A DNA stretch of 64,000 nt from Candidatus Magasanikbacteria bacterium RIFOXYC2_FULL_42_28 (GTDB lineage: Bacteria; Patescibacteriota; Patescibacteriia; Magasanikbacterales; GWA2-37-8). The stretch is taken from contig MFQZ01000005.1 of assembly GCA_001784435.1 (NCBI GenBank), positions 25,015-89,014 of the forward strand. The letters are read 5' to 3'. The notes beneath the pieces were generated by a model. The model was not told where the DNA came from and made no database searches. It was given only the letters and a program-made list of their open reading frames with translations. Numbering within the stretch: the stretch's first letter is position 1; the number at the start of each line of letters is the position of its first letter. Made by a program: the position numbers and the translations under genes. Positions 1 through 64,000 of this stretch are shown here, piece after piece.

Positions 1-44
1 AAAAGGACCGCGCGCCATCAATGTCGCTCGCGCCTAATAATCGC

Positions 45-86
45 AAGTTAAAAAAATACCCTCTGGATTTTTCCAGAGGGTATTTT
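45..86. terminator. Bidirectional rho-independent terminator (ATACCCTCTGGA-TTTTT-CCAGAGGGTAT flanked by A-run and T-run)
   Basis: Perfect 12-bp inverted repeat with A7 upstream and T5 downstream, immediately 3' of the minus-strand ORF 95..748. Confidence 0.6.
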
Positions 87-94
87 TAATTCTT

Positions 95-748
95 TTACTT
101 TTTCTTCTTTTTTGTCACTTTTTTAGAAGCAACTTTTGTCTTTTCTTTTTTAGCCGGAGTATCGGCTTTAACTTCCGCTTCTACCGCTTTCACAGTAGCA
201 GTACTCGGCACCAAAATTTTCATTAATTTATCAAATTTGGCGTGCAATGCCTCTACTTGACGCAACAGTTCACCCGCGTCTTTGGCACCTGGTTTTTCAA
301 AACAATCATTGCAGAAAACCGGTTTGCCGGGCATGGGTTTAAATGGCACTTGGCATTCTTTACCGCATTTGGAACAGGTCGCGGTGTGAGGATCGGCCGC
401 ACCCAATCGGGCCGGGCGTTCGCGTCGGTCGTCGTTGAAACGCGGTCGGTCGCTACTAAATCGATTTGGTCGGGCATTACCCGGGCTGTCCTGCTGTTTA
501 CCAAAACAGGTATTACAAAATACCGGGCGTTCGCCAGTTGGCTTGAACGGCACTTGGCAATCATTGCCACATTCACTGCAAGTGGCGGAATGCATCATCG
601 GTCGGCCACCATCGCGACCACCTCCAAAAGAAGGTCGGCCACCAAACGATGGTTTACCTCCAAAACGACTGCCGCCACCGCCAAATGGTTTTCGGCCAAA
701 ACTGGGTTTGCCATGCGGACGGTCGCCGCCTCTGCTAAAATTTCCCAT
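95..748 (-). CDS. Hypothetical nucleic-acid-binding protein: Gly/Arg-rich (RGG/FGG) N-terminus, two tandem CxxC...CxxC zinc-ribbon modules, Lys-rich C-terminal tail
   Basis: Translation shows duplicated motif ATCSxCGxxCQVPFKPxxGxPVFCNxCF and a KKVTKKKKK tail. No family recognised with certainty. Confidence 0.5.
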   Translation of the reverse strand: MGNFSRGGDRPHGKPSFGRKPFGGGGSRFGGKPSFGGRPSFGGGRDGGRPMMHSATCSECGNDCQVPFKPTGERPVFCNTCFGKQQDSPGNARPNRFSSDRPRFNDDRRERPARLGAADPHTATCSKCGKECQVPFKPMPGKPVFCNDCFEKPGAKDAGELLRQVEALHAKFDKLMKILVPSTATVKAVEAEVKADTPAKKEKTKVASKKVTKKKKK

Positions 749-821
749 AGAGTTGTTAGTTATAGATTAGTTAAGACGCAAGTGTAGCACAGATTACGAT
801 AAAAATCAATAGCAGGGGCAT

Positions 822-2276
822 TTACAAATTCCCCAAATCCAATTCCGTCCCAAATTTAATTTTTTTCACAAAATCGGGCATGTGGCTGATTAGTATAATC
901 GCACCGTCAAATTCGTTGATGGCTTGGGCAATTATCGGAATGTGGCGAAAATTTATATGATTAGTTGGTTCATCTAACACCAGTAATCCCGGTTGCATGA
1001 GTACCAAACGCGCGAACGACAGCAGTCCCTTTTGTCCTTCGGACAAACTGCCGATTTTCAAACCCATCAGTTCACCGGTAATTAAAAATCCAGCCGCCAC
1101 CGAGCGCATTTCTTGTAAATCAAGGCCATCGGCCATCACACTTTGCAGTGAGTCAATCACCATTTGATTATAATCCAAAGTCGCAAAATCTTGGCTGTAA
1201 TATCCCACGCGTGTATCTTTTAAAATCACCGCGCCCTCGGACGCGCCACTAACAAGCGCGCGCAGAAGCGTACTTTTGCCAATACCGTTTGGTCCGGAAA
1301 TTAACAACCGGTCGCGTTGACGTAAAACAATATTCACTTCCTTATCAATCGGTTCGTGATTATGAATAATTTTTACAGAATTGATTTTTACCACATCACC
1401 AACAATTCCTTGAGAGGGGATGGTGAATCCGCGAATAGTTTTGTCTTCACGGCGCACCGCCACTTTATTTTCTTCCAATTCGGTAATTTCTTCTTTTAAT
1501 TTGCTCGCTAATTTTCGCATCTTACCACCTTTATTCGCGAAAAAGTTTACCTTTTCTTTGTTGTCCAAAATTTCTTTTTCCAATTGTGCATTCTTTTTTA
1601 TTTCTCTTTCAATTCGTAAATTTATTTCCTCGCACACGGAATAATAATCACCGACATAGGTCTCAATTTTTTTGGTAAACACGTCCAAATACACCACGCC
1701 CTCGGTAAAACAATTTAAAAAATCCGCATCATGCGAAATTACCATGACGGTTTTGTCATACATTACTAAAAATTGCACCAAGTGGTCAATGCCGGCTTTA
1801 TCCAAATTATTAGTCGGCTCATCCAAAAGTAAAATATCCGGGTTTTGGATTAAAGCGTACGCGAGCAAAATGCGCGCCTGTTGGCCACCGGATAAATCAC
1901 CAACTTTGCGATCAATCGGCACGGTTAAATTTACCGCGTTCAGGACTTTGTTGATTTGACTTTTGATATTGCCCGGGACTTCCAAAAACGCTTTGGAAAA
2001 ATATTCTTCCACGCTTAATCCTAAATCCGCTTTCGCGACCATTTGCGATGCCGTGGCGATGCTGGCACTATCGGTAATAAATACTTGCCCTTCGGTTGGT
2101 TTGTATTCACCGGTGATAAGTTTGAAAATAGTGGATTTGCCCGCGCCATTTTGCCCCATTAAAGTAATTTTAGAACCGCGCCGGACACCAAAACTAACCT
2201 CGTCTAAAACGGGCTTTCGTTCTTCATATTCAAATATTACATTGTCAAAACGGAGAATTACGTCGTCGTTGGGCAT
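822..2276 (-). CDS. ABC-F family ATPase (two ABC cassettes, no transmembrane domain; EttA/Uup-like translation factor)
   Basis: Two Walker A (GQNGAGKST, GPNGIGKST), two ABC signatures (LSGGQQ, LSEGQK) and two Walker B (LLLDEPTNNLD, LVLDEPTNHI) motifs in one 484-aa soluble protein. Confidence 0.85.
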   Translation of the reverse strand: MPNDDVILRFDNVIFEYEERKPVLDEVSFGVRRGSKITLMGQNGAGKSTIFKLITGEYKPTEGQVFITDSASIATASQMVAKADLGLSVEEYFSKAFLEVPGNIKSQINKVLNAVNLTVPIDRKVGDLSGGQQARILLAYALIQNPDILLLDEPTNNLDKAGIDHLVQFLVMYDKTVMVISHDADFLNCFTEGVVYLDVFTKKIETYVGDYYSVCEEINLRIEREIKKNAQLEKEILDNKEKVNFFANKGGKMRKLASKLKEEITELEENKVAVRREDKTIRGFTIPSQGIVGDVVKINSVKIIHNHEPIDKEVNIVLRQRDRLLISGPNGIGKSTLLRALVSGASEGAVILKDTRVGYYSQDFATLDYNQMVIDSLQSVMADGLDLQEMRSVAAGFLITGELMGLKIGSLSEGQKGLLSFARLVLMQPGLLVLDEPTNHINFRHIPIIAQAINEFDGAIILISHMPDFVKKIKFGTELDLGNL

Positions 2277-2286
2277 AGGGTGTTTT

Positions 2287-2380
2287 TGTCATTCCGACCG
2301 AGCCGCAGGCGAGTGGAGGAATCCCTTAAAGTTATTATTACGTAAAGGGATCCCTCGGCTACGCTCGGGATGACAATTGA
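2287..2380. repeat. Palindromic element family A copy (termini GTCATTCCGAC...CGGGATGACAA), intergenic
   Basis: Terminal inverted repeats plus internal GGAATCCCTT/AAGGGATCC inverted repeat. Homologous to copies at 15373, 16937, 20057, 24735, 31913 and 57424. Confidence 0.8.
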
Positions 2381-2449
2381 AAAATGAATTAAAACGAGCC
2401 CACGTGGGGTTCGTTATTTGCTATATTATAGCACGATTTTGGGGTTTTG

Positions 2450-2698
2450 TCAATGTTTGGCGCCAATAATTTTTTGTTTTTGAGCGCGCGACATTTTTTT
2501 TATTTTACTTTCCGCTTTAGTCGCGAGCGATCGATTTTTAATTTTTTTGGAATAAACTAATTTTACCGGCCGACGGGCGCGGGTATATTTCGCGCCTAAC
2601 TTTGAGGTGTTATGTTCATTTACTCTGCGCTCCAAATTTACGGTGATACCGGCATACAGTGTTTTGTCAGCGCATTCAAGGATATATAAAAAATACAT
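2450..2698 (-). CDS. GIY-YIG nuclease family protein (YhbQ/UPF0213-like)
   Basis: YILECADKTLYAGITVNLERRVNEHN matches the GIY-YIG core of small UPF0213 proteins. Confidence 0.8.
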   Translation of the reverse strand: MYFLYILECADKTLYAGITVNLERRVNEHNTSKLGAKYTRARRPVKLVYSKKIKNRSLATKAESKIKKMSRAQKQKIIGAKH

Positions 2699-2699
2699 A

Positions 2700-2818
2700 C
2701 TTTAATAATTTCAAAATCCAAATTTCCAATTTCCAAAATAATGTCAAAGTTCAAAATTTGGAATTTGTTATTTGAGCTTGATTGGAAATTGGATATTGGA
2801 AATTTGACATTTTGCCAT
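2700..2818. repeat. AT-rich palindromic intergenic repeat (TTTCCAATTTCCAA / TTGGAAATTGGA arms, TTGACATT motifs), copy R1
   Basis: Shares 5' arm AATTTCAAAATCCAAATTTCCAATTTCCAA with copies at 20845 and 22150. Arms are reverse complements. Confidence 0.7.
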
Positions 2819-2832
2819 AATTACAGGATTGA

Positions 2833-3231
2833 TTATTCTAACGAATGACGCAAAATTTTTAATCGTGAATGAATTTTCTTAGCTTCCAACCGTTTTATTT
2901 TCGAGCTGTAAGTCGGACGCGTCGGACGGCGTTTTTTGGGAATTTGTAAAGCGCGCGCGACCAAAGTTTGCAAACGCGCTACTGCCGTTGCCCGATTTTG
3001 CGGTTGTGACCGTTCTTCTTCGGCCATTATCACCACTTCGTCAAACCAATTTATTTTATTTTTTAATTTCGCGCGCACCCGTTCTTTTTGCTCGGCGCTT
3101 AAAACTTGCGATCGCCCCACCGACCAATGCAAAATTGCCTTAGTCGCGGTTTTATTAACATTTTGCCCACCCGCGCCGGATGAGCGCGCGTAGGTTATTT
3201 TGATTTCGTTTACAGGGATATGGACACCCAT
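2833..3231 (-). CDS. arfB: Peptidyl-tRNA hydrolase ArfB-like (class I release-factor GGQ domain protein)
   Basis: SSGAGGQNVNKTATKA GGQ motif plus basic C-terminal tail. Start moved to the internal Met (MGVHIP) because the upstream 44 codons overlap a promoter region and look spurious. Confidence 0.7.
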   Translation of the reverse strand: MGVHIPVNEIKITYARSSGAGGQNVNKTATKAILHWSVGRSQVLSAEQKERVRAKLKNKINWFDEVVIMAEEERSQPQNRATAVARLQTLVARALQIPKKRRPTRPTYSSKIKRLEAKKIHSRLKILRHSLE

Positions 3232-3547
3232 AAAAAAATACTTAAGGCAAATCCGTTTTCTTGCGCGTTCTTTTGCTCGCCCCCACCGGATCACGAAAAT
3301 TTCTTGGCGTCGCGCGCAATTTTTTCGCGTCAAAGCCTCGACCGCTCGCTGGTTTCGCCTCATCGGTTTTATCTTCTTTTGCTTTTGCGGATTTTTTAAT
3401 CTGATCTAATTGTTTTTTATACCATTTCATATAAATTTGGTTTATATCCAATTAAGTATAGCAGTTTTATGGTAAGTTTACAATTAAAGTGGCGTAAACT
3501 ACCAACCTCTGCTATAATATGGGCAAGTTAATTCACATAGATATACT

Positions 3548-4165
3548 ATGAACGAAAACATCAAGGAAATCCTAGAAAAAATAAGTAATCTTAATAAGGA
3601 ACTATCCGCCAAATACGCCCAGCTTGCTGAAAAATACGGCTTTCATTTTGCCAATAAAAAAGTGGTCTTTTTGGAAGAATTTCGTAAGCGCAATCTAAAA
3701 TTTAGAATTCCGGTATGGAAATATGTTTTTCCGCGCAATTTTCGGCATTTGTTATCTTTGCCGTTTATTTACATGATGATCGTGCCGGTGGTTATTCTTG
3801 ATATTTTTATTACTATTTATCATACGGTCGCGTTTCCGCTCTATCATATTCCCAAAGTCAAGCGCGGTGATTTTATTGTTTATGACCGGAAATTTTTGGA
3901 TTATTTAAATATTATTCAAAAAGTCCACTGCATCTATTGCACCTATGTCAACGGCCTATTCGCCTACGCGGTCGAAATCGCCGGTCGGACCGAACGCTAC
4001 TGGTGTCCGATAAAATCCGCCCACAAACCCAAATTCCACCACGGCTGGTATAGCGAATTTGCCGATTATGGCAGTCCGGAGGAGTGGAAGGAGAAGTTTA
4101 ATGATGAAAAGGCGTTTGCGGGGTTGTGCGAGAACGATAAAAATAATAAAGACACACAATCTTAA
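3548..4165 (+). CDS. Hypothetical membrane protein
   Basis: ORF with a hydrophobic segment LLSLPFIYMMIVPVVILDIFITIYHTVAF. No recognised domain. Confidence 0.4.
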   Translation: MNENIKEILEKISNLNKELSAKYAQLAEKYGFHFANKKVVFLEEFRKRNLKFRIPVWKYVFPRNFRHLLSLPFIYMMIVPVVILDIFITIYHTVAFPLYHIPKVKRGDFIVYDRKFLDYLNIIQKVHCIYCTYVNGLFAYAVEIAGRTERYWCPIKSAHKPKFHHGWYSEFADYGSPEEWKEKFNDEKAFAGLCENDKNNKDTQS

Positions 4166-5409
4166 TCGTCGTCAAAATCTGCTAAAATCGCCACCCCCGC
4201 CAACCGCCCCGTCGCCCAGGCGGCTTGTAAATTAAAGCCACCGGTAAAACCATCCACATTTAAAATTTCGCCGGCAAAAAATAAACCCTCGCATTTTTTT
4301 GATTCCATTGTTTTTGGGTCAATTTCGGTTAATTCCACGCCACCGGCCGTGACAAATTCTTCACCCGCGCCATAGCCGACCGCGTGTACCATCGTATTTT
4401 TTAAAATCTCGGCCGACAAACTAATTTCGGCTTTGGAAATCTCGGCGTTTTTTTTATTTATCGGCAAATTAAATTCCAGCGCCAAACTTTCTACTAATTT
4501 TAGCGGTACAAATTGATGCAAAGTGTTTTTAAAATTTTTCTTTAATTCCGCTCGACAAGAATTTTGAATGGTATTTTTTAAATCTTCTATTTTTATCTCC
4601 GGCAAAAAATCAATGAAAATTGGCAGGGGATTTTTTGGGCTAAATAAGGTCAGAGCCGATAGGGAAGAGACCGCGAACACGGCTGGGCCGCTAATGCCTT
4701 TGTGGGTAAACAAAAACGGGCCGGTGCGCGAATTTGGTTTGGAGCAGTCGGCGCTAATCGTGGCCTTGACAAATGACATCCCCGCGAGCGTGCCCATCCA
4801 CGCTTCTTTCAAGACAAACGAATGTAAACTCGGGGCTAATTTAGTAATCGTATGGCCAAGCGCTTCGGCCAAAGTGTAGCCATCGCCTGTGGAACCGGTA
4901 TGGCGATAGGCCTGCCCGCCAAGCGCCAGCACGACCGTGTCTGCCAAAATTTCTGAACCATCTTTAAAAAATATTTTAAAAGTATTATTTTCTTTTTCCA
5001 TTTTTACCACCGAGCGCCCCAACACCACTTGAATCCGAGAACGCGCAAATATTTTTTTAAAAGCCCCCACCACATCTTCGCCGTGATCTGAAACCGGAAA
5101 AACCCGTCCGTCGTCTTCGCATTTTAACGGCACATTATGATCCTCAAACCAGGCGCGCACGGCGCGCGGTCCAAACGCGAACATTGCCGAAATTAAAAAT
5201 TTATTTCCGCGCGGATAATTTAACAAAACCTCTTTGGGATTTTCGGTACCAGTCGTCACATTGCACCGTCCGCCTCCGGAAATAATCACCTTGCGTCCTA
5301 AATCACTATTTTTTTCAATCAAAATAACTTCGGCCTCCGGATTGCCTTCACAAATTGTCGCCGCTGCCATCATGCCGGCCGCGCCACCGCCGATTATTAT
5401 TGTTTTCAT
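4162..5409 (-). CDS. NAD(P)/FAD-dependent oxidoreductase, HI0933/BaiN-like flavoprotein
   Basis: N-terminal Rossmann IIIGGGAAGMMAA and an ISGGGRCN motif typical of the HI0933 family. Start set at Met27 (MKTIIIGGG) to avoid overlap with the upstream gene. Confidence 0.8.
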   Translation of the reverse strand: MKTIIIGGGAAGMMAAATICEGNPEAEVILIEKNSDLGRKVIISGGGRCNVTTGTENPKEVLLNYPRGNKFLISAMFAFGPRAVRAWFEDHNVPLKCEDDGRVFPVSDHGEDVVGAFKKIFARSRIQVVLGRSVVKMEKENNTFKIFFKDGSEILADTVVLALGGQAYRHTGSTGDGYTLAEALGHTITKLAPSLHSFVLKEAWMGTLAGMSFVKATISADCSKPNSRTGPFLFTHKGISGPAVFAVSSLSALTLFSPKNPLPIFIDFLPEIKIEDLKNTIQNSCRAELKKNFKNTLHQFVPLKLVESLALEFNLPINKKNAEISKAEISLSAEILKNTMVHAVGYGAGEEFVTAGGVELTEIDPKTMESKKCEGLFFAGEILNVDGFTGGFNLQAAWATGRLAGVAILADFDDD

Positions 5410-5425
5410 GGATTTAAATAATTTA

Positions 5426-6460
5426 CTATCGGCTTTTAAATTCTCCCACAATCGCTTCCAAGATATCGTGAAAACTAATAATTCCAACGACCTTATTTGA
5501 TATTTTTTCGGTGATGAGCGCGATACTAATTGACGATCCTTTTAGGCGTTCAATAGCCACAAGCGACGGCACATCCGCGTCAATGCGCATCACCGGTTGC
5601 ACAAGTGATTTTAAATTAATATTCTCCAAACCGCCATCAAACAAATGGGTCAAAATATCTTTGGCTTCTACTGCTCCCAAATTTTTATCAATCTCGCCCG
5701 CGCATACCGGAAAAACTGAGCGATCACTGCTGGTGATTTTTTTTCTGACAATCGCAATCGGGTCACCTATATCCAGCCAAACAACCTCGCCACTATTGGT
5801 CATAAAATCTTTGATCGGTCGATTGCCCAAATAGAAAATGCTTTCCACCATTTTTTGTTCCGATCTTTCAAAGACGCCATTTTCCGCACCCTCCGCTATC
5901 AAGAGTTTTATTTCTTCTTCGGTAACAAATTGCTCCGAGACCGGTTTTACTCGTAGTAATTTAAGCAATAGGGCGGTGGAATAAGTTAAAATTTTTACAA
6001 ACGGCGCGGCGATTTTCATTATTGTTTTTATGGGACCGGCTACTTTTAACGCTAATTTTTCCGGATTAGATAGGGCGATTTGTTTGGGAACAAGTTCGCC
6101 GATGATAAGGGACAAATAGGTGATAACAATGACAACTAAAATTACACTTAGCGATTCACTATAACCTGTAAAAAAATTAAATTGAGCAAAATAAATTTCC
6201 AAATGTTCAGCCACAGTCGCGCCCCCAAAAGCACCGGCGAATATTCCAATAATCGTAATGCCAATTTGAATAGCCGAGAGCATCTCCGGCGATTTACGCG
6301 TTAATGATAGGGCATTTTGCGCCTGCCTATTTCCTTGTTTTGCCAAATGGCGCAGGCGACTTTTTTTAACACTAAGCAGGGCGATTTCCGACAAAGAAAA
6401 ATAACCGTTTAGAATAATTAAGGCGATTATTAAAATTAGTTCAATGAGAATAGTGGGCAT
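5426..6460 (-). CDS. CNNM/CorC-family transporter (DUF21 transmembrane domain + CBS pair + CorC_HlyC)
   Basis: Four N-terminal TM helices followed by tandem CBS-like segments. Characteristic hemolysin/CorC family architecture. Confidence 0.8.
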   Translation of the reverse strand: MPTILIELILIIALIILNGYFSLSEIALLSVKKSRLRHLAKQGNRQAQNALSLTRKSPEMLSAIQIGITIIGIFAGAFGGATVAEHLEIYFAQFNFFTGYSESLSVILVVIVITYLSLIIGELVPKQIALSNPEKLALKVAGPIKTIMKIAAPFVKILTYSTALLLKLLRVKPVSEQFVTEEEIKLLIAEGAENGVFERSEQKMVESIFYLGNRPIKDFMTNSGEVVWLDIGDPIAIVRKKITSSDRSVFPVCAGEIDKNLGAVEAKDILTHLFDGGLENINLKSLVQPVMRIDADVPSLVAIERLKGSSISIALITEKISNKVVGIISFHDILEAIVGEFKSR

Positions 6461-6507
6461 AGCAAATTTACTTTTTGTTTAATTTTTTATCGTTTAAATA
6501 ATCATTT

Positions 6508-6864
6508 TTACTGAAATAATTTAAGCCAATTTACTACTTCCACATAAATTAACGCTAAAACAAAAAAAACACCAAGGCCGAGCAAAATTGCTTTGTGCGC
6601 GCCAATTTTAGATGAAAAATAAGCAACCGTGAGCATATATGGTATCCAAGAAATTATCGTGCCCCAAAGCACAAACCAGGCATGTTGTCCAACTGCCACG
6701 CCACCTTTGGATTCACCAATAAAAATGTATGCCACTAAAGTAAAAACCGGAATTAAAGTGGCAAATCCCGACAGTAGGCGGAAATTGTTCTCTTCCAGCA
6801 TTACAATAATAGTGGTAAAAATTCCGCCAGCGAGAAAATAAAACGTCAGATTAAATAAATTCAT
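6508..6864 (-). CDS. Hypothetical small integral membrane protein
   Basis: Four predicted TM helices, no motif. Confidence 0.4.
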   Translation of the reverse strand: MNLFNLTFYFLAGGIFTTIIVMLEENNFRLLSGFATLIPVFTLVAYIFIGESKGGVAVGQHAWFVLWGTIISWIPYMLTVAYFSSKIGAHKAILLGLGVFFVLALIYVEVVNWLKLFQ

Positions 6865-6869
6865 AAAAA

Positions 6870-7400
6870 CTAACTATTATTAAAAAACAACGAATAAACA
6901 AACGATGTAATTATATCCGCGTCCGGCCCGTGAGCGATTGCTCCACCCAGTGCTCCCGTAAAACTAAGTAATATCGCGCCCAGTATTGATAATAAAACAA
7001 GTATAGGTTGTTTCGTAATTATACCAACGATAGGGGATAGTATTTTTAAAATTTTCTGAACAAAAAAATTACTTTGCGCTAACGCCACTACCTTGGGCAA
7101 TTTTTCTAAAAATTGAATTGAAAACGCGCCGGCCAAGATTGCATAAACCCAAATTGTCGCTCCCGCGAAAGTGGCGTGCAGTTCCACTAAGGCGCGGTTA
7201 AATCTTCTGGTTTCTTCCAGACTATCGCCACTGGAAAATGCCAACAAAGCGCCGAGAACACCAATCACAAGCATTAAATATTTCCCAGCGTTAAGCTTTT
7301 CCCGATAACTTGGAAAAAATACCAAACCAAATTCTATTAAACTATAAACGACGAGTAGGCCAATAGGGATGTGGACTATGGCCGCGTGAAGTGGGCCCAT
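6870..7400 (-). CDS. Hypothetical integral membrane protein (DUF2231-like)
   Basis: Multiple TM helices and an AHGPDADI motif. Confidence 0.4.
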   Translation of the reverse strand: MGPLHAAIVHIPIGLLVVYSLIEFGLVFFPSYREKLNAGKYLMLVIGVLGALLAFSSGDSLEETRRFNRALVELHATFAGATIWVYAILAGAFSIQFLEKLPKVVALAQSNFFVQKILKILSPIVGIITKQPILVLLSILGAILLSFTGALGGAIAHGPDADIITSFVYSLFFNNS

Positions 7401-7428
7401 ATGATTTTATGTTTATTTTACCAATATA

Positions 7429-8622
7429 TTATCTTTTGGGGTCAAATAAATCAACACTCGCCGCTACACTCTCGGCACCTTCCATGCGGATTGTGTGACT
7501 TACATGACTTAAAAAATGTTTACCAAAAGATTGCTCAATCCTGTCCACTAATTCATCACGCGCTTCCGTTTTGGGTGTCGCAACGCCGTGTGCAGTTTCT
7601 GACTTATCCGAATTTTCAAAATATGCTCTCAAAAATAATTCTTCTGGTACATACTGTAATAATCTGGCAAATATTTGCCTCTCACTTGTATATGATCCCA
7701 CGTTATACCGCCTGTTACTGGGATGATCCATATCTTGGGCGATTTGTTCGGTTACCGCTTCATCCAACGAATCAAAATCTGCTAGCAAATTCAAACCTTG
7801 TTTATAATACACAAACGTGTTCGCTCGAGTTTTACTGATTACCCTTCCTGCGAGCACGTGAACCATCTCGTGATTAAAAATTTCCCCGCCATAATCCCAA
7901 GCTCGACTGGTAGTTGATGGTCTATCATATAAAAGACGAGCCACATTTGCTTGTAAATTATAATCGCCAATTTTTTCTCTATCTTTAACCAACACCAACG
8001 GATCGGCGATTACAACCGCTGGCTCCGACAATCTTCTGTTGACATATTCCTCACCGTCAGGGAACATATCTAATGATAGCGGATGCGCCTTGTCGTCTAA
8101 TAATCGTTGAAATTTTTTTCTAAAATCTGCAAACCTTTCTGGCATTTTAGCTTCACCTTCTTTGGACTTTTGCCTAAAAATTTCTTGGTGTCTTTTGAGT
8201 ATTGTGGCAATTACATCGTGGGGTAGTGCTTGATTTTCTAATGCTTCTAGTAATAATATCGGCGCATTAGGGTGGCCCGGCATATTACGGGTAATTTCGA
8301 GTATAACTGGATTATTGATAATTGCACGGTCGGTTAAAGCTTCTATAAATAATGAGCGTATTTCTTGCCGTCCAATTTGCCCACCTCTTGCGGCAATATT
8401 TTCTAAATCGTAAATTAATCTACGTAATTGTTCGTCGTTAACTTCGCCCGCTTCGTTAAAAACACCATTTCCCAGAACGCGATTGTCACGCATGGCCGAT
8501 TCTTTTTTAATTCGTCTATCTTCAATATAACATGGATCCAACTCAGAAATTATTTGAATTTCTTTTTGGTTAATGTGGAGATCAGAGGGTGGAATCCCAG
8601 CGTCAATATTTCTTCTGCGCAT
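7429..8622 (-). CDS. Hypothetical HExxH zinc-metallopeptidase-like protein with atypical codon usage
   Basis: HEMVHVLAG motif. AGA/AGG/ATA codons frequent, unlike neighbouring genes (CGC/ATT). Lies in the islet next to tRNA-Asn. Confidence 0.5.
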   Translation of the reverse strand: MRRRNIDAGIPPSDLHINQKEIQIISELDPCYIEDRRIKKESAMRDNRVLGNGVFNEAGEVNDEQLRRLIYDLENIAARGGQIGRQEIRSLFIEALTDRAIINNPVILEITRNMPGHPNAPILLLEALENQALPHDVIATILKRHQEIFRQKSKEGEAKMPERFADFRKKFQRLLDDKAHPLSLDMFPDGEEYVNRRLSEPAVVIADPLVLVKDREKIGDYNLQANVARLLYDRPSTTSRAWDYGGEIFNHEMVHVLAGRVISKTRANTFVYYKQGLNLLADFDSLDEAVTEQIAQDMDHPSNRRYNVGSYTSERQIFARLLQYVPEELFLRAYFENSDKSETAHGVATPKTEARDELVDRIEQSFGKHFLSHVSHTIRMEGAESVAASVDLFDPKR

Positions 8623-8706
8623 ATATAATTCAATTATTTAAATTTTTTTAGTGCTATGTTATTCTATCATAGTTTTTAGAGTTTGGGAATCGTAATTTGT
8701 GTATAA

Positions 8707-8747
8707 AAAAATTCCGCTTACTTTAGCGAAATTTTTTGACCGCTCGT
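8707..8747. repeat. 41-bp direct repeat copy 1 (AAAAAATTCCGCTTACTTTAGCGAAATTTTTTGACCGCTC)
   Basis: Near-identical copy at 9393..9435 (2 mismatches). Contains a small hairpin CGCT..AGCG plus T-run. Confidence 0.7.
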
Positions 8748-8877
8748 CGTATAGAACAATGCTGGAACGTTTTAAGAAGGCAGAACAGCACTATATTTAT
8801 AATATTGACTTTTTACAATAAAGATGTAATATAGTAATTGTATTCCAACCCCAACAAAAAGTGAAAGGTAGGTCTCA

Positions 8878-9156
8878 ATGCCTCGAGCGAAAACACATTG
8901 CCCAAGGCCGATGTGGCATGGAAGACGTAAGCCGAGAGGGTGGCGGAAACACGTTCGCACGTTGAAAGCCATGGCGAAGGGGATGGTGGTAAAAATCACT
9001 CCACCACCGCCTCCGCCTCCGCAGTGGAGATGTACCAACGTTGTCTACGGCTGGCGTAATGGATGGCAACCGTGTGGCCATTCCAACCCCAATAGCACCA
9101 ACTGCTGTGAGGAGTGCGGTGATTACCACGCACACACAGTAGCGCCGCGACACTGA
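8878..9156 (+). CDS. Hypothetical Cys/Pro/Trp-rich small protein (92 aa) in tRNA-adjacent islet
   Basis: Preceded by a sigma70-like promoter TTGACT-16-TAATAT (8803..8830) and AAAGG RBS. GC-rich, compositionally atypical. Confidence 0.3.
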   Translation: MPRAKTHCPRPMWHGRRKPRGWRKHVRTLKAMAKGMVVKITPPPPPPPQWRCTNVVYGWRNGWQPCGHSNPNSTNCCEECGDYHAHTVAPRH

Positions 9157-9179
9157 CAAAAAATGTAATCGGAGGAACC

Positions 9180-9281
9180 ATGAAACGCAAGGGAGATGGT
9201 AGTCTCCCACGTAGTATGGAGGGACGAATACAAATACATACCTCTCGGTTCGTCACTCCCTATGTTTATTATAATTTTTAG
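9180..9281 (+). CDS. Hypothetical 33-aa peptide (MKRKGDGSLPRSMEGRIQIHTSRFVTPYVYYNF) with strong RBS
   Basis: GGAGG 4 nt upstream of ATG. Followed by hairpin CGGTTCGTCACTCCCTAT...ATAGGGAACGAACCG (9246..9300). Not in the supplied ORF track (too short). Confidence 0.25.
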   Translation: MKRKGDGSLPRSMEGRIQIHTSRFVTPYVYYNF

Positions 9282-9392
9282 TAGATATAGGGAACGAACC
9301 GATGGATAATTAAAAAACGCTGATATATTATCGGTGTTTTTTGTTGAAATAATTTTTATAAAGAAGTTCGGAAACCATAATTTAGTAATAAA

Positions 9393-9451
9393 AAAATCCG
9401 CTTGTTTTAGCGAAATTTTTTGACCGCTCCCAGGGTCGGATTTACCCCTAC
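9393..9451. repeat. 41-bp direct repeat copy 2 fused to a 17-bp duplicate of the tRNA-Asn 3' end (GCTCCCAGGGTCGGATT)
   Basis: GCTCCCAGGGTCGGATT recurs at 9534..9550, which is the 3' end of the tRNA gene. Looks like an att-site duplication. Confidence 0.6.
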
Positions 9452-9534
9452 GCTACGCTTCGGGGCATAAACTTCTCATCCGTCTCACGGAATATAATTA
9501 AAAACAGGACAAAATGCCCTGTTTTTTAATTATG

Positions 9535-9606
9535 CTCCCAGGGTCGGATTCGAACCGACGACCAACTCGTTAACAGCGAGCTGCGCTACCGCTGCGCTAC
9601 CTGGGA
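9535..9606 (-). tRNA. tRNA-Asn (anticodon GTT)
   Basis: Cloverleaf deduced by hand: acceptor TCCCAGG/CCTGGGA, D-arm GCGC-AGCGGTA-GCGC, anticodon loop CTGTTAA, T-arm GTCGG-TTCGAAT-CCGAC, discriminator G. CCA not encoded. Confidence 0.85.
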
Positions 9607-9684
9607 ATAAAATGGGAATTTAAATTGTCTAAAGAACGTGGATATTATATTTAAAAAAAGGTATAATGTCAATAGGTTATACAC

Positions 9685-9948
9685 ATGATTATGAAAAAAG
9701 CGACTTTTAAAGAAAAAATACATAAAATCGTCGCCAAAATCCCCTCAGGCCAGGTTTTAACATACGCCGAAGTGGCCAAACGTGCCGGACGACCTAAGGC
9801 CTATCGCGCGGTGGGGAATATTTTGAACAAAAATTATGATCTAAAAATTCCTTGTCATCGGGTGATTCGTTCGGACGGGCAAAGCGGGGGATATAATCGC
9901 GGGGCAAAAGAAAAGGTTAGGAGATTAAAGGCCGAAAAGGCGATTTGA
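9685..9948 (+). CDS. MGMT-family protein (methylated-DNA-protein-cysteine methyltransferase DNA-binding/active-site domain only)
   Basis: IPCHRVIRSDG active-site motif and helix-turn-helix YAEVAKRAGRPKAYRAVG, typical of the Ogt C-terminal domain. Confidence 0.75.
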   Translation: MIMKKATFKEKIHKIVAKIPSGQVLTYAEVAKRAGRPKAYRAVGNILNKNYDLKIPCHRVIRSDGQSGGYNRGAKEKVRRLKAEKAI

Positions 9949-10012
9949 TTAATATGATTGCCAAAATTAAAAATATCGTATAAAATATAATTGTTAATTT
10001 AATAGACGTAGT

Positions 10013-10288
10013 ATGTCAACGCTAGGACCAAAAGAAAGACCGCTGTCAGGTGTATCATCAGCAACACCAGATGGGGAAATGCGACGCAAAAAACGATTAA
10101 CAAGCCGTGAAGTAGATCCTATCATACAGAAATTAAGGACCGTAGTCGCAAACCCCAATACTGGTAGGACTAGTTTGCAGTCAGAGGTTCAAGCCCTATA
10201 CAGAGAAGGATATGTGATTGATGATATTATAAATGCTTTGCCTGATGGTTTAGAAGAGGAATTTTTGGAAGCAATGGGGTTGAGTTAA
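10013..10288 (+). CDS. Hypothetical protein, atypical (AGA/ATA-rich) codon usage
   Basis: ORF only. Composition resembles the other suspected foreign genes (7429, 28265, 47729). Confidence 0.3.
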   Translation: MSTLGPKERPLSGVSSATPDGEMRRKKRLTSREVDPIIQKLRTVVANPNTGRTSLQSEVQALYREGYVIDDIINALPDGLEEEFLEAMGLS

Positions 10289-10402
10289 TAAACACAAACG
10301 ACAGAATGGCGATTTTTTACAAATCCTCCAACCGGGGGATTTTTTGTGATAAAGCATTGACTTTTTTTAAAATATGTGATATTTATTATATAGATTTTTT
10401 TA

Positions 10403-10714
10403 GTGCCATCAACCTTGTCTTTTTGGAGGACGCACATGGAAGTGGCAAAGTTGCCAACGATGGCAGAGATTAGAGTAGAGATCTCTGCCGATGAGAAAGT
10501 CACCGAGAAACCCAACAGGATCGCCAGGATGCGTCTGGCGATGTTGGAAGTGTACCTCATCAACGACGGGTGCAAAGAGCCAAGCAACGATTATCCTCGA
10601 CATGGTGCAAAAATCCGCGAAATCAGGGCAGCGCTAACCCAAAAACCAGCGCCTCGCCCCACCGTATCGCGTCGATTGCCGACGCGATCAATCGTGGCCA
10701 GAGACCCGAGGTGA
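10403..10714 (+). CDS. Hypothetical protein in GC-rich patch
   Basis: ORF only. Local GC about 50% versus ~38% background. True start may be Met at 10436. Confidence 0.25.
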   Translation: MPSTLSFWRTHMEVAKLPTMAEIRVEISADEKVTEKPNRIARMRLAMLEVYLINDGCKEPSNDYPRHGAKIREIRAALTQKPAPRPTVSRRLPTRSIVARDPR

Positions 10715-10838
10715 TTCTCCGGTCCGCGCCCGAACCCACCACAATAGCCCGCCGTGTGTTTCACCGGTGGGCTTCTCTATTTATCGCTACAAAATTGCTT
10801 ATTAAATTACTTTATGATAAAATATATTCACTTATTGT

Positions 10839-11657
10839 ATGTTTTACGCTATAATTTTAGGTATTGTCGAAGGCTTCACCGAATTTTTGCCAATTTCTTC
10901 TACTGGGCATATGATTTTGGTTGGGATGTGGCTCGGCACGGTTAATTCAGAATTTTGGAAAAGTTTTGAGATTGCGATTCAGCTCGGCGCAATTTTGGCC
11001 GTGGTCGTTTTATATTGGAAAAAAATTTGGGATGTAAAAAATGTTTGGCCGAAATTGTTGGTGGCGTTTTTGCCGACGGCGGTAATTGGGCTGGCGCTTT
11101 ATAAAATTGTTAAGCATTATTTATTGGGGAATGGTATGGTGGTGTTGGGGGCTTTGTTTATCGGCGGTGTCGTGATTATTTTGTTTGAGAGATATTATGA
11201 GAAAAAACACGCTTCGGAGGCAAATCAAACTTTAAGGGATTCCTCGACTTCGCTCGGAATGACAATTGATAGTTTTGAAAAAATTACTTATCGCCAAGCA
11301 TTTTACATCGGCCTATTTCAATCGATCGCGATTATCCCGGGCGTATCGCGCAGTGCGGCGACGATTATCGGTGGGCTCGCTTTAGGATTATCACGGCCGT
11401 TAATTATAGAATTTTCTTTTTTATTAGCCGTGCCAACTATGGCCGCGGCCACCGGACTGGATTTATTAAAAAGTGGCTTTAATTTTTCCGGCACAGAGTG
11501 GGGGATAATGGCTGTAGGATTTACCACTGCCTTTTTAACCGCTCTAGTTGCAATAAAATGGCTTTTGCGGTATATTACTAAGCACGACTTTACTATTTTT
11601 GGATGGTATAGGATCGCATTGGTCATGCTATGGCTAATTGTAATTTTAACTTTTTAA
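10839..11657 (+). CDS. uppP: Undecaprenyl-diphosphate phosphatase UppP/BacA, carrying an in-frame half-copy of palindromic element A
   Basis: EGFTEFLPISSTGHM signature. Residues DSSTSLGMTIDS are encoded by 11237..11272, which matches the right arm of family A. Confidence 0.9.
   Translation: MFYAIILGIVEGFTEFLPISSTGHMILVGMWLGTVNSEFWKSFEIAIQLGAILAVVVLYWKKIWDVKNVWPKLLVAFLPTAVIGLALYKIVKHYLLGNGMVVLGALFIGGVVIILFERYYEKKHASEANQTLRDSSTSLGMTIDSFEKITYRQAFYIGLFQSIAIIPGVSRSAATIIGGLALGLSRPLIIEFSFLLAVPTMAAATGLDLLKSGFNFSGTEWGIMAVGFTTAFLTALVAIKWLLRYITKHDFTIFGWYRIALVMLWLIVILTF
11237..11272. repeat. Family A half-element (GGGATTCCTCGACTTCGCTCGGAATGACAATTG) inside uppP, in-frame
   Basis: Identical right terminus CGCTCGGAATGACAA as the full copies. 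Translated as SLGMT. Confidence 0.75.
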
Positions 11658-11659
11658 AA

Positions 11660-11725
11660 ATCGAAGAATAAAGATTAAAGATTGAATTAAAAAAAATCTT
11701 TAATCTTAAATCTTTAATCTTTCAC
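11660..11725. terminator. AAGATT-repeat hairpin (AAGATTAAAGATTGAATT-A8-TCTTTAATCTTAAATCTTTAATCTTT)
   Basis: Long imperfect inverted repeat built from AAGATT units with an A8 loop, between uppP and proS. Sister copy at 21745..21808. Confidence 0.55.
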
Positions 11726-11727
11726 TT

Positions 11728-12957
11728 ATGAAACAATCCCAACTATTCACCAAAACCACCAAGCAAATTTCCAAAGAAGAAGTTAGCTTAAACGCGCAAC
11801 TTTTACAGCGCGCCGGATTTGTAGAAAAACTAATGGCGGGTGCCTATACCTATTCACCGCTCGGCCTTAGGGTATTACGAAAAATTGAAAATATCGTGCG
11901 TGAAGAAATGAATAAAATCGGCGGGCAGGAAGTTTTGATGCCGATGCTCCACCCTAAAGAAAATTGGGTGACTACCGGTGGTTGGGATAGCATTGACATT
12001 TTATTTAAAGTGCCAAGCCGAACCGAAAAAGAATATGCTTTGGGCCAAAGCGAAGAAGAAATCGTAACGCCATTTGTAATGAAGCGGGTGAATACCTACA
12101 GAGAATTACCACTTGCCGTCTATCAAATTCATTGGAAATTTCGTGATGAATTACGCGCTAAATCAGGGCTGTTGCGCGGCCGCGAATTTCTGATGAAAGA
12201 CATGTATAGTTTTAATGAAGATCAAGCTGATTTTGATAGATTTTATGCTATTGCTAAACAAGCATATTTGGCCATATTCAAACGAATGGGGCTGACTGCC
12301 AAAGTTACCGAGGCCTCCGGCGGATCATTTAGTGAAAAAATTTCTTACGAATTCATGGTTTTAACAGACGCGGGTGAGGACGATATTTTATATTGTAGTG
12401 ATTGTGACTTTTGCGTGAACGTCGAAATTTCTAAACAAAAAATCGGTGAGACATGCTCGCGTTGTAATAAAGGTAAAATGGAGCGCGCGACCGCATCTGA
12501 AGTAGGCAATGTCTTTGACTTGGGCCAAAAGTATGGCAAGGCCTTTGATTTGGGTTTTATAGGGCGCGATGGCAAGAAACAATTTCCAGTAATGGGTTGC
12601 TATGGAATCGGAATTTCGCGCGCTATGGGTGTAATCGTTGAAAAAAATAATGACGCCAAAGGTATAATCTGGCCAGCATCGGTCGCGCCGTTTCAATATC
12701 ATTTAATTTGTTTGGGCGATGATGCGGAAGTTAAAGCGACAGCCGATAAATTATATGCCGATATGACCGCTCAAGGCAAAGAGGTTTTATATGATGACCG
12801 AGCCGACACAGGCGCCGGCGCGAAATTCGCGGACGCGGATTTGATTGGATTGCCGACGCGGTTAGTGATTTCAGCCAAGACATTAAAAGAAAATGCGGTG
12901 GAGGTCAAAAATAGAAATGAAGAAAAGGCGGAGTTATTGCCATTAAGCCAATTTTAA
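11728..12957 (+). CDS. proS: Prolyl-tRNA synthetase (short form, no editing domain)
   Basis: Class II aaRS motifs and ProRS-typical N-terminus MKQSQLFTKTTKQ...AGF. Confidence 0.85.
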   Translation: MKQSQLFTKTTKQISKEEVSLNAQLLQRAGFVEKLMAGAYTYSPLGLRVLRKIENIVREEMNKIGGQEVLMPMLHPKENWVTTGGWDSIDILFKVPSRTEKEYALGQSEEEIVTPFVMKRVNTYRELPLAVYQIHWKFRDELRAKSGLLRGREFLMKDMYSFNEDQADFDRFYAIAKQAYLAIFKRMGLTAKVTEASGGSFSEKISYEFMVLTDAGEDDILYCSDCDFCVNVEISKQKIGETCSRCNKGKMERATASEVGNVFDLGQKYGKAFDLGFIGRDGKKQFPVMGCYGIGISRAMGVIVEKNNDAKGIIWPASVAPFQYHLICLGDDAEVKATADKLYADMTAQGKEVLYDDRADTGAGAKFADADLIGLPTRLVISAKTLKENAVEVKNRNEEKAELLPLSQF

Positions 12958-12959
12958 TT

Positions 12960-13075
12960 TCAAATTTCCAATATCCAATGTCAAATCAATGTCAAAGCCA
13001 AAATATCAAATTTGATATTGGGATTTTGGATTTGGTTGGAAATTGGGAATTTTGATTTTGACATGATTAATATTT
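12960..13075. repeat. AT-rich palindromic intergenic repeat, copy R2 (inverted, diverged)
   Basis: TTTCCAATATCCAATGTCAAA...TTGGAAATTGGGAATTTTGATTTTGACATG shares motifs with R1, R3 and R4. Confidence 0.6.
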
Positions 13076-13146
13076 ACAGCAGCAAACACTTGACAGGATT
13101 TTAATTATATCATACTATATAAGTATAGATTGGAATAATAATCATT

Positions 13147-13725
13147 ATGCCCTACGAAATTGTCTTTGATATTGAGACCCAAAATACCTTTGCCGACGTC
13201 AATAACGACTTTAAAAAATTATTAATTTCCTGCGTTTCTATTTATCGTTCGGATACGGACAGTTACCACAGTTTTGAAGAGAAAGAACTAGGCCAGTTGT
13301 GGCCGATTTTGGAAAAATGTGATCGGTTAATCGGATTTAACAGCGGACATTTTGATATTCCGGTTTTAAATAATTATTATTCCGGCGATTTAAGTAAATT
13401 CCCGCATTTGGATATTATGGATTCGGTTAAGGAAGCGCTCGGGATTCGGCTTAAACTGGCCGACATCGCGGCCGCGACTTTGGATAATGTTACCAAAAGC
13501 GCCGATGGCTTGCAGGCGATTCGCTGGTGGAAAGAGGGAAAAATTGAGGAAATAAAAAAATATTGCGAGCAGGATGTGCGCGTGACGAAAGAATTATACG
13601 ATTTTGGATTAGCCAACAACCAATTATTTTACAAAAGTTTTAAAGGAGAAGTTTTGCCGTTTGCGGTAAATTTTAAACCTCCCGCCACTGTGGCACAGGC
13701 GATAAATTATACGTTACCATTTTGA
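13147..13725 (+). CDS. DEDDh-type 3'-5' exonuclease family protein
   Basis: FDIET (Exo I), GFN.GHFDIPVL (Exo II) and YCEQD (Exo III) motifs. Confidence 0.6.
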   Translation: MPYEIVFDIETQNTFADVNNDFKKLLISCVSIYRSDTDSYHSFEEKELGQLWPILEKCDRLIGFNSGHFDIPVLNNYYSGDLSKFPHLDIMDSVKEALGIRLKLADIAAATLDNVTKSADGLQAIRWWKEGKIEEIKKYCEQDVRVTKELYDFGLANNQLFYKSFKGEVLPFAVNFKPPATVAQAINYTLPF

Positions 13726-13726
13726 T

Positions 13727-14116
13727 ATGTTTTCTCTCCGCCGCGAAACCGACTATGCCCTGCGTTTATTAAAAACGCTTTCCACCGCGCCCAAAGGCCG
13801 CGCCAGTTTGATGACTGTTTCTAACCAAACCGGCATTTCATTTTTATTTTTACAAAAAATCGCCCGCAAATTACGGATCGCCGGGTTAATTAAATCTACC
13901 AAAGGTGTGAGCGGTGGTTATGAATTAAAAATCAAACCCAATAAATTAAGTTTAAAAAATATTATTTCGGTAGTGGAGGGTGGTTGTGCGCTGTGGTCGT
14001 GTTGCGAAGGTGGTGGCGGGTGCGCGCAGGAAAAATGCGGTATTCGTAAACGCGCGAAAACGGTTAATAAAAAAGTATTGAAATTTTTAACGGATGTGAA
14101 GTTGAGTGATTTTTAA
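13727..14116 (+). CDS. iscR: Rrf2-family transcriptional regulator (IscR-like) with Cys-rich C-terminus
   Basis: Rrf2 signature STKGVSGGYEL and cysteines CALWSCCEGGGGC. Immediately upstream of the iscS homolog. Confidence 0.8.
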   Translation: MFSLRRETDYALRLLKTLSTAPKGRASLMTVSNQTGISFLFLQKIARKLRIAGLIKSTKGVSGGYELKIKPNKLSLKNIISVVEGGCALWSCCEGGGGCAQEKCGIRKRAKTVNKKVLKFLTDVKLSDF

Positions 14117-14118
14117 TT

Positions 14119-15363
14119 ATGCCCTTACCAAAACTTAAAAAAGTTCGCGACGTTTATCTTGACCATGCGGCCACGACTTATGTAATTCCCGCAGTGGCCA
14201 AAGCGATGGCGCCGTACATTGAAACCAATTACGCCAATCCGTCTTCTTTGTATAGATTAGGACGAATTAACAACGGCGCGATTAATGACGCGCGCCGAAC
14301 GATTGCCCAAGGCCTTGGCACAATGCCAGACACGATTGTGTTTACGGCTGGCGGAACAGAATCTGACAACCTGGCGATTTTTGGTGTCGCCAAGGCCAAC
14401 GCTGACCGAGGCAAGCATATTGTTTCTATTGGCATTGAACATCACGCTGTCCTGCATTCTTTGCGCGAATTAAAAAAAGACGGTTATGAAATTACTTTTG
14501 TGCCGGTGGATGGCGAAGGGATAGTTAAAGTAGAAGATATTGTCGCCGCGATTCGTCCGGACACAATTTTAATTACGGTAATGTTCGCCAACAACGAAGT
14601 GGGCACAATTGAACCGATTGCCGACATCGGCCGTGCTATTCTAAAATATCGTCAAACCAATAAAACTATTTACCCATATTTCCACTCAGACGCCTGCCAA
14701 GCGGCTGGCTATTTAGATTTAGATGTTGAGAAATTGCACGTTGATTTATTAACAATTAACGGTGGAAAAATTTACGGACCCAAAGGCGTTGGCGCACTAT
14801 ACATTCGTCGCGGGGTAAAAATTCGCCCGATGATTTGGGGCGGAGGACAGGAACGCGCTATGCGCTCGGGCACGGAAAATATTTCTGGCATAGTTGGTTT
14901 CGCTAAAGCATTTGAGTTGGCACAAACGTCTCGTGAAAAAGAGTGGAAACGCGTTTTGGAAATTGCTAAATATCTGTGGGAACGAGTACAAAAAGAAATT
15001 CCCAAAGTGCGCCTGAATGGGCCACCTTTTGGCGTTAATCGTTTGCCCAACAATGTCAATATTACTTTTATGGATGTGGAAGGCGAGGCGATGCTACTCT
15101 ATTTAGATGAATACGGCATTATGGCCTCAACCGGCTCAGCTTGCACCTCAACTTCCTTGGAACCATCGCACGTAATCACCGGCATGGGCTTACCTTACGA
15201 ATACGCCCACGGCTCAATGCGTTTCACCTTTGGCAAACGCAATACCAAAGCGGACGTAGATTATTTAATGAAAGTTTTTCCGGAAATTGTACGGGTACTG
15301 CGCGAAATTTCGCCAGTGGTGTTGGAAGAGGGAAAAAAGCACGCGAAGATTCATCAAAGATAA
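14119..15363 (+). CDS. iscS: Cysteine desulfurase (class V aminotransferase, IscS/NifS)
   Basis: PLP lysine region SGHKIYGPKG-like (INGGKIYGPKG) and active-site Cys loop SGSACTS. Confidence 0.9.
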   Translation: MPLPKLKKVRDVYLDHAATTYVIPAVAKAMAPYIETNYANPSSLYRLGRINNGAINDARRTIAQGLGTMPDTIVFTAGGTESDNLAIFGVAKANADRGKHIVSIGIEHHAVLHSLRELKKDGYEITFVPVDGEGIVKVEDIVAAIRPDTILITVMFANNEVGTIEPIADIGRAILKYRQTNKTIYPYFHSDACQAAGYLDLDVEKLHVDLLTINGGKIYGPKGVGALYIRRGVKIRPMIWGGGQERAMRSGTENISGIVGFAKAFELAQTSREKEWKRVLEIAKYLWERVQKEIPKVRLNGPPFGVNRLPNNVNITFMDVEGEAMLLYLDEYGIMASTGSACTSTSLEPSHVITGMGLPYEYAHGSMRFTFGKRNTKADVDYLMKVFPEIVRVLREISPVVLEEGKKHAKIHQR

Positions 15364-15372
15364 AATTCACAT

Positions 15373-15472
15373 TGTCATTCCGACGACGAAGGAGGAATCT
15401 CTATCCCGTTAGTGATTTTACAGCCAAATGGAGATCTCCCGTCGGATGCGAATCCTCGCTCGGGATGACAAA
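15373..15472. repeat. Palindromic element family A copy, intergenic (iscS-nifU)
   Basis: TTGTCATTCCGACGACG...CGCTCGGGATGACAAATG termini. Internal GGAGGAATCTCTATCCC / GGAGATCTCC arms. Confidence 0.85.
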
Positions 15473-15498
15473 TGAATTGTTTAATTAATTAAAATATT

Positions 15499-16209
15499 AT
15501 GCCTACCAAAACAAAATCCAAAATAAAAATCACCAACAAAAAAGTGGTCCAAAAGAAAAATTTAAAAGAAGAAGTGGATGTGCGCACGCCCGATGGTGGC
15601 GGTTGGCTTTATTCTGATATTGTCAAAGACCACTTTTTTAATCCCCGCAATTTTATGCAATATGGGGAAGAAGAAAAGTTCAAATTTAATGGTATCGGGC
15701 GTGTCGGCAGTCCGGCTTGTGGCGATGAAATGGTTTTGTGGGTGCAAATTGATCCGAAAACTGAAAAAATCAGTCAGTGCCGTTGGCGCACCTTTGGTTG
15801 TGGCAGTGCAATTGCTTCCACGAGCGCATTGTCGGAAATGATTGTAGAAAATAGCGGAATGAAAATTGATGAGGCGTTAAAATTAAAACCACAAAATATT
15901 TTGGAGCGTTTGGGTGGTTTGCCTAACCGCAAAGTTCACTGCTCGGTGTTGGGTGACAAGGCCTTACAGTCGGCGATCAACGACTTTTTTCGTAATACCG
16001 CCCAACACAGCCGCGTTCAAACCGCTGGCGCGAAAGTAATTGATAAAGAATTAAATGTTACCGACCACGATATTGAAGAGGCGGTTTTGGAAGGCGCGCA
16101 AAATTTGGAGGACTTACAACATAAATTAAAAGTGGGGGTATTTAATAAAGAAGTAATCCCGCAATTGGAAGATTTACTTCGCTTTTACAATGAAAAATAT
16201 TATGGCTAA
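15499..16209 (+). CDS. nifU: NifU/IscU-type Fe-S cluster assembly scaffold with C-terminal extension
   Basis: IscU motifs GSPACGDEM, FGCGSAIASTS and HCSVLGDKAL. Confidence 0.85.
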   Translation: MPTKTKSKIKITNKKVVQKKNLKEEVDVRTPDGGGWLYSDIVKDHFFNPRNFMQYGEEEKFKFNGIGRVGSPACGDEMVLWVQIDPKTEKISQCRWRTFGCGSAIASTSALSEMIVENSGMKIDEALKLKPQNILERLGGLPNRKVHCSVLGDKALQSAINDFFRNTAQHSRVQTAGAKVIDKELNVTDHDIEEAVLEGAQNLEDLQHKLKVGVFNKEVIPQLEDLLRFYNEKYYG

Positions 16210-16525
16210 AAATATTGTACGTGTCTGTTGCGGTATGACCTGTGGTATTACCGGCTCCAGAAAAATAATGTCAAAATTAGAAGAATCAATGGGCTTAAAA
16301 GCCGGCGAACAGAACGAAGAAAATGACCTGGGTTTTTGCGGTTGCACGGGTTATTGCCATATGGCGCCCAATGTCGTGATTAATGATAACGAAATCCACC
16401 ATGTTAACCCTGATACCGTGACCAAGGATGTAGAGGAAGAAAAAAAGAAACCAGCCGGTTCGGAAAAACCGCCCGAAGCCACGGCCGAGGAAATTATGAA
16501 TTTGGATTTTTTGGGGGACCTTTAA
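16190..16525 (+). CDS. Thioredoxin-like [2Fe-2S] ferredoxin (NuoE-like fold)
   Basis: Cys pattern VCCGMTCG ... FCGCTGYCHMAPNVVIND resembles the NuoE-type 2Fe-2S motif. Overlaps the nifU 3' end by 20 nt. Confidence 0.6.
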   Translation: MKNIMAKNIVRVCCGMTCGITGSRKIMSKLEESMGLKAGEQNEENDLGFCGCTGYCHMAPNVVINDNEIHHVNPDTVTKDVEEEKKKPAGSEKPPEATAEEIMNLDFLGDL

Positions 16526-16561
16526 TTTTAAATTTCAGATTTATAATCTCAGAATTGCGAA

Positions 16562-16590
16562 CCTCAGCCTTCACTGGCTGAGGTTTTATT
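16562..16590 (+). terminator. Rho-independent terminator (CCTCAGCC-ttcactg-GCTGAGG + TTTTATT)
   Basis: 8-bp perfect stem followed by a T-run downstream of the isc cluster. Confidence 0.7.
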
Positions 16591-16633
16591 ATGATTATTT
16601 GCTTTTTAGCTTTCTTTTTGCTAAAATATACCC

Positions 16634-17395
16634 ATGGAAAAAGGCAAATTATACATCGTCGCCACGCCCATTGGGAATTTGGACGACATTACTTTACGCG
16701 CTTTAGCGACTTTAAAGAGCGTTGATTTTATTTTGTGCGAAGATACGCGCGTGACGAAAAATTTATTAGACCGGTATGAGATTGTGAAACCGACGATTTC
16801 GTATCATCAACATAGCGACGCGCGCAAGACCAAAGAAATTATTGAATTGTTAGAAAACGGTAAAAATTTGGCGTTAGTAACGGACGCGGGCACGCCGGGA
16901 ATTTCTGATCCGGGGAATTTGTTGATTGCCACCCTACTGTCATTTCGAACCCACGCAGTGGGTGAGAAATCTCCATCCCGTTCGCCCAACGACAATGGAG
17001 ATTCCTCGTCGCTTCGCTCGCTCGGAATGACAAATGACGACAAAGTACAAATTGTCCCCATTCCTGGCCCCTGCGCCGCTATCGCCGCCCTCTCTATTTC
17101 CGGCTTCCCAACTGACAAATATTTTTTCATGGGATTTCCGCCCCATAAAAATAAACGGCATAAATTTTTTCAAGAAGTTGCCACTGCCAAATACACTGTC
17201 GTATTTTACGAATCCGGCCATCGTATTACCAAATGCCTGACTGAATTACAAAAATTTTTAAAACCGGAACAAAAAATAATTATCGCCCGCGAACTTACCA
17301 AAAAATTTGAAACAATTTATCGCGGTACGGCTGGTGATATTGGTAATATGCAGGTGGAAGAACGAGGGGAGTTTACCGTGATAATTTCTAATTAA
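16634..17395 (+). CDS. rsmI: 16S rRNA (cytidine1402-2'-O)-methyltransferase RsmI, carrying a full in-frame copy of palindromic element A
   Basis: Tetrapyrrole-methylase fold motifs LYIVATPIGNLDDIT and DAGTPGISDPG. A ~33-aa insert TLLSFRTHAVGEKSPSRSPNDNGDSSSLRSLGMTNDD is encoded by element 16937..17037. Confidence 0.85.
   Translation: MEKGKLYIVATPIGNLDDITLRALATLKSVDFILCEDTRVTKNLLDRYEIVKPTISYHQHSDARKTKEIIELLENGKNLALVTDAGTPGISDPGNLLIATLLSFRTHAVGEKSPSRSPNDNGDSSSLRSLGMTNDDKVQIVPIPGPCAAIAALSISGFPTDKYFFMGFPPHKNKRHKFFQEVATAKYTVVFYESGHRITKCLTELQKFLKPEQKIIIARELTKKFETIYRGTAGDIGNMQVEERGEFTVIISN
16937..17037. repeat. Family A full-length element inside rsmI, in-frame
   Basis: CTGTCATTTCGAACCC...CGCTCGGAATGACAAATG. 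The reading frame is maintained through the element with no stop. Confidence 0.85.
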
Positions 17396-17495
17396 CTAAT
17401 TCACTAATTTCTAATAAAATACTAAATTCAAAAGATACTTAAAGCATTGGTAATTTTATTAGTTAATTAGCGAATTAGGCCTTAGCGAATTTTAA
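17396..17495. repeat. Palindromic intergenic repeat family C (arms TAATTCACTAATTTCTAATAAAAT / ATTTTATTAGTTAATTAGCGAATTAG)
   Basis: Second copy at 63268..63395 shares AATTAGTGAATTAGCGAATTAG and its reverse complement. Confidence 0.65.
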
Positions 17496-17504
17496 AATAT
17501 TTTT

Positions 17505-19046
17505 ATGTCACAAAAGCAAAAATATTACCTCACCACCGCCATACCCTACGCCAATGCCGACCCGCACATCGGCTTTGCTTTGGAATTATTATACACCGAC
17601 ATCATGGCACGCTACCAACGTTTGCTTGGCAAAGACGTATATTTTTTAACCGGCACGGACGAACACGGCCAAAAAATGTACCGCACAGCTACGGCGCTGG
17701 GCGTAAAAGTGGAAGATTTTGCCGCGGAAAAATCCGCGCGATATTTAAAATTAGCCGACGAATGGAATGTTACTAATAACGATTTTATCCGTACAACCGA
17801 ACCGCGCCACGAGCAAAGCGTACAAAAATTTTGGAACGCATCGTTGAAATCCGGTGATATTTACAAAAAATCTTATACCGGATTATATTGCACCGGCTGT
17901 GAATCATTTAAAACCGAAAAAGATTTGGTAGACGGCAAATGTAGCGACCACAATAAAGAACCGGAGGAATTATCCGAAGAAAATTATTTTTTTCGCTTAT
18001 CAAAATATCAAGAACCCTTAAAATTTTTATTTGAGGAAGCCAATCCGGATTTTGTTTACCCCCCCAGTCGCGGTAAAGAAATGTATAATATTTTGAAAAA
18101 CGGATTAGACGATATTAGTATTTCTCGATCCAAAGAAAAATTAACTTGGGGAGTGCCGGTGCCTGACGACGACACGCAGGTGATGTATGTTTGGTTTGAC
18201 GCGCTTACCAATTATATTACGGCCTTAGGGTGGGGGAGCGACGACGAAACTTTATTCAAAAAATACTGGCCGGCAGACGCGCATGTAATTGGCAAAGAAA
18301 TTAATCGCTTCCATAGTTTACTTTGGCCGGCGATGTTAATGTCAGCCGGTGTGGAATTGCCCAAACAAATCGCGGTGCATGGTTGGATGACGGTGGACGG
18401 ACAAAAAATGAGCAAAACTATCGGCAATGTCATTGACCCGTTAAAATTAATTGAACAATATCCGTTAGAAGCGGTGCGTTATTTTTTGGCGCGCGAAATT
18501 CCGTTTAATAATGATGGTGATTTTTCCGATACCAAATTCCGCGACCGCTATGCCGGCGACTTGGCTAATGGTTTGGGAAATTTTACCAGTCGAGTATTAT
18601 CAATGATTGAAAAATATGCCGAGGGGGTCGTGCCGAAAGTGGAAAATATAAATACTGATTTAAATAAGTATTTAAATCATGATATCTGGCCGGCTTATAC
18701 GAGCGCGATGGATAAATGGGATTTTTGCACCGCTCTCACCATTACCAATAAATTTATCACCCATTGCGACCAGATGATTTCCGATCAGCAACCATGGGCA
18801 ATGGCGAAAGCGGGTAAAATGACCGAGGTAAGTGATTTACTCTACCATTTGGCCGAGGCCTTACGCCACATCGCGATTATGATTTGGCCGGTGATGCCGG
18901 AGACATCAGAAAAAATTATCACGCAATTGGGATTAGATACCGCGATTGAATTTGCGAAACCGCTTGACGAATTAAATCAATGGGTGGATTTAACCGTTGG
19001 TAATAAAATTAACAAGGGGGAAATTTTATTTCCTCGTTTAACATAA
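17505..19046 (+). CDS. metG: Methionyl-tRNA synthetase
   Basis: HIGH-like motif PHIGFAL and KMSKTIGNV (KMSKS), plus Cys4 zinc knuckle CTGCESFKTEKDLVDGKCSDH. Confidence 0.9.
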   Translation: MSQKQKYYLTTAIPYANADPHIGFALELLYTDIMARYQRLLGKDVYFLTGTDEHGQKMYRTATALGVKVEDFAAEKSARYLKLADEWNVTNNDFIRTTEPRHEQSVQKFWNASLKSGDIYKKSYTGLYCTGCESFKTEKDLVDGKCSDHNKEPEELSEENYFFRLSKYQEPLKFLFEEANPDFVYPPSRGKEMYNILKNGLDDISISRSKEKLTWGVPVPDDDTQVMYVWFDALTNYITALGWGSDDETLFKKYWPADAHVIGKEINRFHSLLWPAMLMSAGVELPKQIAVHGWMTVDGQKMSKTIGNVIDPLKLIEQYPLEAVRYFLAREIPFNNDGDFSDTKFRDRYAGDLANGLGNFTSRVLSMIEKYAEGVVPKVENINTDLNKYLNHDIWPAYTSAMDKWDFCTALTITNKFITHCDQMISDQQPWAMAKAGKMTEVSDLLYHLAEALRHIAIMIWPVMPETSEKIITQLGLDTAIEFAKPLDELNQWVDLTVGNKINKGEILFPRLT

Positions 19047-19055
19047 TTTTGTCAT

Positions 19056-19580
19056 ATGCCATATTTTGACATTGGTCTTATTATCATAATCGGAATTTTT
19101 GGATTAATTGGCCTTGCTTTTGGCCTTGTCCAGACCCTAGGCTCTCTATTGGGCATGATCTTGGGCGTATTTATTGCGGCGCGTTACTACGAGGTCGGCG
19201 CCGAGTGGATTACGAGTTTTACCGGCTGGGGAGGGAATTTCCCCAAAGTACTTATTTTTATCATTGCTTTTGTCATCATAAACCGATTAGTTGGTTTGGT
19301 ATTTTGGCTGATCAATAAAATACTTTCTATCGTAACCAGACTCCCATTTATTTCCAGCATCAATCGTCTTTTGGGGTTGGTGTTCGGAGTATTAGAGGGT
19401 GCCATCGGCCTCGGCATTATTTTATATTTTGTCGCCCGTTTTCCACTTGGAGAAACTTTTATGGGTGCGCTCGGTGCGAGCAGAATCGTGCCAATACTCG
19501 TGCATATGGCCGGAGTGTTAATGCCACTTGTACCGGAGGGCTTGCGAATTTTGCAAAGTACGATTGAGAGTTTGAGGTAA
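19056..19580 (+). CDS. cvpA: CvpA-family membrane protein (colicin V production protein homolog)
   Basis: Four TM helices. N-terminal DIGLIIIIGIFGLIG and LGLVFGVLEGAIGLGII match the CvpA pattern. Confidence 0.7.
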   Translation: MPYFDIGLIIIIGIFGLIGLAFGLVQTLGSLLGMILGVFIAARYYEVGAEWITSFTGWGGNFPKVLIFIIAFVIINRLVGLVFWLINKILSIVTRLPFISSINRLLGLVFGVLEGAIGLGIILYFVARFPLGETFMGALGASRIVPILVHMAGVLMPLVPEGLRILQSTIESLR

Positions 19581-19582
19581 TT

Positions 19583-20515
19583 ATGATTATTGACACGCAC
19601 TGCCATATTCAATTTCGTGGTTATGATAACGACCGCGCCGAGGTTATTAAACGTTGTCGCGAAAAAGACGTAATAATGAACGCCGTCGGCACGCAAATTG
19701 ATACTAGTCGCGCCGCCGTGGAGTTGGCCGAAGCCAATCCGGATATTTACGCTACCATTGGTTTGCACCCCATTCATTTATTTACGACACGCGTGGACGA
19801 AGAAGAATCATCTTTCTTAAGTCGCGAAGAAAATTTTGATTACGACGCGTATAAAAAATTAGGGCAAAGCGAAAAAGTAATCGCAGTGGGGGAGTGCGGT
19901 TTGGAATTATTTCATATTCCGCCCGAAGCCGACCGGGAAGCGATTTTAAAAAAACAAAAAAACGTTTTTTTGTTACAAGTTAAACTGGCCCAAGAATTAA
20001 ATGTACCACTAGTCATCCATGTCAGAGATGCCTATGACGAGATGCTGGAATTGCTATTGTCATTGCGAGGAGCGCAGCGACGCGGCAATCCCACCGTTAA
20101 ATTGCCACCCTACGGGTGGTCTGCCGTAGGCATGACTTCGCCTTTGGCTCGCAATGACATTAAAGGCGTCGTCCACTGCTATTCCGGCAACTGGCGCCTG
20201 GCGCAAGGATTTTTGGACTTGGGATTATATTTAGGGTTTACTGGTGTGATCACTTTTCCACCCCGCAAAACCAACCCACAATCAACTTTGGATTTGCTGG
20301 AAGTCGTCAAAAATGCTCCACTGGATAGAATTTTAATAGAAACTGACTCACCCTATTTAGCCCCTCAAGCATATCGTGGTCAAAGAGCCGAACCGTGGAT
20401 GGCTATTGAAAATTTGCGTAAAATCGCGGAGATTAAAGGATTGGATATGGCCGAAGTAACTGAAGCTGTCTTAAATAACACAAAAAAAATATTTACAAAA
20501 ATCAAAAACTGTTAA
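19583..20515 (+). CDS. tatD: TatD-family metal-dependent hydrolase, carrying a full in-frame copy of palindromic element A (TGCGAG variant)
   Basis: DTHCHIQF, GLHPIH, VGECGLE, IHVRDA, HCYSG and ETDSPYL motifs. A 34-aa insert LSLRGAQRRGNPTVKLPPYGWSAVGMTSPLARND sits between the IHVRDA and HCYSG motifs. Confidence 0.85.
   Translation: MIIDTHCHIQFRGYDNDRAEVIKRCREKDVIMNAVGTQIDTSRAAVELAEANPDIYATIGLHPIHLFTTRVDEEESSFLSREENFDYDAYKKLGQSEKVIAVGECGLELFHIPPEADREAILKKQKNVFLLQVKLAQELNVPLVIHVRDAYDEMLELLLSLRGAQRRGNPTVKLPPYGWSAVGMTSPLARNDIKGVVHCYSGNWRLAQGFLDLGLYLGFTGVITFPPRKTNPQSTLDLLEVVKNAPLDRILIETDSPYLAPQAYRGQRAEPWMAIENLRKIAEIKGLDMAEVTEAVLNNTKKIFTKIKNC
20057..20160. repeat. Family A full-length element inside tatD, in-frame (termini TGTCATTGCGAG...CTCGCAATGACA)
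   Basis: Perfect 12-bp terminal inverted repeat. Internal CCACCCTACGGGTGG hairpin. 104-105 nt, so the frame is preserved. Confidence 0.85.
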
Positions 20516-20592
20516 TAACCTCCCCAAAAATCCCTTGACTAAATAGGGATTTTTTAGTAAAATATGGGCGTCTTTAAAAATTCCATTTTTCT

Positions 20593-20841
20593 ATGGAAAA
20601 TAAGCCAAAAACAAGCGACCGCGCTTATTATCTCTTTGCTTTGCGCATAGTTGGCGATTTTGGCGCATCCATTGCCGTGCCGGCGGTTTTAGCCGCTTTG
20701 GTTGGCAATTGGATTGATGAAAAATTTAGCACCTATCCGTTATTTGTCGCGTTATTTTTACTTGTCGCTGGTTTACTGACAGCTAAATCCATAATGAAAA
20801 AGGCGAAAAAATACGGAGAAGAATACGACCAATTAAAATAA
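20593..20841 (+). CDS. atpZ: AtpZ/AtpI-like small membrane protein preceding the ATP synthase genes
   Basis: Two TM helices. Position immediately upstream of atpB. Confidence 0.55.
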   Translation: MENKPKTSDRAYYLFALRIVGDFGASIAVPAVLAALVGNWIDEKFSTYPLFVALFLLVAGLLTAKSIMKKAKKYGEEYDQLK

Positions 20842-20844
20842 TTT

Positions 20845-20955
20845 CAAAATCCAAATTTCCAATTTCCAATCAAATCCAAAATCCCAATATCAAATTTGAC
20901 ATTTTGGCTTTGACATTTATTTGACATTGGATATTGAAAATTTGACATTTCGTTC
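20845..20955. repeat. AT-rich palindromic intergenic repeat, copy R3 (four TTGACATT iterations)
   Basis: AATTTCAAAATCCAAATTTCCAATTTCCAATCAAATCCAAAATCCCAATATCAAATTTGACATTTTGGCTTTGACATTTATTTGACATTGGATATTGAAAATTTGACATT, about 95% identical to R4. Confidence 0.8.
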
Positions 20956-20959
20956 AACT

Positions 20960-21736
20960 ATGCATATTCCAACATTAGCACCGGAAATACTATTTTATCT
21001 ATACGGCTGGCCGATAACCAATACTATTATCAACGCCTGGCTCGCGATACTGATTTTTTTGGCGCTGGGAATTTTTATCAAACGAACGATTAAACTCCGC
21101 CCGGGCACTTTGCAAAATGGCGCGGAATATTTTTTAGAAATTTTATTGGGATATTTTGACCAAGTGACCGGCGACCGCAAACGCACTCTGAAATTTTTAC
21201 CAATTGTCGGTTCGGTCTTCTTTTTTATTTTACTTTCTAACTGGCTCGGTCTGATTCCCGGCACCGGCAGTATCACTTATAAGCACGAATTTTTATTGCG
21301 TCCGGCCAACACGGATTTAAATTTGACAGTGGCAATGGCGCTCGTGGCCGTGGTGTCTTCGCATTTGTTTGGTTTGTTTACCGTCGGAATTTTCACGCAT
21401 TTAAATAAATTTATTCAAATTGGCACGTTTTTTAAAAGTTTAACGAAAGGCCCAGTGGCTATTCTCACCGCGATAATTGAATTGGGTGTGGGATTGATTG
21501 AGATAGTATCGGAAATTGCTAAAGTGGTTTCATTGTCCTTGCGGTTATTTGGAAATATTTTTGCCGGCGAAGTTTTGATGACGGTAATGGCGAGCTTAGT
21601 TGGGCTATTATTACCGACACCATTTATGTTATTGGAGTTATTGGTCGGATTAATTCAAGCCGCGGTATTTACGATGTTAACGCTGGTTTATTTGACCGTG
21701 GCGACGACCGATCCGCACGCCGAAGAAGCGCACTAA
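20960..21736 (+). CDS. atpB: F0F1 ATP synthase subunit a
   Basis: LRLFGNIFAGEVLM motif with the essential Arg. Start moved to the Met downstream of repeat R3 (the track ORF start lies inside the repeat). Confidence 0.9.
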   Translation: MHIPTLAPEILFYLYGWPITNTIINAWLAILIFLALGIFIKRTIKLRPGTLQNGAEYFLEILLGYFDQVTGDRKRTLKFLPIVGSVFFFILLSNWLGLIPGTGSITYKHEFLLRPANTDLNLTVAMALVAVVSSHLFGLFTVGIFTHLNKFIQIGTFFKSLTKGPVAILTAIIELGVGLIEIVSEIAKVVSLSLRLFGNIFAGEVLMTVMASLVGLLLPTPFMLLELLVGLIQAAVFTMLTLVYLTVATTDPHAEEAH

Positions 21737-21744
21737 AAATTGAA

Positions 21745-21808
21745 GACTGAAGATTGAAGATTAAAAAAAATACTTACACCAATCTTCAATCTTCGATCTT
21801 TAATTTAT
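21745..21808. terminator. AAGATT-repeat hairpin (TTGAAGACTGAAGATTGAAGATT-A8TACTTACACC-AATCTTCAATCTTCGATCTTTAA)
   Basis: Inverted repeat of GAAGATT units between atpB and atpE. Likely an attenuator or stability element. Confidence 0.5.
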
Positions 21809-21883
21809 AAATTTCGATCAAACCCCGAATTAAAAATAATCCAAACAAATTCGGAGGTGAAAATCGAGGAAAGATAATATAAT

Positions 21884-22105
21884 ATGGAACACGAATCAAT
21901 CGTGGCGATGTCAAAAGCATTCGCTATGGCAGTGGGTGGCATGTTTCCGGCGTTGGCCATTGGCCGACTGGTAGCAAAGGCCATGGAGTCAATCGGACGC
22001 AACCCAGAATCAGCTGGTAAGTTGTTTGTCCCGATGTTGCTCGGCGCCGCGTTTGCCGAAGCGATTGCGATTTACTCGCTGGTGGTCGTATTTACTCTCA
22101 AGTAA
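21884..22105 (+). CDS. atpE: F0F1 ATP synthase subunit c
   Basis: Two-helix proteolipid. GAAFAEAIAIYSLVVVF contains the conserved carboxylate (E). Confidence 0.9.
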   Translation: MEHESIVAMSKAFAMAVGGMFPALAIGRLVAKAMESIGRNPESAGKLFVPMLLGAAFAEAIAIYSLVVVFTLK

Positions 22106-22149
22106 TTCTACTCATCGGATTTATTTTTTTAAGTCCGATGGGATAGGAT

Positions 22150-22268
22150 TGTTTAAAATTTCAAAATCCAAATTTCCAATTTCCAATCAAATCCAAAATC
22201 CCAATTACAAATTTGACATTTTGGCTTTGACATTGATTTGACATTGGAAATTGGAAATTTAACATTAA
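22150..22268. repeat. AT-rich palindromic intergenic repeat, copy R4
   Basis: Near-identical to R3. Overlaps the track-predicted atpF start. Confidence 0.8.
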
Positions 22269-22279
22269 TCACTAAAACT

Positions 22280-22822
22280 ATGTCTCAAAATCTCACTACT
22301 GAAACCGTCGAGGAAACAACCGCTGATGCCGGCGTCCTCGCTTCGCTCGGCCTAAATGGCCAACAATTTACTTACCAACTTATCAACTTCGCCGTCGTAG
22401 CCGTAATTATTTGGTATTTAATTTTAAAGCCTTTAACCAAAAAATTATCCGAACGTCAAAAAATGATTGACGACAGTATTGAAAATTCCAAAAAAGTTCA
22501 GGAAAATTTAACTAAGGCCGAACGCGATTATCAAAAGAAAATTGATGATGCCAAAGCGGCCGCCGGGAAAATTTTAGACGATGCTAATTCCGAAGGTAAA
22601 AAATTAGGCGCGGATTTAAAAGATCAAGCAAAAAAAGAAATTGAAAATTTGGTCGTACAGGCCAAACGCAATATCCAAATTGAACAACAAGAAATGGTGG
22701 TAAAACTAAAAGGGGAAACAGCGAATTTAATTATTGCCGCGCTTGAGAAAATTTTGGAAGAAAAAATGGATGATAAAAAAGATAAACAGTTGATAGAGAA
22801 TGCAATCAAAAAATTGCAGTAA
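22280..22822 (+). CDS. atpF: F0F1 ATP synthase subunit b
   Basis: Single N-terminal TM helix then a long charged coiled coil. Start moved to Met15, downstream of repeat R4. Confidence 0.8.
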   Translation: MSQNLTTETVEETTADAGVLASLGLNGQQFTYQLINFAVVAVIIWYLILKPLTKKLSERQKMIDDSIENSKKVQENLTKAERDYQKKIDDAKAAAGKILDDANSEGKKLGADLKDQAKKEIENLVVQAKRNIQIEQQEMVVKLKGETANLIIAALEKILEEKMDDKKDKQLIENAIKKLQ

Positions 22823-22828
22823 TTTTTT

Positions 22829-23221
22829 ATGAAAAAAAAACGCAGCGCCAAACAATACGCCGTTGCCCTCCACGAATTAACTGAGGGAGCCAGCGGTAAA
22901 AAATTAGACGCAACTTTAAAAAAGTTCGTGGAAATTTTGGCGCGCGATCGTAAATTAAAAAAAGCGGAAAATATAATGAAAGAATTTGAAAAATACGCGC
23001 AGAAAAAAGCGGGGACTACGGCACTGACAGTTTACTCCGCGCGCGCGCTCGCAAAATCGAGTTTAGATAAGATAAATGATGCTTTCGGAGGAAAAACAGC
23101 GATCACGACCGAAGTGACACCGGAAATTCTCGGAGGCATAAGAATAAAAACAGAAGATAAAATTTTAGACGCCAGTTTACTAAAACAATTACAAATTTTA
23201 AAACAAAAAATTACCAAATAA
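22829..23221 (+). CDS. atpH: F0F1 ATP synthase subunit delta (OSCP), short form
   Basis: Position between atpF and atpA. Alpha-helical 130-aa protein. Confidence 0.65.
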   Translation: MKKKRSAKQYAVALHELTEGASGKKLDATLKKFVEILARDRKLKKAENIMKEFEKYAQKKAGTTALTVYSARALAKSSLDKINDAFGGKTAITTEVTPEILGGIRIKTEDKILDASLLKQLQILKQKITK

Positions 23222-23229
23222 ATAATTAA

Positions 23230-24726
23230 ATGAATATGTCCAATAACCAAATTGTCAACGAACTAAAAAAACACATTGCCGAATTTGAAAAAACCGTTGA
23301 AGTCGAAGAAGTCGGAACCGTAATTGAAATTGGCGATGGTATCGCGCGCATGAGCGGTTTGACCAAATGCCAATCCCAAGAAATGTTGGAATTTCCCGGT
23401 GGCGTATTTGGCGTCGCTTTGAACTTGGAAGAAGAAACCATCGGCGCGGTGGTATTGGGTGAATACAAAAAAATTAAAGAAGGGGATACGGTCAAACGCA
23501 CCGGTCGCATTTTGTCCGTACCGGTTGCCGACAGTATTATCGGTCGCGTGGTTGACGCGCTCGGTGAACCAATTGATGACAAAGGCCCAATTAAAGCGGA
23601 GAAGTATTATCCTTTGGAAAAAATCGCTCCGGGCGTAATGGCGCGCCACCCGGTGCATGAGCCGGTACAAACCGGCATCAAAGCGATTGACGCCATGATT
23701 CCAATCGGTCGAGGTCAGCGCGAACTTATCATTGGCGACCGTCAAACTGGTAAAACCGCGATTGCCGTGGACGCGATTATCAATCAAAAAGGCCAAAACA
23801 TGAAATGCGTGTATGTCGCAATTGGTCAAAAAGAATCCAAAGTTGCCCGTATTTATGCCAAACTGCAAGAAGCGGGCGCCATGGAATATACTACTATCGT
23901 AGTAGCGGGCGCGTCTGATCCGGCGGCGATGTCATTTATCGCGCCTTACGCGGGCGTGGCGATTGCGGAATATTTTGCTGATAAAGGTGAGGATGTTTTG
24001 GTAATTTATGATGATTTGACCAAACAGGCCTGGGCCTATCGCGAAATTTCTTTATTACTTCGCCGTCCACCCGGTCGCGAGGCGTATCCGGGCGATGTTT
24101 TCTATTTACATTCTCGTTTACTGGAACGCGCTTGCAAATTAAATGAAGAAAATGGCGGAGGATCAATTACGGCCTTACCAATTATCGAAACTCAAGCCGG
24201 CGATGTTACCGCTTACATTCCCACGAACGTAATTTCCATTACCGATGGTCAAATTTTCTTGGAGACCGATTTATTTTATCGCGGTATTCGCCCAGCATTA
24301 AACGTTGGTATTTCCGTATCTCGCGTCGGTGGCTCCGCCCAATTGAAACCAATGAAAAAAGTGGCCGGTAAATTAAAATTGGCCATGGCACAGTTCCGCG
24401 AGCTGGAAGCGTTCGCGCAATTTGCTTCGGACTTGGATCCGGAAACAAAAAAACAAATTGATTTGGGTCAACGCATGACTGAATTATTAAAACAACCGCA
24501 ATACAGTCCGATGGCGGTAGATGAACAGGTGGCAGTAATTTATGCCGTGAGTAATGGTTATTTCAATCACATTGAAGTAAAAAATGTCAGCGAAGCTGAA
24601 ACGAAATTTTTGGTAATGATGAGATCTGGTGAACGCGCTTTACTTTCTAAGATTGCAAAAGGGGATTGGGATGATGCGATTGAGGGTGAATTGAAAATTG
24701 CTTGCGAAAAATTTAGTAAGAATTAA
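23230..24726 (+). CDS. atpA: F0F1 ATP synthase subunit alpha
   Basis: Walker [10 protein letters not shown] and extensive alpha-subunit similarity. Confidence 0.95.
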
Positions 24727-24734
24727 TTTTTATT

Positions 24735-24858
24735 GTCATTCCGAACGAATGTGAGGAATCTCCATCCCAATCACAAACCGAATGGAGATCCCTCGCTCGC
24801 CTTGGCGAAGCCTATCGGCGAAGCCAGGTCGACGCGAGTCTCGCTCGGGATGACAGTT
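24735..24858. repeat. Palindromic element family A copy, intergenic (atpA-atpG)
   Basis: TTGTCATTCCGAACGAATG...TCGCTCGGGATGACAGTTG. Internal GGAATCTCCATCC / GGAGATCCC arms. Confidence 0.85.
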
Positions 24859-24874
24859 GAGTATATAATACACT

Positions 24875-25840
24875 ATGGCCGTAAACACCAAAGCCATCAA
24901 ACGCCGCATCAAATCTGTTGGTAATACTAAAAAAATTACCAAAGCCATGGAAATGGTCGCGGGCGCAAAAATGAGAAAAGCCGTGGAAAGCGCGATTAAT
25001 ACTCGCACCTATGCCACGCTGGCTTGGGATTTGCTTGTGAAATTATCCAAACAACAAAAAGTAAAATTACCATTATTGCAAGTACGTCAAGTAAAAAAAT
25101 TATTAGTTGTATTGATTACTTCCAACCGCGGTTTGTGCGGAAGTTTTAACGCCAATATTATTCGCAAAACTGCTGAACAATTAAATAATCCGGTAAATAT
25201 CGGCCGTCAACGCGCCAAAAACGGCCATTTGGAACCGGTAAAAGATTTAGCAATTGATGTTATTGGTGTTGGTAAAAAAGGCGCGGACTTTGCTCGCAAA
25301 ATGAAATATAACTTAATTGCATCATTTTCTGAATTTTCCGATACGCCAAAATTGGATGATATTTGGCCGATTAGCAAAATGGTTTTGGAAGAATACGAAA
25401 AGAAAAATTATGACAAAGTAATTGTCGCTTATACCGATTTTAAATCAGCCATTACTCAAACCGCGAAATTGCGTCAGGTTTTGCCGATTTCCGAAGTGGA
25501 TTTGGAAAAAATGTTGCGCGACTTAGGAGAGCATGGAGATGACGCGACCGATATTGCTGTCGTTGAACCAAAACTGGAAATTGATGAATATTTATTTGAA
25601 CCAAACGCACAAACGGTGCTGTCAATAATTTTACCAAAATTAGTAGAAACGCAAATTTATCAAGCGACTTTGGAATCCGCCGCGTCCGAACATAGCGCTC
25701 GGATGATGGCAATGAGAAACGCTTCCGATGCCGCGCGCGATATGATTAAAGAATTAAATTTGAATTTTAATAAAGCTCGCCAAGCCGCGATTACGCAAGA
25801 AATTGCGGAGATTGCGGGTGGAGCGGCGGCGTTAGGATAA
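24875..25840 (+). CDS. atpG: F0F1 ATP synthase subunit gamma
   Basis: N-terminal IKRRIKSVGNTKKITKAMEMVAGAKMRKA and C-terminal ITQEIAEIAGGAAAL. Confidence 0.9.
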   Translation: MAVNTKAIKRRIKSVGNTKKITKAMEMVAGAKMRKAVESAINTRTYATLAWDLLVKLSKQQKVKLPLLQVRQVKKLLVVLITSNRGLCGSFNANIIRKTAEQLNNPVNIGRQRAKNGHLEPVKDLAIDVIGVGKKGADFARKMKYNLIASFSEFSDTPKLDDIWPISKMVLEEYEKKNYDKVIVAYTDFKSAITQTAKLRQVLPISEVDLEKMLRDLGEHGDDATDIAVVEPKLEIDEYLFEPNAQTVLSIILPKLVETQIYQATLESAASEHSARMMAMRNASDAARDMIKELNLNFNKARQAAITQEIAEIAGGAAALG

Positions 25841-25878
25841 AAATATTTATAAATTTTTAAAAAAATATTAAACATTGA

Positions 25879-27258
<1,380 letters not shown>

Positions 27259-27284
27259 ATTTAAATTTGGTAGTTTACACGCGA

Positions 27285-27535
27285 CGTATGGGTTTGCCTC
27301 TCGCCACCGGTGTCGTCCCGACCTCGGTCGGAACGCACCTACCGCTCAGATTTATGCGAATAAATCTTCCGCGAGTTGACTCAAGGCAAACCCATACGCC
27401 GCGTTAGCTGGTCTATAAAATAACTAGCAGATATATTGGCTTACCTTGAAGCAACTCGCGGAGCCGAGGCGAGCGGTAGGTGCGGCCGGTCGCAGGGACG
27501 ACACCGGTGCTGAAAGGTAAGCCAATATAGCTGCG
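27285..27535. repeat. Large (~250 bp) composite palindrome: two inverted copies of a ~110-nt hairpin-forming element in the atpD-atpC spacer
   Basis: Copy 1 is 27285..27398 (closing stem CGTATGGGTTTGCCT / AGGCAAACCCATACG). Copy 2 is 27436..27525 in opposite orientation (closing stem TTGGCTTACCTT / AAGGTAAGCCAA). Both share CACCGGTGTCGTCCC, GCACCTACCGCTC and TCCGCGAGTTG. GC is about 55%. Confidence 0.7.
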
Positions 27536-27550
27536 TAAAATAATCACGCT

Positions 27551-27988
27551 ATGGGAACATTACACTTCAAAATCGCCACACCGGAAAAAGTTGTCTATGA
27601 AAAAGATATTTTTCAGGTTTCTATTCCAACCACGATGGGGGAGATAACAATTTTACCTCACCACATTCCGTTAGTATCGGTTTTACAAACCGGGGAAATG
27701 CGCGTAAAAGATGCCGAAGGTGAACACTTAATTGCGATTGCGGGTGGGTTTATGGAAGTGCGCGGTAAAAATGAAGTTGTTGTTTTAGCAAGTAATGCGG
27801 AATTGGAGACTGAAATTGATTTGGACCGAGCGGAAAAGGCGCGCCAAGCGGCCATTGACCAAATGGCGAGAGCAAAAGCAGGCGAAGATATTGATTTTGC
27901 GCGACTTCAAGCCACGGTTGACCGCGAAATGAACCGCTTAAAAATCGCCCGAAAATACCGCAAATTACCCCCACCTAAAGAAAATTAA
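27551..27988 (+). CDS. atpC: F0F1 ATP synthase subunit epsilon
   Basis: Typical N-terminal beta-sandwich (ATPEKVVYEKDIFQVSIPTTMGEITILPHH) plus helical C-terminus. Confidence 0.9.
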   Translation: MGTLHFKIATPEKVVYEKDIFQVSIPTTMGEITILPHHIPLVSVLQTGEMRVKDAEGEHLIAIAGGFMEVRGKNEVVVLASNAELETEIDLDRAEKARQAAIDQMARAKAGEDIDFARLQATVDREMNRLKIARKYRKLPPPKEN

Positions 27989-28016
27989 AACTGGGGATAA
28001 GTGCTTGACAAATCCA

Positions 28017-28043
28017 AACCGGCTGTTCCAGCCGGTTTTTTAT
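28017..28043 (+). terminator. Rho-independent terminator of the atp operon (CCGGCTG-ttcc-AGCCGG + TTTTTTATT)
   Basis: 7-bp GC stem with a T-run. Confidence 0.75.
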
Positions 28044-28056
28044 TATGGTATAATAA
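28044..28056 (+). promoter_or_regulatory. Extended -10 promoter element (TGGTATAAT)
   Basis: TGnTATAAT consensus 20 nt upstream of the ATG of the Cys-rich peptide. Confidence 0.45.
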
Positions 28057-28076
28057 CAGTGTTTAATAACATCAAT

Positions 28077-28208
28077 ATGGATGAAAAATGCACTTCTTGC
28101 GCCATCACCATGGATGACCAAGAACAAACTTGCTCCTGCAACGATTCTTTGTGTCGGCGTTGTTGTGATTGTGAGAATGGGTGCGGATGTGAATGTAAAG
28201 CCAAGTGA
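28077..28208 (+). CDS. Cysteine-rich 43-aa peptide (12 Cys: MDEKCTSCAITMDDQEQTCSCNDSLCRRCCDCENGCGCECKAK)
   Basis: Start moved to the Met downstream of the terminator hairpin. CxxC, CxC, CC and CxCxC clusters suggest a metallothionein-like or metal-binding peptide. Confidence 0.4.
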   Translation: MDEKCTSCAITMDDQEQTCSCNDSLCRRCCDCENGCGCECKAK

Positions 28209-28264
28209 AAACAAAGGAAATCCGCGATTGTGCCTAAGCGGTAGTTAAGTTTACACTTTTAATT

Positions 28265-30037
28265 ATGCGAATTGACCAAGGACAATTCCTACAAGTGGGA
28301 GAACGGGCTGGAGTCAAAAATCATGACATCGCTAAAATCTTAGCGGATATAGAAGGTGAAACGGGAGAGAAAGTAAAGCCGGAAGTTGCCCGCGCGATTT
28401 TGAGAATGTTATCTGGCAAAGAATTGAAAGGCGATGACGCCAAAACTCTTCTCAGAGAAATCAACGCTGAATTGTATGATGTTGGAGTTAGATCAGCATC
28501 GCAAAACCCAGACCAAAATGCCGAAGTGTCCTGGACAAAAGATAAAAGAGATAGTGTTAAAATATTGGTGGCCGCTTTAGAAGGATGTTTATTTGACGGC
28601 CAAATACTTAATATCAAACCGGAGCACTACTCCTTGTTTGCTTTTTTGGTTAATCGCTTGGCTAAAATCGGCGAAACTCAAGTCCGGGCTGGCGGCGAAC
28701 TACTAGTGGCCGATTATAATAAAGAAAAATTAGAATCCTTTGTACGCGACGTAGAACAATTCGCCCAACAATTCCTTACTCCAGATAATCTGGAAACCGA
28801 AGAACAAAATTGTAAAATAAACATAGAAGAAAATAACCGTCAAAGCTACGCGTTGGCAGAGACAGTAAAAAATAAAGAACTTCAAGCCCGACAAAAAGAT
28901 GATGCTAATCCTCAACTGACAAAGCAACGTAAAAAAACAGAGGAAAGTCGACGGTATTTTTATGATTATAAAAATGATAACGAACGGGCCCTACACAACG
29001 AGCTCGGTGAGATCATTAACGAAATAATTGAAAGATTGGAACAAATGAAAGAAGAGTATACTCCCGCCAGAGAAGAATTGGGGCGAGATACTCGACATAA
29101 TTATAAATCAGCAGTCCAGACGATGTTGGCAACATTAATAAAAAAAAGAAAAGATATCATTGATAAAATAATCAACAATATCGCCGGGGGTGAATGGAAT
29201 AAATTTTCTTTGGGGACAGTTCTAGAAGATGATCACTTCGCGTTAGAGGGAGAAGAGCGGGGAACTCATCATGCCTTGTCAGTTTTGTTGTGGGAACTGG
29301 AGCGTAGGCATCAAGCCGCCACTTCAAAAGCTGTTCAACCAAAAAAAATGGCGACGCCAAAAGCAGTGCCTAAAACAACACCAAAAATACAGGGTAAAGG
29401 TTTCGGGGCATTAGCTCAATTGAAGGATGCCTTACCAGATAACCCGACAAAAAAGCCACAAGAAAAATCGCTCTTAAGTTTGTTATCAGAGGATCTACCG
29501 GAAGGAACGCACATGCAAACTTTGCTTAGATTGAGAGACAACCTTATAGCCGACAAAAGACACGGGGAAGCGATGGCCACAAAAGTAGACACGGAACAAG
29601 AAAGAAAACAGCGCTACCAACTTGAAACAGAGCGAAGAGTATTATCTATACAATTAGGAAGCATAGAACGCCTAAAACAAGCATCGCCCCAATTAATTAT
29701 CGATAGTGGCAGTAGAATCAGGGCGAGTATTAAAACTAATCCGGGATCAGGACTATATTTGTTAAAAAGCATGATAGTGGCGTTAAAAGTTATGTTGGAT
29801 GAATATAATCTTCAAGATAATCAAAAACCAAGTGCCTCCATTGCTATTGATCTGGCTTTAAAAAAACGGCCGAGTAATGGACAAAAAACAGGACAAATCT
29901 TCATGGGACCTCGTGGTGGATTTGACAGCAGAAACCCAGCCGGTAATAATTATGAAACTGTCCATTTTCCTCCTGAACATCTGCCTTTTGCATTGGCGGC
30001 GGTTGCTTACGCCTTAAAACAAAAAGACGCGGAGTGA
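28265..30037 (+). CDS. Hypothetical 590-aa soluble protein, no recognisable domain, atypical codon usage (AGA/AGG/ATA-rich), charged coiled-coil-rich
   Basis: Long uninterrupted ORF. Local GC about 43% with Arg/Ile codon preference unlike the housekeeping genes. No TM segment or signal peptide seen. Confidence 0.6.
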   Translation: MRIDQGQFLQVGERAGVKNHDIAKILADIEGETGEKVKPEVARAILRMLSGKELKGDDAKTLLREINAELYDVGVRSASQNPDQNAEVSWTKDKRDSVKILVAALEGCLFDGQILNIKPEHYSLFAFLVNRLAKIGETQVRAGGELLVADYNKEKLESFVRDVEQFAQQFLTPDNLETEEQNCKINIEENNRQSYALAETVKNKELQARQKDDANPQLTKQRKKTEESRRYFYDYKNDNERALHNELGEIINEIIERLEQMKEEYTPAREELGRDTRHNYKSAVQTMLATLIKKRKDIIDKIINNIAGGEWNKFSLGTVLEDDHFALEGEERGTHHALSVLLWELERRHQAATSKAVQPKKMATPKAVPKTTPKIQGKGFGALAQLKDALPDNPTKKPQEKSLLSLLSEDLPEGTHMQTLLRLRDNLIADKRHGEAMATKVDTEQERKQRYQLETERRVLSIQLGSIERLKQASPQLIIDSGSRIRASIKTNPGSGLYLLKSMIVALKVMLDEYNLQDNQKPSASIAIDLALKKRPSNGQKTGQIFMGPRGGFDSRNPAGNNYETVHFPPEHLPFALAAVAYALKQKDAE

Positions 30038-30127
30038 GCCGTATAAAATGTAACATTTCCCCATATTTTACGTCTACTACCATATAACCCCCCCATTTGG
30101 GGGCAATTTGCGTATTTTGGGATATTT

Positions 30128-31900
30128 ATGAAAACGGAATTAAAAAATTACACTAAAACGACTTTAAAAATATACTGGAAATTTACCAAAAAATATCCGG
30201 TGCTTTTGACGTTGATGATTTTAGGCGTAGTAGTTGGCGCCGCCACAAACGCTATTATCCCGCTTTACTTCAAGCGGTTGTTTGATGCTTTAACCACCCT
30301 ACCGCAAAATTTGGAATCAGCCGCATTTCTGGTTGAGATTCTAATACTTATCGCTATTGTTGAATTGATACATTGGTTTGCCTGGCGCGTTTCCGAATTT
30401 TCCGCTTCGCTGTCTGTCTCCAGAATTATTAAAGAATTATCCGACTACTGTTTTGCTTACTTGCACAAACACTCTTTAACTTTTTTTAACAATAACTTCG
30501 GGGGCTCTTTGACCAAGCGCGTTAATCGCTTTTCTCGATCTTACGAATCTATCACCGACCGCGTTCAATACGATTATATCCCTTTGGTTGTCAATGTAAT
30601 TTTAATAGTGGCAATTTTGATGGCGCGTAATGTCTATATTGGTCTGGGAATGATGCTGTGGGTGCTAATATTCACCACCATCAATATAATCTTCAGCCGT
30701 TACAAATTGCCATATGATCTGGAACGCAGTAACGCCGACACGGCCACCACCGGCATTTTGGCCGACACTATTACCAACCACAATAACGTTAAATTGTTTG
30801 GTGGATATGAAAGGGAAATAAAAAACTATGGGCACGCGACGGATAAATTACGCCGCCTACGTTTATTAACCTGGATAATGGGTTCGGGATTTTTCGCCTT
30901 CCAAGGACTATTCATTACGGCACTCGAAATCGCTTTATTTTACTTCGCCATCAAACTTTGGGTAATGGGGCAATTTACCATCGGTGATTTTGTTCTTATT
31001 CAATCATATATTATTATCGTTATCGGCAAGGTGTGGGATTTCGGCCGCGTGATTCAGCGCACTTACGAAGATTTGAGCGATGCCAATGAAATGACGGAGA
31101 TTTTAGAAACACCACACGAAATTGCTGACATTCCCGGAGCCAAAATGATAAAAATAAAAAATGGAGAAATTAAATTTGACAATGTTAAATTTTGCTACAA
31201 CGAAACGCGAACGGTGTTGGATAAATTTAATTTAACCGTAACGCCGCAAGAAAAAATCGCATTGGTTGGCCCTTCGGGCGCTGGAAAATCCACCATCGTG
31301 CGTTTAATTTTACGCCAGCACGAATTAACCGCCGGAAAAATTTTAATTGATGACCAGCCCATTGAAAAAATCACTTTGGAAAGCTTATGGAGCGCGGTGT
31401 CGCTGGTGCCACAAGACCCGATTTTATTTCACCGCACTTTGGCGGAAAATATCAGCTACGGCAAACCGAATGCCACCAAAGCCGAGATTGCGAAAGCGGC
31501 AAAATTGGCGCATTGTGATGAATTTATCAAGGACTTGTCCAAGGGCTACGACACTTATGTGGGCGAACGCGGGGTCAAATTATCTGGTGGCGAACGCCAG
31601 CGCGTGGCCATCGCGCGCGCTATTTTGCACAACGCGCCGATATTGGTGTTGGATGAAGCCACTTCCAGTTTAGATTCGGAATCCGAACGCTTGATTCAAG
31701 ATGCTCTTGGCAAATTGATTGAGGGAAAAACCGTGATAGTGGTGGCGCACCGCTTGTCCACGATTATGAAGATGGACCGCATTATCGTAATTGATGCCGG
31801 TAAAATCGCGGAGCAGGGGAGCCACAGCGAGCTTCTCAAAAAACCAAATGGTCTTTATCGGAAATTATGGCAGGTGCAAGCGGGAGGGTTTATTGGGTAA
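30128..31900 (+). CDS. ABC exporter, fused permease + ATPase (MsbA/MdlB-type)
   Basis: Six N-terminal TM helices, then Walker A GPSGAGKST, signature LSGGERQR and Walker B LVLDEATSSLD. Confidence 0.85.
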   Translation: MKTELKNYTKTTLKIYWKFTKKYPVLLTLMILGVVVGAATNAIIPLYFKRLFDALTTLPQNLESAAFLVEILILIAIVELIHWFAWRVSEFSASLSVSRIIKELSDYCFAYLHKHSLTFFNNNFGGSLTKRVNRFSRSYESITDRVQYDYIPLVVNVILIVAILMARNVYIGLGMMLWVLIFTTINIIFSRYKLPYDLERSNADTATTGILADTITNHNNVKLFGGYEREIKNYGHATDKLRRLRLLTWIMGSGFFAFQGLFITALEIALFYFAIKLWVMGQFTIGDFVLIQSYIIIVIGKVWDFGRVIQRTYEDLSDANEMTEILETPHEIADIPGAKMIKIKNGEIKFDNVKFCYNETRTVLDKFNLTVTPQEKIALVGPSGAGKSTIVRLILRQHELTAGKILIDDQPIEKITLESLWSAVSLVPQDPILFHRTLAENISYGKPNATKAEIAKAAKLAHCDEFIKDLSKGYDTYVGERGVKLSGGERQRVAIARAILHNAPILVLDEATSSLDSESERLIQDALGKLIEGKTVIVVAHRLSTIMKMDRIIVIDAGKIAEQGSHSELLKKPNGLYRKLWQVQAGGFIG

Positions 31901-31912
31901 AGGCAGGGCGAT

Positions 31913-32042
31913 TTGTCATTGCAAGCGAAGCGATCTCTCGTCAATTGTCATTTCGAATCCCCGTCGCAGGGGTGAGAAATCTCTGTCTTAAATAATTTTA
32001 CTAACCGGACAGAGATTCCTTCTTCGTCGTCGGAATGACAAC
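31913..32042. repeat. Palindromic element family A copy, intergenic, with duplicated left terminus
   Basis: TTGTCATTGCAAGCGAAGCG...TTGTCATTTCGAATCC...CGTCGGAATGACAAC. The internal pair GAGAAATCTCTGTC / GACAGAGATTCC is reverse-complementary. Confidence 0.8.
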
Positions 32043-32051
32043 AAAATAAAA

Positions 32052-32082
32052 ATATCACGAAATTAATCGTGATATTTTTTTA
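32052..32082 (+). terminator. Rho-independent terminator (ATATCACGA-aatta-TCGTGATAT + T7)
   Basis: Perfect 9-bp stem. A near-identical terminator sequence sits at 40895..40925 after greA. Confidence 0.7.
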
Positions 32083-32105
32083 CCAATGGTTACCACATAG
32101 CACAT

Positions 32106-32134
32106 TTTTGCCTTTTTGTCAATGGTGAGATATA
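32106..32134 (+). promoter_or_regulatory. Sigma70-like promoter TTGCCT-17-TATAAT for the helicase gene
   Basis: Hexamer match and spacing. ATG 20 nt downstream. Confidence 0.45.
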
Positions 32135-32154
32135 ATACCTGTCATTAACAAAAT

Positions 32155-35100
32155 ATGCTTAATAATACCCTCAACCCCGCCCAACTCGAAGCCATAAAAC
32201 ACACCACCGGCCCACTTTTGATTGTCGCCGGGGCTGGTACTGGCAAAACTACCGTGATTGCGGAAAAAATCGCTTATCTTGTTAATACCCAAAAAATTCC
32301 AGCCAAAAATATTTTAGCTGTTACTTTTACCGAAAAAGCCACTGCCGAGATGTCCGACCGCGTGAGCGCCTTATTGCCGGACGGGGGATTGGACGCGACG
32401 GTTTGCACCTTTCATTCTTTGGGACGTAGAATTTTGGAAACGCATGGATTGGAAGTGGGGTTGCCGAATAATTTTAAAGTGTTAAACGATATTGAAGCGT
32501 GGTTGCTTGTACGCCAAAATTTAGAAAGATTTAATTTGGATTATTATCGACCGCTGGGTAATCCGGCAAAATTTATTCACGCGCTTTTAAAACATTTTGG
32601 CCGGTGTAAAGATGAGTTGATTACACCGGAGAAATATTTAGCGCATGCGGAAAATTTACAGTTGGATGGAGATTCCTCGTCGCTCCCGCTCGCTCGGAAT
32701 GACAATGACGGTGAAAGCGATGCGCTTATCCAAAAACGCACAGCCGAACTATCCTCGGCTTACCACTTGTATAATCAAATCTTATTAGAAAACGACTGCT
32801 TGGATTTTTCCGATTTAATTTTCTATACAGTTAAACTTTTACGCGAACGGCCAAATATTTTAAAAATTTATCAAAACATTTGGCCGAATATTTTGGTAGA
32901 TGAATTTCAAGACACCAACTGGGCACAATATGAATTAATAAAATTATTGGCCAAAGGGCGCGAAGATACGGTTGGCCTAACGGTGGTAGGTGATGATGAC
33001 CAAAGTATTTATAAATTCCGCGGTGCTAGCGTCGCCAATATTTTACAATTTTCAACTGACTTTCCAAAATCCAAACAAGTGGTGCTGACCGAAAATTACC
33101 GCTCTGGCCAAACAATTTTGGACTATGCGCATAATTTTATTACCTTAAATAATCCGGACCGACTGGAAGCAAAATTAGGGTTAGATAAAAAATTAATTTC
33201 CGCTACTAAAAAATTTGCCACCGTAGAATTTAGCAATCCAACGAGTGCTAGTGCTGAGGGTGAGGAGATTGCCAAAAATATTCTGGCACTAAAAAAGAAA
33301 AACGATTTGGGGTGGTCGGACTTCGCCGTTTTATGTCGCACCCACCAGATCGTTGACCAAATTTTGCCATCTTTAACCAGTCGCGGTATCCCAACGGTAA
33401 GCGCGGGCGCATCCGGTTATTTACGCACTGGCGCGGCCTTAAACTGCTTGGCGGCTTTTAAATTGGCGGATAATTATCACGAATCACCGGCCGTCTATCG
33501 CTTATTAAATTCCGTGATTTACGATTTACCTTATGAAGACGCGTCTAAATTGGCATTGTTTGTTAAAAGAAAATCAGTATCACTTTACCAAGCGGTTAAA
33601 GCCGGAGTAAATGGAGAAATAAAATTAAGTACCGCTGGACAAATTTGCACTGCTAAATTTTTGGCCGATACTGCTAAATTATCCGTGGACGCTAAAACCG
33701 AACCGGCAATTAAGGTGTTGTATAATTTCTTAGAAAATTCCGGTTATTTAAAAAAGTTGGCGGACGCGCCGGAAAAAAATTATCGCGATATTATGGCTTT
33801 GCAAGCGCTGTTTGATTATTTGGAAAAATTCCAAAGTGATAATCCGGATACAGGCGTCGGCGCGTGGCTTAAATATTATGAATACGCGCTGGAGGCCGGG
33901 GAAACAGGGGAGGCCGAAGCCGATAGCGCCGATGGCGTGCCAGTTTTGACTATCCACAGCGCCAAGGGACTGGAATTTGAATATGTCTTTATTCCGTCAC
34001 TCGTGGATTTGCGTTTTCCAGCGGTGAATCGTTCGGAAGCGATTGAATTGCCGAGCGAATTAGTTAATGAAAAAGTTTTGCCAGAAGACGACGCGCATTT
34101 GGAAGAAGAGCGACGTTTGTTTTATGTGGCACTAACACGCGCCAAAAGCGGGGTATTTTTATCCGGCGCCAAGGACTACGGCGGGGCGCGCGAGAAAAAA
34201 TTATCACGATTTGTTTCCGAATTGGAAAAAACGAATAAGGTAAAATTGAACGACCACTCCCTCACCCCCTCCTCCGAGAGGCGGGGGAAGGCGACGATTT
34301 CCCCTCCTGCCCGAGGAGGGGACGAAGGGGCGGTAAGAGCAATTACCACCCCTCAAACATTTTCCTTTTCTCAGATCTCAACCTACCAATCCTGCCCCTG
34401 GCAATATCGCTATAAATTCATTTTGCATATTCCCACTTTGGGCAAAGGCGTGTTTAGTTTTGGCCACACCTTGCATCTTACCTTACAAAAATTTTACGAA
34501 CGACTAATCGCGTTAAATTCCGCGCGCCAAGGCGAACTGTTCGACGCGCCTCACATTTCTCCCCCTGCCCGAGGGGGAGACGAAGAGGGGGTGGGAGCAA
34601 TCACAGTTGCCAGTTTAGAAGAACTACTGGAATTATATCGCGCTAACTGGCAAGATGATTGGTTTTATAGTGCGGAAAATAAAGCCCGCTACCGTGCCGA
34701 AGGGGAAACAATCTTAAAAAACTTTTACGCAATAAACACAAAAGCCGGCTGGACAATACCGCTGGGTTTAGAAACCGGTTTTCGATTTAAAGTGGCTGGC
34801 GCTGATTTCAAAGGTCAAATTGATCGCATTGACCGCCAAGCCGATGGAAAAATCCGCTTAATTGACTACAAAACCGGCCGACCAAAAACTACGCTTACTT
34901 TTAACGATAAATTACAGTTATTAGTTTACCAATGGGCCGCCACGAGTATTTCGGCGTTAGCTCAAATGGGGGAAATCGGCACACTTTCGTATTTTTATTT
35001 AAATGATGGCACCGAGATGGATTTTATCGGCGCAGAAAAAGATTTAGCCAAAACCGCTGCGACTGTGGAAGAAATAATTAAAAAAATTCAAGCGCGCGAT

Positions 35101-35172
35101 TTTACATCCACGCCCGATAAAGAAACCTGCGCGAATTGTGATTTTCGCGATATTTGTGAATTTAGAAAATGA
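32155..35172 (+). CDS. UvrD/PcrA-family SF1 helicase fused to a C-terminal PD-(D/E)XK Cas4/AddB-like nuclease with Fe-S cysteines. Carries three in-frame repeat insertions
   Basis: Helicase motifs I AGAGTGKTT, II LVDEFQDTN and VI ALTRAK. C-terminal CPWQY...IDRID...IDYKTG...CANCDFRDIC (C-x(n)-CxxC-x5-C). Inserts at 32664..32712 (family A half) plus 34262..34350 and 34554..34603 (GC-rich family). Confidence 0.85.
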   Translation: MLNNTLNPAQLEAIKHTTGPLLIVAGAGTGKTTVIAEKIAYLVNTQKIPAKNILAVTFTEKATAEMSDRVSALLPDGGLDATVCTFHSLGRRILETHGLEVGLPNNFKVLNDIEAWLLVRQNLERFNLDYYRPLGNPAKFIHALLKHFGRCKDELITPEKYLAHAENLQLDGDSSSLPLARNDNDGESDALIQKRTAELSSAYHLYNQILLENDCLDFSDLIFYTVKLLRERPNILKIYQNIWPNILVDEFQDTNWAQYELIKLLAKGREDTVGLTVVGDDDQSIYKFRGASVANILQFSTDFPKSKQVVLTENYRSGQTILDYAHNFITLNNPDRLEAKLGLDKKLISATKKFATVEFSNPTSASAEGEEIAKNILALKKKNDLGWSDFAVLCRTHQIVDQILPSLTSRGIPTVSAGASGYLRTGAALNCLAAFKLADNYHESPAVYRLLNSVIYDLPYEDASKLALFVKRKSVSLYQAVKAGVNGEIKLSTAGQICTAKFLADTAKLSVDAKTEPAIKVLYNFLENSGYLKKLADAPEKNYRDIMALQALFDYLEKFQSDNPDTGVGAWLKYYEYALEAGETGEAEADSADGVPVLTIHSAKGLEFEYVFIPSLVDLRFPAVNRSEAIELPSELVNEKVLPEDDAHLEEERRLFYVALTRAKSGVFLSGAKDYGGAREKKLSRFVSELEKTNKVKLNDHSLTPSSERRGKATISPPARGGDEGAVRAITTPQTFSFSQISTYQSCPWQYRYKFILHIPTLGKGVFSFGHTLHLTLQKFYERLIALNSARQGELFDAPHISPPARGGDEEGVGAITVASLEELLELYRANWQDDWFYSAENKARYRAEGETILKNFYAINTKAGWTIPLGLETGFRFKVAGADFKGQIDRIDRQADGKIRLIDYKTGRPKTTLTFNDKLQLLVYQWAATSISALAQMGEIGTLSYFYLNDGTEMDFIGAEKDLAKTAATVEEIIKKIQARDFTSTPDKETCANCDFRDICEFRK
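32664..32712. repeat. Family A half-element inside the helicase gene, in-frame (encodes DSSSLPLARNDNDG)
   Basis: ATGGAGATTCCTCGTCGCTCCCGCTCGCTCGGAATGACAATGACG is nearly identical to the right half of the rsmI copy. Confidence 0.8.
34262..34350. repeat. GC-rich palindromic element (family GC), about 1.5 tandem copies, in-frame in the helicase (encodes TPSSERRGKATISPPARGGDEGAVRAIT)
   Basis: CCCCTCCTGCCCGAGGAGGGG hairpin. About 70% GC in an AT-rich gene. Homolog at 34554 and in grpE (55546). Confidence 0.75.
34554..34603. repeat. GC-rich palindromic element (family GC) copy 2, in-frame in the helicase (encodes ISPPARGGDEEGVGAIT)
   Basis: ATTTCTCCCCCTGCCCGAGGGGGAGACGAAGAGGGGGTGGGAGCAATCAC. Confidence 0.75.
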
Positions 35173-35173
35173 T

Positions 35174-35464
35174 ATGCAAACCCTTGGCTCACTCTTAAAC
35201 CGTCCCAATCAAAACCGTCCGCTTTTAAAACAGGTGCGTGCGGCGATGGTGGTGGAAGCGGCCAATGAATTTATCAGTAAGACATATGGCCAAGGCGCGG
35301 AAAATCAAGCGCGCGCTCTTTACTTAAAAAATGGAATTTTAACCATCGCTTGTTTAAGTTCGGTGTTGGCCCAAGAAATGCGCTTACGAGAAAAGGAATT
35401 ATTGCGAGCGGTTAGTGCTAAATTTAGTCCAGATACCATAAAAAAAGTCCGTTATTTGGCTTAA
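35174..35464 (+). CDS. DUF721-family protein (DciA-like, putative replicative-helicase loader)
   Basis: MQTLGSLL...VRAAMVVEAANEFI...GILTIACLSSVLAQEMRLREKELL matches the DUF721 pattern. Start moved to Met13 to avoid overlap with the helicase gene. Confidence 0.55.
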   Translation: MQTLGSLLNRPNQNRPLLKQVRAAMVVEAANEFISKTYGQGAENQARALYLKNGILTIACLSSVLAQEMRLREKELLRAVSAKFSPDTIKKVRYLA

Positions 35465-35526
35465 AATCAACAGTTGCCAAACTCCAAAAAATAGAGTAAA
35501 ATACCGTCATAATACTCATTTCAAAT

Positions 35527-35913
35527 ATGACTTTAAAACAGTACTTAATTTTGATGTCCGTCGCCACGGCTGTTTGTTGGCTCGCGTGGCTGTTTGTAAT
35601 TTTTAATCTTGACCCAACTACCGCCGGCGCTTTGGGGTTATCATTTTTTTATTTTACTTCATTTTTTGCTCTGATTGGAACTTTCGCCACACTGGGATTT
35701 TGGATGCGAGAATTATTTTCTAAAACCGACGAGGTAGAATTCCGAATTGTTAAAAAAACTTTTCGACAGGGGATAGTGCTGTCGGGATTTATTATACTCA
35801 TGTTATTTTTACAACAAAAAGAAATGTTAAATTGGTGGACCGGAACAATTATTTTATTAATGTTATTTATTACCGAAGGTCTGGTGTTTCAATTTAAATC
35901 GCACGCTCAATAA
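35527..35913 (+). CDS. Hypothetical membrane protein (4 TM)
   Basis: ORF with hydrophobic helices only. Confidence 0.4.
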   Translation: MTLKQYLILMSVATAVCWLAWLFVIFNLDPTTAGALGLSFFYFTSFFALIGTFATLGFWMRELFSKTDEVEFRIVKKTFRQGIVLSGFIILMLFLQQKEMLNWWTGTIILLMLFITEGLVFQFKSHAQ

Positions 35914-35917
35914 CAAA

Positions 35918-35990
35918 CTGTCACCCTGAGCTTGTTTCAGGATCTCCTGGATAACACGGGATGCTGAAATATATTCAGCATGACGATTAA
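35918..35990. repeat. Possible diverged family A-like element (GTCACCCTGAGC ... GCATGACGA)
   Basis: Termini resemble GTCATTCCGAGC/…GAATGACA. Internal AATATATTCAGCAT palindrome. Weak. Confidence 0.3.
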
Positions 35991-35996
35991 TTAATT

Positions 35997-37037
35997 ATGT
36001 TTGACAATATTTTAAACAGATTTCGCAAAGGGCTGGGAATTGATCTTGGCACGGCTAACACGCTAATTTACGTCAAAGGCCACGGTATCGTAATTAACGA
36101 ACCGTCGGTGGTGGCGGTCAATACTAAAACCGAACAAATTTTAGCAGTTGGCAATGAAGCGCGTGAAATGTTGGGTAAAACTCCGCCCCACATCCTAACC
36201 ACTCGTCCACTGTCCGGTGGCATTATTTCGGACTTTGAGGTGGCGGAAAAAATGTTACGCTATTTTTTTGATAAAATTAACGAAAGCGAACGACAGAAAT
36301 TCGCCCGCCCGACGGTTATTATCGGCGCGCCACTGGAAATTACCGAGGTGGAACGCAAGGCCATTTCGGACGCGGTAATCAGCGCCGGCGCGAAAAATGT
36401 TTGGGTAGTAGAAGAACCAATGGCAGCGGCGATTGGCGCCCGCATGCCGATTCGTGAACCGATTGGTAATATTATCGTCGAAATTGGCGGTGGTACTACC
36501 GAAATCGCGGTAATATCATTGAGCGGAATTGTTAAATGGCGATCAATTAAAATCGCGGGCGATGAACTAAATCGCAATATCATGCAATACGCGCGCGAGC
36601 ATTTTAATTTACTTTTAGGTGAAAAACAAGCCGAAGACATTAAAATTCAAATTGGTTCAGCCGTGGAAATTCCCCAAAGCGCTCAATACCCCATGCGTGG
36701 CCGCGACTTGGTAACCGGACTGCCCAAAGAAATTATGATTAGTGATAGCGAAGTGCGTGAATCAATGGTAAAATCATTACGCACAATTGTGGAAAATATT
36801 AAAGCCACCTTAGAAATATCACCACCGGAGTTAGTGGCCGACATTCACGAACGTGGCCTGCTTTTATCCGGCGGAGGAGCGCTACTTAAAGGACTGGACC
36901 AATTGATAGCGCGCGCGACGGAAATTCCCGTGCGTGTCGCGGACGATCCTCTAACTAGCGTAGTACGTGGGACCGGTATTTTACTGGATGAGCCGGAACT
37001 TTTATCCGAAGTAACCGTACTCACGACCAAACACTAA
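35997..37037 (+). CDS. mreB: Rod shape-determining protein MreB
   Basis: Actin-fold motifs GIDLGTANTLIYV and IGGGTTEIAV. Confidence 0.9.
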   Translation: MFDNILNRFRKGLGIDLGTANTLIYVKGHGIVINEPSVVAVNTKTEQILAVGNEAREMLGKTPPHILTTRPLSGGIISDFEVAEKMLRYFFDKINESERQKFARPTVIIGAPLEITEVERKAISDAVISAGAKNVWVVEEPMAAAIGARMPIREPIGNIIVEIGGGTTEIAVISLSGIVKWRSIKIAGDELNRNIMQYAREHFNLLLGEKQAEDIKIQIGSAVEIPQSAQYPMRGRDLVTGLPKEIMISDSEVRESMVKSLRTIVENIKATLEISPPELVADIHERGLLLSGGGALLKGLDQLIARATEIPVRVADDPLTSVVRGTGILLDEPELLSEVTVLTTKH

Positions 37038-37041
37038 ATCT

Positions 37042-37830
37042 ATGGCCAATAATCGTCGCTCCAATCGAAATATATTATCTTTCGCCTTTTTGGCGATAAT
37101 TTTTTTGGCTCATATTTTTGGCTTGTTAAAACCGATGGAATCAAAAATTCGCCTGCTATTGTCGCCACTGTTGGCTAAAATATACGGATCCACTAATCCT
37201 GAACTTTTTAAAATCAGCAAACAAGAACTTTACGGGCAGTACCAACAGTGCTTGGCTGTTCAAAATGAAACCGCGTATTTTCGCGCCCAAACAGAAATGT
37301 TAAAAATTGAAAATCAAAATTTGCGCCTTGCTTTAAAATTTTCCGAACGTGCGCCTTATAAATTAATAACCGCGCAAGTAATCGGACGCAGTATTGATTT
37401 GTCCGAACAAACGCTCTTAATTAACGTTGGACAAAATTCGGGTCTGACAGTAAACCAACCGGTAATTGTCGGCGAGGGGCAGTTAGTGGGAAAAATTACT
37501 AATTTAGACGCCAATTCCGCTTGGGTGCGCCTCCTCTCGGACAGTCGCAGTAAGATAGCGGCCCTAATTTTAAATGATGAAAAAAGCGGTGGCGTCGTTG
37601 AGGGTGGTTATGGATTAAGCATAAAAATGGAATTTATACCGCGCAATGAAACAGTTAAAATCGGTGACCAAGTGATTACCTCCGGACTGGAATCAAATGT
37701 ACCGAAAGGATTATTAATCGGAACAGTGGCGGCGCTTGAAAATGAGGCCTACAAACCATTTCAACAGGCGATTATTACCCCAGCCGGGAGTTTGGAAAAA
37801 ATTGATATTGTGAGTGTAATCATCAATTGA
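37042..37830 (+). CDS. mreC: Rod shape-determining protein MreC
   Basis: N-terminal TM helix, coiled coil and beta-rich C-terminus, directly after mreB. Confidence 0.8.
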   Translation: MANNRRSNRNILSFAFLAIIFLAHIFGLLKPMESKIRLLLSPLLAKIYGSTNPELFKISKQELYGQYQQCLAVQNETAYFRAQTEMLKIENQNLRLALKFSERAPYKLITAQVIGRSIDLSEQTLLINVGQNSGLTVNQPVIVGEGQLVGKITNLDANSAWVRLLSDSRSKIAALILNDEKSGGVVEGGYGLSIKMEFIPRNETVKIGDQVITSGLESNVPKGLLIGTVAALENEAYKPFQQAIITPAGSLEKIDIVSVIIN

Positions 37831-37836
37831 CAACCT

Positions 37837-38382
37837 ATGTCTTGGTATCATAAATTTTTAATATGGATCATCGCCCCCATCATTCTCGCCACTTTACAAA
37901 TTATTTGGCGCTGGTATTGGCCGGAACCGATTAACCACGCGCAAATAATTTTTGCCGGATTAACAATTTGGCTTTTGTACTCACCCACGAAAACTAACCT
38001 TTTTTGGATGATATTTTTGATATACTGGTTGCTTGACTTAGTATCAGCCCTGCCATTTGGCATAAATACCATTAGCGCGTTCTTAAGTTTTTTATTGCTT
38101 TATCGCTTGTCTACTCGAGTGTTTACCGGACACTCAATTTCAACCGCATTTTTATTAACCGCTATCGGCAGTGTCGCTTTTAGAATAATTTATCTTTTAA
38201 CGGCGCTACTCTGGGGATTTATTGACCTGACACAGATTGTCGGACAAAATAGTTCGCTAATGTCAATTATTTGGGAAATAACACTGACAGCAATCGTGGC
38301 GGTAATTATATTTTTGGCGTCAGTTTTTGGAACACGTCGTTTTAATCCGCGCTATATTTTAGTGGATAATATTAATAAATAA
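37837..38382 (+). CDS. mreD: Probable MreD (polytopic membrane protein following mreC)
   Basis: Five TM helices. Position in mreBCD-mrdA order. Confidence 0.5.
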   Translation: MSWYHKFLIWIIAPIILATLQIIWRWYWPEPINHAQIIFAGLTIWLLYSPTKTNLFWMIFLIYWLLDLVSALPFGINTISAFLSFLLLYRLSTRVFTGHSISTAFLLTAIGSVAFRIIYLLTALLWGFIDLTQIVGQNSSLMSIIWEITLTAIVAVIIFLASVFGTRRFNPRYILVDNINK

Positions 38383-38385
38383 AAT

Positions 38386-40350
38386 ATGGCGGATCTCTGG
38401 CGTAATATTAATGGGACTAGTGATGCTAATTTAACCGGAAAATACCGCCATAAATGGGTGGAGGAAAATTTTTTGCCACCCAATAAAGGCGCTGAAACAA
38501 TTTCAACTGGCACACGAAATTTTTTAGGGCGCGCCTTACCGGAAAGACGACTTAAAATTTTTGCCGGCATAATGATTTTGGGATTTCTAATCGTGATTGC
38601 AAAAACATCGTATTGGCAAATTTTTAACGGCGAAAAATATTTAGCGCTGTCTGAAAATAATCGCATTCGCATCAAACCTATTCCGGCCGAACGGGGCGTG
38701 ATAGTTGACAAATTTGGAAAACAACTTGTTCAAAATGTACCTAATTTTTCTTTAAATATCGTTCCCCAAGATGTGCCCCGCGAAGGGATAAAAAGGCGCG
38801 AAGTGGTAGAAAGCGTCGCTACTACTACCGGTTTATCTTATGAAGAAATCGAGGCCTTACTTTATAAATATCGTTTTCACCGCCTGGAATCAATTACTGT
38901 CAAAGACAATTTAGATTACAGCGCCGCTTTAAAACAATACATTAAAAATGCGGAATTGCCCGGGGTAAATATTGAGAGTGGTACTAGGCGCAACTATGAA
39001 TTCACTAATTTTGATAATCCAAACAAGGCCTTAAGCTTGTCCCATATTTTAGGGTATTTAGGTAAAATAAACGATGCCGAGTTGGAAAAACTAGGGGCGA
39101 ACGGTTATCTAATATCCGATAACATCGGACGCACCGGTTTGGAAAAAATTTATGAAAAAGAACTACGCGGAATTTATGGTAAGAAAAAAATTGAAGTGGA
39201 TGCTTACGGCCGAGAACAAAATATCGTTGCGCAGGAAGCACCCGTTCCCGGAAAAAATCTCTATTTGTCAATTGATTTAGAAGCGCAACAACAATTGGAA
39301 AAATTTATTTCCGCGGGCGCGACTAAAGAACACCCCCGTTTGGCCGCTGTCGCCTTAAATCCCCAAACCGGCGCGATTTTGGCAATGGTATCTTGGCCGG
39401 CGTATGACAACAATAAATTTGCCGGCGGTATTAGTCGCGATGATTACGCCACGTTATCAACTGACCCCGACCAACCGCTGTTTAATCGCGTTATTGCCGG
39501 CTCTTATCCATCGGGCTCTACTATTAAACCGGTAATGGTCGCGGCCGCGCTGGAAGAAGGAGTGATAACCAAAAATACCACCATTATGAGTGTGGGTGGA
39601 ATTTATGTGGGGGACAGATTTTTTAGGGACTGGCGCGTCGGCGGACACGGCGCCACTAACGCGCAGAAAGCGATCGCGCAATCTATTAATAGTTTTTTCT
39701 ACTATATTGGCGGTGGCTATCGCGATTTTGAAGGGCTGGGAGTAGAACGAATAGCGAAATATTTAAAAAAATTTGGACTGGGCGCGATAACCGGAATTGA
39801 TTTAACCGGAGAAGCGCCCGGGCTGGTACCCGATCCAACTTGGAAACAAGCGAATAAAAAGGAACAGTGGTATATTGGCGATACCTACAATCTATCAATT
39901 GGACAAGGTGATTTGCTCGTAACTCCGCTTCAAGTAGCCGTTTGGACAGCGGCCATTGCCAACGGAGGACGAGTGGTGCACCCGCATTTAGGAGAAAAAT
40001 TAGTCGATCCCGCCACCAACACGATAACTACATTAGGAAAAGAACCAACTGATCCGGTAATTTCCGCTCCGTCGGTTAATCTGGCCAAGCAAGGAATGGG
40101 GGAATGTGTAAAAACAGGTAGCTGTCACCTGTTAAGTTATTTGCCTTTTACTGCTGGTGGCAAAACCGGCACCGCTCAGTGGAGCGCGACCAAAAATACT
40201 CACGCCTGGTTTACGGCGTTTGCCCCTTATGAAAACCCGCAGGTGGTAATTACCGTCTTAATGGAGGAGGGCGGGGAGGGTGGCGTGGTGTCAATTCCAA
40301 TCGCGCGTGAATTTTTGGCCTGGTGGGGAAAAAAATATTTGACACAATAA
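38386..40350 (+). CDS. mrdA: Penicillin-binding protein 2 (elongasome transpeptidase)
   Basis: TM anchor, dimerisation domain and transpeptidase motifs SGSTIK (SxxK), SxN-like region and KTGTA. Confidence 0.85.
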   Translation: MADLWRNINGTSDANLTGKYRHKWVEENFLPPNKGAETISTGTRNFLGRALPERRLKIFAGIMILGFLIVIAKTSYWQIFNGEKYLALSENNRIRIKPIPAERGVIVDKFGKQLVQNVPNFSLNIVPQDVPREGIKRREVVESVATTTGLSYEEIEALLYKYRFHRLESITVKDNLDYSAALKQYIKNAELPGVNIESGTRRNYEFTNFDNPNKALSLSHILGYLGKINDAELEKLGANGYLISDNIGRTGLEKIYEKELRGIYGKKKIEVDAYGREQNIVAQEAPVPGKNLYLSIDLEAQQQLEKFISAGATKEHPRLAAVALNPQTGAILAMVSWPAYDNNKFAGGISRDDYATLSTDPDQPLFNRVIAGSYPSGSTIKPVMVAAALEEGVITKNTTIMSVGGIYVGDRFFRDWRVGGHGATNAQKAIAQSINSFFYYIGGGYRDFEGLGVERIAKYLKKFGLGAITGIDLTGEAPGLVPDPTWKQANKKEQWYIGDTYNLSIGQGDLLVTPLQVAVWTAAIANGGRVVHPHLGEKLVDPATNTITTLGKEPTDPVISAPSVNLAKQGMGECVKTGSCHLLSYLPFTAGGKTGTAQWSATKNTHAWFTAFAPYENPQVVITVLMEEGGEGGVVSIPIAREFLAWWGKKYLTQ

Positions 40351-40406
40351 AATATTACCGCTATAATTATTAGATTGAAAATTAGAAAAATTAAAAAACA
40401 TAATTT

Positions 40407-40877
40407 ATGATAGATGACCAACCAATCCACTACCTTACTCCCGCCAGTTTAGAGAATTTAAAAAAAGAAAAAGAAGAGGTCGAAAATATAAAAATTCCGG
40501 AGATTGCCAAACGCATTGACGAAGCCAAACAGCAGGGCGACTTATCGGAAAACGCCGAATATCACGCCGCGCGCGAAGAAATGTCCTGGGCGCAAGGACG
40601 TTTGGCCGAAATTGACCGAATTTTACAAAATTCCCAAATTTTTAACAAGTCAGCTAACAAAGATGAGGTTCAGCTCGGTTGTACGGTAGTTGTTAAAGTT
40701 AATGGTAAAGAAAAAGAATTTACGATTGTCGGACCCCAAGAGGTCAACCCGGCCAAAGGATACATTTCCAACGAGTCACCACTGGGAGAGGCCTTACTGG
40801 GGCATGCCAAGGGGGATAAAGTCACCATAACAACTCCAGCAGGCAAACAGGTGTATGAAATTGTGAAGATAAAATAA
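40407..40877 (+). CDS. greA: Transcription elongation factor GreA
   Basis: Coiled-coil N-terminus with DLSENAEYHAAREE and FKBP-like C-terminus. Confidence 0.85.
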   Translation: MIDDQPIHYLTPASLENLKKEKEEVENIKIPEIAKRIDEAKQQGDLSENAEYHAAREEMSWAQGRLAEIDRILQNSQIFNKSANKDEVQLGCTVVVKVNGKEKEFTIVGPQEVNPAKGYISNESPLGEALLGHAKGDKVTITTPAGKQVYEIVKIK

Positions 40878-40894
40878 ATAGCCAGACCAAAATA

Positions 40895-40925
40895 TCCCGA
40901 TTTAATCGTGATATTTTTTGTTTAA
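40895..40925 (+). terminator. Rho-independent terminator (ATATCCCGA-tttaa-TCGTGATAT + T6)
   Basis: Stem plus T-run. Sequence-related to the terminator at 32052. Confidence 0.65.
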
Positions 40926-40939
40926 TTAAATTTTGACGA

Positions 40940-40968
40940 TTTATTTGATTTAAGGTATAATATCTGGG
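40940..40968 (+). promoter_or_regulatory. Sigma70-like promoter TTGACG-17-TATAAT upstream of lysS
   Basis: Near-consensus hexamers with 17-nt spacer. Confidence 0.5.
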
Positions 40969-40994
40969 TCAATTTTCTTAAAAAATTAATTTTT

Positions 40995-42455
40995 ATGACG
41001 GAAAATTTAAACGAGGAAGCTGTGCGCTTAGAACACTTAAACGCCATTAAAACTGCCGGAACCAATCCCTATCCGGCCAAATCCGACCGCACCCACACCT
41101 TGGCGGTCGCACACGCGAGCGCCACTGATACCGCGGTAACAGTAGTCGGCCGAATTATGACTATGCGCACCATGGGCAAATTGTGTTTCGCTCATTTGCG
41201 TGATGATAGTGGAAAAATACAAATCGCGGTTTCGGAAAAAGAATTAGGCGCGGACAAATTTAAATTTTTTACCAAAAATTTGGAGATGGGGGATTTTGTG
41301 CAAACGGAAGGAACGATTTTTACCACACACAAAGGAGAAATTTCCGTGCTCGTAAAAAATTATACTGTTTTGGCCAAAACTCTTCTGCCATTGCCGGAAA
41401 AATTTCACGGGCTGTCTAATGTGGAAACACGCTATCGACAACGTTATTTAGATTTAATATCCAGTGACGAAGCGATGCGTATCGCCAAAGTCCGATCACT
41501 ACTGGTGCGCGAAATTCGTAATTATTTTGACGCTGAAGGATTTTTTGAGGTAGAAACGCCGATTTTACAAACACTTTATGGTGGCGCTTTGGCCAAGCCA
41601 TTTGTTACGCACCACAACGCGCTGGATATTCCTTTGTATTTGCGCATTGCACCGGAATTGTATTTAAAACGATTAATAGTTGGCGGTTTTGAAAAAGTTT
41701 ACGAAGTGGCACGCTGTTTTCGCAACGAAGGCATTGACCATAACCACAATCCGGAATTTACGCAAATTGAATTTTACTGGGCTTACGCCGATTACAATAA
41801 ATTAATGGATTTTGTGGAAAAGATGTTACCACATATTATTACGGCCGCCGATTTGCCTTTGAAATTTACGGCCGAAGGCCAAGAGGTTGATTTCACACCG
41901 CCATATCCGCGCGTTTCAATGCGAGAGTTAATAAAAAAATACGCAAAAATTGACATTGAAGATTATTCGGATCAAGCGAGTATGTTCGCGTTAGCGAAAA
42001 AATTAAATGTAGATGGTGTAGATCCGGGAACCGGACGCGGGAAATTGATTGATGAAATTTATAAAGCGTACGCTCGGACAAAAATTATTAATCCGATATT
42101 TATGATTGATCATCCGGTGGAATTATCACCTTTGGCCAAGAAAAAATCCGATGACCCGCGTTATGTGGAAAGATTTCAATTGCTGTGTGTAGGTGGTAAC
42201 GAATTGATGAACGCTTTTTCGGAATTAAACGACCCGATTGACCAAGAGGAACGACTTAAAGAACAAACGCGTTTGGCCGATGCCGGCGACGAGGAGTCAA
42301 TGCCCTATGATGAGGATTTTGTGACTGCTTTGAAACACGGGATGCCGCCGACGGCTGGCCTTGGTATGGGTATTGATCGGCTAGTCAAATTATTGGTTAA
42401 CGCCGATAATTTGAAAGAGGTGATTTTGTTTCCGACTTTGAAGCCGAAGGAGTAG
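40995..42455 (+). CDS. lysS: Lysyl-tRNA synthetase (class II)
   Basis: OB-fold N-terminus, class II motifs FRNEG and GMGIDRL. Confidence 0.9.
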   Translation: MTENLNEEAVRLEHLNAIKTAGTNPYPAKSDRTHTLAVAHASATDTAVTVVGRIMTMRTMGKLCFAHLRDDSGKIQIAVSEKELGADKFKFFTKNLEMGDFVQTEGTIFTTHKGEISVLVKNYTVLAKTLLPLPEKFHGLSNVETRYRQRYLDLISSDEAMRIAKVRSLLVREIRNYFDAEGFFEVETPILQTLYGGALAKPFVTHHNALDIPLYLRIAPELYLKRLIVGGFEKVYEVARCFRNEGIDHNHNPEFTQIEFYWAYADYNKLMDFVEKMLPHIITAADLPLKFTAEGQEVDFTPPYPRVSMRELIKKYAKIDIEDYSDQASMFALAKKLNVDGVDPGTGRGKLIDEIYKAYARTKIINPIFMIDHPVELSPLAKKKSDDPRYVERFQLLCVGGNELMNAFSELNDPIDQEERLKEQTRLADAGDEESMPYDEDFVTALKHGMPPTAGLGMGIDRLVKLLVNADNLKEVILFPTLKPKE

Positions 42456-42457
42456 TT

Positions 42458-42883
42458 ATGACAAAGGTAATGTTATTCGGCACCTTTGACATCCTGCACC
42501 CCGGACATGAATATGTCTTTAAGCAAGCGCGACGTTATGGTGACCATTTAACAGTGGTAATAGCACGCGACGCGACGGTTTTAAAAATAAAAAAACATTG
42601 TCCGGTAAATTCAGAAAAGGAGCGCGTTAAAAATTTAAAAAAGACCGGTTTGGTTAACAAAGTGGTTTTGGGAAATTTGGGCGATAAATTGGTGGTAGTA
42701 AAAAAAGCCAAACCAAACATAATTGTGCTCGGATACGACCAAAATAATTTTATTGACGAATTACGTGCCGAATTTCCCAAAATAAAAATCGTGCGTTTAA
42801 AATCTTATTACCCCAAAAAATACAAAAGTTCGCTAATGACGAATTATGAAAAAAATTCCGCTACTCATCGCCACCACCAATAA
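42458..42883 (+). CDS. HxGH nucleotidyltransferase (cytidylyl/adenylyltransferase family, RibL/FAD-synthase-like)
   Basis: GTFDILHPGH motif. 3' end overlaps the next gene in another frame. Confidence 0.55.
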   Translation: MTKVMLFGTFDILHPGHEYVFKQARRYGDHLTVVIARDATVLKIKKHCPVNSEKERVKNLKKTGLVNKVVLGNLGDKLVVVKKAKPNIIVLGYDQNNFIDELRAEFPKIKIVRLKSYYPKKYKSSLMTNYEKNSATHRHHQ

Positions 42884-43880
42884 ACACAAGGCCAAAGAAA
42901 TGCTAAGTTTCCTGGGCGATTTGCCGTTTAAATTTTTGACTTTAAATGATTTAAAAAATGTTCCCAAAGCCCCGGCTGAAGCCGGAAAAACATTAGAGGA
43001 AAACGCGATTTTAAAAGCACGCTATTACGGCGAAAAAACCGGACTGATCTGTTTGGCGAATGATACCGGGCTATTTATTAACGCTTTAAAGGGTTGGCCG
43101 GGTGTAATCAGCGCGCGCGTAGGCACCTCGGGAAAAGACCGAAGGGATAGGGTGCTAGCTAAAATGAAAAATACTAAAAACCGCCAAGCCGAATTTAGAG
43201 CTGTTTTGGCAATTTATGACCCCAATGCGGAAAGCTTGCATACTATGGGAGGTTCCACCAAGGGAAAAATAACGAAAGTACCGGGATTTGATAACGGCTT
43301 TGACTATGATATGATTTTTTCTGTATCAGAAAAAAATAAAATTTACTCTGAAATGACCGTAACGGAAAAAAATGCTGTTAGCCATCGTGGCAAAGCGTTA
43401 ATTAAAATTAAATATCTTTTGCAGAATATCTATTGCGCCAAACACATTGTAGTGCCGGTAGCAATTATAATAAAAAATGGTAAAATCTTAGTCACAAAGC
43501 GCAACGATCCTCACCGACCGGAATATCACGAAAGATGGGAATTCCCAGGCGGCTCAATGGAGATGGGCGAGACTATCGAAGAAAATTTAATCCGAGAAGC
43601 TAGCGAAGAAGCGGGTTATATAATTGAACCACTCGAACAATTAAAGCAGATCTACATAAAAGAGCAACGATACCCAACCTGGAGTTATCAGGTATATTTA
43701 ATACCGTATATTTGCTCAATATCTGGTGGGACTGGACGATATAACGATGCCGAAGTATTGGACGCGCGCTTCATAGAACCTGAAGAAATGGGAGAAATGA
43801 AATTTGTTGATAAAAATGAAGCAATGTTTAAAAAATTTTTACCAGAATTAAAACAATTGATTAAAAAATATCATTTATAG
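42846..43880 (+). CDS. Fusion protein: RdgB/Ham1 non-canonical purine NTP pyrophosphatase (N) + NUDIX hydrolase (C)
   Basis: N-terminal ATTNKHKAKE...NDTGLFINALKGWPGVISAR...VSHRGKAL (Ham1). C-terminal Nudix box GGSMEMGETIEENLIREASEEAGY. Confidence 0.75.
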   Translation: MKKIPLLIATTNKHKAKEMLSFLGDLPFKFLTLNDLKNVPKAPAEAGKTLEENAILKARYYGEKTGLICLANDTGLFINALKGWPGVISARVGTSGKDRRDRVLAKMKNTKNRQAEFRAVLAIYDPNAESLHTMGGSTKGKITKVPGFDNGFDYDMIFSVSEKNKIYSEMTVTEKNAVSHRGKALIKIKYLLQNIYCAKHIVVPVAIIIKNGKILVTKRNDPHRPEYHERWEFPGGSMEMGETIEENLIREASEEAGYIIEPLEQLKQIYIKEQRYPTWSYQVYLIPYICSISGGTGRYNDAEVLDARFIEPEEMGEMKFVDKNEAMFKKFLPELKQLIKKYHL

Positions 43881-43881
43881 T

Positions 43882-44301
43882 ATGACAGAAAAAAGAAAAT
43901 TCACACCAAAATCTGCAATAGCACTAGAGTCAGAAAATGAAATGACCCCAGAAGAATTGGCGGAACTTATAAAAGTTGAACTTATCCCCTTCTCAGATGA
44001 TGTCCATAGTGTAACAACCCAGAAAGAGGCTGCGGGAAGTTACATAGCATTCAATGGATTCAAATGGATGATTGATAAAAAAAATTACAATTTAAAAATT
44101 TGGCCTAGTAGTACGATACCACCTTTAGATCACGTGATGGTTGATCGTAAATTATATTTTGAGGGCACCTATGGAAATATATCTAGAAGTTCTGGCCTTG
44201 AATTTAGGCAGAGACAAAACTTCACAAGGACAGAGACTGCCGCAATTAAATTAGCACTGGAAAAATTTTTTGGGGTAGAAATTACTTACTTTATTAAATG
44301 A
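43882..44301 (+). CDS. Hypothetical protein
   Basis: ORF only, tightly packed between flanking genes. Confidence 0.4.
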   Translation: MTEKRKFTPKSAIALESENEMTPEELAELIKVELIPFSDDVHSVTTQKEAAGSYIAFNGFKWMIDKKNYNLKIWPSSTIPPLDHVMVDRKLYFEGTYGNISRSSGLEFRQRQNFTRTETAAIKLALEKFFGVEITYFIK

Positions 44302-44302
44302 T

Positions 44303-45556
44303 ATGTTAGACATAAAATTTATTCGCGAAAACGCGGAGTTAGTAAAAAATAACTGTTTAAAAAGACGAGTTAAAATAGATATTGACAAATTGCTTGCAAC
44401 AGATGAAGAACGTCGTTCAAATTTAAGAAGAGTAGAGGAATTACGTGCTTTACGCAATCAAAAATCCAAAGGCAAGCCAACCGAAGATGAAATTACCAAA
44501 ATGCGCACAATTGGAGATGAAATAAAAAGTTTAGAGAGCGAGTTGACGGAAATTGAAAATGAATATCATGCGCTTTTATTGGCCGTGCCAAACTTAACTA
44601 ACGAGGAGACACCAGTGGGGGGCGAAGAGGATTTTAAAGTCGTAAAAACCGTTGGTAAAATTCCCAAATTTGATTTTCCGGCTTTAAACCACGAAGAACT
44701 TTTGATTAAGAATGACCTGATTGATTTTGAACGCGGAACCAAAGTAGCAGGCGCGAAATTTTATTTTGTCAAAAATAATTTAGTACGGTTGAATCAGGCG
44801 CTTATAAATTATGGTATAGATGTCGTGACGGCTCACGGCTACACGCTCGTGGAAACGCCGGATTTGGCTAAAAATGAAATACTATCCGGTATTGGTTTTA
44901 ACCCGCGCGGTGAGGAAACCCAAGTGTATTCAATAGAAAATACCGATTTGAGTTTAATCGGCACAGCTGAAATAACCATGGGCGGGTATCATGCCAATGA
45001 GGTATTGGATTTATCAAAAGGCGCAAAAAAATATGTCGCTCTATCACATTGTTTCCGCACCGAAGCCGGTGCTTATGGCCGAGAGTCCAAAGGTTTATAC
45101 CGGGTCCACCAATTTGCAAAATTAGAAATGTTTATCTATTGCAAACCGGAAGAAAGCGAAAAATACCACGCCGAACTTTTGGAAATTGAAAAAGAAATTA
45201 TTGACGGCCTAGAATTGCCCTATCGCGTAATTGACATTGCCTCTAGTGATTTGGGTGGTCCGGCTTATCGCAAGTTTGATATTGAGGCCTGGATGACCAT
45301 GAAAGCGGGGGATGGTAAAACTGGCGACTATGGCGAAATTACCTCTACCAGTAATTGTACTGACTACCAAGCGCGCCGTTTAAATATAAAATACCGCAAA
45401 GAGGACGGTGGAACCGAGTATGTCCACACCTTAAACGGCACGGCAGTGGTGTTAAGCCGCTTCCCATTGGCAATTGTAGAAAATTACCAACAAGCCGACG
45501 GCACGATAGCAGTGCCAAAAATATTGCAAAAATATTGCGGATTAAAAAAACTTTAA
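44303..45556 (+). CDS. serS: Seryl-tRNA synthetase
   Basis: N-terminal coiled coil and class II core (FRTEAG, GTAVVLSR). Confidence 0.9.
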   Translation: MLDIKFIRENAELVKNNCLKRRVKIDIDKLLATDEERRSNLRRVEELRALRNQKSKGKPTEDEITKMRTIGDEIKSLESELTEIENEYHALLLAVPNLTNEETPVGGEEDFKVVKTVGKIPKFDFPALNHEELLIKNDLIDFERGTKVAGAKFYFVKNNLVRLNQALINYGIDVVTAHGYTLVETPDLAKNEILSGIGFNPRGEETQVYSIENTDLSLIGTAEITMGGYHANEVLDLSKGAKKYVALSHCFRTEAGAYGRESKGLYRVHQFAKLEMFIYCKPEESEKYHAELLEIEKEIIDGLELPYRVIDIASSDLGGPAYRKFDIEAWMTMKAGDGKTGDYGEITSTSNCTDYQARRLNIKYRKEDGGTEYVHTLNGTAVVLSRFPLAIVENYQQADGTIAVPKILQKYCGLKKL

Positions 45557-45559
45557 ATT

Positions 45560-46675
45560 ATGCACACTTGGGTAGAAGTTGATTCCAAAGCGATCAACTA
45601 CAATTTGGCGCAATTTAAAAAAAAAATTGGACCGGATAAATTACTGATGCCGGTTGTTAAAGCCAATGCTTATGGGCATGGCATAGTTGAAATTGCTAAA
45701 ATTTGCGATTCTAATAGGGGAGTGAACAGAATTTGTGTCGTGAATGACGACGAGGCATTTTTACTTGTAAAATCCAACATTAAAAAACCGATAATGATTT
45801 TAAGTTTTTATGATTGTAGTGATGAACACAAAATGTATTCACTGGCTAAAGCGGATGCAATATTCGCGGTTTATCGAGATGACCAAATTAAATTATTAAA
45901 TAAAGTAGGGGAGAAGGCTAATGTCAAAATCCGCGTTCATCTAAAAGTTGATTGCGGGACAGGGAGAATTGGGGTATTGCCAGTTGACGCTGTCAGAGTT
46001 GCCCAAAAAATTGTCGCACAGAAAAATTTACAATTGGAAGGGTTGTGGAGCCATTTTGCCAGCAGTGAAACAGATAAAATTTATACAAAAAAACAGCACG
46101 AAATTTTTCAAAAAACTGCTGCTCAAATTGAAAAAGCCGGAATTAAAATTCCAATTAAGCACATGGCCTGTTCGGCCTCGACCGTTCTATTCCCATTAAA
46201 CCAATACACCGCCGCGCGCGTAGGGTTGAGTACTTATGGTTTACATCCGAGCCAAAATACTAAGCCCAAAATTAACCTTAAACCGGCTTTATCTTGGCAC
46301 ACCCGCATAATTCAAGTCAAAACCCTCCCCAAGGGCTCTAAAATCAGCTACGGTGGCACTTACACGGCCAAAGCACCGATAACCTTGGCCGTACTGCCGG
46401 TAGGGTATTATGACGGTTATGACCGGAGTATGTCTAATGTCGCCGAAGTGCTTATTAAAGGCCAAAAATGCCCAATTCGTGGCCGAATTTGCATGAATTT
46501 ATGTATGGTAGATATTAGTAAAGTAAAAAATGTAAAAGTGGGAGATGTGGCAACATTAATTGGCACACAAGGCAAAAATAGCGTGTCAGCCGATCAGTTA
46601 GCCAAATGGGCAAATACTATTAACTACGAAATTGTAGACAGAATTAATCCGCTTATACCCAGAATTTATCGGTAA
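45560..46675 (+). CDS. alr: Alanine racemase
   Basis: PLP-lysine motif VVKANAYGHG. TIM-barrel plus beta C-terminal domain. Confidence 0.85.
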   Translation: MHTWVEVDSKAINYNLAQFKKKIGPDKLLMPVVKANAYGHGIVEIAKICDSNRGVNRICVVNDDEAFLLVKSNIKKPIMILSFYDCSDEHKMYSLAKADAIFAVYRDDQIKLLNKVGEKANVKIRVHLKVDCGTGRIGVLPVDAVRVAQKIVAQKNLQLEGLWSHFASSETDKIYTKKQHEIFQKTAAQIEKAGIKIPIKHMACSASTVLFPLNQYTAARVGLSTYGLHPSQNTKPKINLKPALSWHTRIIQVKTLPKGSKISYGGTYTAKAPITLAVLPVGYYDGYDRSMSNVAEVLIKGQKCPIRGRICMNLCMVDISKVKNVKVGDVATLIGTQGKNSVSADQLAKWANTINYEIVDRINPLIPRIYR

Positions 46676-46689
46676 CATACCAGGGAGGC

Positions 46690-47679
46690 ATGTCAAAATT
46701 TTTTTATTCGGAAAATAGCCACAAACAACATCAACCGCCAGACAGTTTTTGGCGGCGATTTTTAAAGTATCGCCAGAAAAAAAAAGCGCAAGCCGATCTA
46801 AACAACTACTCAAAATTAAGAAATCCATATCGTAAAGAACCAAAACAGCAGCGTAAATTTCATTTAGTGCCGATTGGGCTGGGCCTCTTATTTATCGTTT
46901 GGCTGGCAATTATGGTCTATTTGCCATTTTTCCAAATTTCAAAATTATCATTTACCGGACTCAAAACAATTAAACAGTCGAAAATTGAAAACACCGTATT
47001 GGCCGAACTTAATCAACGCCAATGGCTTCCTTCGGCTAACTATTTTTTGGTCTCCACAAATAAAATAACCTCAAAATTACAAGAAAATTTTCCTTTACAG
47101 TCAATTACCATTACCAAAATTTTTCCCAATGAATTAAAAATTGCGGTGGCAGAAAAAATTTCCAGCATTGTCTATGACAACAGTAAATATTATTACTTAT
47201 TGGACGAATCAGGGGCGGTAATGGAAATATTAGGGCCGGTCGGGGCAGGATCGTATATAAATCAACAGATGACCTCAACAACAGTCAGCTCAACGGCAAT
47301 TTCGACGACAACGGTGGCTATCCACCTACCGGAATATCAAAAAATAACAACTGACTTTGGCGCGTATCCAATTTTGTATGATTATACCGCGCCCGAAAAT
47401 ATCAATTTAAAACAAATTGTTTTAACCAAAGAAATCATCGCGACTACCATTGAAGCGAGTGAAGAACTCGAAAAACAGGGGATAGGGCATTTAAAGTATT
47501 TTGTCATGGAAAGCCAGACGGCCGGCCTAAAGGCCATCACTGACAAAAAATTCCAAGTTCTGTTAAGTTTCTTTAATCCGGTTAAAGATCAAATCGCAAA
47601 CGCCGCGACAATTTTACGGACAAACCGTCCGAACGAGTATGTTGATGTTCGTTTTGGCGAACGGGTGTTTTGGAAGTAG
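46690..47679 (+). CDS. FtsQ/DivIB-like cell-division protein (single TM + POTRA-like domain)
   Basis: Basic cytoplasmic N-terminus, one TM helix and a periplasmic beta-rich domain. Confidence 0.45.
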   Translation: MSKFFYSENSHKQHQPPDSFWRRFLKYRQKKKAQADLNNYSKLRNPYRKEPKQQRKFHLVPIGLGLLFIVWLAIMVYLPFFQISKLSFTGLKTIKQSKIENTVLAELNQRQWLPSANYFLVSTNKITSKLQENFPLQSITITKIFPNELKIAVAEKISSIVYDNSKYYYLLDESGAVMEILGPVGAGSYINQQMTSTTVSSTAISTTTVAIHLPEYQKITTDFGAYPILYDYTAPENINLKQIVLTKEIIATTIEASEELEKQGIGHLKYFVMESQTAGLKAITDKKFQVLLSFFNPVKDQIANAATILRTNRPNEYVDVRFGERVFWK

Positions 47680-47728
47680 GGGGTTGTGGATAAGTGGGGT
47701 TTGACATAATTTAAGTATTAATATATAA

Positions 47729-48493
47729 TTGAGTATAATAACTCTTACACTCAATTATAAATATCACATTATGCCCACAATTTCAAGATTAACCGCCGCC
47801 TCTATAATACTCCGCGAACCTGCTGAAAATTTGATATTTCAATTGCACAAAAATAAAGTGAGTCCAGAAAATATTGTTAATGAGATATACAAAAAAACTA
47901 AGATCCATATCAACCCGCGAACTATTCAAAAAATTCTCAAATTGCCAGTAACTGCCGGATCGCCAAACACTAATAATCAAAATTTGCTCTATAAAAAACC
48001 GATTGGCAAAGGCGAAGTCATATCGATAATACTTAATCAACCATTTAACGAATTACTAAAAAACCTATATATCTCGCAAAATATGACGGCGGCCGAAATA
48101 TCTGACGAGTTATTTAAAAAAACAAAAATACTAATTACAAATAGATCGATTGCTCGAAATTTAAAAAAACTGGGATTAATCAGGACACTAAGTGAAGCTT
48201 TTAATTTGGCAATTAAAACTGGGCGTAAATCCTACGTGCATCTACGAAGAACTAAGAAATCGATAGAACTACGCAAAGGTGTGCAGCTTAAAATGCGCTA
48301 TAACGTACTTCAAAGAGACAAATTTAGATGCGTATTATGCGGTAGAGACGCGAAAGATGATCGCCTTGAAATCGACCACATCGTCCCCGTCGTCGCCGGT
48401 GGTACGAATGACATAAAAAACCTTCGGACATTGTGCGCGGAATGTAATAAAGGCAAAATGTTGTTGGAGGAAAGACATATCATTGCACTATAA
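47729..48493 (+). CDS. HNH endonuclease with two N-terminal HTH-like repeats, atypical codon usage
   Basis: C-terminal CVLCGRD...EIDHIVPVVAGGTNDIKNLRTLCAECN HNH motif. Duplicated KKTKI(H/L)I(N/T)(P/N)R(T/S)I segments. Confidence 0.7.
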   Translation: MSIITLTLNYKYHIMPTISRLTAASIILREPAENLIFQLHKNKVSPENIVNEIYKKTKIHINPRTIQKILKLPVTAGSPNTNNQNLLYKKPIGKGEVISIILNQPFNELLKNLYISQNMTAAEISDELFKKTKILITNRSIARNLKKLGLIRTLSEAFNLAIKTGRKSYVHLRRTKKSIELRKGVQLKMRYNVLQRDKFRCVLCGRDAKDDRLEIDHIVPVVAGGTNDIKNLRTLCAECNKGKMLLEERHIIAL

Positions 48494-48498
48494 CTAAT

Positions 48499-49440
48499 AT
48501 GACCATAGAATTACCACACCTAGATGACTTTATCCTAAATCTAAAAGCCAACAACTTTTCCGATGAAACTGCCTATAACTATGAACGCGATCTAAATACT
48601 TTTGAAGATTTTTTAAGAGACGATATTAAGCAAAATTTTGAAAAAATTACAAAAACTGATATTTTGCGATACAAAGCATACCTGACCTCTACTGACAGAA
48701 AAACGGCAGAAAATCATAAATCTGAACAGAAATTAACGAGTTACTCAATAAACCGTGTTTTATCTGCTTTAAGATCATACCTAAAATTTTTGGAAGACAT
48801 GGATTATGACTCCCCTATTTCAGCTAATGCAATCAAGCTGTTAAAAACAGAAAAAAAACACGCTCGTGTACCGGAAATCAATGAAGTTTTAAAAATCTTA
48901 GAAGCACCGACAAAATACGAAGACAATTTGCAAGTTGGCATGCGTAATCGCGCCATGCTTGAAACTTTGTTTGCCACCGGTATGCGTATTTCAGAACTTT
49001 TATCACTTAAAGTTAATCAGATCGACAAAACCGGACGGGTATATGTGATGGGTAAAGGAAAAAAACAAAGATTTGTATATTTAACACCACGTGCTCTCAC
49101 TCACCTATCCAATTACCTAAAAATTCGCAACAGTACCTCTGAAATGCTATTTATCCCCTATCGCGGCAGAAATAACCAAGAAAAAAATAAAAGGATATCT
49201 ACAAATTATTTACAGTTTAAAATAAAAAGATATCGTGAATTATTAGATATCAATTTACCGGTAAGCGCGCATACTTTGCGCCATTGTTTTGCGACATATT
49301 TAGCCGAAAATGGTGCGAATCCGGCTGCTATTCAAATTTTATTGGGTCACGAGTCGCTTGATACCACCACGCGCTATGTTCACGCCTCTGATCGTTACGC
49401 TGAAAAAATTCACAATCAATTTCATCCTTTATTTAAATAA
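48499..49440 (+). CDS. Tyrosine site-specific recombinase (XerC/XerD / phage-integrase family)
   Basis: Catalytic R..HxxR..Y region: MRISEL, HTLRHCFATYL and LLGHESLDTTTRYVH. Confidence 0.8.
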   Translation: MTIELPHLDDFILNLKANNFSDETAYNYERDLNTFEDFLRDDIKQNFEKITKTDILRYKAYLTSTDRKTAENHKSEQKLTSYSINRVLSALRSYLKFLEDMDYDSPISANAIKLLKTEKKHARVPEINEVLKILEAPTKYEDNLQVGMRNRAMLETLFATGMRISELLSLKVNQIDKTGRVYVMGKGKKQRFVYLTPRALTHLSNYLKIRNSTSEMLFIPYRGRNNQEKNKRISTNYLQFKIKRYRELLDINLPVSAHTLRHCFATYLAENGANPAAIQILLGHESLDTTTRYVHASDRYAEKIHNQFHPLFK

Positions 49441-49472
49441 TAAACGAAAAAATAATCCGCCTCTTCGGCGGA

Positions 49473-50594
49473 TTAAATTTCACTTTTTAATTCTTCCAAC
49501 TTTTTCCGCGTCTCGCGCGAAATTTTTCTGGGCACGCGGATTTTTATTTTAACATAATGATCACCACGCGTGGTTCGACCTAAATGCGTGATGCCATGAC
49601 CTTTTATTTTTATTAATTGGCCGGATTCAACTCCTTCGGGAATCATTAAATTCACTGATCCGTCCAAGGTATTGACCGCGACTTTGTCACCCAATACGGC
49701 TTGGCTAAAATTTATTTCTAAATCAGTATAAACATCAAAACCCTCGCGATGAAAATTTTTCTGTTGGCGAATATGCGCGCGCACGTACAAATCCCCTGTT
49801 CCACCACCATGAGGAGCGGCTTCGCCATAACCGGTTAAACGAATAGATTCACCTTCGTCTATGCCAGCCGGAATTTTTACATTTATTGTCGAAGATTTTG
49901 CCAAAATTCCATCGCCACCGCAATGTTTGCAGGGCTTGCCGGGTTTTTGGCCACGGCCTTGGCAATTCGGACACGCAGCTACGGTTTGCATCACGCCCAA
50001 AAAAGTTCGCTGTTGTTGGACAACTTGGCCTTGGCCTTTACAAGTGGCACAAGTATCTAATTTACTACCCGGCTCGCTACCAGAACCATTACAAACATCG
50101 CAGGCGCTTTGTTTTCGTAAAGAAATTTCTTTTTCAATTCCAAACGCCGCTTCTTTTAAATCCAATTCAACATCAACTTGTATGTCACGACCACGTGCTT
50201 GCCCACCGCCACGACGAGAACGGCCACCGCCACCAAATCCAAACATATCGCCAAAAATATCACCGGCATCTTGTCCGCCAAAATTAAAAGAAAATCCGCT
50301 GTCGCCCCCGCCTTGACCGCCCCGACGAAACGCATTCATTATATCTTCCCAATTACCACCAGACGCGCCCCAACCACCTTGAGATTCAAAATCAGAACCA
50401 AATTGATCGTATTTGGTTCGTTTATCAGCATCGTTTAAAACTTGAAAGGCCTCGTTTATTTCTTTAAACTTTTTTTCATCACCACCCGGTCGGTCCGGAT
50501 GGTGCGTCATGGCCATTTTTTTAAACGCTTTTTTTATTTCATCGGCCGTGGCATTTTTTTCCAAGCCGAGTATTTTATAGTAATCTTTGGGCAC
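49473..50594 (-). CDS. dnaJ: Molecular chaperone DnaJ
   Basis: J-domain with HPD, Gly-rich linker and four CxxCxGxG repeats. Confidence 0.9.
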
Positions 50595-50629
50595 AAAAAT
50601 AAATCAAAAAACTGTAAAAAAAGTAACTA

Positions 50630-51055
50630 CTAAATGGACAGCTTACTTTCTAAATCACGAACCATATCAAGTGCTTCTTGTTTGTCACTATCTTCTTTCA
50701 GATTAAAACTTTCAAGCGCCAACGGAGTAGTTATTGCGTTATTCACCCAAGCATAAAAACTACCAACCCCATCTTTCATACCATTAACCGTGCTTACTGC
50801 TGTTACCAGAGTGTTCATGTGCACTATTAAAGCTGCGGAATTGCTAAGGTCAGCCGTATCAACCATAACCCTTAATTGGCGAACTACGCTCTTCATTTTT
50901 TGCCACATCAAATACTCTTTCGATGACAACTGATCCGGATCTATATGCGTAATATTTTTATTTTTACCAGCGGCAAAATCTTTCATAGCCTGAATTTCCA
51001 TACGAAAATTAGCCAGCTCCTGTTCGCTAATTTCACGAGGCTCTTGATCTGTCAT
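50630..51055 (-). CDS. Hypothetical protein inserted between dnaK and dnaJ
   Basis: ORF only. Is not GrpE (grpE lies at 55315). Confidence 0.4.
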   Translation of the reverse strand: MTDQEPREISEQELANFRMEIQAMKDFAAGKNKNITHIDPDQLSSKEYLMWQKMKSVVRQLRVMVDTADLSNSAALIVHMNTLVTAVSTVNGMKDGVGSFYAWVNNAITTPLALESFNLKEDSDKQEALDMVRDLESKLSI

Positions 51056-51072
51056 AAAATTATAATTATTTA

Positions 51073-51092
51073 TATCATGATTTAAATCATGA
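51073..51092. promoter_or_regulatory. Perfect 20-bp palindrome ATCATGATTTAAATCATGAT (candidate operator)
   Basis: Exact self-complementary sequence located 18 bp upstream of the 50630..51055 ORF start and just 3' of dnaK. Confidence 0.4.
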
Positions 51093-51113
51093 TATATTTT
51101 ACCACAAATTTAA

Positions 51114-53015
51114 TTATTTCACTACCTCGCCTTCGATTGGTCCATCGTCCTTCTTTGGCTCTTCACCACCTGGTTGCGCGCCCGGCTGACCACCTTGGGG
51201 TGGCTGTTGGGTTTGGTACATTTTCTGACCAACAACTTGCGCGGCCTTAGACAACGCCTCGGACGCTTTTTTAATCGCCTCCACATCATCCTTATCCTTT
51301 ACCTCTTTCACCGCCTTCAAACCCTCTTCCACATTTTTCTTTTCTTCATCGGTAATCGCAATTTTTTTCTCTTCCACTTCTTTCATCATTTTTTCCGAAG
51401 TGTACACCATCGTATCGGCCAAATTGCGGGTCTCAATTAATTCTTGCTTTTTCTTGTCTTCATCCGCATGCGTTTCTGCTTCTTTTTTCATTTTTTCAAT
51501 TTCTTCTTTTGATAATGCGGTTGAAGCAGTAATAGTAATTGACTGCTCTTTGTTAGTGGCTTTATCTTTGGCTTTTACCGATAAAATGCCATTAGCATCA
51601 ATATCAAAACTTACTTCAATTTGAGGCACACCACGCGGAGCTGGTGGAATACCATCTAACATAAATCGACCCAAAGTTTTGTTGTCAGTGGCCATCGGAC
51701 GCTCGCCTTGCAACACGTGAATTTCTACGCCCGGTTGATTATCAGCCGCGGTGGAAAATGTTTGCGTTTTGGAAGTTGGGATCGTGGTGTTGCGTTCAAT
51801 TAATCTGGTCATCACACTGCCCATTGTTTCCAAACCCAAAGACAACGGTGTCACATCTAACAACAAAATATCTTTGACATCGCCCCGCAAAACACCGCCT
51901 TGAACCGCCGCGCCAATCGCGACCACTTCGTCCGGATTCACACTGATGTTTGGTTTTTTATTGAAAAACTTTTCTACGGCCGCGAGTACCATTGGCATGC
52001 GTGTCATCCCGCCGACCATCACGACTTCGTGCAAGTCCCCTACTTTTAATTTGGCGTCATCCAATGCCTTTTGCACCGGACCCATAGTTTTGGCAACTAA
52101 ATCCCCTACTAATTCTTCTAATTTAGAACGGGATAATTTCATTACCAAATGTTTCGGACCATCTACGCCGGAAGTGATAAACGGCTGATTGATTTCGGTT
52201 TCTTGCGAAGTGGATAATTCAATTTTGGCTTTTTCGGCCGCTTCTTTTATCCGTTGTAAGGCCAAATTGTCTTTACCCAAATCAATTCCTTGATCTTTTT
52301 TAAATTCATCCAAAATCCAGCGAATTAAAATTTGGTCAAAATCATCACCGCCCAAATGCGTGTCGCCGTTGGTAGACAAAACCTGAACATTGTCCGGCGC
52401 TACTTCCAAAATGGAAATATCAAAAGTGCCGCCACCCAAATCATACACCGCGATTTTTTGTTCAATTTTTTTATCAAAACCATAAGCCAAAGCCGCCGCC
52501 GTTGGTTCGTTCACAATACGCAAAACATTCAAACCGGCAATCGCGCCCGCGTCTTTGGTGGCTTGGCGCTGGGCATCATCAAAATATGCTGGTACGGTGA
52601 TTACCGCATCAGTAATTTTTTCACCAATACGTTCTTCGGCATCAGCTTTCATCTTTTGCAAAATCATTGCAGAAATTTCTTGCGGGGAATGATCTTTGTC
52701 ACCCATTTTAATTTTTACCCCATCACCGGATTGAACAATTTTGTAAGGCATCAATTTTAAATCACGCTGAACTTCGGCATCGGTAAAACGACGGCCGATA
52801 AGACGTTTGATAGAATACAAAGTGTTTTCCGGATTGGTAACGGCCTGCCGTTTGGCTAATTGCCCAGCCAGTCGTTCGCCGGATTTGTTAATCGCAACCA
52901 TAGATGGCGTGGTGCGCGCGCCTTCTTTATTTTCCAACACCTTGGGCTGGCCACCTTCGATAATGGCCATGCAAGAGTTAGTGGTGCCGAGGTCGATGCC
53001 GAGTACTTTTGACAT
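51114..53015 (-). CDS. dnaK: Molecular chaperone DnaK (Hsp70)
   Basis: IDLGTTNS and DLGGGTFD motifs and the EEVD-less bacterial C-terminus. Confidence 0.95.
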
Positions 53016-53030
53016 ATGTGTTTATGTTAA

Positions 53031-53660
53031 TTAAATATTAATTAAATTATTTTTTTTAGTATTCAAAATTTTATGTTCTGTACGAATACTTAATAAGTTT
53101 AATGATCTATTAGTGCTAATGGAGTCTAACAAAATTAATAAAAATATTGGTAATAAATACAATGGATAAAATATTGAATAAAAACCTATTATAAATAATA
53201 AACCGTCCAAAAATATATAGTGGTAATTAAGTCTGTCTCTATGTGTTTGCAAAATTATATTATTTGATATGTATTCAAATTCATCACAAATAGTAATTTC
53301 ACTTTGTCTAGTTGTAATTATCGCAAATTCTTTATTTTTTACATAATAATTTCTCAATCTAACAAGAGTGCCTGGCCCCAATCGGACTAGAGCATCTAAT
53401 GAAATCACAAAACGCGAAATTTGACTACCAAATGCCGATGCTAATCTTCCAATAGAATAAGATATTGATATATAAAATATAGTGACTAAAAATGGCTGAA
53501 ATGGACTATCTTTAAATAATAAATAAACTAAATTACTAGGTAGCAAATTTAAAAATAACAGAGAAAAAATAATAACATTCCCTATAATAAAATACAAAAC
53601 ATCTATAAAAAAACCATGGGGTTTTAAATAGTTAGCCACATCTTTAATTTCTTGATTCAT
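53031..53660 (-). CDS. Hypothetical membrane protein in extremely AT-rich (~25% GC) segment
   Basis: ORF with five hydrophobic helices. Composition strongly atypical, suggesting recent acquisition. Confidence 0.4.
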   Translation of the reverse strand: MNQEIKDVANYLKPHGFFIDVLYFIIGNVIIFSLLFLNLLPSNLVYLLFKDSPFQPFLVTIFYISISYSIGRLASAFGSQISRFVISLDALVRLGPGTLVRLRNYYVKNKEFAIITTRQSEITICDEFEYISNNIILQTHRDRLNYHYIFLDGLLFIIGFYSIFYPLYLLPIFLLILLDSISTNRSLNLLSIRTEHKILNTKKNNLINI

Positions 53661-53664
53661 AAAA

Positions 53665-53901
53665 TCATTTTTTATTTTTATTCATCCCGAAACTAAAACC
53701 AGTTATTAAAGCAAAGTATGTAAAAAATAACCACCCCCAGTAATCTGTATCGCCCCAATATAAAATATCAGAATTGCGCGATAAACTCTGAAAAACTCCA
53801 GCCCAAATTGCGGATGCCAAGTAAAATCCACCCCATTCTTTCAAGTGGTGTTTGAATACCGCCCAGATGGCAACCAATATATCTATAAAAGTTTTAAACA
53901 T
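53665..53901 (-). CDS. Hypothetical small membrane protein (Trp-rich)
   Basis: Two TM helices. ORF only. Confidence 0.35.
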   Translation of the reverse strand: MFKTFIDILVAIWAVFKHHLKEWGGFYLASAIWAGVFQSLSRNSDILYWGDTDYWGWLFFTYFALITGFSFGMNKNKK

Positions 53902-53927
53902 ATACTAATAAATTTCTCCAATTTAAC

Positions 53928-53975
53928 CACTTTAAGGGATTCCTCGTCGGCGCGAGCCTCGCTCGGAATGACAGT
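53928..53975. repeat. Family A half-element, intergenic (GGGATTCCTCGTCGGCGCGAGCCTCGCTCGGAATGACAGTCG)
   Basis: Right-arm terminus identical to the other copies. Confidence 0.75.
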
Positions 53976-54019
53976 CGCCACCCCCTTAACAAACCTTCTT
54001 TTTCTTGATATACTATATT

Positions 54020-54130
54020 TATCACGATGAGAGGAGGTTCATAAGGTTTCGTCCTTATGTAATTGCCTCTCCAATCGAATTATCATCATAAGAGGACCAC
54101 CAAAGGGTTTTATCCCGCGGGAATGCCTCT
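54020..54130 (+). other. Structured GC-rich hairpin cluster ending in a T-run (candidate small RNA or plus-strand terminator) convergent with queF
   Basis: Nested stems GAGAGG...CCTCTC and CATAAGG-tttcgt-CCTTATG, then AAGAGG...CCCGCGGG...CCTCTT followed by TTTTTTATTTTT. Confidence 0.35.
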
Positions 54131-54133
54131 TTT

Positions 54134-54631
54134 TTATTTTTCTTCTCTTCCATTAACATACGCCCTGATTATACCTGAATCATCCTTGGTAAAATAAGTT
54201 TCATCGTCATCAAATCCTTCGCTGTTTGTCGCTTTATTTCCCATCTTCCACCGCGCGCTAATTGCAATCCCACCGCGCGTATTAAATATCACTTCCACTT
54301 CGCATTTTTTTGGTTTTACAAACTTTACAAAATCATTGCCAATGTCCACGGCCAAATGTTCGTGGAACACGCCCACTTCGCGAAATGTTTCCAGATATAA
54401 TTTCATTGACTTTGATTCTACCACATATTTATTCGGCACATAGGTAATCAAAATTTCGGCGTAATCTGGCTGACCCGTCAAAGGACAACGACAGGTAAAT
54501 TCGGTGCAGTGCAATTCCACTTCCAAATTTTGCCCGGAGTGATTGGGAAAAACTTCGAGCGTCCGTGCCGGTTTGGCACTGCCTTTGCCTAATTGAGTTA
54601 ATTTTTTTAAATCTTCTTTGGTTGTTGGCAT
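54134..54631 (-). CDS. queF: NADPH-dependent 7-cyano-7-deazaguanine (preQ0) reductase QueF, type I
   Basis: Active-site CPLTGQPDYAEILITYVP and ESKSMKLYLETFR motifs. Confidence 0.85.
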   Translation of the reverse strand: MPTTKEDLKKLTQLGKGSAKPARTLEVFPNHSGQNLEVELHCTEFTCRCPLTGQPDYAEILITYVPNKYVVESKSMKLYLETFREVGVFHEHLAVDIGNDFVKFVKPKKCEVEVIFNTRGGIAISARWKMGNKATNSEGFDDDETYFTKDDSGIIRAYVNGREEK

Positions 54632-54634
54632 ATT

Positions 54635-55300
54635 TTAAAGTGCTAACGGATTAAATTTAGTTTCAGTGTCGTAAACATCAACACCTTCTTTTTTCTTTAG
54701 CAAGCTGACAAAATAATAAGTGAACGGCGTGGAGACTGTTTCAAATAAAACTTTAAAAATCCATTGCGTCAAAATCAAACCGCCCAAAACTCCGACCGGC
54801 ATCACGCCCCAAAAAGCCAAACTGATAAAAATCAAAGAATCCAAACCTTCACCCACGACAGTAGAACCAATCGTGCGCGCCCACAAATGTTTACCTTGGG
54901 TTTTAATTTTCATTTTGGATAGCAACATTGAATTGACAAATTGGCCGACTAAATAGGCGCTAAACGAAGCGACGAGTAAGCGCGGAGTAAATCCTAAAAT
55001 TTGCTCAAAGGCGGTCTGATTAGCGAAAAACGGCGCGGACGGAATTTTAATACTGATATAAATGGCGACGACCGCGAGTAAATTACAGGCAAAACCGGTC
55101 CAAATGGCGCGCCGCGCGGCCGCGTAGCCATACACTTCGGTTAAAATATCACCAATTATATAGGTAATGGGGAATAAAATTACGGCCACCGGTAAAAAAT
55201 AACTGCCGAACGCGCCGATTTTAACGGCGATGATGTTGGAAATAATTAGACAGGTAACAAAGAGCGCGGAAATTAACTGATAAAATTTTGAATTGGACAT
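54635..55300 (-). CDS. yhhQ: Queuosine-precursor transporter (YhhQ/DUF165 family)
   Basis: Six TM helices. N-terminal LISALFVTCLIISNIIAVKI...ITYIIGDILTEVYGY matches the YhhQ family. Sits directly upstream of queF. Confidence 0.8.
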   Translation of the reverse strand: MSNSKFYQLISALFVTCLIISNIIAVKIGAFGSYFLPVAVILFPITYIIGDILTEVYGYAAARRAIWTGFACNLLAVVAIYISIKIPSAPFFANQTAFEQILGFTPRLLVASFSAYLVGQFVNSMLLSKMKIKTQGKHLWARTIGSTVVGEGLDSLIFISLAFWGVMPVGVLGGLILTQWIFKVLFETVSTPFTYYFVSLLKKKEGVDVYDTETKFNPLAL

Positions 55301-55314
55301 AGATTATTAATAAA

Positions 55315-55905
55315 TTATTTAGTAATAATTACTCTAGCGACTTTCAATACTTTGCCGCCGATTATATAGCCACCATCTACTTCTCTTAAAATTTCACCAT
55401 GTTCTTTGTCCTCAATTTCTTCATCACCCACGGCTTCATGTTTAGTCGGATCAAATTTTTCACCGACTGTTTTTATTTCTTCCACACCGTGCGCGGATAA
55501 AACATCCCCAAATTGTTTTTTGATATATTCAATTCCTTGCGCCCAACTCTCCCACCCCCTCTTTATCTCCCCCTCGGGCAGTGGGAGAGAGCCACTGACC
55601 GCGAACGCTTTTTTAAAATTATCGTAAACCGGAATAAACTCTTCCAAAATTTGCGCTTCGCTCATTCGCACCCATTCACCGCGACGCTTTTCCGTTTCAG
55701 TTTGTAAATTTTTGTAATCAGCCAAAGCGCGTTGCCAACCGAATTTATATTCGTCGCGCTCTTTTTCTAATCCTTCGCAATTTTGGCATTTTTTATGAAA
55801 AAAAGATTTTTTGATTGGCTCTGGTTCGGCCACAGCTTCGTCTTGAACTATATCAATTTGTTCTGCTTGTTCTTCATCTTTTTCGATTTTTGGTTCGTCA
55901 GACAT
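55315..55905 (-). CDS. grpE: Nucleotide exchange factor GrpE, with an in-frame GC-rich element insertion
   Basis: C-terminal GrpE beta domain (HEAVGDEEIEDKEHGEILREVDGGYIIGGKVLKVARV). Insert PLPEGEIKRGWES is encoded by 55546..55595. Confidence 0.85.
   Translation of the reverse strand: MSDEPKIEKDEEQAEQIDIVQDEAVAEPEPIKKSFFHKKCQNCEGLEKERDEYKFGWQRALADYKNLQTETEKRRGEWVRMSEAQILEEFIPVYDNFKKAFAVSGSLPLPEGEIKRGWESWAQGIEYIKKQFGDVLSAHGVEEIKTVGEKFDPTKHEAVGDEEIEDKEHGEILREVDGGYIIGGKVLKVARVIITK
55546..55595. repeat. GC-rich palindromic element (family GC) inside grpE, in-frame but read in a different frame than in the helicase
   Basis: Reverse complement GGCTCTCTCCCACTGCCCGAGGGGGAGATAAAGAGGGGGTGGGAGAG matches helicase copy 2 (CTGCCCGAGGGGGAGACGAAGAGGGGGTGGGAGC). 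Confidence 0.8.
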
Positions 55906-55908
55906 ACA

Positions 55909-56589
55909 TTAAATTAATTCCTTAATTTTATTCATTAACGCGTAATTGCGGGCGTAATCCATGCGCATGGGCCCGAGTAGTATCAATAAGCTTTCATCAC
56001 CAAAGCGAAACGCCGCCACGGACAATAAATTACCAAAACCATGCTCGGGGCCAAAAAAATATTTTATTTCGGTGGTTACTTCGTCCGAAAAATTTTCCAA
56101 ACAATCTTCACAGTGGTCAAAAATTTGCGTTACGTCAGCAACAAGCGCCAACTCGGAAAATTCCGGCTGAGAAAATAAATTGGAGAGACCGGTATAATAC
56201 ACCTGATCGGGAGAAAATGCCAATATCGCCGTAGCGTTGGAAAGCGCTGTTAAATTTTTTACTAAAACTTTTTGCGCGTTTTCTTTATCCGTGTCCGCCG
56301 AAACGCTCATCCCAAAAACATCGTTGTCTTTTTTGGTTAATTTTGCGCGTGCTAAATCCAAATTTTTCAAATAATAGCGATAGCCCTTTTCGGTTGGGAT
56401 TCGGCCGGCTGAAGTATGGGGATGTCTTAGATACCCCTGCTCTTCTAACTCGCGTAGTTCGTTGCGCACGGTGGCCTCTCCCCTGCCTAAATCACACTTT
56501 TCTACCAAAAAACGCGAGCCAATTGGTTCGGCCGTTTTAATATGGGTTTTAATGACGAGGTTTAAGAGTTCAGAGAGACGTTTTTCCAT
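55909..56589 (-). CDS. hrcA: Heat-inducible transcription repressor HrcA (short form)
   Basis: N-terminal winged helix (LNLVIKTHIKTAEPIGSRFL) typical of HrcA. Followed by grpE. Confidence 0.8.
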   Translation of the reverse strand: MEKRLSELLNLVIKTHIKTAEPIGSRFLVEKCDLGRGEATVRNELRELEEQGYLRHPHTSAGRIPTEKGYRYYLKNLDLARAKLTKKDNDVFGMSVSADTDKENAQKVLVKNLTALSNATAILAFSPDQVYYTGLSNLFSQPEFSELALVADVTQIFDHCEDCLENFSDEVTTEIKYFFGPEHGFGNLLSVAAFRFGDESLLILLGPMRMDYARNYALMNKIKELI

Positions 56590-56615
56590 ATTATCAGCGC
56601 ATTTTCGCTAAAAAA

Positions 56616-56642
56616 TTATCACTCATACTGTATGAGTGATAA
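56616..56642. promoter_or_regulatory. CIRCE-like inverted repeat TTATCACTCAT-actgt-ATGAGTGATAA upstream of hrcA
   Basis: 11-bp perfect arms separated by 5 nt. Arms share the CACTC/GAGTG core of the CIRCE consensus (TTAGCACTC-N9-GAGTGCTAA). 27 bp upstream of the hrcA ATG. Confidence 0.6.
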
Positions 56643-56837
56643 TATATACCTATTTAAATTTTTCGTCAAGAAGGAAGTTATCCACAGCGCTTCGCCTTCG
56701 GCTACGCCCTGTAAACTTTACTCTATATTTAATTTATTAGTAGTATGGTTTACCGGGCGCAACGCAGTGAAGCCGGGCCCTGTAAACTTTATATTCCAAA
56801 CAAAAAATTTATGGTGCGTAGCGTAGCGAAGAATCCA

Positions 56838-57413
56838 TTAATTCATCGCAATCTGCGAAATCTCGCTTAACAAGCAGTTTTCAACATAAATACCGCGCGC
56901 GTAAAAAATGCGTTCTAACTCGTTTTTTAATTCGGTTTCTACCGCGTCACGTTTTGGGCCGATAATATCAGTGTAATCAAACCGTGAAAATACCATGCGC
57001 ATACGACTTCTGATTGTCGGACGGACAATTTTGGCCACAAAATCTTCGCCAATAGTTTGCCAAATACTCGGAATCTGGTGCACATCTAAACGCAATAAAA
57101 TTGTGCCTTCCACGGCCACGCGCTTGCCATCTTGCGTAACAGCCGCGGTTGGAATATCACCCAAAGCCCGTTCATTTTCCGGTTTAAATTGGCGGTTAAT
57201 GCCGTATTCCAAGGTCTGGACATTAAACAATTTGGCCTTTTGCCAAAATGGAATTTTTAAATGCAACCCGGGGGTCAAAACCTTTTTTAGCACTCCTCTG
57301 CCCATATCATAAACACAGGCCACATAGCCCGGCGGGACGTAAATAAAAAAACCTTTTAAAACATCTTCGACGACGAAAGAATACATTAATTTGTCAAGAG
57401 AATCACCGGCCAT
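56838..57413 (-). CDS. SPFH/Band-7 (prohibitin-like) domain protein, short soluble form
   Basis: GYVACVYDMGRGVLKKVLTPGLHLKIPFWQKAKLFNVQTLEY resembles the SPFH core. Confidence 0.6.
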   Translation of the reverse strand: MAGDSLDKLMYSFVVEDVLKGFFIYVPPGYVACVYDMGRGVLKKVLTPGLHLKIPFWQKAKLFNVQTLEYGINRQFKPENERALGDIPTAAVTQDGKRVAVEGTILLRLDVHQIPSIWQTIGEDFVAKIVRPTIRSRMRMVFSRFDYTDIIGPKRDAVETELKNELERIFYARGIYVENCLLSEISQIAMN

Positions 57414-57423
57414 ATATAAAATA

Positions 57424-57510
57424 TTTATTTACTGTCATTCCGATGAAAATCGGAATCTCTGTTGACTTACAAATTGGACAGGGATCCCGATTTTCATCGG
57501 GATGACAATT
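57424..57510. repeat. Palindromic element family A copy, intergenic, near-perfect palindrome
   Basis: CTGTCATTCCGATGAAAATCGGAATC...GGGATCCCGATTTTCATCGGGATGACAATT. Confidence 0.85.
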
Positions 57511-57520
57511 AATTGGATTA

Positions 57521-58228
57521 TTAATGATGTGATTTGGCTTCTTTTTTACCGGAAAAAAACAAACGGACGATTATCTCTATTATACTCGAAAACACCATTG
57601 ATGTCAAAATGAAAAGCGATTTGACCATTGGCAAGATCCACAAAATGTAGAAAGTGAAAAGGGGAAATAAAAACAAAAATATCGCTTCGCCGGGTGTCCA
57701 TTTTTTACCGCGCTGTTCCAAAATAATGGTGGCAAATAAATATAACGCACAAATGCCAGCCCATAAAGTATCATAACGCGCGCCAATATCAAATCCGTAA
57801 AAAATCACATTAATTTGACCTGGTAACTCAATAAATGGATACAAAATATGCGCAATACGTTCACCGGTAATTCCTCGAACGAACACCTGATAAAGTAAAA
57901 CTAATACGAGCAATTGAATAACGAGCGTCGCCACTTTTGCCCATGGAGAAATTTTGTGCTTTTTCATTATTTTACGAAACGCGTCTTTCATTAATACCGG
58001 ATCACCACGAAATGCCTGCGATTTTTCCTCAGCTTCGGCTTCAGCTCGTTCTTCACGGATTATATTGCGCTCGGAAATAATAGAAAGTGGCAAAAGTAAG
58101 ATACGCAAAAATACGGTGAGCCAAATAACGGCCCAGCCCAAGTTAAAATCAGCCACATTGGAATAAATCCAAACTAAGGCATTAAATAACGGCTGGTATA
58201 AAAAAGTAAGCCAAAAATACGAGAACAT
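57521..58228 (-). CDS. yidC: YidC/Oxa1-family membrane protein insertase (short form)
   Basis: Five TM helices. LTVFLRILLLPLSI and KIMKKHKISPW motifs match the YidC core. Confidence 0.65.
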   Translation of the reverse strand: MFSYFWLTFLYQPLFNALVWIYSNVADFNLGWAVIWLTVFLRILLLPLSIISERNIIREERAEAEAEEKSQAFRGDPVLMKDAFRKIMKKHKISPWAKVATLVIQLLVLVLLYQVFVRGITGERIAHILYPFIELPGQINVIFYGFDIGARYDTLWAGICALYLFATIILEQRGKKWTPGEAIFLFLFPLFTFYILWILPMVKSLFILTSMVFSSIIEIIVRLFFSGKKEAKSHH

Positions 58229-58280
58229 ATATTATACGTAGTATAACACAAATTCAAGCAAAAAACAACGGCTATTCACA

Positions 58281-58985
58281 CTATTTTCTAGTCATCCAAT
58301 GTTTACGCCTTTTTAAAGGCATTTTTTCAATAGAATACCGCAACATTGTGCGAGGCATTTTGGCTACATTTCCACGCAAAAAATCTTCTAAAATCTTGAC
58401 CGAACACCTCTTCCCTACCTCACGCAACATCCAACCAACCGCTTTATGAATTAAATCGTGTTTATCTTTTAATAAAATTTTGGCAATTTTTATAGTGTCT
58501 GCTGATTGACCATTATAGATGAAAGCAAAAGTCGCGAGTATGGCAATTCGCCGTTCCCACAAATTTTTTGACTTTGCTAACTGATACAAAATCTTTCTTG
58601 ATTTATCTAATAAATACACGCCCACCACTCTCGGTACGGTCACATCCACCAAATCCCAATTATTTATATAACGAATATTTTTTAAAAAAATATTATACAC
58701 GCGGGTTTTATCCGCCTTACTCCCCTCTTCGAATTTTTTTACCAAAATTAATAACGCAACCATCCGCTCTTCGTGCCACGGTGAATGCAATAATTTTTCC
58801 GTATCCGCAAAACTCAGATCTTCCCAATATTTTTCCACAACTGAACGTGTCTCAGGCATCGTTAACCCCAAAAATTTATCCCCCTCGCCGTACTGCCCCG
58901 GGCCAGTTTTAAAAAAACGCAAAGAAAGCTTAGCTCTCGTCGGATTAGCCAAGCTACGAATTTCTTTTTTAATTTTATTTAACAT
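58281..58985 (-). CDS. DNA alkylation repair enzyme (AlkD/AlkC-like HEAT-repeat glycosylase family)
   Basis: LANPTRAKLSLRFFKTGPGQYGEGDKFLG N-terminus characteristic of the PF08713 family. Confidence 0.7.
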   Translation of the reverse strand: MLNKIKKEIRSLANPTRAKLSLRFFKTGPGQYGEGDKFLGLTMPETRSVVEKYWEDLSFADTEKLLHSPWHEERMVALLILVKKFEEGSKADKTRVYNIFLKNIRYINNWDLVDVTVPRVVGVYLLDKSRKILYQLAKSKNLWERRIAILATFAFIYNGQSADTIKIAKILLKDKHDLIHKAVGWMLREVGKRCSVKILEDFLRGNVAKMPRTMLRYSIEKMPLKRRKHWMTRK

Positions 58986-58990
58986 GAAAA

Positions 58991-60934
58991 CTAAATTTTC
59001 AAAATCCTCTCAATATCTTCCACGGTAAAATAATTCTCCCCACGTAAAACCGTGGCGCGCCAGTCATTTTTTTTGCCAAATAAAACACAGTAATCATTAT
59101 CCGCCACCTGATCATAAATTTTCCGTATTTCTTTACAGGTGTCAAAATACAAAAAATGTTCGCTGGAAGAAACGTTATCCAAATAAGAAAAAAATAAACT
59201 GCCCATTGTGTCAAATTTAAAACGTAATTGGGTTTCCAAATCCCGGCCCACTTCCACTAAAACCGGTAATTTAAATGTCCGGCCATCAATGTTTACACTT
59301 TTGTTTGAAACACTGCTTAAAGCAAACTGCTCAATTTTAGGAAATTTCCAAAGCCCAGTCACTTCCGCCCGCCACTTACGAACATTATCACGAATAAATT
59401 TTGTTTCGGTGGCCGTTGAAGTAGCGTCGGACAATAAATTCCGCCCCAAACCAATATCACCGGAAAAACCTAAAAACGGCAACACCGTCGAGCCGGTATC
59501 CAAAGTTGACCCGGGCACGCCAATCTCTTGTGGTAAGGCGGACGGAGGCAAAATCATCAACCGATTGGTCCGTTTTTGTTTTTCCAACAGTTTCGTAGCC
59601 ATATTTTCCAGACCCAAATGATCAGACGCGAGCACAATCACAGTGTTAGCGCCATAAGGCGACGCGCGTAATTTTTTTACAAATTCTCCCACTAAATAAT
59701 CAGAACAATTAACCGCGTTTAACATCGGATTTTTGCCATCAGTATAAACCCGACCGGCGCAAGCCCGATTAACATGGCCTTTGGGATGGTGAGTATCGAG
59801 CGTAATTAAAAATAATCCAAAATTATTCGTGCCAGCAGACAACTGTTCAAACCGATCATAAGCCATTGGTAAAAAACTGTCGTCATAAATTCCCCACCCG
59901 CTCACATAATTTTTATCAGCCAAACGCGGACGCAAATCTTCATATCCCAAAAATTCATCAAAGCCGTGGGATTTATAAAACAAATCTTTACCGGCAAATT
60001 CCGCACGTGCCCCGCCATAATATGACAAATAATATCCTTGCTCATGTAATAAATCACCCAAACAACGCGCGCCAACAAAAAATTTATCCATACCAGACAT
60101 AGAATTACCGCCCGACGGCGTCATGAGCGGTATACCACATTGGCTCGCCACCATCCCGCCCATCGTAAAGCCAGTGCTATACACCTGGGTAATGTCATTA
60201 AAAACAATCGCTTCATTTTTTAATTTATTCAATTCCGGCGTTAGCCCGGGAAAAGTTTTGCCATCAGAATAAGTTTGTTCAAATCCTTCCAAATAAATAA
60301 AAACTAAATTAGGGTGAGTCTCGCTGATTGGAACAAGCGATGAATTGTGGTATAGCGCTTCGAAACTAAACGGATCAAGAGGAATAATTTCCGTGGTCGT
60401 AGCGGTGGTAATAAAATTCGTTTCCGGCTTGTTGGTAAAAGCTACGGCCGCAGGCATGATGCCGGCGAGATATTCTTCTTGAGTTATTTGATACCACGAC
60501 AACGATGACGGATTGGAAATAATTGAAAGAGTAAATAATAACAACGACAAAAGAGAATATGAAAATCGTGGTTCATTTTTACGCGAGGCACGGATAATAA
60601 AACCTAAAATAATAAAACAAGCCACTAAAAACAACGCGCTCCCAACAATCAAATACCGATATTCAAAAAATCCGGCGCCAGCCAAACCGTATTTAAGATG
60701 ATACACCACGGCTTCGGTAATGCCTTCTCCGGTAAAACGATCAGCGATATAATATGACAGGGATAGAATTACGATCACCAAAAATATCAAACCAAAAAAA
60801 ATATTCCCCAACCAAGTGGACTTACTTTTAGTAAAAAAATATAGGCCGAGCAAAAATAAAGGTACGGCCAATAAAAACGATGAAATCTCCGGCATGTTGA
60901 TATACACAAAAAGGGGGAACGCTAAGCGTCCCAT
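58991..60934 (-). CDS. LTA-synthase/sulfatase-family membrane protein (phosphoglycerol or phosphoethanolamine transferase-like)
   Basis: Five N-terminal TM helices plus an extracellular alkaline-phosphatase-superfamily domain (VFIYLEGFEQ, metal-ligand region LASDHLG). Confidence 0.7.
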   Translation of the reverse strand: MGRLAFPLFVYINMPEISSFLLAVPLFLLGLYFFTKSKSTWLGNIFFGLIFLVIVILSLSYYIADRFTGEGITEAVVYHLKYGLAGAGFFEYRYLIVGSALFLVACFIILGFIIRASRKNEPRFSYSLLSLLLFTLSIISNPSSLSWYQITQEEYLAGIMPAAVAFTNKPETNFITTATTTEIIPLDPFSFEALYHNSSLVPISETHPNLVFIYLEGFEQTYSDGKTFPGLTPELNKLKNEAIVFNDITQVYSTGFTMGGMVASQCGIPLMTPSGGNSMSGMDKFFVGARCLGDLLHEQGYYLSYYGGARAEFAGKDLFYKSHGFDEFLGYEDLRPRLADKNYVSGWGIYDDSFLPMAYDRFEQLSAGTNNFGLFLITLDTHHPKGHVNRACAGRVYTDGKNPMLNAVNCSDYLVGEFVKKLRASPYGANTVIVLASDHLGLENMATKLLEKQKRTNRLMILPPSALPQEIGVPGSTLDTGSTVLPFLGFSGDIGLGRNLLSDATSTATETKFIRDNVRKWRAEVTGLWKFPKIEQFALSSVSNKSVNIDGRTFKLPVLVEVGRDLETQLRFKFDTMGSLFFSYLDNVSSSEHFLYFDTCKEIRKIYDQVADNDYCVLFGKKNDWRATVLRGENYFTVEDIERILKI

Positions 60935-61022
60935 AACCCACGCTTAGCGTGGGGGTTGAAATATATAACCAATAGGTATATAATATCATAAATTACACTT
61001 ATCCACAATTTAAGATGTATTT

Positions 61023-63266
61023 ATGGCATATAACATTTTAGAAAAAAATGACTGGGAAAAGCTAAAAACCGCCGAACCGGCGCGTTTTGAAAATCAGATG
61101 GCGGGCGGAGAGTATTTAAATTTACAAAAATTGGATTTAGCCGTTTTACCCGGAATTGATACCGATAAACTCAATGATTTAGCCCGCATTATGCGTGGTT
61201 TTATTTTTGCTATGGTTGAGGCGGCGCGCTCTGGTCACCCGGGGTCAAGCGCCAAAGCGGAGATGCTGTTGGCAATGGTCCTATCCGGCGTGATGGGATT
61301 TAATCCGCTTGATCCAAAAAATAATGGGCGCGATCGATTGATTTGGTCAGCCGGACATTGTACCCCCGCTCTCTACGCGATTTTGACGGTAATTTACGAA
61401 TCCTTAAAATTAACCGGTCAAAATTTTGACGAGGATAAATTACACGCGGTCTTGGCCAAACATTTACACCGTTTCCGCCGACCGGACGGCCCGCAAGGAC
61501 ATGTTGAGGCGTACAGTCCTCTAGCTGACTTTGGAACTGGCCCGTCCGGGCATGGTTTATCCGGCGCGTCTGGTATGGCCGCGGTGCATAAGTCCTGTGG
61601 ATTAGACACTAAAGTTTTTGTAATCATGGGCGACGCCGAAAGCGAAGAAGGGATGAGTTATGAAGCGCGCAACGTGGCCGTGTCTTTGGGGCAAGATAAT
61701 CTGATTGTCAATTTGGATTATAACCATTTTGGCATTGACGGCGACATCAACGAAGTAATCGCCACGCCTTATATTAATCATTGGTTAGGATTGGGTTGGA
61801 ATGTAATTGAAGTAAATGGTCACGATGTTTTGGAATTAGTTTATGCCTATCGCAAAGCATCGGAAGGTTTTGGCAACAAACGCCCAACCTGCGTATTAGC
61901 GCACGCTTTCAAAGGTAAGGGTTATGGCAAAATGGAAAACACAGCCGAATCACACGGCACACCAGCTAAATTTCCGGACTATGTGGAAATAATGAAAAAA
62001 TTGGGCTTTGATATTCCAGGTGTAGAAAAAGAAACTACCAAAGATATCGAGGTGGTGCTAAAACAATTAACGCCCGAATTAGCGCAATATGTTTGTGAGC
62101 GTTTAAAAATTACTACTGCCAAAATTAAACCAGAAAGCGAATTAATAACAAAAATGACAACGGCTTTAACCGGTCGGGCCATCGTTAATCCGACTGACAT
62201 CAAACGACCGGAAACTTTGCCGACGGAATTAGTATTTGAACAGGGTGCCAATGTCGCTACCCGCAAAGCCACTCAGGCCTGGTTTGACTGGCTGATGAAA
62301 CAAACCGCATTTTTTTATGCTGGCGCCGGTGATTTGGCCAAATCAGTTTTAACTGCCAAAGCAGAAAATGTTTACGGGGTGATTACTCCTAATAATCCGT
62401 TGGGACGAGGTGTGCGTTTTGGCATTGCTGAACAAAATATGGCAATGTTTGGCACGGCGATTACGACCGACCGCTTGCCGGGTGGATTCGCACCCGTATC
62501 TGTTTTTGCTTCTTACGGCGTGTTCACCTCCATGATGACGAACTGCGTGCGTCTGACTTTGATCAACAATCATTTATATCCCGAACACAAAGGATTTTTT
62601 ATCGTACTCGCCGCGCATGATGGCCCGGAAACCGGCGAGGATGGTCCAACTCACCAAGGCATGTTTTGGATGAGCATGTATAACGCTTACCCGGGCATAA
62701 AAGTTTACAAACCAATGGACGCGAACGAAACGATTGAAATGTTATTTTACGCTTTGGAAAAAGGCGAGCCGATTGCGTTGTCGGTGGCGCGACCGGATAC
62801 GGTGGTATTTAAACGTGGCAATGGCGTGCCCGAAGCGCGCGAGGCGGTAAATGGCGCGTATGTATTTAAAAATTATTCGGAAAATGGCGGACGAAAAATT
62901 GCATTGGCGATTTGTGGGGCGCAGGTGCTGGCCAATACCTTGGAAATTGTACCGGAATTAGAAGCGGGCGGATTGGATGTAAAAATTATTGCCGTCACAT
63001 CGCCGGAATTATACGAGGACTTACGCAAAACTAATCCGACCAAGGCCAATGAAATTTGTTCGGACGAAGACCGCGCTCGCGTGGTCGCGATGCACAATGG
63101 CTGGAAAGGATTTTTATATCCATTTTTATTGCCGAGCGATTATGATAAACGAACGATTGCGATTGATACTTATTTGACTTCAGGAAATCCGAAAGAGGTG
63201 TATGAGGTGGCTGGGTTTACGGCCAAGGATTTATTGAAAAAAATTATAAATTCAAATTTAAAATAA
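61023..63266 (+). CDS. tkt: Transketolase (single-chain, divergent)
   Basis: ThDP motif SGHPGSS, GDAESEEGMSYEA...LDYNHFGIDG and a C-terminal transketolase domain. Confidence 0.8.
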   Translation: MAYNILEKNDWEKLKTAEPARFENQMAGGEYLNLQKLDLAVLPGIDTDKLNDLARIMRGFIFAMVEAARSGHPGSSAKAEMLLAMVLSGVMGFNPLDPKNNGRDRLIWSAGHCTPALYAILTVIYESLKLTGQNFDEDKLHAVLAKHLHRFRRPDGPQGHVEAYSPLADFGTGPSGHGLSGASGMAAVHKSCGLDTKVFVIMGDAESEEGMSYEARNVAVSLGQDNLIVNLDYNHFGIDGDINEVIATPYINHWLGLGWNVIEVNGHDVLELVYAYRKASEGFGNKRPTCVLAHAFKGKGYGKMENTAESHGTPAKFPDYVEIMKKLGFDIPGVEKETTKDIEVVLKQLTPELAQYVCERLKITTAKIKPESELITKMTTALTGRAIVNPTDIKRPETLPTELVFEQGANVATRKATQAWFDWLMKQTAFFYAGAGDLAKSVLTAKAENVYGVITPNNPLGRGVRFGIAEQNMAMFGTAITTDRLPGGFAPVSVFASYGVFTSMMTNCVRLTLINNHLYPEHKGFFIVLAAHDGPETGEDGPTHQGMFWMSMYNAYPGIKVYKPMDANETIEMLFYALEKGEPIALSVARPDTVVFKRGNGVPEAREAVNGAYVFKNYSENGGRKIALAICGAQVLANTLEIVPELEAGGLDVKIIAVTSPELYEDLRKTNPTKANEICSDEDRARVVAMHNGWKGFLYPFLLPSDYDKRTIAIDTYLTSGNPKEVYEVAGFTAKDLLKKIINSNLK

Positions 63267-63267
63267 T

Positions 63268-63395
63268 TAATTAATACTAATAATTCTCAAATTAACTAAG
63301 TCCTAATTCGCTAATAAAATTCCCAATACTCAAAATATTTTATAATTGAGTATTTTATTAGAAATTAGTGAATTAGCGAATTAGTTAATTTACAA
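63268..63395. repeat. Palindromic intergenic repeat family C, copy 2 (AACTAAGTCCTAATTCGCTAATAAAAT ... ATTTTATTAGAAATTAGTGAATTAGCGAATTAG)
   Basis: Arms are reverse complementary. Includes the AATACTCAAAATATTTTATAATTGAGTATT sub-palindrome, similar to 47735..47775. Confidence 0.65.
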
Positions 63396-63399
63396 CTCT

Positions 63400-64000
63400 A
63401 TGTCCCTCCCAAAATTTCTTACCGACAAAAATTTAATTCCCAATGTTACGATTAACCCGGCTTTAAATTACCTCGGCACAGAAAGTGCTTTTGATTTCGG
63501 CGCCAAAGTAATGGAAGTAGAAAAATCGGGAAAATTTCCCCAGATTTATAAATTTCATGTTGGTGATACTGGACCAAAAACTCCCCAGCCGATTATTGAT
63601 GTCGCGATTAAAGCCCTGCAAGACAAACAGACCAAATACGGACACTTTGCCGGTTATCCACAGGTGCGCGAGAACATTGCCAAACACTGGAACAAAACCC
63701 GCGGAATTAACATTACTAAAGATAATGTTTTGTTACAACCAGGCGGAAAACCGGCGATTGAAATGAGTATTCAGGCACTCGTAGCGCCGGGCGACAAAAT
63801 AATTGTCCAAAACCCGGGCTATCCGATTTATGACTCGCTCGCTAATTTTTATAATCACGGTAATGTTTTAAATTGGAGCGCGCGCCGCGATGAAATCAAA
63901 AACACTTTAGAATTTGATGTAGAAGATTTGAAAAAATTATTGGAAGAAAATACCCAAGTAAAATTATTGATGTTAAACACTCCTCAAAACCCGACCGGCA
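63400..64000 (+). CDS. PLP-dependent aminotransferase, class I/II (N-terminal part; runs off the window)
   Basis: Frame open from the ATG at 63400 to the window end. KFHVGDTGPKTP...NPGYPIY pattern matches aspartate/LL-DAP aminotransferases. Confidence 0.65.
   Translation, partial: MSLPKFLTDKNLIPNVTINPALNYLGTESAFDFGAKVMEVEKSGKFPQIYKFHVGDTGPKTPQPIIDVAIKALQDKQTKYGHFAGYPQVRENIAKHWNKTRGINITKDNVLLQPGGKPAIEMSIQALVAPGDKIIVQNPGYPIYDSLANFYNHGNVLNWSARRDEIKNTLEFDVEDLKKLLEENTQVKLLMLNTPQNPTG

Follow-up and report, generated by a model that had tools for sequence, protein, structure and literature searches.

The window analyzed here comprises 64,000 nt of Candidatus Magasanikbacteria bacterium RIFOXYC2_FULL_42_28 (assembly GCA_001784435.1, contig MFQZ01000005.1, positions 25,015-89,014, forward strand). 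An element of the form TGTCATTCCGA…TCGGAATGACA was found at 11 loci in it (Table 1). As judged by Pfam, the open reading frames that harbor a copy encode BacA/UppP, a TP_methylase (RsmI), TatD, and a protein combining UvrD with PD-(D/E)XK. The terminus TGTCATTSCRA, with one mismatch allowed at most, occurred 18 times compared with 5.2 expected, and 18 occurrences were reached in none of 100 shuffles. The TGTC tag was present at 18 of 18 termini, and CGTC was found at the right arm ending at 35985. Eight loci were dimers with the tags outside and three were halves; tandem pairs were not present in the window. Seven full copies and three halves had already been listed in the initial annotation, whereas locus 35918, classified there as a diverged half, proved to possess both arms of a dimer and to represent another subfamily (TGTCACCCTGA…/…CGTC).

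Table 1. Copies of the palindromic element in the window
Position	Strand	Element	Location	Further features
2287..2375	.	full head-to-head dimer	intergenic; ABC ATPase gene start 10 nt downstream, UPF0213 GIY-YIG gene 75 nt upstream	fold -21.9 kcal/mol, z -4.8
11229..11264	.	right-arm half	in frame in uppP (ORF 10839-11657)	peptide …LRDSSTSLGMTI…; left breakpoint ACTTTAAGGGATTCC, common with 53929..53973
15373..15470	.	full dimer	intergenic; 9 nt past stop of class-V aminotransferase (IscS-like) gene	
16938..17032	.	full dimer	in frame in rsmI (ORF 16634-17395)	peptide LSFRTHAVGEKSPSRSPNDNGDSSSLRSLGMTN
20058..20159	.	full dimer, ATTGCGA subtype	in frame in tatD (ORF 19583-20515)	peptide LSLRGAQRRGNPTVKLPPYGWSAVGMTSPLARND
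24734..24855	.	full dimer with enlarged right arm	intergenic; 7 nt past atpA stop	
31914..32040	.	partial unit plus complete dimer	intergenic; 13 nt past ABC transporter stop	31914-31945, partial ATTGC-type left unit, adjoining complete dimer 31946-32040
~32670..32704	.	right-arm half	in frame in UvrD-helicase/PD-(D/E)XK nuclease gene (ORF 32155-35172)	peptide …DSSSLPLARND…
35918..35985	.	complete dimer of diverged subfamily	intergenic; 4 nt past a stop codon, upstream of mreB	TGTCACCCTGA…TCAGGAT / ATGCTGAA…TTCAGCATGACG
53929..53973	.	right-arm half	intergenic	left breakpoint as in uppP
57433..57507	.	most regular dimer	intergenic; 13 nt past yidC stop	z -8.2; each arm TGTC, 8-bp stem ATTCCGAT/ATCGGAAT, 4-nt loop, CTC tail

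For every full copy, single-strand folding was better than that of shuffled sequences (z -3.4 to -8.2). Coding DNA makes up 88% of the window yet holds only 4 of the 11 copies (depletion P = 6e-5), and five intergenic copies start 4-13 nt past a stop codon. This position would fit intergenic copies that are retained because their structure acts as a signal in RNA or DNA, for instance in stabilising the 3' ends of mRNA, in pausing, or in modulating DNA uptake and recombination; the intragenic copies would then be by-products. REPs are known downstream of genes and affect mRNA (PMC3733652), and in Neisseria meningitidis NTS repeats together with the nuclease SsnA lower transformation (PMC11893778). 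The window elements are nevertheless not terminator-like, as a T run is absent, and they had no match in Rfam. Moreover, the same spacers carry different copies in close relatives, so that no single copy looks conserved. Retention as signals is thus rather unlikely in our estimate, and it is compatible with a selfish origin, not opposed to it.

In every window arm, a [C/T]GTC tag precedes a hairpin that begins with AT. A repeat of the CGTC-REP superfamily is tagged on one side by CGTC, for which TGTC or CCTC is often substituted; its 8-9-bp stem opens with A-T and T-A pairs, and its loop measures 4-5 nt. Most of these repeats are paired head to head, their tags on the outer sides. The superfamily takes in RPE-4/RPE-6 of Rickettsia conorii and dRS3/NTS of Neisseria (Di Nocera, De Gregorio & Rocco 2013, BMC Genomics 14:522, PMC3733652). 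Because the [C/T]GTC tag and the AT-starting hairpin define that superfamily, the window elements are, by anatomy, members of this already described and very widespread group. The earlier statement that they are sequence-unrelated to Rickettsia elements therefore had to be abandoned, since each arm is of the type that includes RPE-4/RPE-6. The likeness extends to the short tail, to the predominance of head-to-head dimers 20-100 bp apart and just downstream of genes, to in-frame copies in genes for repair and for the modification of tRNA and rRNA, and to the lack of an adjoining transposase. An exact 8-9-bp stem with a 4-5-nt loop was seen in both arms of 57433-57507 and in 35961-35985. The other window arms kept ATTCC/GGAAT (5 bp) with 10-22 nt in between that are partly self-pairing, an interruption that stands against the 4-5-nt loop of CGTC-REPs. 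Further differences concern the stem, which is ATTCCGA/ATTGCGA in the window and ATTCCCGC in CGTC-REPs, and the conserved central stem (CTCCATCC, CTCTGTC, CCTTAAAG) that the window dimers possess, unlike CGTC-REPs. When species-representative genomes were scanned, the complete architecture of the window elements was seen, among the matches listed, in Acidobacteriota, Chloroflexota, Planctomycetota, Burkholderiales, Bacteroidota, and CPR. The window belongs to Patescibacteria, whereas the hosts in the CGTC-REP paper come from five other phyla; Patescibacteria appear to be a new host phylum for CGTC-type repeats. In the open-access literature searched, no comparable element family was found for CPR genomes, which agrees with the earlier view that none had been described there.

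The right terminus can be read through in two frames, and the third meets a TGA (TCG GAA TGA), as had been noted before. The peptides previously quoted from uppP, rsmI, tatD, and the UvrD-nuclease gene had been read correctly, and the in-frame presence of a palindromic family in these four genes was confirmed by Pfam and by the reading frames. The accompanying rule that every intragenic copy has a length of 0 mod 3 is trivial or wrong: the rsmI element core measures 95 nt, and the frame is preserved only in the net gain over a relative (rsmI, 90 nt; tatD, 84 nt). Nor did the label "essential genes" hold, as essentiality was shown for none of the four; in Escherichia coli, rsmI, tatD, and uvrD are dispensable and uppP is redundant. 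Peptides encoded by intragenic CGTC-REPs begin on the left with SF…, CH…, or VI… and end on the right with …GMT or …ND (PMC3733652), and the window peptides LSFR…GMT, LSLRG…ARND, …SLGMT, and …LARND match this pattern. Those of R. conorii (SFPRKRES…DSRFRGND, CHSRESGNP, …GMT) use the same frames as the window, and so do in-frame copies catalogued in Sphingomonas and others (PMC3733652). RPE-1 is likewise a palindrome that resides in frame in conserved proteins, at sites where it disturbs neither folding nor function (Ogata et al. 2000, cited in PMC3733652). By that description, on which our comparison is based, it is a longer palindromic element, kept separate from the CGTC-type RPE-4/RPE-6.

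The extra segments lie in loops. In UppP the loop region spans 53 aa compared with a mode of 35-40 aa among 126 representatives, and the insert stayed unaligned against E. coli UppP (5oon). At the RsmI insert, query residues 101-136 stand opposite residues 126-129 of E. coli RsmI, and the TatD insert sits in a gap against solved TatD structures. In the UvrD-nuclease the insert is located inside query residues 119-199, a stretch unaligned to solved UvrD/PcrA structures. In AF2 models, low pLDDT (below 50-70) was confined to the inserts in RsmI and TatD, with values of 49-70 across the RsmI insert and below 50 at TatD residues 167-190; both inserts are therefore predicted to occupy low-confidence coil. 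The closest syntenic relative (L124/L125) has neither the rsmI nor the tatD copy: the rsmI site measures 33 nt in L125 and 123 nt in the window, and the tatD site 18 nt and 102 nt, respectively. Together with the predicted coil, this bears out the proposal in the initial annotation of a Rickettsia-style in-frame entry at loops, and against the solved RsmI, TatD, and UppP structures the inserts fell in gaps. Loops vary in length in all families, and one might take the segments for ancestral protein loops or for assembly artefacts. We give this hardly any credence: the closest relatives are without the segments, and the DNA retains the full palindromic structure. The RsmI protein with insert is encoded identically on contigs of several independent assemblies, which argues against an artefact.

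Presence/absence polymorphism of copies was evident between close relatives. The spacer of copy 24734..24855 holds unrelated sequence in the relative, RsmI pairs 93-99% identical outside the loop differ in the presence or type of the insert, and L127 and L128 (~93% identical DNA) differ by a 114-nt dimer at the rsmI site. One site was met in three states (L219-L221): empty, with an ATTGC-type dimer, and with a remnant accompanied by an NTS-like dimer. Among orthologues, 34 of 120 for RsmI and 27 of 121 for TatD carried REP-type inserts in the same loop, and different subfamilies and frames (VI…, CH…, SF…) were seen at the same site. This recurrence in the same loop, varying even between near-identical alleles, appears to be new. 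Such same-site inserts could be mostly due to homologous recombination, by transfer of loop alleles or conversion of repeats, and not to repeated de novo insertion. Recombination would agree with the replacement, not lengthening, of the native loop and with two comparisons: P0018 (insert) and P0060 (none) are 99% identical outside the loop, yet the residues directly flanking it differ, and P0013, at 89% identity, has nearly the insert of P0018. dRS3 repeats have also been put forward as recombination substrates (PMC11893778). On the other hand, the flanks in L127/L128 are diverged no more than the remaining gene, and several subfamilies and frames occur at one site, so that several independent origins are still needed. 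Recombination as the main source is a possibility that we take seriously but do not favor.

REPINs, whose replicating unit is a pair of inverted hairpin repeats as in the window (Bertels & Rainey 2011), are, like the present repeats, non-autonomous and long-persisting, with a single cognate enzyme gene flanked by repeats. GTAG-tagged REPs of Pseudomonas and enterobacteria are moved by RAYT, an IS200/IS605-type Y1 HUH transposase, and the hairpin dimers, the lack of target-site duplications in the flanks of the seven full copies, and the position just downstream of genes would suit the same machinery here. The window family, however, carries TGTC, GTAG being absent from its elements, and its associated enzyme family is GIY-YIG. 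CGTC REPs have never been found flanking RAYT genes (PMC3733652), a transposase or Y1 domain was not detected in ~50 window ORFs scanned, and clustering of the ORFs adjoining 120 loci yielded no recurrent transposase. Mobilization by RAYT is accordingly very unlikely. Even less probable, to the point of being nearly dismissed, is that the elements are classical MITEs, which arise by deletion from a DDE insertion sequence and move via their terminal inverted repeats. The size of the window elements (75-127 nt) and their terminal inverted repeats (~11 nt) are in line with MITEs, but target-site duplications were missing, the termini belong to hairpins with a conserved tetranucleotide tag, and neither the window nor the 120 loci contained a parent insertion sequence. 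In addition, the gene enclosed in full-length relatives codes for a GIY-YIG nuclease of 95-107 aa, not for a DDE transposase.

Ssn is a small GIY-YIG single-strand nuclease and the cognate enzyme family of such repeats (Chenal et al. 2025, Nat Commun 16:2388, PMC11893778). SsnA was characterized biochemically on NTS hairpins, and experiments on Ssn of Neisseria and three further homologues showed cutting of single-stranded DNA next to such hairpins; the demonstrated activity is DNA cutting, not transposition (PMC11893778). Neisseria dRS3/NTS/SRM repeats resemble the window elements in their CGTCATTCC…GGAATC hairpin and in the oriented tag on its 5' side. Their repeat-gene-repeat arrangement around a nuclease of ~95 aa was recovered here in three genome loci with Ssn-type genes nested in such dimers (L008, L017, L035), in 9 of 10 plasmid or chromid loci, and in one probable CPR contig (L148). 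The last probably derives from CPR, as suggested by its 75%-identical UPF0213 gene. Its Ssn-type gene is nested in a dimer and is 42% identical to a Neisseria SsnA homologue (E 3e-24), and the central stem of this dimer, CTCTGTCC/GGACAGAG, is that of window copies 31946 and 57433. Intragenic copies and CPR are not mentioned by Chenal et al. (2025).

An Ssn gene was not present in the 64-kb window under the criterion of Chenal et al. (2025), which requires GIY-YIG cd10448 and an E value below 1e-10 to N. meningitidis SsnA. The sole GIY-YIG ORF, 2450-2698, was rejected as a candidate: it is UPF0213 (PDB 1ywl, E 1.8e-17) and showed 29% identity to a Neisseria SsnA homologue with E 4e-7. At 80 CPR loci with UPF0213 orthologues, repeat termini were not enriched and flanking inverted repeats were absent. 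The published SRM pattern, HGTCWYN(0-2)YYVSBRHN(0-5)WNVSBRGN(0-2)RNCYNB (Chenal et al. 2025), had no match on either strand of the window.

Because L148 nests an Ssn-type gene in a like-built dimer, the window copies can be read as gene-less derivatives. We consider it probable that they are CGTC-REP/dRS3-NTS/"Ssn-related motif" dimers (REPIN-like), non-autonomous and derived from Ssn-enclosing units by loss of the gene. Each arm comprises the TGTC tag, a hairpin ATTCC…GGAAT, and a short C-rich tail, the arms facing each other across a short central stem-loop. As non-coding, non-autonomous DNA, the elements would multiply within genomes and survive mainly in thin intergenic spaces, typically a few bases past a stop codon. 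Inside a gene a copy would persist only if an open frame crosses it and the 12-34 extra residues hit a tolerant surface loop, the third frame being closed by the TGA in …GGAATGACA. To our knowledge, a copying mechanism has been established for no CGTC REP. The copies may be made, moved, or exchanged by an Ssn-family enzyme that works in trans on hairpins formed by extrusion in single-stranded DNA, and the putative substrate of a CPR Ssn-type enzyme would be the TGTCATTC(C/T)GA hairpin in single-stranded form. For the recurrence of different subfamilies in the same loop, the best explanation combines selection for permissive sites, a preference for existing repeats (by insertion or replacement), and homologous recombination that passes on loop alleles.

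In every pair compared, the insert takes the place of 4-8 native loop residues, a loss that a plain insertion model does not predict. As a speculation that we hold to be improbable as it stands, a few protein loops in Magasanikbacteria and related CPR lineages, such as the inter-domain linker of RsmI and the TatD loop after helix 5, may be landing pads that different hairpin-repeat subfamilies repeatedly overwrite, through a hairpin-targeted, Ssn-dependent single-strand process that places repeats into repeats and removes the native tip. If this were true, such sites would offer a natural record of how CGTC-type repeats move, and the otherwise highly conserved proteins of streamlined symbionts would be supplied steadily with new peptide segments that are translated.

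With up to one mismatch allowed, the terminus TGTCATTSCRA was found 18 times on the two strands of the window against 5.2 expected, a count reached by none of 100 dinucleotide-preserving shuffles, and the single strand of each full copy folded better than shuffled versions of it (z from -3.4 to -8.2). Thus, the palindromic element family proposed in the initial annotation is real. Its seven full copies were retained, but the half copy listed at 35918 proved to be complete and to belong to a diverged subfamily. The terminus motif was used for counting in place of a generic tag-plus-hairpin scanner, which was too strict for interrupted arms and in the window did no better than with shuffles. Each arm is built from a TGTC tag, a hairpin starting with ATTCC and ending with GGAAT, and a C-rich tail; the arm of the 57433 copy is exactly TGTC + ATTCCGAT + GAAA + ATCGGAAT + CTC. 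Paired arms oppose each other with their tags on the outside. The half copies at 11229-11243 and 53929-53943 have a common left breakpoint, ACTTTAAGGGATTCC, suggesting that they are a defined truncated form or that deletions recur at this point of the central stem. Rfam had no matching family at gathering or permissive thresholds, and a terminator scan did not call the dimers terminators.

The coding share of the window is 88%, yet ORFs hold only 4 of the 11 copies (P = 6e-5), and five intergenic copies begin 4-13 nt past a stop codon. This distribution points to an element that inserts widely and persists only at sites where it is harmless. No target duplication was seen flanking any window copy; because no relative was closer than 73-92% nucleotide identity, neither the exact junctions nor a duplication at a fresh insertion could be fixed to the base.

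Coordinates of the repeats and associated genes in the window and in fetched loci (L numbers)
Feature	Position	Remarks
Complete palindromic copies (n = 7)	2287-2375, 15373-15470, 16938-17032, 20058-20159, 24734-24855, 31946-32040, 57433-57507	read from the DNA
Partial unit	31914-31945	abuts the sixth complete copy (31946-32040)
Right-arm halves (n = 3)	11229-11264, about 32670-32704, 53929-53973	
Complete copy of diverged subfamily	35918-35985	
UPF0213 GIY-YIG ORF, 82 aa	2450-2698	minus strand; 75 nt from a dimer
Ssn-type GIY-YIG genes	L148 1567-1945; L008 ~2020-2470; L017 ~1180-1700; L035 ~6440-6915	exactly inside TGTC head-to-head dimers
Candidate hairpins for L148 Ssn-type protein		TGTCATTCTGAGCAGAGCGAAGAATC and TGTCATTCCGA…; putative substrates
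Second small hairpin repeat TCTCCCCCTGCCCGAGGGGGAGAcGAAGAGGGGGTGGGAG, unrelated	34297-34346, 34555-34604	in frame in UvrD-nuclease ORF 32155-35172
Second small hairpin repeat TCTCCCCCTGCCCGAGGGGGAGAcGAAGAGGGGGTGGGAG	55549-55588	in frame in grpE ORF 55315-55905, minus strand
Third repeat family AATTTCAAAATCCAAATTTCCAATTTCC…, AT-rich palindromes, ~113 nt	2702-2813, 12954-13070, 20837-20950, 22154-22268	intergenic
AT-rich inverted repeat pair CTAATTAACTAATTCACTAATTTCTAATAAAATA…	17388-17498, 63283-63384	79-89% complementary
Direct repeats, 68 nt	8678-8745, 9362-9429	78% identical; gene-poor stretch around tRNA-Asn (9534-9606)
HNH endonuclease-domain protein and XerC/D-type tyrosine recombinase	47729-49440	the former directly upstream of the latter

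CGTC-tagged REPs have 4-5 nt loops and a short tail, form mostly head-to-head dimers, and have been described from five phyla, no transposase being dedicated to them (Di Nocera et al., PMC3733652). Neisseria dRS3 and the Rickettsia conorii elements RPE-6 and RPE-4 were placed in these families, and copies within dozens of genes were tabulated with peptides such as SFPRKRES…DSRFRGND, CHSRESGNP, VIPAKAGI…IPAFAGMT and WILRSSRGMT (PMC3733652). The published peptides and the window copies agree in their reading frames, three on the left-hand side and two on the right-hand side. Judged by their anatomy, the window elements belong to the CGTC-REP/NTS superfamily, in an apparently new host phylum and with a somewhat aberrant arm structure. 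Proteins identical to those of the window carry the source name Candidatus Magasanikbacteria bacterium RIFOXYC2_FULL_42_28. They are no new kind of element, and both in-frame intragenic copies and a likely cognate nuclease have already been described for the superfamily. The earlier comparison with Rickettsia was therefore apt, but the description of the family as sequence-unrelated did not hold, the superfamily being common to part of the Rickettsia elements (RPE-4 and RPE-6). No paper on CPR genomes carrying these repeats was found in the open-access literature.

The pattern TGTCATTCCGA-N(6-26)-GGAATC was scanned against one genome per species (596 Gb) and gave at least 120 loci. Single matches prove little because about 1,500 are expected by chance according to a rough calculation; many of the loci listed had the whole architecture of matching inverted arms and central stem. 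Among the matches listed, such loci came from Acidobacteriota, Chloroflexota, Planctomycetota, Burkholderiales, Bacteroidota, Verrucomicrobiota, and two CPR genomes.

None of the about 50 window ORFs contained a transposase domain. A transposase was also sought by all-against-all clustering of the ORFs adjacent to repeats at the 120 loci listed; common housekeeping families and small GIY-YIG genes were returned, but no recurrent transposase. Among these loci, the GIY-YIG genes were nested exactly within dimers in three phyla unrelated to one another. At L148 and L017 the stop codon of the nested gene is the TGA of the right-hand terminus. A tblastn search of plasmids and chromids with one nested GIY-YIG protein led to Rhizobium, Sinorhizobium, Sphingobium, Novosphingobium, Azospirillum, and Neisseria, which are known CGTC-REP hosts. 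Inverted CGTC, TGTC or CCTC units bracketed the GIY-YIG gene in 9 of the 10 plasmid or chromid loci fetched. On Azospirillum lipoferum plasmid AZO_p3 (L211, 350-1000), a dimer-ssn-dimer unit is situated between sufB and sufC, within an operon, and looks like a discrete inserted module.

The association of Ssn-type genes with such repeats is not new, having been published by Chenal et al. in 2025 (PMC11893778). SsnA (GIY-YIG, cd10448) was shown to bind the NTS hairpin CGTCATTCCCGCGMAVGCGGGAATCYRG and to cleave beside it, in single-stranded DNA only; for 71% of the ssnA homologues such motifs were reported within 5 kb, the SsnA-NTS pair lowers transformation in N. meningitidis, and the NTS-ssnA-NTS arrangement was likened to a domesticated insertion sequence (PMC11893778).

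The window contains a small GIY-YIG ORF beside a dimer. This ORF was identified as UPF0213 (match to 1ywl, E 1.8e-17) with only 29% identity to a Neisseria SsnA homologue, and it is 70-80% identical across many Patescibacteria lineages, unusually conserved for its size. Repeat termini were not enriched near UPF0213 orthologues (within 200 nt at 4 of 80 CPR loci; density 0.09-0.34 per kb versus 0.18 per kb), and the 80 loci had no flanking inverted repeats (score 8.9, control 8.8). The ORF was rejected as the cognate nuclease because UPF0213 is not Ssn and its loci show neither association; its adjacency to the dimer was accordingly treated as chance.

No Ssn gene was found within the 64-kb window. 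However, L148, which was one of the 80 UPF0213 loci and is probably a CPR contig, also holds a true Ssn-type gene (42% identity to the Neisseria homologue, E 3e-24). This gene is nested as TGTCATTCTGAGCAGAGCGAAGAATCTCTGTCC-gene-GGACAGAGATCCTTCACTGCGTTCAGGATGACA with a TGTCATTCCGA unit just upstream, and the central stem CTCTGTCC/GGACAGAG is that of window copies 31946-32040 and 57433-57507. The published degenerate SRM (Ssn-related motif) pattern gave no match to the window units, which are thus a variant outside that search definition. The window copies are probably gene-less versions of the nested dimer-gene unit and probably rely on an Ssn-type enzyme whose gene lies elsewhere or was once present.

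By Pfam, the four genes with intragenic copies encode BacA/UppP, a TP_methylase of the RsmI type, TatD, and a fusion of a UvrD helicase with a PD-(D/E)XK nuclease. The peptides quoted in the initial annotation were correct; its label of essential genes was not supported. Compared with solved structures, RsmI residues 101-136 fell in an alignment gap opposite E. coli residues 126-129, and TatD residues ~160-192 stood opposite ~7 residues of Thermotoga maritima 1j6o. The extra UppP segment had no counterpart in 5oon, its loop region comprising 53 residues, compared with a mode of 35-40 among 126 cluster representatives, and the UvrD segment lay within a stretch unaligned to UvrD/PcrA structures. 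AlphaFold2 models of RsmI and TatD, built on insert-free homologues, had mean pLDDT values of 87.0 and 90.6 with drops only across the inserts. These formed coil between helix 94-108 and strand 139-143 in RsmI (10-residue blocks of 69, 59, 49, and 70) and between helix 151-166 and strand 195-198 in TatD (below 50 at 167-190).

L124/L125, the closest relative available, shares its gene order from Rrf2 to the ATP synthase operon with the window and lacks the rsmI and tatD copies. Its RsmI (222 aa) and TatD (281 aa) aligned nearly unchanged with the window proteins except at the loops, and the DNA alignment broke exactly at the element, with 123 nt opposite 33 nt in rsmI and 102 nt opposite 18 nt in tatD. 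The spacer corresponding to the 15373 copy is a run of N in the relative. The claim that every intragenic copy has a length of 0 mod 3 holds for nothing but the net excess over the relative (90 nt in rsmI, 84 nt in tatD), the rsmI core being 95 nt. An assembly artefact is contradicted for RsmI by the identical insert-bearing protein encoded on contigs of separate assemblies.

The same loops were occupied in other genomes. Of the 120 RsmI proteins nearest to that of the window, which came almost entirely from Magasanikbacteria and other Patescibacteria, 40 had at least 12 extra residues at this loop, and 34 of these carried repeat-type peptides at both ends. For TatD, loop extras were present in 49 of 121 proteins, repeat-type in 27 and G-rich in 13 more. 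Different subfamilies (VIASEAKQS…PRND, VIPAKAGIQ…RFRGND, VILSEAKNP…QDD, CHSE…) and different reading frames are represented among the inserts, so a single origin is impossible. RsmI pairs 93-99% identical outside the loop differed in presence or type of insert. L127 and L128 (~93% identical DNA) differed by a 114-nt dimer plus 12 nt in place of 30 nt of native loop. At one identical position, L221 has an empty site, L220 an ATTGC-type dimer, and L219 a remnant ATCATTC… followed by an NTS-like dimer.

In every comparison (rsmI and tatD versus L125; L127 versus L128; RsmI proteins P0018 versus P0060), the filled allele lacked 4-8 native loop-tip residues, a loss not predicted by plain insertion. 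The simplest account is that the repeat inserted into an earlier one or took its place; later trimming or recombinational transfer of whole loop alleles may add to it. Insert-free loops often read as translated AT-rich repeats (DLGFRISDL from TCAGATTTAGGATTTAGGATTTCAGATTTAG, L125 727-759; EIKNLKLEI; ELRTQNLELRT), and it is speculative that the "native" RsmI and TatD loops are themselves repeat-derived. This repeated filling and turnover of identical protein loops in CPR orthologues is apparently undescribed and the most interesting aspect of the system.

Other repeats were also observed. At both of its sites in the nuclease domain the TCTCCCCCTGCCCGAGGGGGAGAcGAAGAGGGGGTGGGAG repeat encodes ISPPARGGDE(G/E)…, whereas the GrpE copy encodes SLPLPEGEIKRGWES. 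In other CPR orthologues, the hot-spot loops of RsmI and TatD contain similar G-rich peptides (SPLFKEGIEG…, LPLDKGRQGG…). Copies of the AATTTCAAAATCCAAATTTCCAATTTCC… family show mutual complementarity up to 92%, one lying directly upstream of the UPF0213 gene. The CTAATTAACTAATTCACTAATTTCTAATAAAATA… pair is found just downstream of rsmI and of ORF 61023-63266, and each 68-nt direct repeat ends in a hairpin and a T run.

For annotation, the repeat-derived segments in RsmI and TatD orthologues of this CPR clade (34 of 120 and 27 of 121) inflate apparent divergence, and such segments seed spurious small ORFs. Loop-tip replacement and repeat-next-to-repeat remnants are visible in the polymorphisms of near-identical alleles (presence or absence, type swap), which are the sort of material that could reveal how these repeats are copied. 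The window copies extend the CGTC-REP/NTS-Ssn system to the candidate phyla radiation, whose episymbionts are thought to depend on DNA uptake; this agrees with the reported enrichment of the system in symbionts.

Follow-up and report, generated by a model that had tools for sequence, protein, structure and literature searches.

A review covers the palindromic repeats of bacterial intergenic regions and how they affect mRNA (PMC3184786). ERIC sequences are imperfect palindromes of ~127 bp that lie in transcribed spacers in either orientation, are present or absent among relatives, and are co-transcribed and able to alter the stability of neighbouring mRNA (PMC3184786). The Correia repeats (CREE) of Neisseria, 100–157 bp long, are intergenic, form long mRNA hairpins, show presence/absence at the strain level and also change mRNA stability when co-transcribed, and the RPEs of Rickettsia are palindromic elements of 105–146 bp (PMC3184786).

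Here we describe a palindrome in the F-type ATP-synthase operon of a bacterium that homologues of its AtpC place in Candidatus Magasanikbacteria (CPR/Patescibacteria), a group with tiny, tightly packed genomes of whose non-coding or mobile DNA almost nothing is known. The window, by which we mean the whole 64-kb stretch of DNA analysed, holds one such locus. We give an even chance to the reading that it consists of two oppositely oriented members of a small, undescribed, low-copy family of 108–126-nt structured repeats of Candidatus Magasanikbacteria, which would be mobile or copy-converting in a structure-dependent manner.

In kind, the element stands nearest to ERIC, Correia repeats and RPEs. 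It resembles ERIC in being palindromic and intergenic, in occurring in either orientation and in its presence or absence among relatives; however, it belongs to another phylum and has no sequence relation to ERIC, which possesses conserved ends, TA flanks and tens to hundreds of copies, whereas in our element the ends are free, the branched core is invariant and the copies are few. The conserved 26-bp TIR of the Correia repeats has no equivalent in the element, and neither IHF sites nor promoters, which Correia repeats contain, are evident in its spacer. Correia hairpins are processed by RNase III, and the repeats are associated with a TA duplication. RPEs, too, are palindromic, sit in a reduced genome and have no known transposase, but they often lie in frame inside genes, whereas the copies described here are strictly intergenic; to our knowledge, a branched fold with covariation has not been reported for RPEs. 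REPs form hairpins, come as inverted doublets, keep their pairing over the long term and are mobilised as folded single-stranded DNA by an HUH (Y1) enzyme. Our inverted doublet recalls the REP/REPIN-RAYT system, as does the constant T-rich left flank ending in TTAC, but REPs are 20–40 nt long, carry a GTAG motif and have a linked RAYT gene, and the present unit, which is branched, has three to five times their size. Assignment to REP/REPIN was rejected on this size and architecture, and because GTAG stands upstream of only the first of the two copies (c1). An integron attC site was also rejected, because there are no paired R''/R' core sites (RYYYAAC ... GTTRRRY) at the ends, the flanking TTAC and TAG are unpaired, and the centre is fixed with the ends free. 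The defining features of IS200/IS605-PATEs, AAV-ITR-like elements and CRESS origins, compared by eye, do not fit. Finally, the element shares with self-cleaving ribozyme classes a variable closing helix, an invariant junction, arms with tetraloops and a scattered intergenic distribution.

Two inverted units in the atpD–atpC spacer

The spacer between atpD and atpC is 292 nt long and belongs to an operon on the + strand. The upstream gene atpD (F1 beta; 25882..27258, +), an ORF call with Pfam ATP-synt_ab on the identical gene in L001, ends with the TAG at 27256–27258, and the downstream gene atpC (F1 epsilon) occupies 27551..27988 (+). The original prediction had interpreted the palindrome as two inverted copies of one hairpin element, and a repeat finder recovered both the inverted arms (I1, 33 nt, 82%; I3, 29 nt, 83%; I5, 14 nt, 100%) and the local closing stems (I4, 21 nt, 95%; I2, 27 nt, 89%). 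The division into two copies thus stands, but their extents are wider than had been proposed, reaching from 27279 to 27404 in the first copy (c1) and from 27427 to 27534, instead of 27436–27525, in the second (c2).

Copy c1 (126 nt, 27279..27404, + strand) is in the + orientation of the element and co-directional with the atp genes. It follows a T-rich left flank (27259..27278, +) whose TTAC abuts the stem; in element orientation this position reads TTAC, TATC or TTTC in all copies. The outer helix P1 is formed by a 5' arm (27279..27299, +) and a 3' arm (27384..27404, +), which pair over 21 bp with one A.C mismatch. Within it, the P2 strand GCCA (27303..27306, +) pairs with TGAC (27377–27380), and two of the four P2 pairs covary. 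In the P3 hairpin (27309..27339, +), the base, GGUG-U-CG / CG-CACC, is invariant, whereas the tip, closed by a CUCG loop, varies. P4 (27344..27376, +) combines an invariant base, GCUC/GAGU, with a long variable hairpin, AGAUUUAU-GCGA-AUAAAUCU, whose arms are compensated in the relative L045, where the GCGA loop is retained; 3' of the hairpin comes a 5-nt bulge (UCCGC).

An AT-rich spacer of 22 nt (27405..27426; TAGCTGGTCTATAAAATAACTA) separates c1 from c2 (108 nt, 27427..27534, − strand), in which the P1 arms lie at 27427–27447 and 27514–27534 around a core at 27448–27513, and the tip of P3 is degenerate with three broken pairs. The closing stems of both copies measure 21 bp and have their single mismatch at the identical position. 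The right flank (27535..27550, +; GTAAAATAATCACGCT) contains no Shine-Dalgarno-like purine run, and c2 ends 16 nt ahead of the atpC ATG at 27551, the distance originally given. The three internal blocks that had been reported as shared, CACCGGTGTCGTCCC, GCACCTACCGCTC and TCCGCGAGTTG, are indeed identical in c1 and c2 and have no other occurrence within the 64-kb window. The GC content is 0.59 in the element against ~0.41 in the window, and the covariance model scores c1 at 95 bits (E 2e-19) and c2 at 113.7 bits (E 1e-23, − strand). An 8-nt direct repeat, TAAAATAA, brackets c2 (27416–27423 and 27536–27543), and the remaining copies show at most TA as a candidate target duplication; the flanks are AT-rich, so that these repeats may have arisen by chance.

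Fold, covariation and invariant core

The unit folds as a branched single strand with an invariant junction. P1, of ~19–20 bp in the model, leads through a 3x3 internal loop to the 4-bp P2 and then to a three-way junction with P3 and P4. This fold was obtained with RNAalifold on five copies, in which 18 of 41 pairs covary, and pair counting agrees with it on seven copies, namely both copies of the window (win_c1, win_c2), both of L045 (L045_c1, L045_c2) and the single copies of L020, L054 and L055. In the seven-copy set, 93.6% of cells are paired and half of the pairs (20/40) have changed on both sides, which bears out the original claim that the differences between the stems are compensatory. 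None of 500 shuffles matched any of the three measures of covariation, and sliding the partner by 1–3 columns lowered pairing to 27–40%. Invariant in all seven copies are the junction-proximal pairs, the unpaired junction, the bulge and the nucleotides on the 3' side of the internal loop; the distal base pairs covary, and conservation rises toward the core.

Each half, folded as the original prediction had advised, is far more stable than its shuffles (z −6 to −10.7). For c1, the fold has −65.2 kcal/mol and z-scores of −8.9 on the + strand and −10.7 on the − strand; for c2, the z-scores are −6.0 (+) and −6.5 (−). The energy minimum of the full spacer is one hairpin formed by c1 with c2, at −143 kcal/mol compared with −120.6 for two local hairpins. 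Selection for this c1:c2 pairing was rejected, because the block 2 substitutions of L045 in c1 and c2 are uncompensated across the copies.

No ORF of at least 50 aa exists in the element, and a six-frame translation profile, used for ORFs running through the element, found only the ORF of L054. A consensus scan of 27259–27550 found no promoter- or terminator-like sites beyond shuffle expectation; on one strand the 3' flanks read TAGC.. or TCTAYR.., and on the opposite strand GTAAAA, and an intrinsic terminator, in which a U-tract directly follows a GC-rich hairpin, was rejected for want of any terminator-like site in this interval. The earlier suggestion of a paired MITE was close in spirit: at 108–126 nt, the unit is a non-coding stem-loop below the 200–400 bp that bound a MITE, and both filled and empty states exist at orthologous sites of two loci. 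What did not hold is the signature of conserved ends around a variable core. The P1 arms differ at 13–24 of 40 positions between loci (mostly 16–24/40) and only their complementarity is kept, which agrees with the initial view that the ends are no conserved TIR and led us to reject a classic MITE with a conserved TIR. As far as the sequences go, the element reverses the MITE pattern, with its core fixed and its ends free.

In searches at permissive E-values, no Rfam family passed its gathering threshold at the element in five loci; the best noise consisted of miRNA-shaped hairpins (E 0.03–0.12) and SAM-VI (E 4), and the only Rfam pass in the window was one tRNA (9535–9606). Two pattern scans of viral contigs gave 0 matches, and distant-mode blastn of phages and plasmids gave no match. 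In genome contigs, the block1-block2 pattern, which was too strict in that L020 and L045_c2 read GGTGTCGCCC, matched three times, in each case in high-GC genomes without the stem and hence by chance. A block2-block3 scan of metagenomes returned 38 matches, one of which was a true copy (L020); the remaining 37 were high-GC, mostly coding-like and without the other conserved blocks or the stem, and were rejected. With filters off, a covariance-model search of the whole window and of ~46 kb from relatives at 67% identity found no further copy. Nothing specific on the element came up when the literature was searched for repeats or structured RNAs of the CPR.

Filled and empty junctions at atp and lysS

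The search for homologues called for by the original prediction yielded further copies at the atp locus of L045 and at the lysS locus of L020, L054 and L055. At the atp locus, L045 (AtpC 92% identical) has a 292-nt junction with both copies in the same place. The junction measures 19 nt in L046 (75%), 24 nt in L047 (71%) and 3 nt in L060 (67%), and atpD and atpC overlap by 11 nt in L057 (67%); L046, L047 and L057–L061 lack the element at this junction. These empty junctions indicate that the palindrome is a lineage-specific insertion into a tightly coupled junction. A conserved cis-regulator of the atp operon, which would need to be present across the clade, was rejected on the same absences. 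For the same reason, a dedicated and conserved role in setting the stoichiometry of epsilon (atpC) found no support, and the unit moreover occurs at the unrelated junction of lysS with a cytidylyltransferase gene in other lineages. In L051 (GCA_964413355.1, CAYPRV010000048.1; AtpC 82%), a run of N (3548–3557) lies exactly at the atpD-atpC junction, which suggests an assembly or scaffolding break at a similar palindrome there.

At the second locus, L020 carries a single true copy (895–1002) between lysS and a cytidylyltransferase-like gene (PF01467), ending 12 nt before the ATG of the latter. LysS is 90% identical between the window and the L020 locus, and in the window this junction is empty (42453..42460, +): the TAG of lysS is followed by TT and then by the ATG of the cytidylyltransferase-like gene. 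Further states of the lysS junction were found via homologues of the downstream protein. It is filled in L054 (165–272) and L055 (829–939), whose flanks resemble those of L020 (…TTATC, unit, TCTAYRATTYCY-ATG), and empty in the window (2 nt), L052 (4 nt), L056 (11 nt) and L053 (2 nt with the start at 368, or 14 nt with the gene-caller start at 380). The downstream proteins of L054 and L055 are 71% identical and fall outside the group of L020, L052 and the window (78–82%). The filled sites are therefore those of an outgroup pair and one ingroup lineage, a pattern that requires either that the unit was lost cleanly several times or that a single site gained it repeatedly. Taken over both loci, comparison of the junctions shows that the unit is an insertion: two unrelated junctions of co-directional genes that otherwise abut carry it in some lineages and lack it in others. 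The filled lysS junctions (L020 873–1014, L054 152–284, L055 806–951) are also extended by 13–23 nt on their left side and by 12 nt (TCTAYRATTYCY) on their right, neither of which is matched in the empty sites of 2–4 nt, so that the hairpin may be only a part of the inserted unit. At this locus, L020, L054 and L055 share almost nothing in the outer half of P1, yet each keeps 17–19 of the 19 pairs in the model.

Between the window and L045, the synonymous p-distance in atpD and atpC is 0.56–0.59 (dS 1.0–1.2). The p-distance of the elements is 0.18–0.22, with 48 substitutions, intact pairing and the three blocks nearly unchanged. In P1 of c1, the 5' arm has seven changes and the 3' arm five, and each of the latter five faces a 5' position that has changed as well, with which it forms a Watson-Crick pair in L045 (hypergeometric p ~0.001 for the overlap); there are four compensated double changes, and the mismatch of the window is a Watson-Crick pair in L045.

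P1 distances are 8/40 (win_c2 against L045_c2) and 12/40 (the c1 orthologues) within atp and 10–17/40 within lysS. P3 behaves differently. Across loci, it differs at only 1/27 positions between L020 and L045_c2, 2/27 between L054 and win_c2, 3/30 between L055 and L045_c1 and 6/31 between L055 and win_c1, compared with 7/27 between the orthologues win_c2 and L045_c2, and each of three P3 variants is present at both loci. P1 therefore tracks the locus but P3 is common to different loci, which means that the copies exchange sequence and implies gene conversion or re-insertion between them, so that the genomes would hold, or would have held, several copies. In addition, c2 is of the 108-nt subtype found at lysS and c1 is of the subtype with the long P4 hairpin; since the subtypes differ, the atp pair looks like two arrivals and not like a local inverted duplication.

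Mobile element, host RNA or by-product

A non-autonomous element that depends on its structure, and that is mobile or copy-converting, is the reading we prefer. An enzyme acting in trans, with its gene elsewhere, would recognise the folded single strand of such an element via the invariant junction, and the two atp copies would be separate arrivals of the two subtypes. It could be tolerated inside operons in that it would not terminate transcription, and P1 would close the insert compactly, keeping the path from the upstream stop to the downstream start at ~30–40 unpaired nt per unit. Co-transcription would place very stable hairpins in the atp mRNA, of about −50 to −65 kcal/mol per unit and −143 for c1 with c2. 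Such hairpins would lie 16 nt ahead of a start codon lacking a Shine-Dalgarno sequence, which makes it plausible that atpC expression is affected, as a predicted side effect and not as the element's reason for existing.

The presence of a second palindromic repeat family in similar spacers of the same genome, including atpA-atpG, counts in favour of mobility. Against it stand the failure to find a transposase, a target-site rule or an autonomous partner of the element, the pattern scans of viral contigs, genome contigs and metagenomes finding no autonomous IS with common ends. The low copy number, with one locus in 64 kb and one true match in the JGI metagenome scan, also speaks against it, as do the clean losses or repeated insertion that the lysS junction demands. 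Since the end sequences are not conserved, an ordinary TIR-binding transposase is argued against. Furthermore, the core and the pairing have been kept over a dS of ~1, and deeper at lysS, which fits a function at the host or RNA level better than a selfish insert; selfish copies would decay in place unless gene conversion from active copies could refresh them.

Whichever reading holds, the element is a branched, covariation-backed unit of ~110 nt that inserts where genes are translationally coupled, including an ATP-synthase operon, and it stays folded and conserved while neighbouring synonymous sites are near saturation. If selfish, it would represent a mode of moving that reads structure instead of end sequence; if functional, it would add a new class of RNA to a lineage in which few regulators are known. 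It is also a compact object for testing, since nature provides an empty site and three variants of P3 besides the two orientations.

The same conservation in place, well below the neutral rate, would be expected of a cis-acting host module of the polycistronic mRNA, which might be a determinant of processing or stability (an RNase III/E site or a protective 3' hairpin) or a ribosome bridge that tunes the downstream gene; we hold this to be a doubtful but serious alternative. The geometry is constant at both loci, 13–22 nt past the upstream stop and 12–16 nt before the downstream ATG, five of the seven copies point the same way with respect to the genes, and on that strand the loops are of the GNRA (GCGA) and YNMG (CUCG) types and the P4 base has an invariant G.U. 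The mRNA-stability effects of ERIC and Correia repeats provide a precedent (PMC3184786). However, the element is missing from the same junctions of close relatives that keep the genes, and c2 has the opposite orientation yet is equally conserved. Moreover, transition-type mismatches on the sense strand are A.C in 10–11 cases against one G.U, the opposite of what selection on a sense RNA would leave, and the sense-strand fold is the weaker one in six of the seven copies.

A bolder reading is a new class of functional structured RNA of the CPR, protein-binding or catalytic, which purifying selection would keep at every site it occupies and which would home to translationally coupled junctions; this seems rather unlikely to us. 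If it were so, the wobble asymmetry would point to an active molecule made in antisense to the host operon, and the element would be a mobile antisense RNA gene instead of a passive repeat.

The strand asymmetry likewise bears on a narrower proposal, that of a small non-coding RNA gene, antisense to the flanking genes and copied to a few junctions, which would regulate in trans or in cis as an antisense RNA. Whatever the orientation of the element, 10–11 of the 12 transition mismatches are G.U on the antisense strand (two-sided p ~0.006, on a small sample of 12 events), and the folding energy is lower on this strand in six of the seven copies. Mutational strand bias as the cause of the asymmetry was rejected, since neither the synonymous transitions, with their symmetric counts (C<->T 58, A<->G 45), nor the 4-fold composition support it. 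In the − orientation, the P1/P2 loop reads 5'-UGA/GAR-3', which allows sheared G.A pairs in tandem, and purines dominate the junction strands, a feature of many functional RNAs. Outward transcription of both copies in this same orientation could be driven from the AT-rich stretch that separates c1 from c2. On the other hand, the spacer scan gave no promoter- or terminator-like signal, the stable tetraloops and the invariant G.U belong to the other orientation, and the wobbles of L045_c2 lie on the + strand of the element. All in all, we regard such a gene as unlikely.

The pattern of a fixed core, covarying helices and GNRA/YNMG loops is that of a ribozyme or a protein-binding RNA. The hammerhead, twister and hatchet ribozymes, which are also scattered in intergenic DNA in either orientation, combine a variable stem, an invariant core and tetraloop hairpins; a self-cleaving or other catalytic RNA of this kind would be new, because no known family matched. 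Yet it is an improbable explanation, being an argument from architecture alone: the signature of every known ribozyme is missing, the unpaired core on the tetraloop strand is pyrimidine-rich, and nothing indicates a cleavage site.

Intrastrand template switching in replication (quasi-palindrome correction) is established for imperfect palindromes, and it could keep a functionless palindrome complementary. The arms do change together and mismatches are few; however, this process would explain neither the unpaired junction and bulge, invariant across seven copies with synonymous sites near saturation, nor the same unit at a second locus, and it has very little to recommend it as the whole account.

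A chimeric inverted join made in assembly is refuted: the N run of L051 indicates that a palindrome can break assemblies at this junction, but the check for a chimera found the identical 292-nt spacer in three further independent assemblies (JGI 3300025152, Logan SRR2090171 and Logan SRR3989339) and, in a fourth (Logan SRR22387921), a relative's diverged orthologue that differs by 48 substitutions with its pairing intact.

The window also contains a second, unrelated and much commoner family of palindromic repeats, 75–127 bp long, with at least seven full copies in 64 kb (2287–2375, 15373–15470, 16938–17032, 20058–20159, 24734–24855, 31946–32040, with an extra partial arm at 31914, and 57433–57507) and solitary arms at 11254, 32694 and 53963. 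Its conserved ends, TGTCATTCCGA ... TCGGGATGACA, enclose an inner inverted repeat, GGAATCTCC...GGAGATCC, and, judged by these sequences, the family has the classic MITE pattern. One copy fills the atpA-atpG spacer. In several copies, the arms differ at the same T/C position, giving a T.G wobble on one strand, and the left flank is mostly YTAY, like the TTAC/TATC flank of the atp/lysS element. In addition, an 80-nt GC-rich island (34254–34333; GC 0.73 against ~0.41) with a hairpin of −50.2 kcal/mol (z −3.2) lies inside an ORF of 1005 aa (32155–35172) and may be a palindrome inserted in frame into a coding gene, by analogy with the RPEs of Rickettsia. Gene orientation changes from − to + near 9.4 kb, beside the tRNA at 9535–9606, and from + to − near 49.4 kb, and cumulative GC skew is lowest near 8 kb and highest near 46 kb.

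What the first reader, a model, noticed from the sequence alone, without database searches (positions are those of the whole stretch)
28044..31900. Orphan module after the atp operon: promoter-equipped 43-aa Cys-rich peptide, 590-aa domain-less protein with foreign codon usage, and an ABC exporter
Immediately after the atp terminator comes an extended -10 element (TGGTATAAT), then a 43-aa ORF with 12 cysteines (CxxC, CxC, CC, CxCxC). Next is a 590-aa highly charged, coiled-coil-rich ORF with no recognisable motif. Its Arg and Ile codons are mostly AGA/AGG and ATA, whereas housekeeping genes here use CGC/CGT and ATT, and its GC is ~43%, which suggests horizontal acquisition. A MsbA-type ABC exporter follows. 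Together they could form a metal-binding or secreted-peptide system (peptide plus accessory plus exporter), or a phage- or plasmid-derived cargo. The exporter lacks a C39 peptidase domain, so a classic bacteriocin system is not supported.
Basis: partly seen in the sequence, partly recalled or inferred. Interest (0 to 1): 0.6.

Follow-up and report, generated by a model that had tools for sequence, protein, structure and literature searches.

The report
Conserved cysteine-rich micro-gene, not a module
Right after the ATP-synthase genes of an uncultivated groundwater bacterium (Candidatus Magasanikbacteria) lies a never-annotated 43-codon gene for a metallothionein-like, cysteine-packed mini-protein that is conserved in a related species, while the large unknown protein beside it is a lineage-specific extra gene, and the proposed three-gene system is not supported.

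Summary
The sequence features are real, with corrections. The peptide has 11 Cys, not 12. The 590-aa gene has 40.9% GC, equal to the window, not 43%. Its AGR and ATA codons are enriched but not a majority.

The decisive result is a related contig, L015, whose exporter is 78% identical. It keeps atpC, the terminator, the TGGTATAAT promoter, the Cys-rich ORF and the same ABC exporter, but lacks the 590-aa gene.

The small ORF shows purifying selection (dN/dS about 0.06, 17 of 25 differences at third codon positions). All 11 Cys are kept, two through synonymous TGC/TGT changes. It is therefore a genuine gene, yet it is unannotated and absent from the protein database searched.

By composition it is metallothionein-like: 26% Cys, CxC/CC/CxxC motifs, no aromatic residues or His. 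It matches no known metallothionein family.

The 590-aa protein belongs to a tiny family (17 clusters among 1.84 billion). It is all-alpha with a coiled coil and has no fold or sequence relative. None of the eight homologue loci with DNA carries a Cys-rich ORF. Only one of six other loci where the downstream gene could be seen has an ABC exporter there.

The exporter's membrane domain is closest to Atm1/ABCB7 but lacks their TM6 signature.

Verdict: a new metallothionein-like micro-gene plus an accessory orphan gene, not a trio.

The parts
27551..27988 (+). atpC (ATP synthase epsilon), last gene of the atp operon
   Evidence: Pfam ATP-synt_DE_N and ATP-synt_DE. NCBI name OGH88168.1.
28016..28038 (+). 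Intrinsic terminator of the atp operon, inside a conserved non-coding block running from 28004 to about 28056
   Evidence: 10-bp stem with 6 GC pairs followed by a T run. The block is conserved in L015 with 3 mismatches in about 53 nt, although synonymous sites are saturated.
28046..28054 (+). Extended -10 promoter element TGGTATAAT, 22 nt upstream of the small ORF's ATG
   Evidence: Read directly from the sequence. Identical in L015 at 643-651, 23 nt before its ATG. There is no -35 at canonical spacing: the conserved TTGACA at 28005-28010 lies 38 nt upstream.
28077..28208 (+). Unannotated small gene: 43-aa Cys-rich, metallothionein-like protein MDEKCTSCAITMDDQEQTCSCNDSLCRRCCDCENGCGCECKAK
   Evidence: 11 Cys, no F/W/Y/H. 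The L015 orthologue (675-803) keeps all 11 Cys. dN/dS is 0.055-0.063, with 17 of 25 differences at third codon positions. It is not annotated in the NCBI record and has no relative in the protein database.
28209..30045 (.). Segment present here and absent from L015, where about 200 nt (a terminator-like hairpin plus a MITE-like palindrome) stand in its place
   Evidence: The alignment of window against L015 breaks directly after the small ORF's stop codon and resumes about 10 nt after the 590-aa ORF's stop codon.
28265..30037 (+). 590-aa cytoplasmic all-alpha / coiled-coil protein of an uncharacterised CPR-restricted family (NCBI A3J93_00300)
   Evidence: 17 cluster representatives among 1.84 billion. 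Conserved motifs are FLVNRLAKIxE, PGAGLYLLKS and VHYLPQHMPFA. AF2 model: pLDDT 77, pTM 0.63, all helices. No PDB or BFVD fold match. No profile match to PDB sequences.
30128..31900 (+). ABC half-transporter (type IV exporter fold) with an Atm1/ABCB7-like membrane domain and no C39 domain
   Evidence: Pfam ABC_membrane and ABC_tran. Below all NCBIfam equivalog cut-offs. Best solved relatives of the membrane domain are NaAtm1 and ABCB7. The orthologue in L015 is 78% identical, with dN/dS 0.069.

Best explanation
The region holds three separate units, not one system.

(1) A genuine, previously unannotated small gene (28077-28208). It is transcribed from its own extended -10 promoter, which sits directly after the atp terminator. 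It encodes a 43-aa cytoplasmic protein with 11 cysteines. I infer that it acts as a metallothionein-like thiolate ligand, buffering or sequestering soft metal ions (Zn, Cd or Cu) and perhaps oxidants. From general knowledge of metallothioneins, eleven thiolates are enough for an M(II)4Cys11-type cluster like that of the mammalian metallothionein alpha domain.

(2) A 590-aa coiled-coil protein of a tiny Magasanikbacteria/CPR-restricted family. In this lineage it lies between the small gene and the exporter, probably as an insertion. No terminator separates it from the small gene, so it probably rides on that gene's promoter. Its function is unknown. The most I can infer is a cytoplasmic scaffold whose conserved N- and C-terminal helical regions (inferred to form a head) carry a few invariant polar residues (N130, K134, E137, Y498, K501, H567).

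(3) An ABC half-transporter that is the ancestral neighbour of the atp operon and the small gene, and that has its own conserved upstream region.

Shown: the coding status and conservation of the small gene, the presence/absence of the 590-aa gene, and the lack of conserved neighbours for the 590-aa family. Inferred: metal binding, co-transcription and the direction of the indel.
For: Small gene:
- The L015 orthologue is 36/41 identical with all 11 Cys retained.
- pS is 0.67 and pN 0.09-0.10, giving omega 0.055-0.063, similar to atpC (0.036) and the exporter (0.069).
- The other frames give omega of about 1-2 or contain stops. The shadow antisense frame gives 0.149.
- The ATG and the promoter are conserved, and protein-level constraint ends at the ATG and at the stop codon.
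- The TGY codons are frame-specific, 11/1/0.
- The composition has the hallmarks of metallothioneins: 25.6% Cys, CxC/CC/CxxC motifs, no aromatic residues or His.

590-aa gene:
- It is absent between the small ORF and the exporter in L015.
- Its homologues sit beside unrelated genes: PNPase, GIY-YIG, NrdD/NrdG, APH/prfB and Memo.
- No Cys-rich ORF lies near any homologue.
- Its codon usage is the most atypical in the window.
- No terminator-like site was found between 28038 and the weak minus-strand match at 28621-28633.

Exporter: its orthologue stays next to atpC and the small ORF in L015, with conserved upstream sequence.
Against: - Only two sequences of the small gene exist.
- No metallothionein Pfam or NCBIfam model matches, and nothing in the PDB does either.
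- Metal binding is inferred from composition alone.
- The shadow antisense frame also has a lowish omega (0.149).
- The small ORF and the exporter stay adjacent in both genomes, and the exporter's membrane domain is Atm1/ABCB7-like, so a functional pair is not excluded.
- A second 590-family member (P0007, L006) also sits 20 nt upstream of a different ABC exporter. At roughly 1% ABC exporter genes per genome this is more than expected by chance.
- The direction of the indel (insertion or deletion) cannot be determined from two genomes.
Confidence: 0.55

Rival explanations
1. The small gene and the exporter form a two-gene thiol/metal unit. The Cys-rich peptide chelates metal or carries sulfur, and the Atm1-like ABC exporter removes the complex or exports the peptide itself. 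The 590-aa gene is a passenger inserted between them.
For: - The small ORF and the exporter are adjacent in both genomes, although synonymous sites are saturated.
- The best solved relatives of the exporter's membrane domain are NaAtm1, the 'ATM1-type heavy metal exporter' (52 bits, E 4e-13), and ABCB7. MsbA scores only about 22 bits.
- Atm1-type pumps carry glutathione-metal species (PMC9000953).
Against: - The adjacency may be plain inherited synteny, since atpC is also conserved on the other side.
- A terminator-like hairpin plus a MITE (L015), or a whole gene (window), separates the two, and the exporter has its own conserved upstream region.
- The Atm1 TM6 signature PLNFLGSVYR is not conserved. 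The aligned sequence here is KVWDFGRVIQ (PMC9000953).
- The peptide has no export leader.
Confidence: 0.17
2. One reading: peptide, 590-aa accessory protein and exporter act together as a secreted-peptide or metal system.
For: - All three lie on the same strand with short gaps and no strong terminator between them in the window.
- L006 has a superficially parallel layout: a small DUF2103 'predicted metal-binding' ORF, then the 590-family member P0007, then an ABC_membrane gene.
Against: - L015 lacks the 590-aa gene but keeps the other two.
- No homologue locus has a Cys-rich ORF.
- Five of six other loci where the downstream gene could be seen have no ABC exporter there.
- The two ABC exporters are not detectably similar.
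- The DUF2103 ORF has no Cys.
- There is no C39 domain, no leader motif and no maturase.
Confidence: 0.06
3. The small ORF is a cysteine-sensing leader peptide. Ribosome pausing at Cys codons would attenuate or de-attenuate the downstream gene(s), as with the mycobacterial polycysteine short ORFs.
For: - It is a short ORF with a short leader directly behind a promoter, upstream of other genes, and is very rich in Cys codons.
- There is a precedent in bioRxiv 10.1101/834739.
Against: - The Cys residues are dispersed, with only one CC doublet, rather than forming a tract.
- Non-Cys residues are also under strong constraint (omega about 0.06, with NDSLCRRCCDCENGCGC identical).
- The downstream element is not conserved: the 590-aa gene here, a hairpin plus MITE in L015.
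- The leader RNA folds no better than shuffled sequence (z = +0.85) and has no Rfam match.
- The downstream genes are not cysteine-metabolism genes.
Confidence: 0.05
4. The small ORF is not translated. The conservation would then reflect a DNA or RNA element, or the antisense shadow ORF.
For: - Gene callers never called it, and on L015 they called a 136-aa antisense ORF instead.
- The antisense shadow frame is open in both genomes with omega 0.149.
- There is no Shine-Dalgarno sequence.
Against: - The sense frame has the lowest omega (0.055) and the highest identity.
- The start and end of the antisense ORF are not conserved, and it has no conserved promoter.
- Most genes in this genome lack a Shine-Dalgarno sequence.
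- 11 in-frame Cys codons are retained through synonymous changes.
- No RNA structure signal was found.
Confidence: 0.07

Closest known systems
Metallothioneins as a class (for example the 11-Cys alpha domain of mammalian metallothionein, and small fungal Cu-thioneins)
   Same: Very small size, about 26% Cys arranged as CxC, CC and CxxC, and no aromatic residues or His. From general knowledge, 11 thiolates match the ligand count of an M4Cys11 cluster.
   Different: No detectable sequence relationship to any metallothionein Pfam or NCBIfam model or PDB chain. The acidic N-terminal half is less Cys-dense. Metal binding is untested. The host is a CPR bacterium, and a full-text search for 'metallothionein' together with 'Candidate Phyla Radiation' found no paper.
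Bacterial metallothioneins SmtA/BmtA/PmtA (Pfam Metallothio_Pro) and MymT
   Same: Small cytosolic bacterial Cys-rich metal-sequestering proteins (PMC7387436).
   Different: The SmtA/Pseudomonas type uses a Cys9His cluster in a zinc-finger-like fold (PMC7387436). This peptide has no His and no Pfam match.
Mycobacterial polycysteine leaderless short ORFs (Cys-responsive attenuators; bioRxiv 10.1101/834739)
   Same: An unannotated Cys-rich short ORF at the 5' end of a transcript.
   Different: The Cys residues are dispersed, the whole peptide is conserved, the downstream gene is not conserved, no regulatory RNA structure is detectable, and no Cys-metabolism genes follow.
Atm1/ABCB7/ABCB6-type ABC exporters (NaAtm1, PDB 4mrn)
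   Same: Homodimer-type half-transporter. The membrane domain is most similar to NaAtm1 and ABCB7 among all solved exporters.
   Different: The conserved TM6 glutathione-site motif PLNFLGSVYR (PMC9000953) is replaced by KVWDFGRVIQ. No NCBIfam equivalog cut-off is reached.
Coiled-coil scaffold proteins (SMC/Rad50-type arms), for the 590-aa protein
   Same: Long antiparallel helical stretches flanked by N- and C-terminal conserved regions.
   Different: No ATPase motifs. Foldseek matches are coiled-coil noise only (best E 0.009, TM at most 0.15). No profile match to the PDB.

Membership tests
Metallothionein (class defined by composition and metal-thiolate clusters) | Low molecular weight (under about 10 kDa) and high Cys content | tested here: met
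   43 aa, 11 Cys = 25.6%.
Metallothionein (class defined by composition and metal-thiolate clusters) | Cys arranged in CxC, CC and CxxC motifs; aromatic residues absent | tested here: met
   Cys at positions 5, 8, 19, 21, 26, 29, 30, 32, 36, 38 and 40. No F, W, Y or H. All 11 Cys are conserved in L015.
Metallothionein (class defined by composition and metal-thiolate clusters) | Forms metal-thiolate clusters with Zn, Cd or Cu | not testable with these tools
   Needs metal titration of the peptide by ESI-MS, ICP-MS, UV or CD.
Bacterial SmtA/BmtA family (Pfam Metallothio_Pro) | Sequence match to the family model | tested here: not met
   No Pfam family at E up to 1 for the window peptide or up to 10 for the L015 peptide. 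No PDB sequence match at E up to 10.
Bacterial SmtA/BmtA family (Pfam Metallothio_Pro) | His ligand(s) in a Cys9His cluster (PMC7387436) | tested here: not met
   The peptide contains no His.
Polycysteine leader short-ORF attenuators (bioRxiv 10.1101/834739) | A run of consecutive Cys codons that stalls ribosomes | tested here: not met
   Only one CC doublet; the Cys residues are dispersed over 36 residues.
Polycysteine leader short-ORF attenuators (bioRxiv 10.1101/834739) | An mRNA structure sequestering the downstream start site, and conserved downstream cysteine-metabolism genes | tested here: not met
   Fold z-score +0.85. The downstream element differs between the two genomes. The downstream genes are not Cys-metabolism genes.
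Peptide-cleaving bacteriocin/RiPP ABC export systems | N-terminal C39 peptidase domain on the exporter and a double-glycine leader on the peptide | tested here: not met
   The exporter has only ABC_membrane (28-301) and ABC_tran (364-513). The peptide has no GG or GA leader motif. No maturase gene is adjacent.
MsbA (NCBIfam TIGR02203 equivalog) | Score at or above the curated cut-off | tested here: not met
   394.6 bits against a cut-off of 602. The membrane domain scores only about 22 bits against MsbA chains.
Atm1/ABCB7-type exporters | Membrane domain closest to Atm1-clade members | tested here: met
   Residues 1-330 score 52 bits against NaAtm1, 51 against ABCB7, 41 against Atm3, 37 against ABCB6, 23.6 against Sav1866 and 22.5 against MsbA.
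Atm1/ABCB7-type exporters | Conserved TM6 motif PLNFLGSVYR lining the glutathione site (PMC9000953) | tested here: not met
   The HMMER alignment to NaAtm1 places KVWDFGRVIQ opposite PLDMLGMVYR. The kink Pro, the Tyr and the Arg are all absent.
Known protein families, for the 590-aa protein | Any significant profile or fold match | tested here: not met

The most novel reading that the evidence does not exclude
The 43-aa protein founds a new metallothionein-like micro-protein family in CPR/Patescibacteria. These are organisms with minimal metabolism, and this genome comes from a metal-impacted aquifer. The protein would work together with the conserved neighbouring Atm1-like ABC exporter as a minimal, gene-encoded thiol-ligand plus pump system for metal or sulfur handling, in place of the glutathione-based chemistry that Atm1 pumps use elsewhere.
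Probability: 0.15. Interest if true: 0.6.

Novelty: new member of a known kind. Interest (0 to 1): 0.4.

Why it matters
Small proteins are systematically missed in genomes assembled from metagenomes. This one was skipped on every contig whose gene calls I saw, and on L015 a spurious antisense ORF was called in its place.

If it binds metal, it would, as far as my searches show, be the first metallothionein-type protein described for the Candidate Phyla Radiation, and it is an easily synthesised 43-mer that can be tested directly.

The work also corrects a tempting gene-neighbourhood inference. One comparison with a related genome shows that the large orphan gene is an accessory insertion, not a partner of the peptide.

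Finally, it defines a tiny CPR-restricted coiled-coil family with no structural relatives as a target for later study.

Tried and rejected
- Word-indexed homologue searches gave only the query itself plus P0002 for the 590-aa protein and its alignment, and nothing for the peptide.
- The exhaustive representative search gave the 17-member family.
- The genome and metagenome locus scans each returned a single locus.
- Viral contig scans and tblastn against phages and plasmids found nothing, so a phage or plasmid origin has no support.
- Pfam, NCBIfam, PHROGs and PADLOC scans of the peptide, the 590-aa protein and 14 homologues gave nothing significant.
- PDB sequence and profile searches gave only coiled-coil or nsp8 noise.
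- The RNA-element reading of 28060-28270 is rejected: fold z = +0.85 and only sub-threshold Rfam noise.
- The codon-usage log-likelihood of the small ORF is uninformative, because Cys codons are rare in the training genes.
- I looked for MITE remnants or flanking repeats around the 590-aa gene and found none convincing.
- GC-based evidence for transfer is rejected.
- The L006 ABC fragment is not similar to the window's exporter and has no PDB relative.
- A bioRxiv paper on insect metallothioneins (10.1101/2020.06.25.172213) mentions a Cys-motif match in 'Candidatus Magasanikbacteria' but gives no accession. It remains only a lead.

Full report
**Source and setting.** The 590-aa ORF is identical to 'hypothetical protein A3J93_00300' of Candidatus Magasanikbacteria bacterium RIFOXYC2_FULL_42_28, a CPR/Patescibacteria genome assembled from a metagenome. 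The region follows the atp operon: alpha, gamma, beta and epsilon subunits. Most genes in the window have AT-rich upstream regions without a Shine-Dalgarno sequence, so the lack of one is no argument against any ORF here.

**Checking the observation.**
- the terminator at 28016-28038;
- TGGTATAAT at 28046-28054;
- the ATG-started 43-codon ORF at 28077-28208;
- the 590-aa ORF at 28265-30037;
- the ABC exporter at 30128-31900, which has only ABC_membrane and ABC_tran domains.

Several details needed correction:
- The peptide has 11 Cys, not 12.
- GC of the 590-aa gene is 0.409 against 0.413 for the window.
- AGR codons are 43% of Arg (background 15%) and ATA is 38% of Ile (background 18%).
- In a parametric test of synonymous codon choice the gene is the most atypical of 58 ORFs (z = -5.0). 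Its length inflates that z, and several shorter genes are worse per codon.

The Cys richness is far beyond chance. The 11 TGY codons are all in one frame (11/1/0). The count distribution over all six-frame 43-aa windows thins sharply above 6 Cys; I did not check where the few higher-count windows lie.

**The decisive comparison.** The 90%-identity cluster of atpC contained variants from other samples. One of them, P0023, led to contig L015. L015 carries, in order:
- atpC;
- the same TTGACA-hairpin-TGGTATAAT block, with 3 mismatches in about 53 nt;
- a 42-codon ORF, MDEKCTSCAIIMDEEEQVCSCNDSLCRRCCDCENGCGCSCKE;
- a terminator-like hairpin and a MITE-like palindrome;
- the orthologous 590-aa ABC exporter, 78% identical.

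There is no 590-aa coiled-coil gene. Window positions 28209 to about 30045 are replaced by roughly 200 nt in L015.

**The small ORF is a real gene.**
- Between the two genomes it has pS 0.67 and pN 0.09-0.10 (omega 0.055-0.063). 17 of 25 differences are at third codon positions.
- This is the same regime as atpC (omega 0.036) and the exporter (0.069).
- All 11 Cys are retained, two of them through TGC/TGT changes.
- Among the six frames the sense frame has the lowest omega. The 'shadow' antisense frame, whose third positions coincide with the sense frame's, gives 0.149. The rest give about 1-2 or contain stops.
- The antisense ORF has no conserved start, end or promoter. The sense ORF has a conserved ATG, a conserved promoter 22-23 nt upstream and a near-identical stop position.
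- The leader region shows no RNA-structure signal (z = +0.85) and no Rfam match.

The gene is not annotated. The NCBI locus tags run A3J93_00300 (590-aa gene), A3J93_00305 (exporter) and A3J93_00310 with no extra entry, and no gene is called there on L001, L002 or L015. No protein among 5.8 billion cluster representatives shares even three 5-mers with it.

**What the small protein is.** By composition it meets the descriptive definition of a metallothionein: 43 aa, 25.6% Cys, CxxC/CxC/CC/CxCxC motifs, and no Phe, Trp, Tyr or His. It is not a member of any known metallothionein family by sequence. It also lacks the His ligand of the SmtA/Pseudomonas type (PMC7387436). I therefore call it metallothionein-like. 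Metal binding is an inference.

A cysteine-sensing leader peptive like the mycobacterial polycysteine short ORFs (bioRxiv 10.1101/834739) is unlikely, for three reasons:
- the Cys residues are dispersed;
- the whole peptide is constrained;
- the downstream element is not conserved.

**The 590-aa protein.**
- An exhaustive HMMER search of 1.84 billion representatives found 17 proteins. Six are full-length at about 30% identity and the rest are more distant.
- Shared motifs are FLVNRLAKIxE, PGAGLYLLKS and VHYLPQHMPFA. The invariant residues are N130, A133, K134, I135, E137, V163, Y498, K501, H567 and F575.
- It has no TM segment and is 30% charged.
- The AF2 model (pLDDT 77, pTM 0.63) is all-helical with long helices at 173-264.
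- Foldseek against PDB and BFVD gave only coiled-coil noise.
- Profile searches against PDB sequences, Pfam, NCBIfam, PHROGs and PADLOC were empty.
- The flanking genes at homologue loci differ: PNPase (P0002, L008), GIY-YIG (P0004), NrdD/NrdG (P0009), APH and prfB-ftsEX (P0012), and Memo (P0013).
- None of the eight homologue loci with DNA has a Cys-rich ORF. Two upstream gaps, 73 and 96 nt, are too short for one.
- Only P0007 (L006) is followed by an ABC exporter, and that exporter is not similar to the one here.
- No phage, plasmid or viral relatives were found.

I conclude that this is an accessory, lineage-restricted gene that lies between the small gene and the exporter in this genome. 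With no terminator between them, it is probably co-transcribed from the small gene's promoter. Its function remains unknown, and a cytoplasmic scaffold is the most I can infer.

**The exporter.**
- It scores below all NCBIfam equivalog cut-offs, for example MsbA 394.6 bits against a cut-off of 602.
- Using only the membrane domain (residues 1-330), the solved relatives rank NaAtm1 (52 bits), ABCB7 (51), Atm3 (41) and ABCB6 (37). McjD (29), Sav1866 (23.6) and MsbA (22.5) follow well behind.
- The Atm1 TM6 signature PLNFLGSVYR (PMC9000953) is not conserved; KVWDFGRVIQ aligns to it.
- It therefore resembles the Atm1 clade but fails a defining feature, so its substrate cannot be inferred.
- Its retention next to the small gene in both genomes keeps a two-gene thiol/metal hypothesis alive at roughly 15-17%.

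**Verdict.** The three-gene 'module' is not supported. The valuable residue is a genuine, conserved, unannotated metallothionein-like micro-gene in a CPR bacterium, alongside a rare orphan coiled-coil family. Novelty is modest (a new member of a known kind), and the direct tests are straightforward.

Noticed in passing
window 27267-27547; L015 868-1006: The atpD-atpC spacer (about 290 nt) is filled by nested inverted repeats, a MITE-like palindromic element. The same repeat family sits in L015 exactly where the window has the 590-aa gene.
   Followed up: partly
window 24732-24755, 32030-32069, 32683-32706; 34297-34346 and 34555-34604: A short 'GTCATTCCGA' repeat occurs in two intergenic spacers and also inside the 1005-aa UvrD/PD-(D/E)XK (AddA-like) ORF. 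A 50-nt direct repeat (82% identical, translating to ISPPARGGDEGAV) occurs twice inside the same ORF. These look like in-frame repeat insertions in a helicase-nuclease gene.
   Followed up: no
window 53031-53660 (-): A 209-aa ORF with GC 0.238 (window mean 0.413), GC3 0.157 and no Pfam family. It is the strongest compositional outlier in the window and a better candidate for foreign DNA than the 590-aa gene.
   Followed up: partly
window 47729-48493 (+): An HNH endonuclease gene with the second most atypical codon usage in the window (z = -3.9).
   Followed up: no
window, upstream of about 50 genes: Almost no gene has a Shine-Dalgarno sequence. Several have a TATAAT-like hexamer within about 10-25 nt of the ATG, suggesting short-leader or leaderless translation is common in this organism.
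   Followed up: no
window 28005-28010: A perfect TTGACA lies upstream of the atp terminator hairpin, 38 nt from the TATAAT. It is conserved in L015 but too far away to serve as a canonical -35. Its role is unexplained.
   Followed up: no
L006 5950-8802: An uncalled 93-aa ORF matches DUF2103 ('predicted metal-binding protein', E 1.2e-7, no Cys). It is followed by the 590-family member P0007 and, 20 nt later, by a divergent ABC_membrane gene. The layout superficially parallels the window's trio.
   Followed up: partly
L015 656-1066 (-): The public gene call here is a 136-aa antisense ORF running over the MITE and the Cys-rich gene. It has no family match and is probably a spurious call that masks the real small gene.
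   Followed up: yes
window 30089-30104: A small GC hairpin (CCCCCC-ATTT-GGGGG) lies in the conserved region upstream of the ABC exporter. A hairpin is also present at the equivalent place in L015 (CCCG..CGGG). It could be a weak terminator or a regulatory element.
   Followed up: no
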